Source: Candidatus Xenobia bacterium (GTDB lineage Bacteria > Vulcanimicrobiota > Xenobia > Xenobiales > QWHO01). From it: DNA of 40,950 nt. Position 1 is the first letter of the stretch. Each line of letters starts with the position of its first letter. The DNA is taken from the NCBI GenBank assembly GCA_045863235.1, contig BTUM01000071.1, positions 1 through 40,950 of the forward strand, written 5' to 3'. This document shows, piece by piece, positions 1 through 40,950 of this stretch. Position numbers and translations under genes: made by a program. The notes under the pieces are model-generated. The model searched no databases. It saw nothing but the letters and a program-made list of their open reading frames with translations, and was not told the origin of the DNA.

Positions 1-134
1 GGCGGATCATGATCTGCTTCCGAGCCCGATCACGACGAACGTGCGTTCCGGGCTCCTGTCCGGGGGCGGATCATGATCCGCTTCCGAGCCCGATCACGAC
101 GAACGCGCGTTCCGGGCTCTGGTGACGGATCATG
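1..134. repeat. 64-bp-period tandem palindromic (REP-like) repeat, 2 near-complete copies plus a partial third; may extend left of the window
   Basis: Copies start at 1 and 65 (ggcggatcatgatcYgcttccgagcccgatcacgacgaacgYgcgttccgggctc, 2 mismatches); partial cggatcatg at 126-134. Perfect palindromes GCGGATCATGATCCGC (66-81) and GAACGCGCGTTC (101-112). Confidence 0.85.
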
Positions 135-191
135 GTCAGTTCGCGTTTTCCCGCCCACAGTTCAGTGAGCCAGGAAGCCCGTGAAAAGGAG

Positions 192-211
192 TTCGTGAAT
201 CTTTTCACGAA
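192..211. promoter_or_regulatory. Rex-like operator upstream of nuoI
   Basis: Perfect 8-4-8 inverted repeat TTCGTGAA-tctt-TTCACGAA, close to the Rex consensus TTGTGAA-N4-TTCACAA, 27 nt before the nuoI ATG. Confidence 0.65.
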
Positions 212-238
212 GTCGCCCTCCGCTAAGAAAGACGCGCT

Positions 239-808
239 ATGGACGAGATTCTCTCCGATCTGGTGGCTCTGGGCAAAGGCCTGAGCATCACCTTCAAAAA
301 CATGCTGCGCCCACCGGTGACGGTGGAGTATCCCGAGAAGAAACGCGTGTTACCCGCTCGCACGCGCGGGCGCCATGTGCTGCACCGCTATGAGGACGGC
401 CGTGAGCGTTGCGTCGGCTGCCTCTTGTGCCAGGGCACCTGTCCCGCCAGCGCCATCTACATCGAAGCCAGAGAGAACGACCCGGCCCGGCCCGTTTCGG
501 CGGGCGAGCGATACGCCGAGATCTTCCGCGTCGACCTGCTGCGCTGCATCTACTGCGGCCATTGCGAACTGGCTTGCCCCACCAACGCCATCACGCTCGA
601 GTCCAACACCGCTCTGGCCGGCTATACGCGCCAATCCCTGGTGATGGAGAAGGAGGAGCTGCTCGAGCCGATGGGAAGCGCCACCCTGGGCTCCACCCAG
701 GCCTGGGACCCACGTCCTCCCAGCGAAATGACCCGCTTTGACGGCTCCGAGACCTCAGCCGCTGCGGTCGGCAAGGGAAACCTGGTGCGCCGACTGCCTG
801 AGCGCTAG
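239..808 (+). CDS. nuoI: NADH-quinone oxidoreductase subunit I
   Basis: TVEYPE, RGRH, two CxxCxxCxxxCP ferredoxin motifs (CVGCLLCQGTCP, CIYCGHCELACP); first gene of the nuo block. Confidence 0.97.
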   Translation: MDEILSDLVALGKGLSITFKNMLRPPVTVEYPEKKRVLPARTRGRHVLHRYEDGRERCVGCLLCQGTCPASAIYIEARENDPARPVSAGERYAEIFRVDLLRCIYCGHCELACPTNAITLESNTALAGYTRQSLVMEKEELLEPMGSATLGSTQAWDPRPPSEMTRFDGSETSAAAVGKGNLVRRLPER

Positions 809-822
809 GAGAGAACGAGAAC

Positions 823-1314
823 TTGGACAACGCATTCCTCTTCTTTCTCGGTGCCCTCTCGCTCGCGTCCGCGCTGGGCGTGGTGGGCTCGACCCAGGCC
901 GTCTACTCGGCCCTCAGTCTCACCGTCAACCTGCTGGTCATGGCCGTCTTGTTCTTGTTCCTGGGGGCCGAGTTTCTCGGTCTGGCTCAGGTCTTGATTT
1001 ACGCCGGCGCGGTGATGGTGCTCTTTTTATTCGCGGTCACCTTGCTGGCTCCGCGCGAGGAGGCTCTGTTCAAGCTCACGGGCCACCCCCAGCGCCTGCT
1101 CGGGATCTTCGTGGGCCTGGTCCTGGCGATCACGCTGGGGGCGCTGATGGTCGCCTTCCCCCGCACCCCGGCATCCGGCCCGGATGGCACCATCCAGGGC
1201 TTCGGCAAACTGGTCTCCGGGCTCTACGTGCTGCCCTTCGAAGCCACCGCCTTCGTGTTGTTGGTGGCCCTGATGGGCGCCGTGGTGCTGGGCAAGAAGG
1301 AGCTCAATGGCTGA
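823..1314 (+). CDS. nuoJ: NADH-quinone oxidoreductase subunit J
   Basis: [22 protein letters not shown] and YVLPFE motifs; TTG start after AGGAG. Confidence 0.95.
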
Positions 1315-1639
1315 GCAGCCCACCTTTTTCCTGATCTTGAGCGCCCTGCTGTTCGGCCTGGGGGCCACCGGCGTGGCCGTGCGCCGCAACCCGCTGGTGA
1401 TGTTCATGTGCATCGAGATGATGCTGAACGCTGCCAACCTGGCCATGCTCACGTTCGCTCGCTACCCGGTCGTCATGCCTCCGGGCGGGATGGGCGGCCC
1501 GAGCGACGGGCCGGTCTTCGTCTTCGTGGTCATGTTCGTGGCCGCGGCTGAGGCCGTGGTCGGCCTGGCCATCATCATCACCATTTTTCGCAGTCGCCAG
1601 AACGTCGATGTGGACGATCTGAGCGCCTTGAGGGGCTGA
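1307..1639 (+). CDS. nuoK: NADH-quinone oxidoreductase subunit K
   Basis: [20 protein letters not shown] and [12 protein letters not shown] motifs. Confidence 0.97.
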
Positions 1640-1643
1640 GCCG

Positions 1644-3458
1644 ATGTTCTGGGCCGCCCTGTTCCTGCCGCTGCTCGGTGGGCTCTTCATCCTCTCCTAC
1701 GGCCAGCGCCTGGGACGAAAGCTCTCCGTTTCCCTGGCCTGCGGCACGGTGGGAGCGGCCTTCGTTTCGGCCCTGCTGACCTTCTTCTTCCCCCCGTCCG
1801 AGCGCGATCAGGTGCTGTTTCGCTGGCTTGACCTGGGCGTGGCCCGGGTGGACTTCGGGGCCTGGATTGACCCGCTCTCGGTCACCATGCTCTTGACCGT
1901 GACTGGCGTGGCCTACCTGATCCATCTCTACTCGGCTGGCTACATGGCCGAGGAGCCCGATTTCGACCGCTTCTTTGGCTACCTGAACCTGTTCGTGGCG
2001 GCCATGGTGATGCTGGTCCTGGCCAACAACTTCGCCCTGCTGCTGCTCGGCTGGGCGGGCGTGGGCTTCGCCTCCTGCATGCTGATCGGCTTCTACGCCC
2101 ACAAGCAGTCGGCCCTCATTGCCGCTCGCAAGGCTTTTGTGATCAACACCTTCGGCGACCTGGGCCTGATGCTGGCCGTCTTCGTGCTGGCCGGTCAAGG
2201 CTCGGTGGCCTTCCGCGACGTCCTGCAGAGGCCCTCCGACGAACTGGCCATGGTGGTCGTGGTCGGCCTGCTGGTGGCGGCCTATGCCAAGTCCGCTCAG
2301 TTCCCGCTCCACACCTGGCTGCCCGACGCGATGGAGGGCCCCACACCGGTCTCGGCCCTGATCCACGCCGCCACCATGGTGACTGCAGGCGTGTATCTGC
2401 TGGCCCGTTGCGAGCCGCTGCTGCGCCTGGTACCCGAGATGGGCTCGCTGATCGCCGCCATGGGTCTTCTGTCGGCGGCCCTGGCGGCCAGCTGCGCGCT
2501 GGCCCAGACCGATCTCAAGCGGGTGCTGGCTTACTCGACCATGTCCCAATTGGGCTACATGTTCATGGCCTGCGGAGTAGGCGCTTACGGGGCGGCCATC
2601 TTCCACCTGGTCACCCACGCATTCTTCAAAGCTCTCTTGTTTCTCAGCGCCGGCACCATGATTCACGCGCTGCACGGGGAGCAGAACATGTTCAAAATGG
2701 GGGGTCTGGCCAAACGATCCGAGCTGGCCGGTGCCCGCTGGGGTTTCTTGATCGGAGGTCTGGCCCTGGCCGGCCTGCCTCCCCTGGCGGGCTACTTCAG
2801 CAAAGAAGAGATCTTGACAGCCATCGAGCAGAACGCCATGACGGAGAGCCTCTTTTGGGGGGCACTCTTGACCGCCGCCCTGACGGCCTTCTACGTGGGT
2901 CGGGCTTACATTCTGGTGTTCTGGGGCCAGGCCGAGCACGGCCAGTTGCACCGACCGACAGCTCTGATGAGCCTGGCCTGCTGGGTGCTGGCTCTGCTGA
3001 CCGCCGGGGCCGGGCTGGTGCTGGGATTCCCCGGCTCCCCGGCTCTGGAGGCCTACCTGGGAACCGCACCCATTCCCACCCACCTCGGAAGCGGTTTGCT
3101 GATCTCCTTTGGGACCGCCATTCCGGGCATGCTCCTGGCCTATTTCATGTTCGCCCGCACCCGTCCGCAGGGCCCCTCCAGCGCGGTTGTGTTCCGGCTG
3201 GCCGAGAAGGGCTGGGGCCTGGATGAGGTCCAGCGCCTGGCCGTTATCGCACCCATGCAGATGATGGGCCGGCTCCTGGGCGGCAGGCTGGAAGACGTTG
3301 CCTCCCACCGACTCCCCGAGCAGGTGGGCCAGACCGCGGTTCGATCCGGCCAGGAGCTGGGCTTGAGCCAGTCGGGCCTGCTGCGCACCTATGCTCTCGT
3401 GCTGCTCACCGCGCTGCTCGGCGTGATGACCTACCTGCTCTGGCAGGTGCGCGCATGA
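1644..3458 (+). CDS. nuoL: NADH-quinone oxidoreductase subunit L
   Basis: KSAQFPLHTWLPDAMEGPTPVSALIHAATMVTAGVY, LAYSTMSQLGYM, HLVTHAFFKALLFL. Confidence 0.97.
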   Translation: MFWAALFLPLLGGLFILSYGQRLGRKLSVSLACGTVGAAFVSALLTFFFPPSERDQVLFRWLDLGVARVDFGAWIDPLSVTMLLTVTGVAYLIHLYSAGYMAEEPDFDRFFGYLNLFVAAMVMLVLANNFALLLLGWAGVGFASCMLIGFYAHKQSALIAARKAFVINTFGDLGLMLAVFVLAGQGSVAFRDVLQRPSDELAMVVVVGLLVAAYAKSAQFPLHTWLPDAMEGPTPVSALIHAATMVTAGVYLLARCEPLLRLVPEMGSLIAAMGLLSAALAASCALAQTDLKRVLAYSTMSQLGYMFMACGVGAYGAAIFHLVTHAFFKALLFLSAGTMIHALHGEQNMFKMGGLAKRSELAGARWGFLIGGLALAGLPPLAGYFSKEEILTAIEQNAMTESLFWGALLTAALTAFYVGRAYILVFWGQAEHGQLHRPTALMSLACWVLALLTAGAGLVLGFPGSPALEAYLGTAPIPTHLGSGLLISFGTAIPGMLLAYFMFARTRPQGPSSAVVFRLAEKGWGLDEVQRLAVIAPMQMMGRLLGGRLEDVASHRLPEQVGQTAVRSGQELGLSQSGLLRTYALVLLTALLGVMTYLLWQVRA

Positions 3459-4855
3459 CCTTGAGCTTTATCCTGGCCTTCCCCCTGGCAGCTGCCCTGG
3501 CGGTGTTGCTGCTTCCGGCTGCTTCGGCCCGTCGGGTGGCAATTTCGGTTGCCCTGCTGGATATGTTCCTGGTGGCGGTGGGCTGGCAGAGCCAGGCCCC
3601 GGACGAGACCTATCGTTGGATTCCGGCTCTGGGCATCAGCTGGAGCCTCTCCCTGGACGGCCTCTCGGCCCTCATGGCCGGGCTGACCGCCCTGCTGACG
3701 GCCGTGGCGCTGGGGGCCTCCGGTCCCCGGACCGAGCGTCTCTCCGAGTTCTGCGGCTGGCTGCTCCTCTTGCTGGCCTTCTTGCAGGGAGTCTTTCTGG
3801 CCGCCAACCTGGGCCTGTTCTACCTGTTTTGGGAGCTGATGATCCTGCCGGCGTTCCTGCTGGTGGGCCGCTGGGGCGGTCCGGGCGGGCGCAGCGCCGC
3901 TTTCAAGTTCTTGCTCTACACCCTGCTGGGCAGCCTGGCCATGCTGCTGGCTCTGGTGCTGCTTGCGTTTACCTCGAGCGAGCCCGACCTGAGCTATGCC
4001 GCCCTGGCCGCACGCACCTTCCCGCCCGCCCTGGGAGTGAGCCTGCTGACACTCTTCGTGCTGGGTTTTGCCGTCAAGATCCCGCTGGTGCCCCTGCACG
4101 GCTGGCAGGTCGACGCTTATGAGGCGGCTCCCGCCCCGGTGGCGGTGGTGCTCGCGGGAGCCATGTCCAAAGCTGGCCTTTATGGTTTGTGGCGCGTGAG
4201 CCACACCTTCTTCCCAGAGGCTCTGGCCGAGCTTTTGCCGGTGCTGGGCACCCTGGCCTTGCTGAGCCTCTTGTACGGAACCATCTGCGCTCTGGGGCAG
4301 ACCCGCACCCGCCGGGTTCTGGCCTACTCGAGCCTGGCCCACACCGGTATGATGACGCTGGGGATCGTCTCTGTGCAGGGCATGGCCCTGCAGGGAGCCG
4401 GGCTGCAGATGCTGGCCCACGGCCTGACCACGGGCGGGCTGTTCATCTTGCTCGGCTGCCTGGAGGATCGAGCCCTGCCTCGCGACATGGACCAGTTGGG
4501 CGGGCTGGCCCGGCCCATGCCGATCTTCGGGTTGGCTCTATTGGTCTTCTCGATGGCCGCGCTGGGGCTGCCCGCGCTGTGCTCGTTCCCGGGCGAGCTG
4601 ATGATCCTGACGGGCCTCTTTCAAGTCAATCCTGGCTGGGCTTTGCTGGCCTGTCTGAGCCTGGTGGGAGCAGCCTGGTACCTGCTTCGATTTTACCAGC
4701 GCATCGCCAATGGCGAGAAGGCCAGCCTTTCCACTGTGTCCGATCTCAACTGGCGCGAGCAGGCCTGCCTGGTGCCGCTGCTGGTGCTGGTGGTCTGGAT
4801 GGGCCTCAAGCCCTCCGACTGGCAGACTCTGCTGAACGTCTGGGGGGGGCAATGA
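3455..4855 (+). CDS. nuoM: NADH-quinone oxidoreductase subunit M
   Basis: FYLFWELM, KFLLYTLLGS, FAVKIPLVPLHGW, LAYSSLAH; ATGA overlap with nuoL. Confidence 0.95.
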   Translation: MTLSFILAFPLAAALAVLLLPAASARRVAISVALLDMFLVAVGWQSQAPDETYRWIPALGISWSLSLDGLSALMAGLTALLTAVALGASGPRTERLSEFCGWLLLLLAFLQGVFLAANLGLFYLFWELMILPAFLLVGRWGGPGGRSAAFKFLLYTLLGSLAMLLALVLLAFTSSEPDLSYAALAARTFPPALGVSLLTLFVLGFAVKIPLVPLHGWQVDAYEAAPAPVAVVLAGAMSKAGLYGLWRVSHTFFPEALAELLPVLGTLALLSLLYGTICALGQTRTRRVLAYSSLAHTGMMTLGIVSVQGMALQGAGLQMLAHGLTTGGLFILLGCLEDRALPRDMDQLGGLARPMPIFGLALLVFSMAALGLPALCSFPGELMILTGLFQVNPGWALLACLSLVGAAWYLLRFYQRIANGEKASLSTVSDLNWREQACLVPLLVLVVWMGLKPSDWQTLLNVWGGQ

Positions 4856-6345
4856 ATCCCAACTGGATGGCCATGCTGCCGGCCCTGACCCTGGCTGGCA
4901 CGGTGCTCCTCTTGATGCTGGTGGACACCCTGCTGAGCAAAGCCCGGGGGATCTTCCCGGCGCTGACCGCTCTGGGCGCGCTGGCCACCATGGCCGCCTG
5001 CCTGCTGCCCACCGGCTCGGCCGGAGTGGCCTTCAACGGCATGCTGGCCGACGACGGCGTGACCCGCTCGTTCGTGCTGGTCATCGCGCTGGCCCTGTTC
5101 CTGGTGAGCCTGGTGGGCGAGGTCGACCTGGATGCCCACGGGGTCGTCCACCGGGGCGAGTACTACGGCCTGCTGACCTCTTCGGCCCTGGGCATGGTGC
5201 TGATGGTAGCCTCCACCAACCTGATCATGACCTTCCTGGGTTTGGAGCTCTTCTCGCTGGCCCTGTACCTCCTCTGCGTCTTCTTCCCCCGGGAGAATGC
5301 CTGCCAGGAGGCCGGCCTGAAGTACTTCATCCTCAGCTCCCTGGCGTCCGCGGTCATGCTCTACGGAATGGCCCTTCTGTATGGCTCATGCGGCTCCACC
5401 TCGTACACGGCGGTGGTCAGCCTGGACCCCGAGGGACCTTTGAGGATGCTCAGTTTCGTGGGTCTGGCGCTGCTGTTTTGCGGGCTGGCTTTCAAGCTTT
5501 CGGCCGTGCCCTTCCACATGTGGACCCCGGACGTCTATCAGGGCGCCCCCACCAGCGTGGCCGCCTTCATGTCGGTGGCCACCAAGGCGGCCGCTCTGGG
5601 TGCGCTGTGGCGCTTCACGCCGGTCATGCAGATGCCCAAATTCGATCTCGAGTCCATCCAGATGGATGCGCCGCTGCCCTTCGTGGAGGGCTGGCAACTG
5701 CTCATGGCGCTCTCGATCCTGAGCATCCTGGCTGGCAACATGCTGGCTTTGCCCCAGGTCAACCTCAAGCGCATGCTGGCCTACTCCAGCATCGCCCAGG
5801 CCGGCTACCTGCTGATCGGCGTGCTGTCAGCCAGCCCGCGCTCGGTTGCCGCCATCGTGTTCTACCTGGTGGTCTACGCCTTCATGAACGTGGGCGCCTT
5901 CGCCATCGTCTTGTTCCTGGAGAGCCGCCTGCAGCGACCCGTGGTGCTCGACGACCTGAACGGCCTGGCCCGTTGGGAGCCAGGTCTGGCGGCAATTCTG
6001 TCGCTCTGCTTGTTGTCCCTGGCGGGGCTGCCTCCGGCAGGGGGGCTCCTGGCCAAGTTCTTCCTCTTCGGCGCCGGTCTCAAGGGCGCCGGAGTGGCCG
6101 TGGCCATGGGCGTGGTGGGCTCGCTGCTGGGAGCCTACTATTACCTCAACCCGATCGGGCGGATGTACATGCGTGAAGGGGACGATCCGCGCCTGCCAGG
6201 CACCACCTGGGCCTTCAATCTGGCCCTGGTCATGGTGGTGCTGGGCCTTTTGACCTGCGGGCTCTACCCTCAGCCGGTGCTGGATTGGGCCGCCTCCGCC
6301 GCCCAGGCTCTCGAGCAGGCAGCCGGGCCTGCCGTCACTCGCTGA
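4852..6345 (+). CDS. nuoN: NADH-quinone oxidoreductase subunit N (start corrected to MNPNW)
   Basis: EAGLKYFILSS, FKLSAVPFHMWTPDVYQGAP, KRMLAYSSIAQAGY; ATGA overlap with the nuoM stop at 4852-4855. Confidence 0.95.
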   Translation: MNPNWMAMLPALTLAGTVLLLMLVDTLLSKARGIFPALTALGALATMAACLLPTGSAGVAFNGMLADDGVTRSFVLVIALALFLVSLVGEVDLDAHGVVHRGEYYGLLTSSALGMVLMVASTNLIMTFLGLELFSLALYLLCVFFPRENACQEAGLKYFILSSLASAVMLYGMALLYGSCGSTSYTAVVSLDPEGPLRMLSFVGLALLFCGLAFKLSAVPFHMWTPDVYQGAPTSVAAFMSVATKAAALGALWRFTPVMQMPKFDLESIQMDAPLPFVEGWQLLMALSILSILAGNMLALPQVNLKRMLAYSSIAQAGYLLIGVLSASPRSVAAIVFYLVVYAFMNVGAFAIVLFLESRLQRPVVLDDLNGLARWEPGLAAILSLCLLSLAGLPPAGGLLAKFFLFGAGLKGAGVAVAMGVVGSLLGAYYYLNPIGRMYMREGDDPRLPGTTWAFNLALVMVVLGLLTCGLYPQPVLDWAASAAQALEQAAGPAVTR

Positions 6346-6655
6346 CCATCCCCCCGAGCACCCGCGCGCGGAACGCTCGCTCCCGTGGTACAGAACGTCT
6401 TCGATGCTGAGGATGGGTGGTGATCACCCCCAGTCTTGACGTCAGCCAGGTCCTGCGTGTGGCCCCGTTCGAGCCTGGACATCCATGACTCCACTCCGCT
6501 CAGTCGCAAGCTCAGGCAAGAAGTCTGCCTTCAGGATCGCGCGCACGCAGCAAAGCATCGTCTTCGGACTCGAAGTGCGAGAAGACGTCGATGGTGGAAC
6601 ACGCCATCCCTTCAAGACAGCCGTTGCTCCTTTTTCCTGGCCCCGCTGAAAATGA

Positions 6656-6689
6656 AAGGAGCCCCGGGTCGCAAGACCCGGGGCTCCTT
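6656..6689 (-). terminator. Rho-independent terminator of the 6708-8417 gene
   Basis: Perfect 15-bp stem aaggagccccgggtc / gacccggggctcctt with a 4-nt loop, followed by TCATTTT on the minus strand, 18 nt after the stop. Confidence 0.85.
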
Positions 6690-6707
6690 CGGACCGGACC
6701 GAGCGCT

Positions 6708-8417
6708 TTACTTGCGCGTGGTCAGGCTCACCATGTAGAAGCCGTCAGCGCGCAGCGCGCCGGCCTGCCAGGTGCCCTGGTAGTCGCCGGCCAGCTGCAG
6801 CAGCTTGGCCATTCCCGGGTCCGACTTGGCCAGCTCGTTGCCGGCTTCGCCGTACACCTTCTTGATGTCCATGTACTGGAAGTAGACCGGCTTGTCCGCA
6901 CCGAGCATGCCCATGATGCGGCCGAAACCGGGCAGGCTCTTGATGTTCTTGCCGCTCTTCTTGGCGTCGATCATCTTCTTCATGGCTTCGCTGGCCTCGT
7001 TGATGCCGAGCAGCATGAAGTCGTCGGTCATGGCGTAGTAGAACTGACCTTCCACGTTGTAGATGGTCACGCCGTTGTGCTCTTCCTTCTTGAAGGTCGC
7101 GCGCACCGGCTCGGGGATGTTCTTGTTGATCAGACCTTCGATCTCAGCCTTATTGGCCAGGCCGAGGGCCATGACCACCGGCATCTCCTGGAGCATCTCC
7201 ATCTGGTCGGCCGGGTCCGGCTGCTCGCCCTGAGAAACCTGCTCGAGCGACTGCGAGAAGACCTTACCGTAGCCGTCCACCGAATAAGCAAGCTCGCCGG
7301 TGAGCGGGTCGAGGATGTTCTTCTGCAGGTCGATGCCACCCATCGACAGCTGTTGGGCGGGCATGTCGCGCATCTGGGCGGTCTCGGGGAACTCGCCCAT
7401 GCAGTCGTAAATCATTTGCCACAACATCTTCAGGTTGAGCGAGCCGTACATCTCGGCCTCGGCCGGGTAGAGCTCGGCGCTCTTGATGTCGATGCCAAAG
7501 CTGGGCTTGAAGATCAGCGAGGCCAGCTTGCCGGAGGCAGCCGGATCGATGCTGACCATGACCTCGCTGACGAGGTCCTTGCCGTCAGTGCCGGCACCGG
7601 CGGCCAGGTAGCGGATGCCCTCCACCAGCTTCTTCAGCTCGGCGGCCTCGGGCGGAATCTCCTTGAGGGCCGCTTCAGCGCCTTTGATCATGCCCTGCAG
7701 GTCGCCATACATCACCAGGACGTCCTGGTGCTTGATCTTGCCCATGGCGGCTTTGTAGTTGGGGGCCTCGGCCAGACTGGCCTTGGGGCCATCCAGGGCG
7801 GCCTTCACGTCGGTGTCCTTGATGCCGACGATCAGCATTCCGGGGGCCAGAGCGATGGTGGGTCCATCATCGACGCCCTTCTCTGGGATCCAGAGCTTGG
7901 CGCCCTTGTGGTCTTCGTTCTTAAACTTGATCTTGGCCTTGCCCATGAGCTTCTCGAGGCTCTCTTTGGCCTTGGCATCGTCGCGCACGCCGATGAGCAG
8001 GAAGCCCGTGAAGGGAGGCACTTTGGCGTTCTCGATGTCGGTAAAGATGCTCGGCTTGCCCTCGAGCGGGGCGAGCGCCAGCGCCATCGAGGGCTTGGCC
8101 CAGGAGAGAATCTCCTCTTCCAGGTTGAGCCCTTCCGACTTCAGCTCGTCGCTCATGTTCTTGAATACTTGCGTCTGCTTGAAAGCGTCGAGCAGCTCTT
8201 TTTGTTTGGCCTCGTCATAGACGGGCGCGAAATCCATCGCTACGAAAATCTGGGACGTAGCGGGAGCCATTTTGAGGCCGCTCTCCATGATCCCACCGGG
8301 CTTCTTGCCGCCCGGCTTCATCAGCATGTATACCACGGCCGCGATCACCACGAGGGCGATGATGGCGATAATGGCCATCATCGCGTTGCCGCGGCGTCGT
8401 GTCGGCATTGCAGTCAT
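6708..8417 (-). CDS. Membrane-anchored exported protein, DUF3352-like
   Basis: N-terminal hydrophobic helix; patterns EEEILSWAKP and IDLQKNILDPLTGELAY recall DUF3352; AAGGAGG RBS; strong codon bias. Confidence 0.6.
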   Translation of the reverse strand: MTAMPTRRRGNAMMAIIAIIALVVIAAVVYMLMKPGGKKPGGIMESGLKMAPATSQIFVAMDFAPVYDEAKQKELLDAFKQTQVFKNMSDELKSEGLNLEEEILSWAKPSMALALAPLEGKPSIFTDIENAKVPPFTGFLLIGVRDDAKAKESLEKLMGKAKIKFKNEDHKGAKLWIPEKGVDDGPTIALAPGMLIVGIKDTDVKAALDGPKASLAEAPNYKAAMGKIKHQDVLVMYGDLQGMIKGAEAALKEIPPEAAELKKLVEGIRYLAAGAGTDGKDLVSEVMVSIDPAASGKLASLIFKPSFGIDIKSAELYPAEAEMYGSLNLKMLWQMIYDCMGEFPETAQMRDMPAQQLSMGGIDLQKNILDPLTGELAYSVDGYGKVFSQSLEQVSQGEQPDPADQMEMLQEMPVVMALGLANKAEIEGLINKNIPEPVRATFKKEEHNGVTIYNVEGQFYYAMTDDFMLLGINEASEAMKKMIDAKKSGKNIKSLPGFGRIMGMLGADKPVYFQYMDIKKVYGEAGNELAKSDPGMAKLLQLAGDYQGTWQAGALRADGFYMVSLTTRK

Positions 8418-8658
8418 GTCAATGCCCTCCTTAGCTGTTTGTTCTTACGTTTCATCCACCGCGGCCCCCGGCCGTTTTGGATCACCGGCAATTCTCTGAC
8501 CCCGGCGAAACCCCTGCGCCAGGGAGAAAATTTTTCCCCGGGCAGCGGCCAGAAGGCTGGCAATCGCGCGGTAGGGGAACTGACAGCGCTCGCGAAAGCT
8601 CTCAAAGGCGGCGCGCAAACCCTGCAGACAAAATGGCGGGCCGTCTGAGAGAAGAGGC

Positions 8659-9540
8659 ATGGCAAGATTTTGTCCTCATTGCGGCGGTGAGGTGCGCGAG
8701 TCCGCAAAGTTCTGCGGAGGGTGCGGCAACCAGATGCGCCAGCGCAAAGCGATCAGTCCTCACGGCGGACCTCGCCCCGATCCCCGTGCCGATTTCGTTG
8801 CTCCGGTCTCGCCGGTGGCCCCGGAGACGACCGCGCCTCCCCCTCAGTACTGGGAGTCCTACGACTATCCCAGCCCCAGGCCGGAAAGCACTCCCCGCTA
8901 CGAGGGCTGGAACGACGGCTATCGCCCTACCGACGCCTCGCGTCCCCTGCCGCCTCTCTTCATGGGAGAAGGACCTTCTTCCGAGTCGTCCTCCTCTCCG
9001 GTGGGCTCGCTCTCCTTGACCGAGCGCGAGTCGTCTCGCGAGCGGGCCCGTGAGATCGCCCGCAACTTCTCGCTCTGGGCTGCCGGTATCGTGCTCTTTC
9101 CCATCCCATTCGCCGATCTGGTGCTGCTGATGCCGGTCCAGACGGCCATGGTCATCTCCATCGGCAAGGCCTACGGGGTCAAGGATCCCCCCGAGAAGAT
9201 GCTGGCTCACATCGCCGCTGCCTGCGGCGCCAGCGTATTCGGTCAGATCACCACCATGTTCGTGTCCAGCTTCATTCCCATCATCGGCAAGATCGTCACC
9301 GCTCCGTTCGTTTACGGCTGGACCTACGGCCTGGGCGAGGTGGCCATGCGCTACTTCGAGACTCAGGGCGAGGTCAACAAGGACGAGATGAAGCAGATCT
9401 TCAAGCAGGCCAGCAAGCAGGCCACCCGCGCCTTCAAGCCGGCCGATGTCAGCCAGGCCCGCCAGAACTTCGACCATCTGCGCGACCACCTGTCCGAGGA
9501 AGATTACCGCAAGCTGCGCGAGCGCTTCGGGAACACTTGA
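8659..9540 (+). CDS. Double zinc-ribbon plus DUF697/YcjF-like domain protein
   Basis: N-terminal FCPHCG...KFCGGCG, Pro/Ser linker, then PIPFADLVLLMPVQTAMVISIGKAYG and FIPIIG...TYGLG typical of DUF697. Confidence 0.75.
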   Translation: MARFCPHCGGEVRESAKFCGGCGNQMRQRKAISPHGGPRPDPRADFVAPVSPVAPETTAPPPQYWESYDYPSPRPESTPRYEGWNDGYRPTDASRPLPPLFMGEGPSSESSSSPVGSLSLTERESSRERAREIARNFSLWAAGIVLFPIPFADLVLLMPVQTAMVISIGKAYGVKDPPEKMLAHIAAACGASVFGQITTMFVSSFIPIIGKIVTAPFVYGWTYGLGEVAMRYFETQGEVNKDEMKQIFKQASKQATRAFKPADVSQARQNFDHLRDHLSEEDYRKLRERFGNT

Positions 9541-9564
9541 TCCCTGGACATCATGCGGTAGAAT
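9537..9564 (+). promoter_or_regulatory. Putative sigma70 promoter
   Basis: TTGATC-N16-TAGAAT, upstream of the GAGGAGG RBS (9603-9609) and ATG 9617. Confidence 0.45.
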
Positions 9565-9616
9565 AGGGATACTGGGGAGTCTATCTTTCCCCAGGACCAC
9601 ACGAGGAGGATGCTTC

Positions 9617-10984
9617 ATGCTGGGTGCACTGCCGGCTGTCGGGTTTCTGACCACGGGTTTCGGGATGTCCTCGGGAGCGATGGCCCTGATGACCGTGGGG
9701 AGTCTGGCGGGTTTCATGACCGGGCCGCCGCCGCAGGTTAACTCAGGGCAACTCCCCAACGGGCAGGGCCCGGGCTACAATTTCTTCGGAATCGAAGGGC
9801 AGGGCCCGAGCTATAATTATCTCGGCTCCACCCCGCAGGCCAGCGGTTATCTCAACCAGGCCGTCTGGAACCTCAACGCTGCCCCCTGGAACAACGTCCA
9901 CTACGGACAGATTCAGGCCACCTGCGGCTGCCAGGCCACCTCGGAGTTCCCCTACAACGGAGTCCAGTACCAGGCGCCGGCCCCACCGCCGCCCCAGTAC
10001 GCGCAGCCTCCTATGGGCAGCTACGACGTCAGCCAGGCTTTTGGCAACCCCTACGTCTATGGCTCCCCCACGGCTTACCAGGGTTACTTCCAGCAGAGCA
10101 TGTTCGCCCAGAATCCCTTCCCCATGCAGGGCCCCCCTGGACATAGCATTTACAGCCAGCCGGCCTACCAGCATCCCCAGGCCTACGCCCCCACTTACAG
10201 CCAGCCCTATAGCTACGGTCTGGAGGCCTACCAGACCGGACTTTACCAGTACGGCTCTCAGCCGGTCAGCTCGTATCAGCCTTACTATCAGCCCTACAAC
10301 ACCCAGCCAGTCAGCTATGGCAGCTACCAGCCGCAACCGGTCAGCTACGAGCCCCAGCCCTACGGCTACCAGCCGCCCACATCCCACCCCTGCCCCCCTC
10401 CGACCGGGGGCGTGGAGCCCTACGCCCGGGTCCAGAACGGGCAGGTAGCCTATCCCAACCTGCCCCCCTTTGAATCGGTGACCAGCTGGGCCTCGGCCAG
10501 CCAGGTGGTAGCCCTGCGCCTGACCGGTGACCCCGGCGCCCAGGCCACCTACCACTTCACCTCCACCGACCCCCATCTCAATCACGATGGACGGGCCAAC
10601 GAGCGCACCACCGTCTGGTGGGCTCTGCAGCAGAATGATCGGCTGCGTTTCGACGCCGACAGTAAGAACTTTTTCCTCACCTACCCGGACGGCAGCACCC
10701 GGAACGTGGAGACGCTGGCCAACCTGATGAGCGTTCGTCAGGCCTCGGGCTGGGACGGGCAGGTGGCCTACAAGGCCTTCGGGGACCGTATCCAGGAGGT
10801 CATGGTGACCAGCGACCTGATCTACCCGCCTTATCAACCGGGAGCCAGCGCGCTGACCACCAACCCGTTCGGCACCCAGTGGGACAATATTTTCCCGCGC
10901 CCCGACATGGTGGGCCACTTCGGCTACCCCACCGTCAACTTGCCGCCCGGCACGACGCTGATTCCGCCCAATGGGCTCGGCTGA
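9617..10984 (+). CDS. Hypothetical protein with a Q/Y/P/S/G-rich low-complexity region and a C-terminal globular domain
   Basis: Start moved to ATG 9617 (strong RBS); 455 aa; good GC3 bias; no family recognised. Confidence 0.8.
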   Translation: MLGALPAVGFLTTGFGMSSGAMALMTVGSLAGFMTGPPPQVNSGQLPNGQGPGYNFFGIEGQGPSYNYLGSTPQASGYLNQAVWNLNAAPWNNVHYGQIQATCGCQATSEFPYNGVQYQAPAPPPPQYAQPPMGSYDVSQAFGNPYVYGSPTAYQGYFQQSMFAQNPFPMQGPPGHSIYSQPAYQHPQAYAPTYSQPYSYGLEAYQTGLYQYGSQPVSSYQPYYQPYNTQPVSYGSYQPQPVSYEPQPYGYQPPTSHPCPPPTGGVEPYARVQNGQVAYPNLPPFESVTSWASASQVVALRLTGDPGAQATYHFTSTDPHLNHDGRANERTTVWWALQQNDRLRFDADSKNFFLTYPDGSTRNVETLANLMSVRQASGWDGQVAYKAFGDRIQEVMVTSDLIYPPYQPGASALTTNPFGTQWDNIFPRPDMVGHFGYPTVNLPPGTTLIPPNGLG

Positions 10985-11143
10985 AGGAATTTCAAAGCCG
11001 ATCTGAGAAGCAAAGCTCGCTTCCGATGGCGAAGCGATTCAGGTCGAGCCCGGGTTTCCGGGTACGGCTCGTCTCCTGTTGCGCGCAACTGGAGGGAACT
11101 ACCATGACGCAGCTGTCTGGCTGCTCCCGAGGGGTTTGGCCCG

Positions 11144-12982
11144 ATGTTTGTGGCACCCGTCCTGGCCCAGCTCGGCGATCTTGGCCGAAGGTTTGGCGAG
11201 GGGCAGGCCGAGCTTTCCGATCTCGAGCAAGCCGGCCGGGCCGCCCTCTCCTACTGCCGTGATCACCGATTCTTGTTCGAGCGGGTGGCCTGCAGCATCG
11301 TCATTGACCGGGCCGTGGCCGAGTTGCAGCGCCAGTATCGGGCCGAGCTCGAGGCCCAGGAGCAGGCCCTGGACCGACTCCTGCAGACCGCCCGCGAAGG
11401 ACGCCAGCGCGGGCTGCAAGAAGCCCTGGGCACGGTCATGAGCACGGCCGGACGCTGCCAGGAGCTGGCCGCCCAGCTGCGGGCCGAGGAGGAGAAGCGC
11501 CCGCGCTACTCACCGGTCAGTGAGGTGGACCAGTTCATCAAGGTGGGCATCAATGTGCTCAATGGCGCCCTCCCGGCCGTCGAGCTCGAGTCCCGGCTGA
11601 GCGCCACCATCAAGGTCGTGGAAGGACTGGCCCTGGACGTGGAGCGCTTTCGGCGCCTGTATGACCGGTCAGACCTGGTTCAGCCCTCCATCGAACCGCT
11701 GGCTCAGATGCGCGCCGGGCTGGGGGCGGTGGCTCAAGCCTTCCGGGAAGCGAACTCCCAGACCCTGCTGGACGGGCTCAAGCTGCTCGGGGCCGGCTCC
11801 ACCGGAATGCTGACCAGCCTGCGCGCCTTCGAAGAGGTCGCCCGGGCCCAGTCTTCCGTCCCGATCCTCAACGAGCTGCGCCTGGGCCAGGAGCGGCTTC
11901 ATCCTGAGGCCGACCGCGAGCTGATTCGCCTGCTCTGGGGGCGGGTCGAGCAAACCTTCTACCACTATGAGAACGAGGTGCGCTCGGTGCGCGAGCTGTC
12001 GCTCTTCCCGCTGCTGGAGGCGGAGTGGTCGCGCACCGACACGGCCACCCGCGAGCTCGGCCGGGAGATGACCAGAGTCGCTCCCCTCTATGCCGACAAT
12101 CCGCGGGGCACCCCTCTGGTGGCCCTGGAAGGCGGCTTCGAGAAGGTTCGCCAGGGCCTGGAAGAGCTGTGGCGCCGGCTGGAAGCCGAGATGGCCAAGC
12201 TGGCCGAGGCTCCCCAGTTCGAGCTGCTCCGTGAGCTGGTGCTGCAGGTGGCCCGGGGGCGGGCTTCTCGGCTTGATCTGGAGCGGGCCCTGGAGCACAA
12301 TCGCAAGCTGCAAGAAGAGCTGCTCTCCGAGGTGCAGGGAGAGCTGGCCGAGTTGCTGTCGGCCCAGGGCGAAGCCTACGCCGAGATGGCCCTGTTCCTG
12401 CAAGATGACGATCCGGCTCACGTGTTGCAGGGCTGGACCCGGCTGGAGGCCACTCTGCCTCGCATGATCGAGCTGGTCAAGGCGGCGCGCGCTTCGCTGG
12501 GGGCTCAGTCGCCCCAGCAGGTGTCTTGTTTCCGGTGCGGGGCCGTCAATCCGCCCGGTCAGGGCTTCTGTCGCTCCTGTAAGGCGGTGCTGGGCTCCAG
12601 CACCGGTCCCACCGAGTACACTGACATCACCGCCGGTCCGCCTCGGGGGCGGTCCCCGGCCCATCTGGCCCGGCTCGAGCAGCTGGTGGCCGGAGTCGAG
12701 CTGGGCGCCTCCAGCCGCGAGGAGCTGATTGCAGAGATCGACAAGCAGATGGATCGGGCTGATGACATCTGGCGTCAGTTCGAGGCCCAGGTCAGCCCGC
12801 TGACGGGTCAAAACGAGGCCCTGGATGCCTACGTGCACTTCTTCATCGAGCAGATGAGCAACTACATGGAAGGTCTGGAGGCGATGCGCGAGGGCGACCT
12901 GCACCACGGCCTCTCGCTCTGCCAGGCTTCGGGACACGAGCTGGTGGGCCTGAAGGCGCGCATCGAGGAGGCCCTGCGATGA
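11144..12982 (+). CDS. Helical/coiled-coil repeat protein with an internal double zinc ribbon
   Basis: 612 aa; CFRCGAVNPPGQGFCRSC; GAGGGG RBS; ATGA overlap with the next gene. Confidence 0.8.
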   Translation: MFVAPVLAQLGDLGRRFGEGQAELSDLEQAGRAALSYCRDHRFLFERVACSIVIDRAVAELQRQYRAELEAQEQALDRLLQTAREGRQRGLQEALGTVMSTAGRCQELAAQLRAEEEKRPRYSPVSEVDQFIKVGINVLNGALPAVELESRLSATIKVVEGLALDVERFRRLYDRSDLVQPSIEPLAQMRAGLGAVAQAFREANSQTLLDGLKLLGAGSTGMLTSLRAFEEVARAQSSVPILNELRLGQERLHPEADRELIRLLWGRVEQTFYHYENEVRSVRELSLFPLLEAEWSRTDTATRELGREMTRVAPLYADNPRGTPLVALEGGFEKVRQGLEELWRRLEAEMAKLAEAPQFELLRELVLQVARGRASRLDLERALEHNRKLQEELLSEVQGELAELLSAQGEAYAEMALFLQDDDPAHVLQGWTRLEATLPRMIELVKAARASLGAQSPQQVSCFRCGAVNPPGQGFCRSCKAVLGSSTGPTEYTDITAGPPRGRSPAHLARLEQLVAGVELGASSREELIAEIDKQMDRADDIWRQFEAQVSPLTGQNEALDAYVHFFIEQMSNYMEGLEAMREGDLHHGLSLCQASGHELVGLKARIEEALR

Positions 12983-14136
12983 GCTCGGTGAGGCGCCAGC
13001 TCGAGCTGTTGCAGCGCACCCGGCCGGCTGCGCCGGCCCCCATCTCTGAGCCCCGGGAGGAGGAAGGGCCCTTCCTGCTGCGCTCCTGGGAGGCAGACGT
13101 CGCTCACGCCCATGGTCCCTGGCCGCTCACCTCGGTGCGCGGCTTCTCGCGCTGCTGGCTCGAGCGGCTGGGCTTGCCCGAGCTCGACCCCGAGCGGGTG
13201 ATCTTCCTGGATACCGAGACCACCGGTCTTTCTGGTGGCACCGGCACCTACGCCTTCCTGATCGGCCTGGCCTGGGTGGAGGACGGCCGGTTGGTGGTGG
13301 AGCAGCTCTTGATGCGCGAGTACAAGGAGGAGGCAGCTCTGCTGGGGTATCTCAAAGAGCGCCTGGAGGGCTGCGGGGGGCTGGTCACCTACAACGGGAA
13401 GAGCTTTGACCTGCAGCTCTTGCAGACGCGCTTCATCATGAAGCGGCTCAAGGTCGACCTGGAAAGCATCCCGCACCTTGATCTGCTGCACCCCTGCCGG
13501 CGCATCTGGGGGTCGAGCTACGCCGACTGCCGCCTGGAGACGTTGGAAAGCGAGCTATTGGGCCAGCCCCGCAGCCACGACGTGCCCGGCTGGATGATCC
13601 CGCGCATCTACTTCAACTTCCTGCGCTCTCAGAACCTGAGCTCGCTGCGTCGCATCCTGGAGCACAACCGGCGCGATCTGCTGGCCCTGATGGGCCTGGT
13701 GGGTGCCCTGCGCGGCTGCCTGGAGCAGCCCGAGCAGCCCCGCGAAGGGCTGGCCGACTTCGGGCTGGGCCGATGGCTGGAGGAGCTGGGTCTGCAGAAG
13801 CTCGGCTGGCAACTGATGGAGCGGGCCCTCTCGCGCAGTCTGCCTCCCGTGCACCGGCGCTCAGCCGCCCTGCGGGTGGCCCGGGCCCGGCGCCGGGCCG
13901 GCGATCAGGGCGGGGCGGCCAACCTGTGGGCCGAGCTGTTGACCGAGCACCCGCACGACCCGGCCGCCGGGGTGGAGCTGGCCAAGTATCTCGAGCACCA
14001 CCGCAAGGATTACCAGGCGGCGCTGCAGTTGGTGGAGGGAGTGCTGAGCCGACGCGACCTGCCCGCCTCGCTCAGACGAGCGCTGCAAGAGCGGCAGGGG
14101 CGCTTGCTCAAGAGGGTTTCAGCAGATTGCCCATGA
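12979..14136 (+). CDS. YprB/MrfB-like DEDD exonuclease (RNase_H_2) with C-terminal TPR-like region
   Basis: FLDTETTGLSGGTGTYAFLIG, VTYNGKSFD, HLDLLHPCRR, LEHNRRDL; C-terminal VELAKYLEHHRKDY helical repeat. Confidence 0.88.
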   Translation: MSSVRRQLELLQRTRPAAPAPISEPREEEGPFLLRSWEADVAHAHGPWPLTSVRGFSRCWLERLGLPELDPERVIFLDTETTGLSGGTGTYAFLIGLAWVEDGRLVVEQLLMREYKEEAALLGYLKERLEGCGGLVTYNGKSFDLQLLQTRFIMKRLKVDLESIPHLDLLHPCRRIWGSSYADCRLETLESELLGQPRSHDVPGWMIPRIYFNFLRSQNLSSLRRILEHNRRDLLALMGLVGALRGCLEQPEQPREGLADFGLGRWLEELGLQKLGWQLMERALSRSLPPVHRRSAALRVARARRRAGDQGGAANLWAELLTEHPHDPAAGVELAKYLEHHRKDYQAALQLVEGVLSRRDLPASLRRALQERQGRLLKRVSADCP

Positions 14137-15274
14137 CCCGCAGGCGGGCGGCCTTCAGCTGACGGGCCTTGTACTCGTCGTGGGAGGAGGCTCCGTTGAG
14201 GCTCTGGCCGTGGTTGTGGAGATCCATCAGCTGCACTTCGAAGGGGAAGAGGAAGTGTTGCTCGCGCGGTGAGCGCTCCTCCAACTCCTCGAGCATGGCC
14301 TCCAGCTCCGGCCCCACGTGGAAACGCTGCAGGTAGGCCCGCATCTTCTGGGCCATCTTGAAGGTGGGGCTCTGAACCTTCACCAGGTGCCGGCAGGTGA
14401 AGCGAATCGAGCGGTATTCCGGGCTCGAATAAGGATTCTCCAGCACCAGGTCGGGTGCCTCGACCCGCTCGTGATGGTGCTGCACGGCATAGTCCTCGAA
14501 GTCGAGCTCGGGCGGGTGCTCTTCCTCGAAGCGGTGGTGGAACTGGTCCAGGTCGAGCATGTTGTTGCGCGAGCGCCCGGGCGTCACGTTGGCAAAGATC
14601 ACCAGGTTGTGCTTGCGCATGTAGCGCAAGACCATCAGGGCATCGAGCTGCTCGGGCACCACCAGCTTGATGCCCAGCCGGTCGTAGACATCCTGAGCCA
14701 CGTTGTTGGGCTTGTGCAGCAGCTTGAGGATCAGGCTGTCGCGGCTCTTGTCCTCCTTGAAGTAGACTCCCTCCAGCGGTACGGCCTCGGGTCCCCGGCC
14801 CAGGCTGAGCTGGCCCGTCTCGCCGTCCTTGAAGATGTGGTGGCTGAATCGGTCCAGGATCTGCCTTTTGATCTCGTGGTAGAACTCGGAGCGGATGGTG
14901 TGGTTGAGGTGGCTGATGGTGTGCATCACCCGCAGCACGGCGCAGGACCACATCTGCAGGTTGTCGCGCTCCGGGCTGGAGGCCCACATCAACAGGTCGA
15001 CCAGGTCCTGAGGTCGCTCCACCTCGGCCGGGAGGGTCAGGCCATCGCTGAAGTAGCGCTTGATGAAGGCCACCGCCTCGAGATGCACCCGGTTGGCCTC
15101 GTCGCGCTCGTCCTCCTGGTCCAGGTCGTAGCCATAGTCGGCCAGGAACTTGCGGGCCTCGCGGCGATCGTCGAAGGCCAGGGCGGGCAGGTCGATGGGG
15201 GAGTCGCCCTCGATGAAGACCCGCAGGATCTCCCAGGCGAAATCATAGCGGGTCCTGCCCAGCGTGCCGCTCAT
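14108..15274 (-). CDS. TIGR04552/TIGR04562-like protein (RelA/SpoT-type nucleotidyltransferase fold)
   Basis: SLILKLLHKP, YDRLGIKLV, GRSRNN, NPYSSPEYRSIRFT, FPFEVQLMD, SHDEYKARQ; start taken at MSGTLGR (15274), uncertain. Confidence 0.7.
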   Translation of the reverse strand: MSGTLGRTRYDFAWEILRVFIEGDSPIDLPALAFDDRREARKFLADYGYDLDQEDERDEANRVHLEAVAFIKRYFSDGLTLPAEVERPQDLVDLLMWASSPERDNLQMWSCAVLRVMHTISHLNHTIRSEFYHEIKRQILDRFSHHIFKDGETGQLSLGRGPEAVPLEGVYFKEDKSRDSLILKLLHKPNNVAQDVYDRLGIKLVVPEQLDALMVLRYMRKHNLVIFANVTPGRSRNNMLDLDQFHHRFEEEHPPELDFEDYAVQHHHERVEAPDLVLENPYSSPEYRSIRFTCRHLVKVQSPTFKMAQKMRAYLQRFHVGPELEAMLEELEERSPREQHFLFPFEVQLMDLHNHGQSLNGASSHDEYKARQLKAARLRVMGNLLKPS

Positions 15275-15360
15275 AGAGGGAGCATTTGTTCTTGGAAGGC
15301 TGATTTCCTCGGCAAGCCGAACTCGAGGGCGCATTCTTTTGAAGGGAGCCTTGACTGGCA

Positions 15361-15990
15361 ATGGCCGAGGAAGAGAAGGAGGACAAGTCCTCCGAGCACT
15401 GGGAGATTCTGTTCGGAGTGGTGCTGGCCATCTTTGCGGCGGTGTTGGCCATCTGCGATCTGGGAGCTGGCAAGTACGGCGACGACGAGATTCTGGCCGC
15501 CAACGAGAAGGCAGGAGCCTATCTGTGGTACCAGAGCAAGGGCATCAAGCAGACCCTGGTGGAGGGTCAGGCTAACTTCATGACCACCATGATTGAGACG
15601 GGCTCGGTCGACAAGTCCAAAGTGGCCTCGGTGGAGGCCGAGGTGGCCAAACTGAGAACCAAAGTCGAACGTTACGAGAAAGAGAAGACCGAGATCCTGG
15701 AGGGGTCGGAGAAGGTGGGCAAGGAGAACTGGGTCCAGGAAGTGGATGGCAAGCTGGGCCAGGTGCCGGGGGCCAAGGAGTTCGACCGGGTGGCTCGCGA
15801 GCTGGGCAAGGTGGGCGACGTCTTTGACCAGGGCACGCTGTATCTGCAGATGTGCCTGGTGATGGGCGCCATCGGCATCATCTCGCGCCAGGAGGGGATG
15901 AAGCGCGTCTTCTTCGCCTTCCTGCTCGTGCTGGGGCTGCTGGGCAGTTACTATACCTGGATAGCTTACCAGCAAGCGGGCAAAATCTAA
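15361..15990 (+). CDS. DUF4337-like membrane protein
   Basis: N-terminal TM (VLAIFAAVLAI), WYQSKGIKQ, coiled coil and two C-terminal TM helices. Confidence 0.75.
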   Translation: MAEEEKEDKSSEHWEILFGVVLAIFAAVLAICDLGAGKYGDDEILAANEKAGAYLWYQSKGIKQTLVEGQANFMTTMIETGSVDKSKVASVEAEVAKLRTKVERYEKEKTEILEGSEKVGKENWVQEVDGKLGQVPGAKEFDRVARELGKVGDVFDQGTLYLQMCLVMGAIGIISRQEGMKRVFFAFLLVLGLLGSYYTWIAYQQAGKI

Positions 15991-16184
15991 AGCGTACGGT
16001 TTTTGTTTGGTTGACGTACGTTACGGGCCGGTATACCCACGTGGTCGTCTGGCGCAACTGATCAGCCCGGACGCAGGGCGTTGCTGGCCTCGTGAGCCCT
16101 GTGGGTGTGGTCGCGCTCGAGCTCCGGCCCCTGGTCACGAAGGACCGGACCATCCTCGAGCACTGTCCACTGGCCCTCTGGTGA

Positions 16185-16631
16185 TCAGGACTGGCTCTTG
16201 GAGTTGAGATACTCGCCGACCACTCCGGCTACCTCGCCCAGAGCCACCAGGGGCAGGGCCATGACGCCCGCGCCGAAAGCCAGGCCGGCAAAGCCGAGGG
16301 CGGTGATGCCGTGGCCCAGCGCGATCAACTGGCGTTGAGGCGGCCGGTTGAAGGCCAGGTGCTCTTCTCCCCAGCGGTCTCTTTCGCTGCCGACCAGGTT
16401 GGTCATCGCGTAGACTGCGTGGCCGACCGCCATGGCGCCGCACACCCAGCCTCCCATGTTCTTGAAGACCGAGCCGTCGGGGGCCAGGGTGCTGGCGGTA
16501 GCGGCATACACGTCCAGCGCTCCCACGCCGGCGTAGATGGCGCCCTTGAGGCGGCTGGTGCGCACCCGGTCGCTGTAGGTTTGATTGGTGCCCGAGCTGG
16601 CGGCTACGGGCGCCGTGCTTACCACGTTCAT
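16185..16631 (-). CDS. Small Gly/Ala-rich membrane protein (paralog 3 of 3)
   Basis: 148 aa; GHGITALGFAGLAFGAGVMALPLVALG; AGGAGAG RBS. Confidence 0.8.
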   Translation of the reverse strand: MNVVSTAPVAASSGTNQTYSDRVRTSRLKGAIYAGVGALDVYAATASTLAPDGSVFKNMGGWVCGAMAVGHAVYAMTNLVGSERDRWGEEHLAFNRPPQRQLIALGHGITALGFAGLAFGAGVMALPLVALGEVAGVVGEYLNSKSQS

Positions 16632-16643
16632 AGAGCTCTCCTC

Positions 16644-17012
16644 TTAATGGAAATGGGCAAAGTTGCTGACGATGGCGCCGGTGGCCACGATGGGCAGAGC
16701 CCAGGCTCCCAGGCCGAAGGCCAGACCCGCGTAACCGGCCACCTGCAACCCTTCGCCGAAGGCCTGGGTGAGAAACTTCTGCTTCTGCAGAGGGGTGATG
16801 CTCTCTTCGGTCGCCCGGCTCAGCCGGCTGATGCCGAAGGCCGCGTGACCGACGCCCATGCCGACGTTGAGCCAGAACAGCCCGGGCGTGCTGGGCTGCA
16901 TGACGGTCAGCCCCGTGACGAAGGCATCCGCCACATCGGTGACGGCTCGACTCACGTGCTTGGCCGTGGTCTGCAGCCGTCTCTCGCTGTAGGGCACACT
17001 ATCCACTTTCAT
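16644..17012 (-). CDS. Small Gly/Ala-rich membrane protein (paralog 2 of 3)
   Basis: 122 aa; GEGLQVAGYAGLAFGLGAWALPIVATG; GAGGT RBS. Confidence 0.8.
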   Translation of the reverse strand: MKVDSVPYSERRLQTTAKHVSRAVTDVADAFVTGLTVMQPSTPGLFWLNVGMGVGHAAFGISRLSRATEESITPLQKQKFLTQAFGEGLQVAGYAGLAFGLGAWALPIVATGAIVSNFAHFH

Positions 17013-17019
17013 TGCTTGT

Positions 17020-17469
17020 TCACCTCGCTCCCGTGTAGGTTTGAACTGTCTGGGTGACCACCGTGGCCACCACTCCCAAACCGGTTACGGCCGCCGTCCA
17101 CGGCCCCCATCCCAGGGCCTGTCCGGCCAGGCCGGCGGCGGTCACGAAGCTGCCGGCCGCGCTGGCGATCCGCCAGGGGCCGGGAGATTCCTCGCCGCCA
17201 AAGACTCTGTAGGCAGCCACCCCCAGGTTGGCCACCGCCAGCACGCCCGAAGCGATCCGCAGCGGCATCCAGGCGTCGGCGGCAGTGCCCGGGCTGAGCT
17301 GGTCGAGCACGAAGCCGCCCAGGCTGCCCTGGGCCACCTGCCCGGCGGCCACGCTGGTCAGCCCGGTGGTCAGGCTGGCTGCCCCCATGGCCACCGACTG
17401 CGCCACCTGCAGCCGCCGCCCGCGCCGCTCCCGCTCGTAGGGCAGCAAGCTCGACTCGCTGACGTTCAT
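17020..17469 (-). CDS. Small Gly/Ala-rich membrane protein (paralog 1 of 3; start corrected to MNVSESS)
   Basis: 149 aa; GSFVTAAGLAGQALGWGPWTAAVTGLG; ATGA overlap with the upstream gene's stop and AGGAGG RBS. Confidence 0.8.
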   Translation of the reverse strand: MNVSESSLLPYERERRGRRLQVAQSVAMGAASLTTGLTSVAAGQVAQGSLGGFVLDQLSPGTAADAWMPLRIASGVLAVANLGVAAYRVFGGEESPGPWRIASAAGSFVTAAGLAGQALGWGPWTAAVTGLGVVATVVTQTVQTYTGAR

Positions 17470-20036
17470 GCCTGTCCCTCCTTCTTGCCGATGCGCACCC
17501 CACCGATCACCAGGTGGTCCTCTTTGTCCTTGATGCGCCCGCCGTTCTCGAAGTGCTCCAGGGCCTCGGCTTTGGCTTTCTCGACCTCGGCCCCCATCAC
17601 CAGACGACGGCCCACCTCGGTGATCAGCTCGACCGGCCCGATGTTGCGATGCTCGAAGCTCCACAGCAAGAGCGAGCGGGCCGCCTCGTAGGGGTTGTGC
17701 CGCCCGGTCTGCTTGAAGACCAGCAGCGTGCCCGCGTGGGTGCGGGTCAGCTCCTCGAGCTCGGCCGGACAGTCGGGCCAGTGCTGGCTCCTTTGATCGC
17801 GCACGAAGGCGTACTCTTGCACCGCCCTCCCCACCGAGTCGCAGCCATCGAGCATGGGCTCGAGCATGCGGGTCATCGAGTAGGCTGACTCCCCTTCCGT
17901 CTTCAGAACCTTGCCCAGCTCCTCGGCTTGCTCTTTTTGCTCCGCCCTGCAGAGCAGGTTGAGGTAAGCGCGGAAAAGACCCGAGCTTGACTGTCTCTCG
18001 ACCTTGCCTCGAGCCAGCGCGCCGGCGGCCTGCTCGAGCGCCGTGGAGACGAGCTCGGGCGGGCGGTTCTTGTTGTGCTCGAGCAGCACGGGGTGGATCT
18101 TGAGCAGATCGTCGGTGGGCGGCAGGCAGCGCTCGGCCGTCTCCAGCAGGCCCACGGTCTGGGCGATGGAGTTGCCCAGCTCGAGGTACTCGCTGAAGGC
18201 CGAGCGACGCGAGCGGAACTCGCCCTCGGTGCGCGATTGGGCCAGCAAGGCGGCCATGCGGGTGCCCAGCCCCAGGTCATCGGTCTCGCGCGAGAGCTGG
18301 ATGACCAGCTTCTTGAGCCGGTCGTGGTCGAGAAAGCGGGGGGGCTTTTGGAGCAACTCGTAAGCCTGGCGGACCGCCTCCGAGTCGCGCGCGTTGGCCA
18401 TCTTGAACAGGTCCTTCAGGTCCGACAGGCCGCCTCGCAGATCGTGGGCCGAGTGCTTTTGCAACAGGCGCAGGTCGGTCAGGGCCTGCTCGGGATCGGG
18501 GTCGAACTCGAGCAGCGTGCCGAAGGCCCCCTCGTAGGTGACCGGCTTGCGAAACCAGCCCCCCGGGCTCTGGGCTGGCGGGGCGTTCTCGTGCAGCTTT
18601 TGATAGCAGTCGCGCAGCTCGTCGTGGTGGTCGCGGTCGACGCGTCCGAGCAGCTCGAGGTAGGTCTCGGCGGCCTGCTCGAGCCCGCCGGCGGGGCGGT
18701 CGGTGGCCAGCCACTCGAGGTCTTTGAGAGCCTGGTCGGGATTGTCCCCCACCTCGACCAGCTTGAGGTAGGTGCGCTGGCGGTCGGTCCTGGCTTCAGG
18801 CGAAGGCGCTCCGCGCAGGAAGTCGAGCACCTTCAGGGTCTCGGCCCCGGTCGGAGTGCGCTCGCGCAAGCTGCGCAGCATGGCGAACTCATCAGCCTTG
18901 AAGCCATTCTGGCTCAGGTGCTCGAGGTCGCCCAGGGCCTCCTCGACGCCCATTCCCACTTCCAGCAGGCGCTCGAGCTTGCCCGAGGCTTCGGCTGGCA
19001 GGGCCAGGTTGCGCTCGTAGATGGCGCGGTCGTCGGTGTGCTGCACGAAGCTCAGATAGCGCCGGGTCTCCTGCTCGCGATCGGCCGTGGGGGCAAGCTG
19101 GGAGTCGAGCCATTTGAAGTCGTCCAGGGGGCGGTTCTCGCCCAGCATTAGCTCCAACGCCTTGAGGTGGGACGCGCCCTTGCCGTCCACGTAGAGGAAG
19201 CCTTCGCGGGCCGGTTCGGCCTGTTCGGAGAGCTCGAGCAGGTGGAGATACTGCTTGAGTCGTCCGGGTGCATCCGGCCGGGCGGCCAGGGTGGGCAGCA
19301 GGGTCTTCAGCTCTTGCTCGGCCTGCTCCAGGTTGCCCAGGTAGTTGCTCATGGTGTCCAGGCTGGAGCCCAGCTTCTTGTCGGTCAGGCCGTCCACCGG
19401 CTGGCCGGCCAGCAGCCTGGCGGCCAGCTCGCGCGGGCTGGGGGGCTCGACCGGAGCCGGCTCGGGCGCGGGTGCTGGCGTGGGCTCAGGCGTGGGCTCC
19501 GGCTCGGGAGCTGGCGGAGGCGCGGCCAGGTGGGCGGCCACCTCCTCGGGTGTGGCAAAGCCGTGCTCGCGCAGCGCGTCCACCCACTGGCGCACCATGC
19601 GCTCGCGCTCGCGTCCCGGTTGGCTGTGGGTTCTGAGGTATTCCGAGTGGGCCAGGGTCTGGCCCACCTGGCCCGGGGTGACCTCGGCCAGAGCCGCAAA
19701 GTAGCCCGCCATGGCGGGTTCCTTCTCATAGTGATCGAAGGCCAGCCGGCCGGAGGCGAGCTCTCCCTGGCACACCTCGAGGCGCTCGAGGTAGCGATGG
19801 AAGGCGGGTTCGAACTGGGCCCCCTGCGGCAGCTCGGGGAGCAGTTCCTTGAGGGCGGCGGCCGCCTCCTCGCTGCTCCCGGACAGCCGGGCCATGCGGA
19901 TCAGCCCTTTGCGCAGGGCTTTGCCTTCGGCCCCCGGCGGGGTCTGTCCGGCCATGACCTGGTCCACCGAGTCGGCGCTGAGGACAGCCGGACGCGGCGT
20001 GGCAAAAAGCAGACTTCGACCCACGGCGGGTAGCAT
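17466..20036 (-). CDS. Large alpha-helical hypothetical protein with Pro-rich linker and conserved C-terminal VIGGVxIxKK motif
   Basis: 856 aa from ATG 20036 (MLPAVGRS); PPPAPEPEPTPEPTPAPAPEP linker; ends IKDKEDHLVIGGVRIGKKEGQA; no signal peptide. Confidence 0.8.
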   Translation of the reverse strand: MLPAVGRSLLFATPRPAVLSADSVDQVMAGQTPPGAEGKALRKGLIRMARLSGSSEEAAAALKELLPELPQGAQFEPAFHRYLERLEVCQGELASGRLAFDHYEKEPAMAGYFAALAEVTPGQVGQTLAHSEYLRTHSQPGRERERMVRQWVDALREHGFATPEEVAAHLAAPPPAPEPEPTPEPTPAPAPEPAPVEPPSPRELAARLLAGQPVDGLTDKKLGSSLDTMSNYLGNLEQAEQELKTLLPTLAARPDAPGRLKQYLHLLELSEQAEPAREGFLYVDGKGASHLKALELMLGENRPLDDFKWLDSQLAPTADREQETRRYLSFVQHTDDRAIYERNLALPAEASGKLERLLEVGMGVEEALGDLEHLSQNGFKADEFAMLRSLRERTPTGAETLKVLDFLRGAPSPEARTDRQRTYLKLVEVGDNPDQALKDLEWLATDRPAGGLEQAAETYLELLGRVDRDHHDELRDCYQKLHENAPPAQSPGGWFRKPVTYEGAFGTLLEFDPDPEQALTDLRLLQKHSAHDLRGGLSDLKDLFKMANARDSEAVRQAYELLQKPPRFLDHDRLKKLVIQLSRETDDLGLGTRMAALLAQSRTEGEFRSRRSAFSEYLELGNSIAQTVGLLETAERCLPPTDDLLKIHPVLLEHNKNRPPELVSTALEQAAGALARGKVERQSSSGLFRAYLNLLCRAEQKEQAEELGKVLKTEGESAYSMTRMLEPMLDGCDSVGRAVQEYAFVRDQRSQHWPDCPAELEELTRTHAGTLLVFKQTGRHNPYEAARSLLLWSFEHRNIGPVELITEVGRRLVMGAEVEKAKAEALEHFENGGRIKDKEDHLVIGGVRIGKKEGQA

Positions 20037-20067
20037 GCCATGAAAGTAGCGCGAGGGGCTGAAAGAA
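20037..20067 (-). promoter_or_regulatory. Putative leaderless promoter (shared motif)
   Basis: TTCTTTC-N12-TACTTT-CATGGC-ATG, no SD; same layout at 21617-21647 and 33805-33836. Confidence 0.5.
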
Positions 20068-20107
20068 CCCTGATCAGTGCTGATCGGACAGCGACCCGGG
20101 CAAAGGA

Positions 20108-21616
20108 TCAGCGCAGGGCGCGGGCGTGCGCGCCGGGGTCGTAGGCAAAGCGGCCGTCTTCCCAGAAGAGCATCCAGGAGTAGCCCTTCTGGGCCGCCTG
20201 GCGTACCTGAGAGCGCAAGCCCCTGGCCGGGTCGGCCTCGGTGATGCCCACCTCGGCGTTGGGGGGCAGGTTCAGCTCCCAGGCGGCCGGCACGTTGGCA
20301 ATCGGCTCGTAGAGGTGGAAAGTGTAAAGGAACTTCTGATCGGGATGGCGTTCGGCCAGGTAGGTCCAGTGCGAGAGCTCGCGGTAGTTCTGCACTCCTA
20401 CCGTCAGCGTTGCCCCGGGGGCTTCCTGGGCGAAGAGCTCCACCAGGTCGTTGACCAGCGCCTGGCGCCCCGCCTCGGTCACCCCGCTGACGCCGTGGAT
20501 CTCGTTGACCAGATCCCACACGATGGGCCGCTCGCCGAACTCGCGCACGAAGGGGCGCAGGGCTTCCACCAGCTCCTGGCGAGCCCCGGGATCGTTCATG
20601 GCCTTTTGCACGGTCTGGTTGGGGATGGCCCCATCGAGCAGGGTGAACATGAAGTGTTTCTGGCCGTAGCGCTCGGAGAGCTCGAGGGCCTGGCGCATGG
20701 CCTCGTGCTCGCGTTCGCCGAGGCGGATACCCCCGGCCGTCTCGCGCAGGTCCAGCCCGCCCATCCAGCGGAAGCTGTCCAGCCCGTTGTCTTGCTGGGC
20801 CGCAAAGGTTCGTTCCAACTCGGGCTTCACGTTCTCGAAGTCGTGCAGGTCGCCGTAGTGGATGTACTGGCTGACCCCGTGCTTCACCTGGTCGAGCCGG
20901 AGGGGGCGGGGCGCGTCGGGAGTGGTCTTGAGCAGCGGTCGCTCCTGGGCGCGAGCCGTATCGCCCGGGCCCACCTTGAGCAGGCGGGCCTGCAGCAGTC
21001 GCACCGTGCCGTCCACAGGGGAGTTGATGCCGACCGTCAGGCTATGCAGCAGTCGGGCCGGATCGAAGGCCAGGTCGGTGTGTCCCTGGATGCTCTCGGC
21101 CCGCGGGGTGGGGTCGTAGGTCAGCTTCAGGCGTCCGGTGGCAGCGTCGTAGCCGGGGTTCTCGGCCACCGGGATGCCGGCCGTCCAGGTGGTCCACTGT
21201 TCCGCGCCGGCCGAGTCGCGGGCATGGATCTGCACCGCCACGTCACCTCGTCCCCGCATGGGCTCGGGCAGCTCGAGCACCACCTCCAGGGCGCGCTCTT
21301 GCATGGCGAAGACCTTCTGGTCGAACTGGAAGGCCCCATAGCCGTTCCCTACCTCGATGGGTCGCTCATCCTCCAGGATGCTCTCGGGCGCGTTGATCAC
21401 CACCCCGATCACGCCTGCCACGGCGGCGGCCGCCAGCAAGCCTCCTGCGATGGCCGCCTTCCAGCCCTTGCGGGACTCGGGCGGCTCCTCGGCCGGAGTG
21501 GATCCGACCGACAGGCGCACGCTGTCGACCCCGGCCTGCTCGGCCGGGCGGGCGCCGGGCGGAGGCCTGCGCTCGAGCTGCGAGGCTGACTGCGGCATGG
21601 TAGAGTGCACCAGCAT
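20108..21616 (-). CDS. Membrane-anchored clan GH-A (GH5-like) glycoside hydrolase with a beta-sandwich/CBM-like domain
   Basis: TM helix near residues 55-73; TIM-barrel motifs FRW, WDLVNEIH (acid/base), TFHLY, GITEAD (nucleophile), MLFW. Confidence 0.65.
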   Translation of the reverse strand: MLVHSTMPQSASQLERRPPPGARPAEQAGVDSVRLSVGSTPAEEPPESRKGWKAAIAGGLLAAAAVAGVIGVVINAPESILEDERPIEVGNGYGAFQFDQKVFAMQERALEVVLELPEPMRGRGDVAVQIHARDSAGAEQWTTWTAGIPVAENPGYDAATGRLKLTYDPTPRAESIQGHTDLAFDPARLLHSLTVGINSPVDGTVRLLQARLLKVGPGDTARAQERPLLKTTPDAPRPLRLDQVKHGVSQYIHYGDLHDFENVKPELERTFAAQQDNGLDSFRWMGGLDLRETAGGIRLGEREHEAMRQALELSERYGQKHFMFTLLDGAIPNQTVQKAMNDPGARQELVEALRPFVREFGERPIVWDLVNEIHGVSGVTEAGRQALVNDLVELFAQEAPGATLTVGVQNYRELSHWTYLAERHPDQKFLYTFHLYEPIANVPAAWELNLPPNAEVGITEADPARGLRSQVRQAAQKGYSWMLFWEDGRFAYDPGAHARALR

Positions 21617-21647
21617 AACCCGAGCTTACCCGGGGGGAATGAAATTT
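21617..21647 (-). promoter_or_regulatory. Putative leaderless promoter (shared motif)
   Basis: AAATTTC-N12-TAAGCT-N6-ATG, no SD. Confidence 0.5.
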
Positions 21648-21666
21648 CCCCGAACCCTGCTAGGAG

Positions 21667-21705
21667 CGCAGCCGGAAACCCCCTTGACACGGTTTTCCGG
21701 CTGCG
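21667..21705. other. Strong hairpin between the pilin and glycosidase genes (possible terminator)
   Basis: cgcagccggaaa (21667-21678) pairs with tttccggctgcg (21694-21705); no clear U-tract; the loop contains TTGACA. Confidence 0.5.
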
Positions 21706-21709
21706 TGAC

Positions 21710-21755
21710 GCCCAACATGTTGTGCTAGAAGTTCGGCCGCCTACAGTATCTTGTG
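21710..21755. promoter_or_regulatory. Tandem NrdR-box-like pair
   Basis: gccCaAcATgTtGtg (21710) and ctaCaGtATcTtGtg (21741) against consensus acaCwAtATaTwGtg; starts 31 bp apart. Confidence 0.5.
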
Positions 21756-21802
21756 GTGGCGGAGGTTCCCTCCGACACCACAGGGGGTTTGCGGCCGGAC
21801 TT

Positions 21803-22348
21803 CTAGCGCTCGATCAGACCCTGGCTGCTGGTATACTTCGGGTGGTCGGCGGGCATGTTGGCGGCCTCGTGGTTGAGTCCCTTGCACATGACCGTGAAGG
21901 CGCCTTCGGACTCTCGCAGCAGGTACTCGCCAGCCAGCGGGCAGCGAACTTTGGGGTCGAGCTTGCCAGAATCGTTCAACCGGGCCAGGTTCGCCTGACA
22001 TTCGGGGTTTTCGGCATGATAGCCCGGGCACACGATTTTCGGCCTCTTGAGAGGGGTGTGGTGGCTCTCGAAGCTGGAGCTGTAGGTGTCAAAGCCCGCG
22101 ACGGGGCAGTTGGGGATCATCTTGAGGTAGTTGGGGGTCAGACCGGCGAGTTGGGGAGGATAGGCCCCCTTGTTGTCGGTGCTGAACATCTCCAGCGCGG
22201 TGGCGATGTTCTTGAGGTTGGATTTGCAGGCGGTGCTCGCTCCGCGTGGTTTGACCTTGATGAAGTTGGGCACGACGATGGCCGCGATCAGGGCCAGGAA
22301 GGCCAGGATGGCCAGCACCTCGATGATGGTGACACCGTTTCGCTTCAC
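21803..22348 (-). CDS. Type IV pilin / T2SS pseudopilin (prepilin N-methylation motif)
   Basis: GTG start with GAGGGG RBS; MKRNG|VTIIEVLAILAFLALIAAIVVPNF (Gly-1, Glu+5); ACKSNLKNIATALEMFSTDNKGAYP pseudopilin helix; 6 Cys. Confidence 0.88.
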   Translation of the reverse strand: MKRNGVTIIEVLAILAFLALIAAIVVPNFIKVKPRGASTACKSNLKNIATALEMFSTDNKGAYPPQLAGLTPNYLKMIPNCPVAGFDTYSSSFESHHTPLKRPKIVCPGYHAENPECQANLARLNDSGKLDPKVRCPLAGEYLLRESEGAFTVMCKGLNHEAANMPADHPKYTSSQGLIER

Positions 22349-22455
22349 TGTCCCGAACCCCTCACGATCTTGCCCTGATGGTCGCGGATCAAGCCCGGGT
22401 TCGGCTTTGACCCTTGCCTGGGAGCGTGAGACTTCGCCCTCCCCGGTCCACTGTT

Positions 22456-25400
22456 TCACCCCGGTGGGGGTGGGCCCTGCTCGGGTCCTTCTTCGCGCTT
22501 TTTCACCCGGACCGAGCCGACGATGACGGCCTGCTTGGTGTCCTGGATGGCGCTGTTGGGCCCGGCGTCGAGAATGCGGTCGAGGGCCGCGTCCACGTCT
22601 TCGGCCACCAGGGCCGCGGGCAGCCGGCTCAAGAGCTGGGTGGCCTCGGCACCGGTCAGCTCGCCTGCGGCCATGCGCATGCCCAGGCGGTTGAGCACGG
22701 CCGCCCCCACGTTGACAGGCAGCCCGGCCAGCGTGGTCAGGGCGGCGCAGCGAGTGGCGGCGGGAACCTCCCGGTCGGCGGCCAGGGCGACCAGTCCCTG
22801 CGCGGCAGAGCGGCCGCCATCTTCGCGATAGCCGTCGCCCACCCGCAGGTCCGAGAAGGTCAGGCCCCGACCCTGGTTGGAGGCGTCCGACGAGAGCCGG
22901 AATCGCAGACGCGCCGTCTTGCCCTCGTAGGCGGAGAGACCCACTTTCTGGGGTCCGCGACCCTCGCCGGTGAACTGGGCCACGGTTTGCCAGCCCTCGG
23001 CACCCGAGGAGGCCTCCACGAAGACCCCATCGTAGCCCTGCTCGAGCTCGTAATCGGTCTGGAAGGTCAGGGGCCCGTTCACGAGCAAGGGCGGGCTGGT
23101 CAGCGAGGCGTTCTGGCTGGGCCGGTAGGTGTCGTGGGGGCTGGTGCGCCAGCCGTCGGGCCCGGAGCGGCACCACTCCCCCTCGGCCTGCCAGCCGCCG
23201 GCCTGTAACAGGTCGCGCAGATTCGCCAGTGCTTTGAGGGCCGGCGGCTCCAGCCCCGCCTCGCGCAACCCCTCCACCTCGACGCCCAGCGGAGCAAAGC
23301 TTGCCGCCAGCGTGGTCAGCTCGATCTCGTGCGCCAGACGCTCCTCGGGGACGTCCTTCATACTCTCCCACAGCTTGAGTCCCGCAGTCCGGCCCTGGAG
23401 CTCGATCAGCCGGGCCAGGGCCTGCCGGCGGGGGCCGTCCTGAGGAGCCAGGCGAGCCAGGTCCAGAGCCACCGGCAGGCCGTGGGCCGAGGCCAGGGCG
23501 GTCAGGCTGCGGCCCTGGCCGAGCGACTCGAGCACCCCCTGGAACTGCTCACCCAGTGCCCGGGGCCGATCGTCGAAGGCCTCGCCCACCTGCAGGTTGC
23601 GCAGCGCGAAACCCTCCTGGCAGTTGCTTGAGTCCGATGTCAGGCGAAAGCGCAACTGGACGGTCTGGTCTGCGTAGCTGGAGAGATCGACCTCGCGCTT
23701 GCCCCAGTCGGCCTGCCCGGTGAAGCTTTCCAGCGTGCGCCAGTCGCCGTTCCGGCCCACCTGCAGCTCGACCCGATCGTAACCCTGCTCGAGCTGGTGG
23801 CGGCACTCGAAGCTCACTATTGGCGAGCTCTGACCCGCCAGCGAGATGGGTCGGGTGGTGAGCGCGCTGTCCTCGTTGGGGCGGTAGACCCCCATCAGGT
23901 TGTCCACCCAGCTCCCGTCCGGCAGGCGTTTCCAGGCGCTCTTCTCCCAGCCGCCGGCGACCCCCACCAGGCTCTCCAACTCCCCCACGCTGCCCTGCTT
24001 GAGAAGGTCGCGGGTCAGCCCCAGCAAGGTCTCCTGGCGGAGCGGCTGGGCCAGGGTGTAGCTCAGCTCGCGTCCCAGCTCGAAGGCTCGGGCGGCCTCG
24101 GTGGCCTTCCCCGGACCCACCTCCGGCCACAGGGCCACGGCCGCCTCGGTGCCGATGGCCGCGGAGAGCTCGCGCAGGGCCGGATCCTCACCCAGCGGCA
24201 ACAGGTCGAAGGCCTGGGCGGGATGCCCACCCAGGCGCACGAGTGCCTGCAGCGTAGAGGTGTCGCCCTTCTTGGCCAGGTCCAGCAGGCGATCCAGGGT
24301 GGCTCGTCGGCTGGAGGGTTGGTCCGAAAAGACGACCCGACGCGGGGTGGAGCTGTCGTAGGCGGGTTGAGCATCCACCACGAAATCCTTCAGGTCCAGC
24401 CCCTCGGCCTGGTTGGAGGCGTCCGACTGGAAACGAAAGCGCAGGCGGATGGCCTCGCCCTGATAGGCTTTGAGCGAGACCTCGTGGGCCTGCCATGCGC
24501 TCGTGCCGGTGAAGGCGGTGAGGTGATCCCAGCTCTGGCCGTCTCTGGACGCTTCCAGGGAAACGTTGTCGTAGCCCTTCTCCAGCTCGTGGCGCACCGA
24601 GAAGCGGGCCACTGGTTCGCTCAGGTGGGCCAGGCTCAGCTCGGGGCTGGTCAGGGAGGCGTTCTGGTTGGGACGGTAGGGACCGGCCGGGCTGTCCGAC
24701 CAGCTCCCGTCAGGGTTGCGGGCCCAATGTCCCTCGGCCTGCCAGGCCTGGCTCAGTCGCTCCACCAGCGCCTGCAGGGCGACTCGACCCGGCTCGGAGA
24801 GGGGTTGCAGCTGATCGCAGACCTTCAGGGCGGCCTCCAGACCTGGCTCGGGGGCCAGCTCCAGGGCGGCTCGGAAGGTGCCCAGGTCGATTCCTCGGCT
24901 GGCCAGGGCCACGGCTGCGGCTGGACCCACCTCGCGGTTGAGCTCCATCAACGTGGCCGTGCCGGCCGGGTTCTGCAGCACCGCCTGCCACAGGGACAGG
25001 GCCTCGGCCGGGGTGGCGCAAGCGTCCACCAGCTGCTCCAGGGGCTCGACGGGGCGGCCGTCGGCCAGGGCTCGAGCCAGCTCGCCCGCCAGCCGGGCAC
25101 GCTCGGCCCGGGGGGACTCGTCGAACAGGGTCTGGCTCTGCGAGCCGAAGCGCGGAACACCCTCCACTTTGAGTCCCGAGAGCGAGAAGCCCTCTTGCTG
25201 GTTGCTGCTGTCCGAGGAAAAGAGAAGGCGCAGATGAGCGGTCCTGCCTTCGTAATCGGCCAGCGAGAGGCTCTCGTCTTGCCAGTCGCGCTTGCCGGTG
25301 AAGCTCCTCAAGGTCTCCCAGCTCTGGCCATCCTGGCTGGCCTGAAGCTGCACCGAGTCGTAGCCAGACTCGAGATCGAAGCTGGCCCGAAAGCTCATCT

Positions 25401-26436
25401 TGACCTGCTGGAAATTGTTCAGTGTCAGTGGGGGCAAGCTGAGCGCGGCGCGCTGGTTGGGCTGGTAAGGGCCCGGGGGACCGTCGGTCCAGATTCCGTC
25501 GCGGAGCGCCCAGGTGCCTTCGGGTTGGAGCTGGTTGGACGTTCTCGCGAGCAAGTCCCTGACCCGGTCCTGCCCGGCCGGGTCGAGGGCAGCGACGGCT
25601 GCGGCCGCTTGCGGGTCTTGCAGCTCGCGCAGCCAGTCGAGGTAGGCCGGACGCCGATCGGTCGGCAGCGCTTCCAGCGCCAGGGCGGCCTCCAGCGGTC
25701 GCTCGGAGATGAGCTGGCTGACGCTGTCGAGGTGCTGCTGGCGCTCTCGCCAGGCGCTCAGATCCAGTGGCTGTCGCACGCTCCAGGTGCCCAGCGGAGC
25801 GCCGCGATGCTGCAGATGCAGCTCCTCGGCACCGGAGCGGTAGGCTTCCAGCGCATCGCCCAGGTAGCCTGCTTCCTCGAAGGCGCGGGCCGCTTCGCCC
25901 ACCCGAGGGCGCTCCAGCGATTCGAGCCCGGCCGTCCCCTGGAGGTAGGCCAGCATGGCGACATCCTGGCCGGAGGTGAGCCGGGCCCGGCGGGGCCCGT
26001 CAGTCTCCAGAGGCTGGCCCTGGGCCAACCGGCTGTAAGCGGCCCACGGCTCGAGCTTCTCCTCCCCGACCTGGAAGCGGAAGCCCAGCCGGGTCAAGCT
26101 CTCCATGTGGTGAGCCAGCTCGGGGTGGGGGAGACGCTCGGGGGTCTTCGTCTGGAAGGCGTGCAGCGCCTGCAGCTCTTGCTTGTCGCGCAGAGGCTGC
26201 CACTTGCCGGCCTGCAGCACCTGCAGATCGTCCGGCTCGTCGTTCAAGACCAGCTCGGCCGCCTCGGCCGGGCTCGCCTGGGTCCAGCCCAGCAGCTTCA
26301 GCCAGCGGGGCTGGCGGAATTCGAGGCCCTGCTCTTTGAGGGTGGTGAGCATGTCCACCGGTCCCTCGTCCAGAGGGCGAGAGGCGGCAGTGGGGGGTAG
26401 GGTGAGCCGGAGGGGTAGGATCTGCACGTCCTCCAT
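22456..26436 (-). CDS. 1326-aa modular protein: novel N-terminal domain, four MAM/immune-inhibitor-A-like beta-sandwich domains with helical spacers, conserved C-terminal motif
   Basis: Four copies of W.D...Y.PN....L...LE.GYD...W..L..FTG...LRFR.SD.SN..G; ends IQDTKQAVIVGSVRVKKR; no signal peptide. Confidence 0.8.
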   Translation of the reverse strand: MEDVQILPLRLTLPPTAASRPLDEGPVDMLTTLKEQGLEFRQPRWLKLLGWTQASPAEAAELVLNDEPDDLQVLQAGKWQPLRDKQELQALHAFQTKTPERLPHPELAHHMESLTRLGFRFQVGEEKLEPWAAYSRLAQGQPLETDGPRRARLTSGQDVAMLAYLQGTAGLESLERPRVGEAARAFEEAGYLGDALEAYRSGAEELHLQHRGAPLGTWSVRQPLDLSAWRERQQHLDSVSQLISERPLEAALALEALPTDRRPAYLDWLRELQDPQAAAAVAALDPAGQDRVRDLLARTSNQLQPEGTWALRDGIWTDGPPGPYQPNQRAALSLPPLTLNNFQQVKMSFRASFDLESGYDSVQLQASQDGQSWETLRSFTGKRDWQDESLSLADYEGRTAHLRLLFSSDSSNQQEGFSLSGLKVEGVPRFGSQSQTLFDESPRAERARLAGELARALADGRPVEPLEQLVDACATPAEALSLWQAVLQNPAGTATLMELNREVGPAAAVALASRGIDLGTFRAALELAPEPGLEAALKVCDQLQPLSEPGRVALQALVERLSQAWQAEGHWARNPDGSWSDSPAGPYRPNQNASLTSPELSLAHLSEPVARFSVRHELEKGYDNVSLEASRDGQSWDHLTAFTGTSAWQAHEVSLKAYQGEAIRLRFRFQSDASNQAEGLDLKDFVVDAQPAYDSSTPRRVVFSDQPSSRRATLDRLLDLAKKGDTSTLQALVRLGGHPAQAFDLLPLGEDPALRELSAAIGTEAAVALWPEVGPGKATEAARAFELGRELSYTLAQPLRQETLLGLTRDLLKQGSVGELESLVGVAGGWEKSAWKRLPDGSWVDNLMGVYRPNEDSALTTRPISLAGQSSPIVSFECRHQLEQGYDRVELQVGRNGDWRTLESFTGQADWGKREVDLSSYADQTVQLRFRLTSDSSNCQEGFALRNLQVGEAFDDRPRALGEQFQGVLESLGQGRSLTALASAHGLPVALDLARLAPQDGPRRQALARLIELQGRTAGLKLWESMKDVPEERLAHEIELTTLAASFAPLGVEVEGLREAGLEPPALKALANLRDLLQAGGWQAEGEWCRSGPDGWRTSPHDTYRPSQNASLTSPPLLVNGPLTFQTDYELEQGYDGVFVEASSGAEGWQTVAQFTGEGRGPQKVGLSAYEGKTARLRFRLSSDASNQGRGLTFSDLRVGDGYREDGGRSAAQGLVALAADREVPAATRCAALTTLAGLPVNVGAAVLNRLGMRMAAGELTGAEATQLLSRLPAALVAEDVDAALDRILDAGPNSAIQDTKQAVIVGSVRVKKREEGPEQGPPPPG

Positions 26437-26605
26437 TCCAGCGCAAACCCCTCAAAGGGGCCTGAAAGCACGCATTGACAGAATGCACATTGTGTGAACT
26501 CAGCACTCTGTGGGCCCGGAAAGCAGTTTATGCCGCTTGAAGGGTTGTGAGGTCATCATGGCGCACTTTTGCTCCCCACGTCGATGACTCAGAAAGGAAC
26601 GACCG

Positions 26606-27997
26606 ATGAACCTGACCCGCAGGTGCCTGATAGCCGGTGCCGCCATGCTCTGCCTGACCGGAGCTTCCTTCGCCCAGCCCTCGCCAGACGAGGCCCGTAA
26701 GATCGCCCAGGAGGCCTACATTTACGGCTATCCTCTGGTGACCATGGAGATGACTCGCCGCGTCATGACCAACGTGGCCAGGTCGGAGGGGACACGCGCT
26801 CCGATGAACCAACTCGTGCGCTTGCGGAGCTATCCCGACGCCAAATTCCGCGACGTGACAGCGCCCAACGCGGATACCCTCTACACCACCGGATGGCTGG
26901 ACGTGGGCAAGGAGCCCTGGGTCCTCAGCATTCCCGACGCACAGGGGCGCTACTACCTCTTCCCCATGCTGGACGCCTGGACGAACGTCTTCCAGGTGCC
27001 CGGCAAGCGGACCACCGGCACCGCCGCCCAGACCTACGCCATCACCGGTCCCGGCTGGAAGGGGACGCTGCCGGCGGGCGTGACCGAGTACAAGTCGCCC
27101 ACCTCCATGGTCTGGCTGCTCGGCCGAATCTATTGCACCGGCACGCCGGAGGATTACGCCGCCGTGCACAAGATGCAGGATGGGGTCAAGCTCGTTCCCC
27201 TGAGCTCTTACGGCAAGCCTTTCCAGCCCCCCGCCGGCAAAGTGGATCCCGCCATCGACATGAAGACCCCGGTGCGCGATCAGGTGAACGCCCTGAGCGC
27301 GGAAGTTTACTTTCAGCTGATGGCCGACCTGATGAAGTCCAATCCGCCAGCCGCGGCCGACGCCCCGATGGTCGCCCGGATGGCCCGGATCGGCCTGGTC
27401 CCCGGCCAGAGATTCCAGCCCGACCCGGCCACTGCCAGCTCCCTGGCGAGCGTGCCGGCTGACTCCTTCAAAGTTATCATGGGACACTTCAAGGCCGCCG
27501 GAAAGAACGAGAACGGCTGGCTGTTCACCACCGGCACCGGACAGTACGGCACGGACTACCTCGAGCGCGCCCTCATCACCGCCATCGGCCTGGGAGCCAA
27601 CCGGCCTCAGGACGCCATCTATCCCACCTCCGAGAGGGACGCGGCCGATCAGCCTTACGACGGCTCGAAGAATTACGTCATGCGCTTCCCGGCCGGGCAG
27701 CTTCCCCCGGTGGACGGCTTCTGGTCGCTGACGATGTACGATGCGGATTACTTCTTCGTGGACAACCCCCTCAACCGATATACGCTGAGCCAGCGCAACA
27801 ACCTGAAGAAGAACGCGGATGGGTCCGTGGACCTCTACCTGCAGAACACCAACCCGGGCCCCGACAAGGAGTCCAACTGGCTGCCCACGCCATCGGGCCG
27901 GTTCATCCTGATGCTGCGCTTGTACTGGCCCAAGACCAAAGCACCTTCCATTCTGGACGGGAGCTGGAAGATTCCGGGGGTGCAGGTGGCTCGCTGA
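26606..27997 (+). CDS. DUF1254/DUF1214 domain exported protein
   Basis: AYIYGYPLV, PNADTLYT, WLDV, LPPVDGFWSLTMYD, NWLPTP, LRLYWP; signal peptide with TRR (possibly Tat). Confidence 0.92.
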   Translation: MNLTRRCLIAGAAMLCLTGASFAQPSPDEARKIAQEAYIYGYPLVTMEMTRRVMTNVARSEGTRAPMNQLVRLRSYPDAKFRDVTAPNADTLYTTGWLDVGKEPWVLSIPDAQGRYYLFPMLDAWTNVFQVPGKRTTGTAAQTYAITGPGWKGTLPAGVTEYKSPTSMVWLLGRIYCTGTPEDYAAVHKMQDGVKLVPLSSYGKPFQPPAGKVDPAIDMKTPVRDQVNALSAEVYFQLMADLMKSNPPAAADAPMVARMARIGLVPGQRFQPDPATASSLASVPADSFKVIMGHFKAAGKNENGWLFTTGTGQYGTDYLERALITAIGLGANRPQDAIYPTSERDAADQPYDGSKNYVMRFPAGQLPPVDGFWSLTMYDADYFFVDNPLNRYTLSQRNNLKKNADGSVDLYLQNTNPGPDKESNWLPTPSGRFILMLRLYWPKTKAPSILDGSWKIPGVQVAR

Positions 27998-28014
27998 TCT
28001 GCGAACGTAGGCAA

Positions 28015-28045
28015 GAAGGGGCCTCCGAGCTTCGGAGGCCCCTTC
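28015..28045. terminator. Probable bidirectional terminator between convergent genes
   Basis: 14-bp perfect stem gaaggggcctccga / tcggaggccccttc with a 3-nt loop. Confidence 0.8.
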
Positions 28046-28058
28046 CTTGGCGGGGAGG

Positions 28059-29498
28059 CTATGGCGAGCGAGCAAGCAGGGCGCGGCAGCGTTCGGTCTG
28101 CTCAGGCCAGGTGGCCATCACCTTCTCGGCCAGGCCCGCGAGCATGAATTGCTCGTTTGGCTGGAGCGGAATGCCGGCCGCCTGCTCCAGGGCGCTGGTC
28201 GCTTCCTGTCCCCGATCCAGGCCGGCCAGCCCCTCGGCCTGCATCAACAACGCATCCGCCCGGACAGGCCCCGCCTGGAGGTAGGCCTGAATCCGTTCCA
28301 GCGCACCCTCGGGTCGGCGGTGGTCGAGGTAGAGGCGAGCCTCCGCCAGCACGGCCATGCGTTGATTTTCCTCGGGAGGATCGGTGCCCTGAGGATTGAG
28401 CCGTTGCCCCTGAAAGAGGCTCTGACAGGCCTGCACCAGGGCCGTGGGCTCCATCTGCTGGCGCAGGATCCCGGCCCGGTCATAAACGTGGTAGAGCAGG
28501 GGCATGCCTTTGAGCAGGTGGCCGAAGACCTGGTCGGCCTTCAACTGGCCGATCCCCACCATGTCGCACAGGATGGGCAGCGTCCAGAGCACTCCCGCCT
28601 CCTGGCCCAGGTGGGCCTCGATGCGCTCGTCGTAGCGCAGCGGGCGATCGGCCATTCCGGCGCGCTGCATGATGAGGTCCAGAATGCTGAGCGTCAGCAT
28701 GGAGTTGAACTTGTCCTCGGCGCTCAGCTCCTGGCCCTGGGCCTGCTGGAGCTGCTCGATGTGGGCCACCATCCCGTGCAGCAAGACCATGGCGAAGACC
28801 TGTCGGCCACAACGCTCCAGCATCGACAGGCCAAAGCCACGCAGTTGAGCCAGCTCGGCCGGGAAGCCAGCCTTCTCGGCTCTTTCCAGGGCGGCCCGGG
28901 CTCCGGCCAGGTCGCCGTTGTAGCTCAGCAGCTCCGAGGTGCGCAGCCAACTATCCGGGTTGTTGCTCAGGTGGGCCCGAAGCGCAAGTCGCCTGGCCCA
29001 CTGGTGTAGCGCTCCCACCTGGCCGTTCAACGCGCAGGCCATGAGCACCGAGCTCAGCCCGGCTGGCTCGAGCGGGTGGGATCGTCCGGTGAGCTGTTGA
29101 AAGCGCTCGGCCGGGGCCAGCTGGTGCAGGCAGTCCACCGCCAGCCCGGTCACCAGGCTGACCGAGCCGGCCTGTCCTTCAGCCCGGATGGACTCTTCCT
29201 CGAGCACTCGCCCTTCGGGGCTGACCAGCCGCACGCGGACCTCGCAGCCACCCTGACAGTCGACCTCGAGGCGAAACTCGGCCGCGTTCTCGATGCGCAG
29301 GAAGCGCCCGGTGTCGAGGGCGGCTTTGATGACCGCCTCAAGGTCCGGGGCGGGCGAGCCGGTGCAGACCAGTCGCACCTGCGCCAGAGGAGTGGGGAAG
29401 GTGAGGCTGGCGATCAGCTCGGCTCCGCCGGTCTGGCCCCAGCTCGGGGGAGGAGCAGGGGGCTCATCCGAGGTCTTCTTCTTCGAGAAGGGCCACAT
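28059..29498 (-). CDS. Hypothetical protein with TPR-like helical repeats
   Basis: 479 aa; N-terminal MWPFSKKK; GDLAGARAALERA and ALLMQAEGLAGLDRGQEATSALEQA TPR-like segments. Confidence 0.7.
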   Translation of the reverse strand: MWPFSKKKTSDEPPAPPPSWGQTGGAELIASLTFPTPLAQVRLVCTGSPAPDLEAVIKAALDTGRFLRIENAAEFRLEVDCQGGCEVRVRLVSPEGRVLEEESIRAEGQAGSVSLVTGLAVDCLHQLAPAERFQQLTGRSHPLEPAGLSSVLMACALNGQVGALHQWARRLALRAHLSNNPDSWLRTSELLSYNGDLAGARAALERAEKAGFPAELAQLRGFGLSMLERCGRQVFAMVLLHGMVAHIEQLQQAQGQELSAEDKFNSMLTLSILDLIMQRAGMADRPLRYDERIEAHLGQEAGVLWTLPILCDMVGIGQLKADQVFGHLLKGMPLLYHVYDRAGILRQQMEPTALVQACQSLFQGQRLNPQGTDPPEENQRMAVLAEARLYLDHRRPEGALERIQAYLQAGPVRADALLMQAEGLAGLDRGQEATSALEQAAGIPLQPNEQFMLAGLAEKVMATWPEQTERCRALLARSP

Positions 29499-29545
29499 CC
29501 GGGGAAGTTTCTCGGCCAGAATCGACCCGGCCTGCAGGGGCGGAA

Positions 29546-29671
29546 TCAGGCTCGCTTCTTCAGTACCACGCCGCCGATGACCAGCGAGTCCTGGTCCTCG
29601 CGCACGGTATTGAGCGTGCCCGGGGAGATCAGCTTGCCAACCTCGCTGGTGCTGAAAGAAACTTTACCCTG
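29546..29671 (-). pseudogene. Start-less 41-codon frame encoding the family C-terminal motif
   Basis: Between TGA 29672-29674 and TGA 29546-29548 it reads QGKVSFSTSEVGKLISPGTLNTVREDQDSLVIGGVVLKKRA*. Confidence 0.55.
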
Positions 29672-30053
29672 TCAGTTTGCGAGCGAAGGCCAGCACATGC
29701 CCGTCGGGGTCGGCCACGTAGCCGGCGAGGTCACCCCAGTCGCGCTCCTGCACCGGACTGACCGGCCGGGCCCCTGCCTGCAGCGAGCGCTGCAACCAGG
29801 CCTCGGGGTCGTCCACCTGGAGGTACAGCTCGCAGCGCGGGACCCCCTGACCCTGGTCGGGATGGGGCAGGGCGGGGCAGAGGATGCGGGCGATGCCGTT
29901 CTCCGGCATCAGGCCGAGCCTGGCGCCGGGGAGCTCGAACTCGGTCATCCCTGGTACGTCCAGCGCCGGGCTCCGTTGCAGGACCTGGCTGTAGAAGTCG
30001 CGGCTGGCTGGCTGGGAGGCCACGTACAGGATGACCTGGACCGAGCTTACCAT
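29664..30053 (-). CDS. VOC/glyoxalase family protein (start corrected to MVSSVQ)
   Basis: ILYVASQPASRDFY, PRCELYLQVDD, RDWGDLAGYVADPDGHVLAFA. Confidence 0.9.
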   Translation of the reverse strand: MVSSVQVILYVASQPASRDFYSQVLQRSPALDVPGMTEFELPGARLGLMPENGIARILCPALPHPDQGQGVPRCELYLQVDDPEAWLQRSLQAGARPVSPVQERDWGDLAGYVADPDGHVLAFARKLTG

Positions 30054-30613
30054 CGACTGACGACCAGCAGCCCCAGCCCGAGCCCGAGCCAGAGCAGCCA
30101 GGCCAGATCCCCGGGTCCGCCCGGCCCCACCGCAGGCCCCAGCAACACGATGCGCACCACCCGATACTCGGCCGTCTTCTGCTCTAGCTCCTCGTCCGAG
30201 AGCGCGAACGGATCCACTCCGGCCAGGCTCTTGGCCGCAAAGCCGCTGTTCTGCAGCACCCTGCGCAGGGCCTTGAGCCGCGCCTCGGGCTCCTCCACCA
30301 GCACTGCCCTCCCGCTCCAGCGCCCGTCGGGAAGCCAGACCTCGAGCTCGGGGTTGGCCTGCAGGTTGCGCAACCATTGGCTTTTCTCGCCATACCCGGC
30401 CACACAGGAAACCTCCCCGTCGCCGGGGGCGTAGTTGAGCGGCGCCAGGCGGGGCTGACCGCTCTTGCGGCCGGTGACGCGCAGCACCATGATCCGCCCC
30501 AGGCGGGCAGGGCTGCAGTTGATGAGCCGTCCCAGGCCCAGGCGCCAGCACAGCACCATTACCCGGTTGACCAGCTTGAATGAGGAAGGAGACACGTCTG
30601 TGACGGGTTCCAA
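30047..30613 (-). CDS. Nitroreductase-family deazaflavin (F420)-dependent oxidoreductase with C-terminal TM helix
   Basis: VLRVTGRKSGQPRLAPLNY and SQWLRNLQANP (DDN/DUF385 signature); start uncertain (TTG 30613 after GGGGAG). Confidence 0.82.
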   Translation of the reverse strand: MEPVTDVSPSSFKLVNRVMVLCWRLGLGRLINCSPARLGRIMVLRVTGRKSGQPRLAPLNYAPGDGEVSCVAGYGEKSQWLRNLQANPELEVWLPDGRWSGRAVLVEEPEARLKALRRVLQNSGFAAKSLAGVDPFALSDEELEQKTAEYRVVRIVLLGPAVGPGGPGDLAWLLWLGLGLGLLVVSRW

Positions 30614-30636
30614 ACCGAACTGCTCCCCCCCTCCTT

Positions 30637-30703
30637 GCCTGATCCACCCGACTGGCCTGCGCATGCGCGGGGCACTTGCCTGGATCAGCCTGATCCACCC
30701 GAC
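30637..30703. repeat. 16-bp direct repeat with embedded palindromes
   Basis: gcctgatccacccgac at 30637 and 30688; tggatcag-c-ctgatcca (30681-30697); gcgcatgcgc (30659-30668). Confidence 0.65.
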
Positions 30704-30760
30704 CCACCTGGGCGGGCGCAGGGGATGGGGATTGAGGCAGTCTTTTGTGTTAGAAATTTT

Positions 30761-30807
30761 ATGTAAACACGAGATTCATTGAGCCCGCTGTCATACAAAG
30801 TTTACAT
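30761..30807. promoter_or_regulatory. AT-rich divergent promoter region with widely spaced inverted repeat
   Basis: ATGTAAAC (30761-30768) ... GTTTACAT (30800-30807) in an AT-rich patch between divergent genes. Confidence 0.4.
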
Positions 30808-30849
30808 TGTTCCCCTAGATGAACGCCCCGACCGCCCCGAGATCAGAGC

Positions 30850-31965
30850 ATGAACATTCGCGAAGCCGCCCCCTCCCAGCCCCTGACCTTCGCCCCGACT
30901 CGCCTGCCGGTGGGCGAGCCGGCCGGGCCCACGGCCCTCGAGCTGCCTCTCGACCGCGGCCCCGAGCACGTTGACCGGCGCCGTTCCCTGGACGCTCGCT
31001 ACGATGCCTACATGAAGGTATTGCTCGAAAACAAGAAGGTGGCGGACCTGTCTGACGCCGAGCTGCAGGCGCTCGACTCGCGCGGCGCCAACGTGTCCGC
31101 CCAGCGTGCCTCCCGGGGCCACTTGACGGCTCGCGAGGCGGTGCGCCTGAGCAACGCTGACAAGAGCGGCGAGATCTCAAAGATGCTCAGCCTTCGCCCT
31201 GACCTGCGCGAGGAGGACCTGTTCGAGGAAGACATCAACGGCAACAAGTTCCTGCGTCCCAGCCTGCAGGACCCGAATCGTCGGGCCACGCTGGCTGCGC
31301 GACCGGACCTGCGCCCCATCGACCTCGACAATACCCGCGACCCCAAGATGCTTACCCTACTCTCCAAACGGCGCGACTTGCGGCCGCCCGAGCTCGAGCA
31401 GATGAAGCAGGGTTTCTTCGACAGGATCAAACCCTACTTCCCTCCCGCAGTGGCGGCTTCGCTGGCCCAGCAGTGCTCGGATGAGTCCATGGAGGTCATG
31501 TCCTTGCGCGGGCCGGATACCCGTCCCGACAGTCTCATGCGTCTCTACGACTCGATTCACGGGGCGGTCGGCCCGATGGGTGGGCAACAGACCCCCTTCC
31601 TGTTCCTCAAGGGCCTCAGCGTGCTCAAGTCGCGACCCGACATCAGTCCTGACGGCCTGTCGCTGCTGGCCGGGACGGTCGGCGACGTGGGCCATGGGGC
31701 CAGCTCGGCCAGCATCGGTGGCTGCCTCGATCGCTGCTTCACGGCCCTGCTGAACCCCGACATGCAGCTCGGCCAGGTCCTGGGAGCGGCCGAGGGTGCG
31801 CGTCAGTTGCCCCCCGATCCCAATCTGCGCATGGAGGTGCTGGGGCGCACGGCGCTCGGGCTCGAGCCAGCCGGCCGACCCCGCCAGGAGGGGCCCGAGC
31901 CCAAGAAGCCTGTCGTCGACCCTCAGCCCGCGCCCGCTCCGAACGCCAGGCCTCAGGCAGCCTGA
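30850..31965 (+). CDS. Hypothetical protein with RPDL-type repeats
   Basis: 371 aa; LSLRPDLREE, LAARPDLRPI, LSKRRDLRPP, LRGPDTRPD, LKSRPDISPD. Confidence 0.75.
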   Translation: MNIREAAPSQPLTFAPTRLPVGEPAGPTALELPLDRGPEHVDRRRSLDARYDAYMKVLLENKKVADLSDAELQALDSRGANVSAQRASRGHLTAREAVRLSNADKSGEISKMLSLRPDLREEDLFEEDINGNKFLRPSLQDPNRRATLAARPDLRPIDLDNTRDPKMLTLLSKRRDLRPPELEQMKQGFFDRIKPYFPPAVAASLAQQCSDESMEVMSLRGPDTRPDSLMRLYDSIHGAVGPMGGQQTPFLFLKGLSVLKSRPDISPDGLSLLAGTVGDVGHGASSASIGGCLDRCFTALLNPDMQLGQVLGAAEGARQLPPDPNLRMEVLGRTALGLEPAGRPRQEGPEPKKPVVDPQPAPAPNARPQAA

Positions 31966-32122
31966 GCTGCGCCTGGCCGAGTCGCAGCCGACTCCCGGTC
32001 ACGAACGCCAGTTTGTCCCCGCGGGGGACGAACGCATGCTCGGTTCAAGACCGGATGGAGGTCGACCGTCACCAGCGCCAGAGCGACGGAGGCTGGCTGT
32101 GGACCCGGACCGCCGACCCGGA

Positions 32123-33778
32123 TCAGAACGAGTTGAAGATGTTTAAAGCATACAAGAACTCGTAGATCGGTCCGCCCAGGTGGTCGACCGGCACGAAGTA
32201 GGCGTAGCCCAACTTCTCGCTGAAGACCGACAGCACCTGAATCTGGCTCTGGTCGATCTTGATGGCGTTCTTGATTTTACCGGGATAGCTGGCGAGCAGG
32301 AAGTCGAAGTTGTTGGACACGACCACCGAGTCCTGGGCCAGGGTGATGATGCTCACGCCCTGGTCGGCCACCGCGGTCAGGTCGACGTCGGCTGCCAACA
32401 GCACCTGCTGCAACTCGGCCTGGGCCTCGGGGGTCAACAGGTTGCTGCTCACCAGGGGATCGATGCTGTTCTTGCTGGTGAAGGCCACCTCGATGGGGCC
32501 GGGGTAGCTGGCTCCATTGCCGGTTTTTCCCAGCCCTGAAGCCAGCACCTCGGTGGCGATGGTGGTGTCGGGCAGGGCGAAGGCCTGGGCGATGTTGACC
32601 TGCTGACCGTTCACGTTGCAGAGATCCTGCAGGACGGGAAAGGTCGCCTGCATCGCAAAGAAGTCGGCGTTGAAGATGCTCAGGAAATTGGAGCCGACCG
32701 AGTAGGTGGCGTAGCTGAGGAAAGCATCGGCGCTGAGAATCGGCTTGACCATGTTGACCAGCGTCTGGCTCTGCACGTTGTAGGGGTTGGAGCCGCTGGC
32801 ATCCACGTCGTCGAAGAGGTAGCCGTAGGTGATGGAGGAGGTGTTGTAGGCGCCCTCCATGCCCACTGAATGGGTGAGCTGGTAGAAGGGGTCGAGCAGG
32901 CCCGGGTTCTCGGAAAGGTAGATGTTGAACCAGAGCGAGTAGGCACCCCCCTCGGAGTAGCCGGCTGAAAAGAGCTTCAGAGGCGGGGCGTCAGGGGCGA
33001 AGTTGTATTCGTCCACGATGGTGGGCTGGACGGCGGCAAGCATGTCTACGGCCGTCTGGGCTGAGACCCGCGGGTAAAGCACGTAGGGGTGGACATTCTG
33101 CCAGTCGTCGCCCTGGCCGACATAGTCGGGGATCAACACGATGTAGCCCTGAGAGCCCCACACCTGCGCGGTCAGCTGGGTTTCGTTGTTGTCGGCGTAC
33201 TCCGAGCCGACCTGCTCCTTGTTGAAGGTGGTGCCGTGGAAGTAGACGATGACGCCCTTGACCTGGGAGGCCGAGATGCCCTGGGGCATCAAGAGCCCGC
33301 CGGAGACCTGGAAGGTCTCCGGTCCAGCGGGCAGAGGCACGGTGGTCTGATAAGAGACGGGTTGGAAGGATACGCCCGTGACTCCCAGCGGGTTGTTTGA
33401 GATGGGCTGGGCGTTGAGGTCGAAATTACCGGTCTGGGGCTGGCTCTTGATGAAGGCGATGTCGTCCACCACCTGGGGGGTGCTCGTGGTAACGCCCAGC
33501 TTCTGGCTCAGATGGCAGAACAGGATCTCATAGGCCGTCTCGAGGTCCTGAACCGAGATGGTCATCGGGGTGCCTTTGGGCGCAACGGGCAGAGGGATCG
33601 GATCGAGGTGATCGCCGGGCACCAGCTTGAGGGCCGTGTCGGCGTCGGCGACCATGGCTTGCTGGATGATCTCCGCGTCGGTCGGGGGGGCGGGAGCGAA
33701 GGTGGAGAAGGGCTGGTCCTGACCGCTGCCGCAGCCGAGCAGCACCAGGAGCAAGGCGAGGATGGCATACTTTCTCAT
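32123..33778 (-). CDS. Lipoprotein alpha/beta hydrolase (secretory lipase-like; start corrected to MRKYAIL)
   Basis: Lipobox LLGC; YFHGT, PDYVGQG, nucleophile AGYSEGG, candidate Asp QDSVV and His VDHLGG. Confidence 0.82.
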   Translation of the reverse strand: MRKYAILALLLVLLGCGSGQDQPFSTFAPAPPTDAEIIQQAMVADADTALKLVPGDHLDPIPLPVAPKGTPMTISVQDLETAYEILFCHLSQKLGVTTSTPQVVDDIAFIKSQPQTGNFDLNAQPISNNPLGVTGVSFQPVSYQTTVPLPAGPETFQVSGGLLMPQGISASQVKGVIVYFHGTTFNKEQVGSEYADNNETQLTAQVWGSQGYIVLIPDYVGQGDDWQNVHPYVLYPRVSAQTAVDMLAAVQPTIVDEYNFAPDAPPLKLFSAGYSEGGAYSLWFNIYLSENPGLLDPFYQLTHSVGMEGAYNTSSITYGYLFDDVDASGSNPYNVQSQTLVNMVKPILSADAFLSYATYSVGSNFLSIFNADFFAMQATFPVLQDLCNVNGQQVNIAQAFALPDTTIATEVLASGLGKTGNGASYPGPIEVAFTSKNSIDPLVSSNLLTPEAQAELQQVLLAADVDLTAVADQGVSIITLAQDSVVVSNNFDFLLASYPGKIKNAIKIDQSQIQVLSVFSEKLGYAYFVPVDHLGGPIYEFLYALNIFNSF

Positions 33779-33804
33779 GGCCCGCACCCTTCGCGCTTTC
33801 TGAA

Positions 33805-33836
33805 TTCTTTCCGCCCCGCCCGTTAAGCTGCATGGT
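33805..33836 (+). promoter_or_regulatory. Putative leaderless promoter (shared motif)
   Basis: TTCTTTC-N12-TAAGCT-GCATGGT-ATG, no SD. Confidence 0.5.
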
Positions 33837-36800
33837 ATGGAGATCCGTCCCACCGGACCGGTGCGCGCCAGCGCGCCCGGCGAGAGCAAGGTCGTCGAGC
33901 AGTTGGTCCGCGATGTCGTCGAGGCGGGAGCCGAAGTCACGGCGCCGCGCTGGTGGCTGCCCTTCTGGCCGCGCCGCGTGGAGCCCGAAGAGGTGGCCGA
34001 GCAGCTGCCCGAGGGCAAGCTGCGCATCCAGCTGCCCGGCCAGAGCCCGCTCCCCCTCAAGTGCCAGCAAGATCTCGAGGAAGCGGCCATCTTTCAGCGG
34101 CTCAAGCCGGCTCCGCCTGGCTCGCCGGCCGAGCAGTTGCTGGCCCTGGAGGGTGACGGCTGGCAGTTCGCCGACGACCAGGGCCGCAAACTTGGACCCT
34201 ACGGGGCCTACAACGCGCTCACTGATCCTGCCCACGGCCTGACCGGACTCGTAGCCCACAACCACAACGGAGCCGTGCCGCTCGAAAGCGAGCTGAAGCT
34301 GGGCGAGTTGCACCGGTTCCGCGGCACCGAGTCGGCCCGCTTGGAGGCCGAGGGGTGGGAGTTCTTCGACGAGCAGGGCCGCCCCCAGCCGGCTCTGAGC
34401 GCCAGCCAGATCGGAAGAGACAGGGAGCCCTGGATCGAGGCCGGCGACCCGGCCACCCGGCGCGAGCGCCTCGACCGGTTCGCCGCCCGGCTCGAGAAGG
34501 TGGACGGTGAGGTGGAGCTGGTGCGGCGCTTCGAACGCCACCCGGGCGACCTCCAGACCCTGCTGCAGGGGATGAAGGGGGATCGGCGGCGTGCCCTGGC
34601 GCGCCTTGCGCTGAGCGAGATGGCCCCCATGCAGGATGCGCGCCAGGCCGGCGCCGACGTCGAGCTGCAGGGTCTGTGGCTGGAGGCGGCCGCCGAGAAG
34701 GACTCCGGGGCCCGGGTGGCGCTCGAGGTGCACCGCCGGCTGGACTTTGCCCGCGAGCCCGCCTGGCAGGCGGCCCTGGCCGGCGGCGACGGTCTGGCCG
34801 TGGCCCGCACGCTTTCCCGCGATCTGGACAAGCTCCAGGCCGAGCGTCGCACACCGCTCTGTCAAGCCATTCTGGAGGGGCTGACCGACGTGAGCGCCGC
34901 CCGGGCCGCAAGCACCTGGCAGACGAGCGACCCAGCTTCTTGCCTCAAGAAGCTCCTCTCCGAGCCTTCCATCGACCCGGCTCGCCTCGCTCGCGAGAGC
35001 CTTCCGCGCTACGACGCTGCCGCCCAGCGCCGGGCGATGGCTCCCGGGCCGCTGCTCGAGCTGCACGAGCAGCTCAAGGACGTGGATGCCTACCATGCCG
35101 TCTTCCAACTCGCCACCCACAATCCCACCGACCCGGTGCAGCTGTGCGGCTCCCTGGTCAAGACCCTGGAGGGCCGCTCGGTGGACCACGAGGATCGCGT
35201 GGTCCTGGGCAACTTCCTGCTCGATCGATTGAGCCAGTCTCCCTCCCACCAGCGCGCCGCCGCCGTCGTCCGGAGCTGGCATGGCCGCGACCCCTATCAA
35301 GCAGCCGTCATCGCTCTTGAGCAGCCGAATGCGAGTGATGCAGACCTGGCGCTCCAGGGCATCACCCGCTGGGACACGGCCAGCCAGCAACGTTTCCTTG
35401 GACAGCTGAAGGGTCCGCTCTCGCCCTCCCTGCTCGCGCTGCACAAGCAGCTCAAGGACGTGGATGCCTACCATGCTCTCTTCCAGCTGGCCTGTCAGAG
35501 CCCGACCGACCCGGTGCAGCTCAGTCGCGACCTGGTCAGCAGTCTGGAGGGCCGTTCGGTGGACCACGAGGATCGAGTCGTCCTGGGCAACTGGATGCTC
35601 GATCGGCTGAGCGAGACTTCTTCCCATCAGAGAGCCGCCTCCACCATCCGCCAGTGGCAGACCAGGGACCCGTACCAGGCCGCCGTGATCGCCCTGCAGA
35701 GCCCCACCGCCAGCGACCAGGAGCTGGCCCTGCAGGGCATCACCCGCTGGGATACCGCCGGCCAGCGCCGCTTCCTGTCTCAACTGCAGGGCCCGCTGGC
35801 CCCCTCGCTGCTCGAGCTACACAGCAAGCTCCAGGACGTGGACGCTTACCACGCGGTCTTTCAGCTGGCCTGCCAGAATCCGACGGACCCGGTCAAGCTC
35901 TCGCGCACCCTGGTCAGCACCCTGGAGGGCCGCTCGGTGGACCACGAGGACCGGGTGGTGCTGGGCAATTGGATGCTTGACCGCCTGAGTGAGGCTCCTT
36001 CGCACCAGCGCGCCGCCGATACCATCCGCCAGTGGCAGGCCCGCGACCCCTACCAGGCGGCGGTGATCGCCCTGCAGAGCCCCACCGCCACTGATCACGA
36101 GCTGGCCCTGCAGGGCATCACCCGCTGGGATACCGCCGGCCAGCGCCGCTTCCTGTCTCAACTGCAGGGCCCGCTGACCCCCTCGCTGCTCGACCTGCAC
36201 AACAAGCTCCAGGACGTGGACGCCTATCACGCGGTCTTTCAGCTGGCCTGCCAGAGCCCCACCGACCCGGTGCAGCTCTGCGGCGCATTGGTTCAGTCCC
36301 TCGAGGGCCGTTCGGTGGACCACGAGGACCGGATCGTGCTGGGCAACTTCATGCTCGATCGCCTGAGTCAGGCTCCCTCTCACCAGCGCGCCGTCGGCAT
36401 CATCCGTCAGTGGCAAACCCGCGACCCCTACCAGGCGGCGGTGATCGCCCTGCAGAGCCCCACCGCCAGCGCTCACGAGCTGGCCCTGCAGGGCATCACC
36501 CGCTGGGATACCGCCGGCCAGCGCCGCTTCCTGTCTCAACTGCAGGGCCCGCTGACCCCCTCGCTGCTCGACCTGCACAACAAGCTCCAGGACGTGGACG
36601 CCTATCACGCGGTCTTCCAGCTGGCCTGCCAGGGCCCGGCCGACCCGGTTCAGTTCTCGCGCGAGCTGGTGAAGACCCTGGAGGGGCGCTCGGTGGACCA
36701 AGAGGACCGGGTGGTGCTGGGCAACTTCATGCTCGATCGCCTGAGTCACCTGGGCCCGGCCCGGGCGGTGCGCCGCTGGCAGGTGCGCGACCCCTACCAG

Positions 36801-37658
36801 GCCGCCAGTGTGGTGCTCCAGCATCCCAAGGCCAACGATTCCGTCATCGCACGGCAGGCGATCTCGCGCTGGGATGCGGCCGGGCAGCGCCTCTTCATGG
36901 CCGAGCAGACCGGGCCCATGGCTGGCTCCTTGCTCGAGTTGCACAAGAGTCTCAAAGACCCAGACTGCTACCACGCCGTTTTCGAGCTCGCCGCCCAGGA
37001 CCCCCAGGCGGCAACCGGCGGCGAGCGCGCTGGAGCCCTGGCGGGTCTGTTCGGCTCCATGGCGGGTCGCTCGGTGGAGCACGAGGACCGGGTGACGCTG
37101 GGCCACTGGGTGCTCGACCAGCTGGCGGGGCAACCGGACACCCGCCCGGCGGCCGAGGCGCTGCGCTTCTGGAACGTGCGCGACCCCTACAACGCCGCCA
37201 GCGCCCTGTGCGACCATCCCTCCCTGAGCACGCCGCAGGAGCTGGACGCCCTGGCGCTGGCCGCCATCGGCACCTGGGACGTGGAGGCGCAGGCGCGCCA
37301 CCTCCAGCAGTTGCTCGCCCGTCCCGGGGCCCCCCCCTGGCTGGGCCGGGTGGCCGAGCTGCACGGCAAGCTCGGTGACTCCAAAGCCCGGGGTGCTGTC
37401 TGGAGCCTGGCTGCCCAGGGCAGCGCCGGCAACCTGCAAGAGATCGCCGACCGCCTGGGTCAGCTCAACTTGAGCTGGGAGGACGGCCAGGTGCTCCAGA
37501 GTCTGCTGGCCGAGATCAAGGCCGAGCTCGAGACGCGCAAACTGGTCGCCGGTTTTCAGGAGAAGAACCAGGCCATCGCCGTGGAGCAGGATCGCGTGCT
37601 GGTGGGGGGAGTGGTCATCCGGCGCAAGTCCGAGCCCACCCCGGAGGCCAGCGGATAG
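33837..37658 (+). CDS. 1273-aa modular protein: novel N-terminal domain, 126-aa helical tandem repeats, conserved C-terminal motif
   Basis: Repeats LHxxLxDVDAYHAVFQLA...LEGRSVDHEDRVVLGN...DPYQAAV...ITRWD; ends IAVEQDRVLVGGVVIRRKSEPTPEASG; no signal peptide. Confidence 0.85.
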   Translation: MEIRPTGPVRASAPGESKVVEQLVRDVVEAGAEVTAPRWWLPFWPRRVEPEEVAEQLPEGKLRIQLPGQSPLPLKCQQDLEEAAIFQRLKPAPPGSPAEQLLALEGDGWQFADDQGRKLGPYGAYNALTDPAHGLTGLVAHNHNGAVPLESELKLGELHRFRGTESARLEAEGWEFFDEQGRPQPALSASQIGRDREPWIEAGDPATRRERLDRFAARLEKVDGEVELVRRFERHPGDLQTLLQGMKGDRRRALARLALSEMAPMQDARQAGADVELQGLWLEAAAEKDSGARVALEVHRRLDFAREPAWQAALAGGDGLAVARTLSRDLDKLQAERRTPLCQAILEGLTDVSAARAASTWQTSDPASCLKKLLSEPSIDPARLARESLPRYDAAAQRRAMAPGPLLELHEQLKDVDAYHAVFQLATHNPTDPVQLCGSLVKTLEGRSVDHEDRVVLGNFLLDRLSQSPSHQRAAAVVRSWHGRDPYQAAVIALEQPNASDADLALQGITRWDTASQQRFLGQLKGPLSPSLLALHKQLKDVDAYHALFQLACQSPTDPVQLSRDLVSSLEGRSVDHEDRVVLGNWMLDRLSETSSHQRAASTIRQWQTRDPYQAAVIALQSPTASDQELALQGITRWDTAGQRRFLSQLQGPLAPSLLELHSKLQDVDAYHAVFQLACQNPTDPVKLSRTLVSTLEGRSVDHEDRVVLGNWMLDRLSEAPSHQRAADTIRQWQARDPYQAAVIALQSPTATDHELALQGITRWDTAGQRRFLSQLQGPLTPSLLDLHNKLQDVDAYHAVFQLACQSPTDPVQLCGALVQSLEGRSVDHEDRIVLGNFMLDRLSQAPSHQRAVGIIRQWQTRDPYQAAVIALQSPTASAHELALQGITRWDTAGQRRFLSQLQGPLTPSLLDLHNKLQDVDAYHAVFQLACQGPADPVQFSRELVKTLEGRSVDQEDRVVLGNFMLDRLSHLGPARAVRRWQVRDPYQAASVVLQHPKANDSVIARQAISRWDAAGQRLFMAEQTGPMAGSLLELHKSLKDPDCYHAVFELAAQDPQAATGGERAGALAGLFGSMAGRSVEHEDRVTLGHWVLDQLAGQPDTRPAAEALRFWNVRDPYNAASALCDHPSLSTPQELDALALAAIGTWDVEAQARHLQQLLARPGAPPWLGRVAELHGKLGDSKARGAVWSLAAQGSAGNLQEIADRLGQLNLSWEDGQVLQSLLAEIKAELETRKLVAGFQEKNQAIAVEQDRVLVGGVVIRRKSEPTPEASG
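35052..37420 (+). repeat. Intragenic 378-bp tandem repeat (5 exact-period units plus 2 degenerate)
   Basis: The first Asp codon of DVDAYH recurs at 35079, 35457, 35835, 36213, 36591 (period 378), then degenerate at 36957 and 37377. Confidence 0.93.
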
Positions 37659-37729
37659 GCTCCCGGAGCGATCGGGCCAGCCCTCCGGAGCTGGCACAAG
37701 GCTGTGCACCGGAGTGCCGTTCAAAAAAC

Positions 37730-38629
37730 CTACTGCTCGAGCGAGGCCCCGAATCCGAAGTCGTCGATGAACTGCGACGGGTCGGCCGGCAGCGTCTGGC
37801 CCGGCGACCAGCTGCCGTAGCTCGGGTTGGGGAGCACGTACCACTCGGTGCCCCAGCGCGCCCGGTTCTGCTCGACCAGCTCGTAGCGATCGGCTACGGG
37901 CTCGGATCCCTTGACGTAGGTCACGAAGTCCGCCAGGTCGTCCCCGAAGTAGCCTACCACCGCGTTCTCGAGCTGCACCTGGATGCGCCGCCGCTCCTTG
38001 GCTCCCTGGCTGCGGGTCAGCGCGTCACCCAATCCCCAGCGCTCAGCCGCTGCAGCGTCGGCTGGCTTGTCCTCGAGCAGCAGCCGCTCGGGGCCAGGTC
38101 GACTCACCCCCAGTTGCTCGAGCACCGAAGCGGTCGACTCCTGGCCGCTGGAAGGCCGGTTGGAGATGTAGAACACCTTCACCCCGCGCGCCTCGGCGTG
38201 GCGGATGAAGTCGAGGGCCCCGGGCACCGAGCGGCGGGCCCGAGCCTCGCGTGCCTGGTAGTCGAGCCAGGCGCTCCAGGTGGCCGGCTTGAAGCTCTGG
38301 CTGCTCAAGTACAAGAAGGCCTGATAGCCGCCGTTGTCGATGACCGTCTCATCCAGGTCCATGATCACGGCCATGGGGCGCTCGCGCCAGCAGGGACGAC
38401 CGTCCACCAGCACCTTCTCGCGCACCACCGGGCTACCCCCGTTGAGGGCCAGACGCTGGTCCAGGTCCAGGGTGGCAGTGCGGTAGGCCTGCAGGCAGAG
38501 GGCGCGGTATTCGGCCGAGTTCTGCATCCAGAGGCCGGCCAGCAGGGCGGTGCGGTTTGGGTTCTCCTGGGCTGCCAGGCCCAGCGTCAGGGTGAGCGCC
38601 AGAAGGATACCAACAACGGTGCGTTTCAC
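37730..38629 (-). CDS. 5'-nucleotidase / acid phosphatase, e(P4)-like HAD family
   Basis: W.Q.SAEYRALCLQAY, MDLDETVIDN, YISNR, FGDDLADF, LPNPSYGSW; signal peptide. Confidence 0.9.
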   Translation of the reverse strand: MKRTVVGILLALTLTLGLAAQENPNRTALLAGLWMQNSAEYRALCLQAYRTATLDLDQRLALNGGSPVVREKVLVDGRPCWRERPMAVIMDLDETVIDNGGYQAFLYLSSQSFKPATWSAWLDYQAREARARRSVPGALDFIRHAEARGVKVFYISNRPSSGQESTASVLEQLGVSRPGPERLLLEDKPADAAAAERWGLGDALTRSQGAKERRRIQVQLENAVVGYFGDDLADFVTYVKGSEPVADRYELVEQNRARWGTEWYVLPNPSYGSWSPGQTLPADPSQFIDDFGFGASLEQ

Positions 38630-38725
38630 GGGGCGCGGGTTCGGGCTTCGGGCATCCCGCTCCTGTCGTCGCTGAAGCCTGTCGCCCGCCCCTGTCGTCC
38701 CGTCGACCGCTGTCGTATGCCGAAG

Positions 38726-39046
38726 TTATCGGCCCTGGACTCGCGGGCAGGGCACCTCGGTCGAGGTGCCTCGGGCCTTGAGCAGGGCGTCACGCCCTCG
38801 GCCGGTCAGCCGCCAGACCGGCAGAAAGGGCGCTTCCTCCCCTTTGGCCGGGCAGAGGCGCTGCAGGCTGCAACTGCCGCAGCCGGTGCCGCAGGTGGGC
38901 GAGCGATCGTAGGCCTTGCCCACATAGCCGCGGGCGCCCAGCAGCGAAAGCAGGCCCTCCACCGCTTGCTCGTCGGTCTTGAGCTCGCCAGAAAGCTCGG
39001 CAGTGGTACGGGGTCGTTCCAGCAGGGCCAGGAGCTGCTCGGTCAC
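38726..39046 (-). CDS. feoC: FeoC-like winged-helix Fe-S protein
   Basis: wHTH-like N-terminus, then CGTGCGSCSLQRLC; GTGA overlap with the feoB stop. Confidence 0.7.
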   Translation of the reverse strand: MTEQLLALLERPRTTAELSGELKTDEQAVEGLLSLLGARGYVGKAYDRSPTCGTGCGSCSLQRLCPAKGEEAPFLPVWRLTGRGRDALLKARGTSTEVPCPRVQGR

Positions 39047-40950
39047 GGCCACACCAGGTAGGCCACCAGGCCCAGCGCATAGGCGACCAGAAGCTGGTAG
39101 AACACCGTGAAGGCTGCCCAGCGGCGCCCGAACTCCTGGCGGATGGCGGACACAGTGGCCACGCAGGGCGTGTAGAGCAACAAGAAGACCAGGTAGGCCA
39201 TCGCTCCGGCGGGAGCGATGCTGCTGCCCAGCGCTCCGGCCAGCCCGTCGGGCGCTTCCGGAGCTGGCGGGGCCAGCTGGGGCAGCCCGAACATGGCCGG
39301 GATGGCGTTGAGGAAAGCCCAGCAGGCGGTCAAGAAGCTCTGGGCCAGCTGCTGCAGCCCCTCCATCAGGCTCAGGGCGGCAACCGGCTCAGCGCCCAGG
39401 TAGCTCACTCCCAGGGTGCCGATCACCACCTCCTTGGCGATGAAGCCCGGGATCAGGGCCCCCACCAGGCGCCAGTCGACGATTCCCAGAGGGGCGAACA
39501 CCGGCACCAGAAGCTGGGAGAGCTGGGCATACAGGCTGTTGTCGGGCCTTCCCCCGCCCACGTTGAGCAGCAGCCAGACCACCAGTACGGTGACGGTGAT
39601 CGAGCCCCCTGCTCCCTTGATGAAGGCGAAGGTGCGCATCCAGGCCTGGCGCAGTGTCAATCCCAGGGTGGGCATTCGGTAGGCGGGCAGCTCCATGGCA
39701 CCGCTGGAATGGCTCCTGGGAGAGAGCTTGCCCAGCACGGCGGCGGTCACGAGACCCGTGGCCAGTCCCAGCAGGTAAAGCCCGAACACGACAGCCGTGG
39801 CGTGGGCCGGGAAAAAGACGGCGGCAAAGAGCACGAAGACCGCCAGGCGGGCGCTGCAGGCGGTGAAGGGAATGGCCAGCGCCACCCGCAGGCGGTCGTT
39901 GAAATCTTCCATGGTGCGGGTGGCGTAGATAGCCGGCACGTTGCAGCCAAAGCCCAGCATCAAGGGGATGAAGCCCCGTCCGGGCAGGCCGGCCCAGTGC
40001 ATCACCCGGTCGGCGATGAAGGCCGCTCGCGAGAGGAAGCCGCTCGACTCGGCAAAGCTCATGGCCAGGTAGAGGAAGAAGAGCACGGGCGCAAAGGCCA
40101 TCACCGTGCCTACGCCGCCGATCAGTCCGTCGGCCAGGAACGACTGCACGATGGGGGGCAACGAGCTGCCCGCCACCCAACCTGCCAGCACGGCCTGCAC
40201 TGCGCCCACGAACTCGATCCAGGGGTCGGAGAAGAGGAACGTAAAGCGGAACACCAGCAGCATCCCGGCCAGAAAGAGCGGTAGGCCCAGCCACGGGTGC
40301 AGCAGCCAGCGGTCGATCTTTTCGGTCAGCTGGGGAGGGGCTTGCTGACGGTCGAGCACGCGCTGCGACAGCTCGTGGGCGGTGCGGTAGCGCTGGCCGG
40401 CGATCTCCAGGAAGGGGTCCATCCCTTCGGCCTCCAGCTTCTGGCGCAGCGCTTCGGCCCTCAGAGCGACGTCGGGAGGCAGCTTGATGGTCTCGCCCGA
40501 GAGGGCGGCCAGGGCCAGCCAGCGGCGCTCGGGAGCTGCTTCCAACAGGGCGCTCAGCTCTTCCACGGCGGCTTCGATAGAGGGCTGGTAGGAGACCATG
40601 GGACGGGCCGCGGGCGTCTCGCCCAGGGTTTTCTCGCACAATTCGGCGATGCCCTCGCTTTTGGAGGCCACCAGAGGCACCACCGGCACCCCCAGCGCCT
40701 GGGTGAGCGTGGTTGCGTCTATGGTGAGGCCCTTGGCGCGCGCTTCATCCACCAGGTTGAGGGCCACCACCACGGGCAGACCCATCTCGGCCAGCTCCAG
40801 GGTGAGGTAGAGATTGCGCTCGAGGTTGCCGGCGTCCACCACGTTGACCACCACGTCGGGATGCAGAGCCAGCAACTCGTCGCGGGCGATCTTCTCCTCG
40901 GGAGTGGTGGCGGCCAGGCTGTAAGAACCGGGCAGGTCGACGATCTCGAC
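39043..40950 (-). CDS. feoB: Ferrous iron transporter B (5'-truncated by the window edge)
   Basis: Frame open to 40950: VEIVDLPGSYSL, VVDAGNLERNLYL, ALNLVD, LGFGCNVPAI, CSARL, MELPAY, AKEVV, LYTPCVAT. Confidence 0.97.
   Translation of the reverse strand, partial: VEIVDLPGSYSLAATTPEEKIARDELLALHPDVVVNVVDAGNLERNLYLTLELAEMGLPVVVALNLVDEARAKGLTIDATTLTQALGVPVVPLVASKSEGIAELCEKTLGETPAARPMVSYQPSIEAAVEELSALLEAAPERRWLALAALSGETIKLPPDVALRAEALRQKLEAEGMDPFLEIAGQRYRTAHELSQRVLDRQQAPPQLTEKIDRWLLHPWLGLPLFLAGMLLVFRFTFLFSDPWIEFVGAVQAVLAGWVAGSSLPPIVQSFLADGLIGGVGTVMAFAPVLFFLYLAMSFAESSGFLSRAAFIADRVMHWAGLPGRGFIPLMLGFGCNVPAIYATRTMEDFNDRLRVALAIPFTACSARLAVFVLFAAVFFPAHATAVVFGLYLLGLATGLVTAAVLGKLSPRSHSSGAMELPAYRMPTLGLTLRQAWMRTFAFIKGAGGSITVTVLVVWLLLNVGGGRPDNSLYAQLSQLLVPVFAPLGIVDWRLVGALIPGFIAKEVVIGTLGVSYLGAEPVAALSLMEGLQQLAQSFLTACWAFLNAIPAMFGLPQLAPPAPEAPDGLAGALGSSIAPAGAMAYLVFLLLYTPCVATVSAIRQEFGRRWAAFTVFYQLLVAYALGLVAYLVWP

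What the first reader, a model, noticed from the sequence alone, without database searches (positions are those of the whole stretch)
17466..37658. Dispersed family of large proteins sharing an ungapped 18-aa C-terminal motif: candidate undescribed export/sorting signal
Seen: four loci end in the same motif followed by a short tail. They are IKDKEDHLVIGGVRIGKK (17481-17534, -), IQDTKQAVIVGSVRVKKR (22495-22548, -), VREDQDSLVIGGVVLKKR (29552-29605, -) and IAVEQDRVLVGGVVIRRK (37575-37628, +). Consensus: [IV]-x6-[LV][VIL][IV]G[GS]V[RV][IVL]x[KR][KR]. The three full proteins (856, 1326, 1273 aa) have unrelated cores and no Sec/Tat signal, yet one carries beta-sandwich domains normally found in extracellular proteins. 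Known: C-terminal signals route cargo in T1SS, T4SS and T9SS, but I do not recognise this motif from any of them. Inference: a beta-hairpin (GG turn) plus basic tail acting as a lineage-specific secretion or chaperone-docking tag. Four copies in 20 kb imply many more genome-wide.
Basis: partly seen in the sequence, partly recalled or inferred. Interest (0 to 1): 0.9.

Follow-up and report, generated by a model that had tools for sequence, protein, structure and literature searches.

The report
Tail tag on flagellum-derived secretion cargo
About 200 unrelated proteins of an uncultured Eremiobacterota bacterium end in the same short, undescribed peptide tag and share one promoter, and they are most likely cargo of a flagellum-derived export machine that has no flagellin or motor and may build a thin pilus instead.

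Summary
The motif is real at all four sites; one site is a deletion remnant, not a gene. In the genome, 202 matches score 20 bits or more (1 in reversed sequence), and 188 lie within 25 residues of the stop. The tag matches nothing in Pfam, NCBIfam or PDB, and was found only in Eremiobacterota (13 of 151 genomes). Tagged proteins lack signal peptides (1 of 195), start M-x-[IV], and share a TTTCAG-n5-TTTCAG-n10-TAnnnT leaderless promoter (118 of 186, against 232 of 6733 other genes). The only signal-peptide-independent exporter found is a flagellar-type type III apparatus without flagellin, motor, or P/L rings. Beside flhA lie three identical 81-aa HrpA-like proteins; one copy carries the same promoter. 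Untagged regulon members are often enzymes (25 of 68). Tagged ones are repeat proteins, propellers and Inc-like membrane hairpins (1 of 124 enzymatic). Best reading: the tag is an auxiliary beta-strand docking handle that sorts a non-enzymatic class of type III cargo; the export signal proper is N-terminal. Export and the tag's reader are inferred, not shown. Ten paper searches and seven look-ups of this scan's earlier findings found no description.

The parts
17466..20036 (-). Tagged protein A, 856 aa, all-helical, no Pfam or NCBIfam family; first gene of a four-gene run
   Evidence: one paralog at C5:35982
17481..17534 (-). C-terminal tag, copy 1 (41 bits; 4 aa before the stop)
20043..20076 (-). 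Regulon promoter (direct repeat plus -10 box), ATG 6 nt downstream, so leaderless
16185..17469 (-). Three small untagged hydrophobic ORFs (149, 122, 148 aa) directly behind gene A, starting MNV/MKV; probably co-transcribed cargo (inferred)
   Evidence: no Pfam match
20108..21616 (-). Untagged regulon member, 502 aa, same N-terminal style
21623..21656 (-). Regulon promoter of the 502-aa gene (21.5 bits)
22456..26427 (-). Tagged protein B, 1323 aa, repeated InhA-like MAM / choice-of-anchor J beta-sandwich domains
22495..22548 (-). C-terminal tag, copy 2 (43 bits; 12 aa before the stop)
26435..26468 (-). Regulon promoter, GTG 7 nt downstream
29546..29671 (-). Pseudogene remnant: lone TTTCAG box (29652-29657) joined to the 3' end of a lost 264-aa hydrophobic-hairpin gene; holds tag copy 3 (29552-29605)
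33796..33829 (+). Regulon promoter, ATG 7 nt downstream
33837..37658 (+). Tagged protein D, 1273 aa, shared N-terminal module plus helical repeats
37575..37628 (+). C-terminal tag, copy 4 (40 bits; 9 aa before the stop)

Best explanation
Step 1 (shown): the tagged genes belong to one regulon of about 390 promoters with an 11-bp-period direct repeat in front of a -10 box. Step 2 (shown as gene content): the organism has a flagellar-type type III export apparatus, rod and shortened hook protein, but no flagellin, hook-filament junction, cap, motor or P/L rings; a multicopy 81-aa helical protein lies beside flhA. Step 3 (inferred, about 0.75): regulon products are exported unfolded through this machine by an N-terminal, S/P/T-rich signal starting M-x-[IV], and the 81-aa protein builds an Hrp-like pilus used in contact with prey or host cells. 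Step 4 (inferred, about 0.6 given step 3): the 18-aa tag folds as a three-stranded beta-meander on a flexible G/A/P/S linker and docks, by beta-sheet augmentation, on one partner made by the bacterium itself. That partner would be a multi-cargo chaperone or export-gate factor, sorting a non-enzymatic class (adhesin-like repeats, propellers, membrane-inserting hairpins) apart from the digestive enzymes.
For: Regulon: TTTCAG-n10-TAnnnT occurs 138 times against 3-12 at other spacings; 118 of 186 tagged genes against 232 of 6733 others carry the promoter. No Sec route: 1 of 195 tagged proteins is signal-peptide-like against 1593 of 6164 others; residue 3 is I/V in 69% of leaderless tagged proteins against 20% of 265 other leaderless-like genes. 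Machine: flgB to flhA operon, syntenic in all 6 relatives fetched; FHIPEP match in 41 of 41 genomes, full-length FlhA in 36, flagellin in 8 of 41, and all 8 have a second full-length FlhA; in G013 that second locus is a true flagellum, whose filament and motor genes have no match in G000. Other routes not found: VirB4, T6SS sheath (0 of 41), phage-type sheath, HlyD above cut-off. The third 81-aa copy carries the regulon promoter in G000, G001 and G004, and language-model look-alikes are HrpA/HrpE pilin clusters. All 13 tag-bearing genomes are among the 44 of 151 with this protein. 14 of 14 tags checked in six distant genomes are C-terminal, mostly on proteins with similar N-termini. Class split: 25 of 68 untagged against 1 of 124 tagged proteins have a catalytic Pfam family. 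Family-specific drift of the tag (G-G plus basic end against G-D plus acidic) fits co-evolution with one self partner (inference). Precedent: a C-terminal targeting signal acts before the N-terminal one in Salmonella rod and hook subunits (PMC10936197, passages).
Against: No export has been shown, and no reader was identified: no CesT-family chaperone in G000, no FliS, FliW or CsrA match, no partner family enriched next to tagged genes. 31 of 44 pilin-bearing genomes gave no tag, and kin are not independent, so the co-occurrence is weak evidence. Only one pilin copy, not the export operon, carries the promoter. The pilin assignment rests on one language-model look-up (0.91; PF09589 on only 23% of that cluster); Pfam, NCBIfam, PDB sequence and Foldseek searches gave nothing, and the model is a single long helix. 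No outer-membrane channel for the machine was found; the three secretin matches lie elsewhere, two in T2SS and type IV pilus loci. The promoter pattern was first spotted upstream of tagged genes, so that test is partly circular. The tail model has pLDDT under 50. Signal-peptide and hairpin calls are my own hydrophobicity rules on my own gene calls.
Confidence: 0.45

Rival explanations
1. The proteins are exported by the same type III machine, but the tag acts after export. It leaves the channel last and either anchors diverse binding heads on the pilus or cell surface, or localises effectors inside a prey or host cell by binding one conserved target.
For: Tagged cargo is binder-like: 19 PQQ-type propellers, 1 WD40-like, 5 MAM proteins among 124, and 98 with no family. 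38 of 61 tagged proteins up to 350 aa have an internal hydrophobic hairpin against 223 of 3644 other proteins, the layout of chlamydial Inc proteins (PMC3048545, passages); IncE binds its host target with a C-terminal beta-hairpin by sheet augmentation (PMC5348129, passages). Internal and tandem tags exist. No cytoplasmic chaperone was found.
Against: The same core persists across several classes of the phylum, which probably meet different prey or hosts (inference). The charge of the tail flips between families, which argues against a fixed host target such as a nuclear-import or membrane-lipid signal. No host is known for these bacteria.
Confidence: 0.3
2. The tag is not about export: it is an oligomerisation module, a degron or another cytoplasmic or inner-membrane interaction motif on co-regulated proteins that stay in the cell.
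For: A short beta-meander after helical or coiled-coil regions could be a folding or assembly aid (inference). Hairpin proteins could insert in the bacterium's own membrane. Export has not been observed.
Against: MAM/choice-of-anchor J domains and the untagged nucleases, phosphatases, peptidases and lipid enzymes under the same promoter point outward. A conserved disordered N-terminal signature on nearly all cargo is not explained. No housekeeping enzyme was among the 124 tagged proteins scanned.
Confidence: 0.13
3. The tag is the primary, self-sufficient export signal of another pathway (T2SS/type IV pilus, T1SS, T4SS or an unknown system).
For: Extreme C-terminal bias. The genome has a T2SS and a type IV pilus locus. 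C-terminal signals are the rule in T1SS and T4SS (established knowledge).
Against: T2SS cargo needs Sec/Tat signals, which are absent. No VirB4 and no HlyD above cut-off. Internal tags and 231 untagged co-regulated proteins with the same N-terminus do not fit.
Confidence: 0.1

Closest known systems
Bacterial flagellar type III export apparatus and its C-terminal targeting signals (Salmonella FlgE/FlgC/FlgG C-terminal signal, PMC10936197 passages; N-terminal hydrophobic signal, PMC8983047 abstract)
   Same: FlhA passes the flagellar model cut-off and not the SctV one; FliI is clade 2; FliF, FliG, FliM, FliN, FlgB, FlgC, FliE, FlgF, FlgG are present. A C-terminal targeting element alongside an N-terminal signal has precedent.
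   Different: No flagellin, FlgK/L, FliD, MotAB, FlgA/H/I; the hook protein is cut to 271 aa. The known C-terminal signal lies in the helical D0 region of a few structural subunits; this tag is a beta motif on about 200 non-structural proteins.
Non-flagellar T3SS / Hrp pilus systems (Abby and Rocha 2012, PMC3459982 passages)
   Same: Works like one on this reading: type III core, a small multicopy helical subunit resembling HrpA, and a large co-regulated cargo set without signal peptides.
   Different: Keeps the flagellum-specific flgB, flgC and fliE and has no secretin in the cluster, so it fails their definition; no CesT chaperone. It looks like a separate exaptation from a flagellum.
Flagella reduced to a basal body (Buchnera, cited in PMC3459982), Myxococcales needleless T3SS* (PMC3459982 passages; PMC12075869 listing only), Lysobacter residual FT3SS (PMC7688988 listing only)
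   Same: A non-motile type III export core reused for something other than swimming.
   Different: Here it is conserved across an order and beyond, coexists with a separate true flagellum in some genomes, and has a candidate filament subunit, expanded soluble FlhA-C paralogs and a tagged cargo class.
Chlamydial Inc proteins (PMC3048545, PMC5348129 passages)
   Same: 46 of 195 tagged proteins have the layout N-terminal signal, coiled coil, hydrophobic hairpin, coiled coil; IncE uses a C-terminal beta-hairpin for docking.
   Different: No sequence relationship was tested or seen; Incs share no common tail; no vacuole or host is known here.
C-terminal sorting signals (T9SS CTD, T1SS, T4SS, LPXTG / PEP-CTERM types)
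   Same: Short conserved C-terminal element on unrelated proteins.
   Different: No signal peptide, no transmembrane helix in the tag, no match to Pfam or NCBIfam models, and the T1SS and T4SS machines were not found.

Membership tests
Motility flagellum | Export core and basal body (FlhAB, FliPQR, FliHIJ, FliF, FliG/M/N, FlgBC, FliE) | tested here: met
Motility flagellum | Flagellin, FlgK/FlgL, FliD | tested here: not met
   PF00669 no match; no FlgK among rod/hook matches; no tblastn match to G013 FliC, FlgK, FlgL, FliD. Genome 97.6% complete; 33 of 41 relatives also gave no flagellin.
Motility flagellum | Stator MotA/MotB and P/L rings | tested here: not met
   The only PF01618 match is ExbB beside ExbD and a TonB receptor; no match to G013's MotA/B-like pair or FlgA/H/I
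Non-flagellar T3SS (Abby and Rocha definition) | At least 7 of 8 core genes | tested here: met
   Homologs present, but of flagellar class: FlhA 815 bits over the 772 cut-off, SctV 617 under 692
Non-flagellar T3SS (Abby and Rocha definition) | Secretin in the cluster | tested here: not met
   Three secretin matches, on other contigs: T2SS locus, type IV pilus locus, one weak stand-alone
Non-flagellar T3SS (Abby and Rocha definition) | Absence of flgB, flgC, fliE | tested here: not met
   All three present
HrpA / SctF filament subunit (81-aa protein) | Sequence or fold match to HrpA, HrpE or SctF | tested here: inconclusive
   Language-model look-alike 0.91, 180 shared features, PF09589 on 23% of that cluster; no Pfam, NCBIfam, PDB or Foldseek match; model is one helix
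HrpA / SctF filament subunit (81-aa protein) | Polymerises into an extracellular filament | not testable with these tools
   needs microscopy
T1SS C-terminal signal | Dedicated HlyD-type adaptor; RTX repeats in cargo | tested here: not met
   0 of 22 TIGR01843 matches reach the cut-off; no RTX family among 124 tagged proteins
T4SS C-terminal basic signal | VirB4-type ATPase; positively charged tail required | tested here: not met
   PF03135 no match; acidic tag variant in G013 and G025
T9SS CTD and sortase-type CTERM signals | N-terminal Sec signal peptide; match to curated models | tested here: not met
   1 of 195 signal-peptide-like; 0 NCBIfam families for 34 tails, no Pfam family on more than 1 of 127 tails
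T9SS CTD and sortase-type CTERM signals | T9SS or sortase machinery in the genome | not tested
   not searched
T6SS / eCIS cargo | Contractile sheath genes | tested here: not met
   PF05943 0 of 41 genomes; PF04984 none in G000
Chlamydial Inc proteins | Bilobal hydrophobic domain of 40-60 aa, no signal peptide | tested here: met
   38 of 61 tagged proteins up to 350 aa by my hydrophobicity rule; no topology predictor was run
Chlamydial Inc proteins | Type III-dependent insertion into a host vacuole membrane | not testable with these tools
   no host or culture known

The most novel reading that the evidence does not exclude
A large part of the phylum Eremiobacterota (Xenobia and neighbouring classes) carries a second, independent flagellum-to-injectisome transition: a rod and short-hook basal body that polymerises an Hrp-like pilus and delivers several hundred co-regulated proteins into prey or host cells. 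It uses a two-signal code in which a portable C-terminal beta-meander, read by an unknown factor, sets apart a contact and membrane-insertion class from the digestive enzymes.
Probability: 0.33. Interest if true: 0.97.

Novelty: new variant of a known kind. Interest (0 to 1): 0.88.

Why it matters
Injectisomes are described as one lineage derived from the flagellum, with other exaptations suggested but poorly resolved (PMC3459982). A conserved, filament-less flagellar exporter with a candidate pilin and hundreds of identifiable cargo genes would be a living second case for studying that transition. Type III signals are notoriously lacking in consensus; a shared 18-residue tag plus a shared promoter makes cargo predictable from sequence and makes substrate sorting directly testable. 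It also gives a concrete mechanism for the predatory lifestyle predicted for this class from gene content alone (PMC9259500).

Tried and rejected
Trimerisation of the tag: a three-copy complex job gave no verdict (score 0.02) and is not used either way. Resemblance to CsrA or uL24: no CsrA in the genome; best PDB match uL24 at E 1.1. Nuclear-localisation reading of the basic end: set aside because the G013/G025 variant is acidic. CesT-type chaperone as reader: none in the genus. Cognate partner genes: no enriched neighbour family among 336 neighbours apart from generic kinases and sensors. Soluble FlhA-C paralogs as readers: their number does not track the tag (genus g4 has 11-19 FHIPEP matches and no tag found); not excluded. 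The regulator: none of 26 winged-helix regulators has the promoter upstream; a recalled likeness to the HilA box could not be confirmed in print. Structure look-alikes of the 856-aa protein: nothing usable. Foldseek with the 81-aa model: no match. Taxonomy through NuoL in named genomes: uninformative. RNA: 22 RNA runs hold part of the pilin locus, five at a share of 0.34 or more (wastewater, sludge, bioreactor; three studies). Contigs of 4 of 4 runs laid cover the 81-aa genes, but the runs were found with that stretch and contigs cannot rank genes or show starts, so the leaderless start sites remain predictions. Rows dropped: one false positive and the remnant were left out of the 195; three internally tagged proteins, the pilin and a TonB receptor were left out of the untagged sample of 68, which was chosen by genomic clustering, not at random. 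Pfam was run on 124 of 197 tagged and 68 of 231 untagged proteins. Papers checked and found irrelevant: PMC9380563 (abstract), PMC11484240, PMC12592800 and 10.64898/2026.06.21.733656 (passages).
Full report
Observation. The four peptides are present exactly as quoted. Three end full genes of 856, 1323 and 1273 aa. The fourth lies in a 41-codon frame without a start and is a deletion remnant: G004 has the intact 264-aa parent, and G001 has its 5' half at the same site. The window is contig C71 of an 8.36-Mb genome, 97.6% complete. An iterated profile finds 202 windows at 20 bits or more, against 1 in reversed sequence; 188 lie within 25 residues of a stop. The consensus is [VIL]-x-E-x4-V-x-V-G-G-V-x-[VL]-[RK]-[RK]-R after a linker rich in G, A, P and S. 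Tails match no NCBIfam model (0 of 34) and no Pfam family on more than 1 of 127 tails, and nothing in PDB. Among 1.84 billion representatives 8 pass E 0.001; all have a C-terminal copy, and the 3 that carry a name are Ca. Eremiobacterota. A single-sequence model gives the tail three beta strands at pLDDT under 50.

Organism and range. Homologs of a neighbouring system protein are named Ca. Xenobium, Ca. Bruticola, Ca. Eremiobacterota and Vulcanimicrobiota, so I place the genome in or near class Xenobia. The four genus relatives each give 102-149 matches with at most 150 scored. A broader profile finds the tag in 13 of 151 phylum genomes from six families, and in 0 of 81 genomes of the largest family sampled. 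Of weak matches inspected, 12 of 12 in G040 and 11 of 11 in G013/G025 are C-terminal, while 1 in G007 is not; in an earlier, looser search only 6 of 23 were. 14 of 14 top matches in six further genomes are C-terminal. G013 and G025 use an acidic G-D variant without the basic end.

A regulon. Upstream of tagged genes lies TTTCAG-n5-TTTCAG-n10-TAnnnT; both spacings are sharply preferred (138 against 3-12; 113 against 5-17). A profile finds 392 sites (19 in reversed control), with start codons mostly 6-7 nt after the -10 box. 118 of 186 tagged genes carry it against 232 of 6733 others, including all three full genes in the window. The pattern is abundant in the other large-genome families and near background in the small-genome genera. 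Tagged members are leaderless in 117 of 123 cases, untagged in 133 of 231. An 11-bp-period repeat just upstream of a -10 box suggests an OmpR- or SARP-type activator (established knowledge); I did not identify it.

Cargo. Tagged proteins have no signal peptide (1 of 195 by my rule, against 1593 of 6164) and start with a disordered S/P/T-rich stretch with I or V at residue 3 (69%, against 13% of other genes and 20% of other leaderless-like genes). Of 124 scanned, 19 are PQQ-type propellers, 1 WD40-like, 5 MAM-repeat, 1 HD and 98 have no family. 38 of 61 tagged proteins up to 350 aa have an internal hydrophobic hairpin, in those I read between coiled coils, against 223 of 3644; this is the layout of chlamydial Incs (PMC3048545, passages). 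Of 68 untagged regulon proteins, 25 have a catalytic family: nucleases, phosphatases, peptidases, acyltransferases, phosphodiesterases, an amylase, a caleosin, a haem peroxidase (p 3e-12 against tagged). Seven tags are internal: four precede a shared beta-repeat domain and one protein has two tags.

The machine. The genome has one operon flgB-flgC-fliE-fliF-fliG-fliH-fliI-fliJ-slt-fliK-short flgE-fliM-fliN-fliN-fliO-fliP-fliQ-fliQ-fliR-flhB-flhA, plus flgF-flgG-flgJ and a FliA-like sigma factor cut by a contig end. Flagellin, FlgK/L, FliD, FliS, FlgM, FlgA/H/I, MotAB, FliW and CsrA were not found. This is unlikely to be an assembly gap: FHIPEP matches occur in 41 of 41 relatives (full-length in 36; the other five are 64-88% complete), flagellin in 8, and each of those 8 has a second full-length FlhA. 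Four more genomes have a second FlhA without a flagellin match. In G013, the one case I examined, the second locus is a complete flagellum whose FlhA is only about 42% identical to the conserved one. Downstream of flhA lie three protein-identical 81-aa genes and a 473-aa protein ending in the same domain. The family occurs in 44 of 151 genomes, including all 13 with tags, but was not found in genus g4. Its look-alikes are HrpA/HrpE pilin clusters, and its third copy has the regulon promoter in three genomes of the genus. T4SS, T6SS, phage-type sheath and a dedicated T1SS adaptor were not found; T2SS and type IV pili are present but need Sec or Tat signals.

Mechanism. Shown: tag, position, regulon, gene content, class split. 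Inferred: export through the flagellum-derived machine by the N-terminal signal (about 0.75); the 81-aa protein as pilin (about 0.6); the tag as an auxiliary docking handle for one self partner that sorts the non-enzymatic class (about 0.45 overall). The main rival is that the tag acts after export, as an anchor or localisation element (0.3). For flagella, an N-terminal hydrophobic signal (PMC8983047, abstract) and a separate C-terminal targeting signal (PMC10936197, passages) are known, but the latter is helical and confined to rod and hook subunits.

Comparison and novelty. By the Abby and Rocha criteria (PMC3459982, passages) this is not a non-flagellar T3SS, since it keeps flgB, flgC and fliE and has no secretin in the cluster; it is not a motility flagellum either. 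That paper notes that flagellar T3SSs were probably exapted several times (Buchnera and others), so the kind is known while this system and its tag appear undescribed. Paoli et al. (PMC9259500; main-text and supplement passages) predicted predation and listed secretion genes for a family of this class without describing the system. Searches found no account of the tag or machine. This scan's earlier findings hold other C-terminal tags, on Sec-exported proteins of other phyla, and none for this one.

Verdict. Observation confirmed; interpretation partly supported; new variant of a known kind; interest 0.88.

Noticed in passing
L086:8016-9437, L087:8977-10074, L088:9635-10873, L089:8867-10855, L090:7662-9830: Five soluble paralogs of the FlhA cytoplasmic domain, two fused to a FliG_N-like domain; relatives have from 2 up to 19 FHIPEP matches. 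Possible extra docking platforms.
   Followed up: partly
L161:6484-6726 (G007): An 81-codon ORF at the pilin's syntenic position in genus g4, where the pilin family gave no match; may be a diverged subunit.
   Followed up: no
G000:C94:9093-9752: A second short FlgE-like gene, 38% identical to the operon copy.
   Followed up: no
G000:C5:159855-165307, C5:178264-180498, C31:25905-28034 and others: About a dozen untagged proteins of 660-780 aa related to the tagged MAM proteins, with similar N-termini but no promoter match; probably more cargo under other control.
   Followed up: no
L264:1-576 and L249:14507-16960: A caleosin and an animal-type haem peroxidase under the regulon promoter; a hint at lipid-rich or eukaryotic targets.
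   Followed up: no
L248:1220-3694 (G000:C7:90750-93224): The YidD-clostripain fusion protein has the regulon promoter 7 nt before its start.
   Followed up: partly
G000:C135, C32:68047, C3:76161, C3:123382: A shared ~22-residue beta-repeat domain of about 200 aa follows the internal tag in four paralogs and was not found elsewhere in the genome.
   Followed up: no
L092:8940-11261: Receiver plus BTAD (SARP-like) regulator near flgFGJ and a pilin paralog; one candidate among about a dozen for the regulon activator.
   Followed up: partly
L163:1319-3169 (G013): The motility flagellin has a weak flagellinolysin (HExxH) match, far below cut-off.
   Followed up: no
window 239-6345, 21803-22348, 38726-40950: Ordinary neighbours: nuoI-N operon, a type IV pilin-like gene, feoB/feoC.
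   Followed up: no
window 9617-10984 and 30850-31965: Two orphan ORFs with low-complexity or M-x-I N-termini and ribosome-binding sites but no promoter match; possible further cargo.
   Followed up: no
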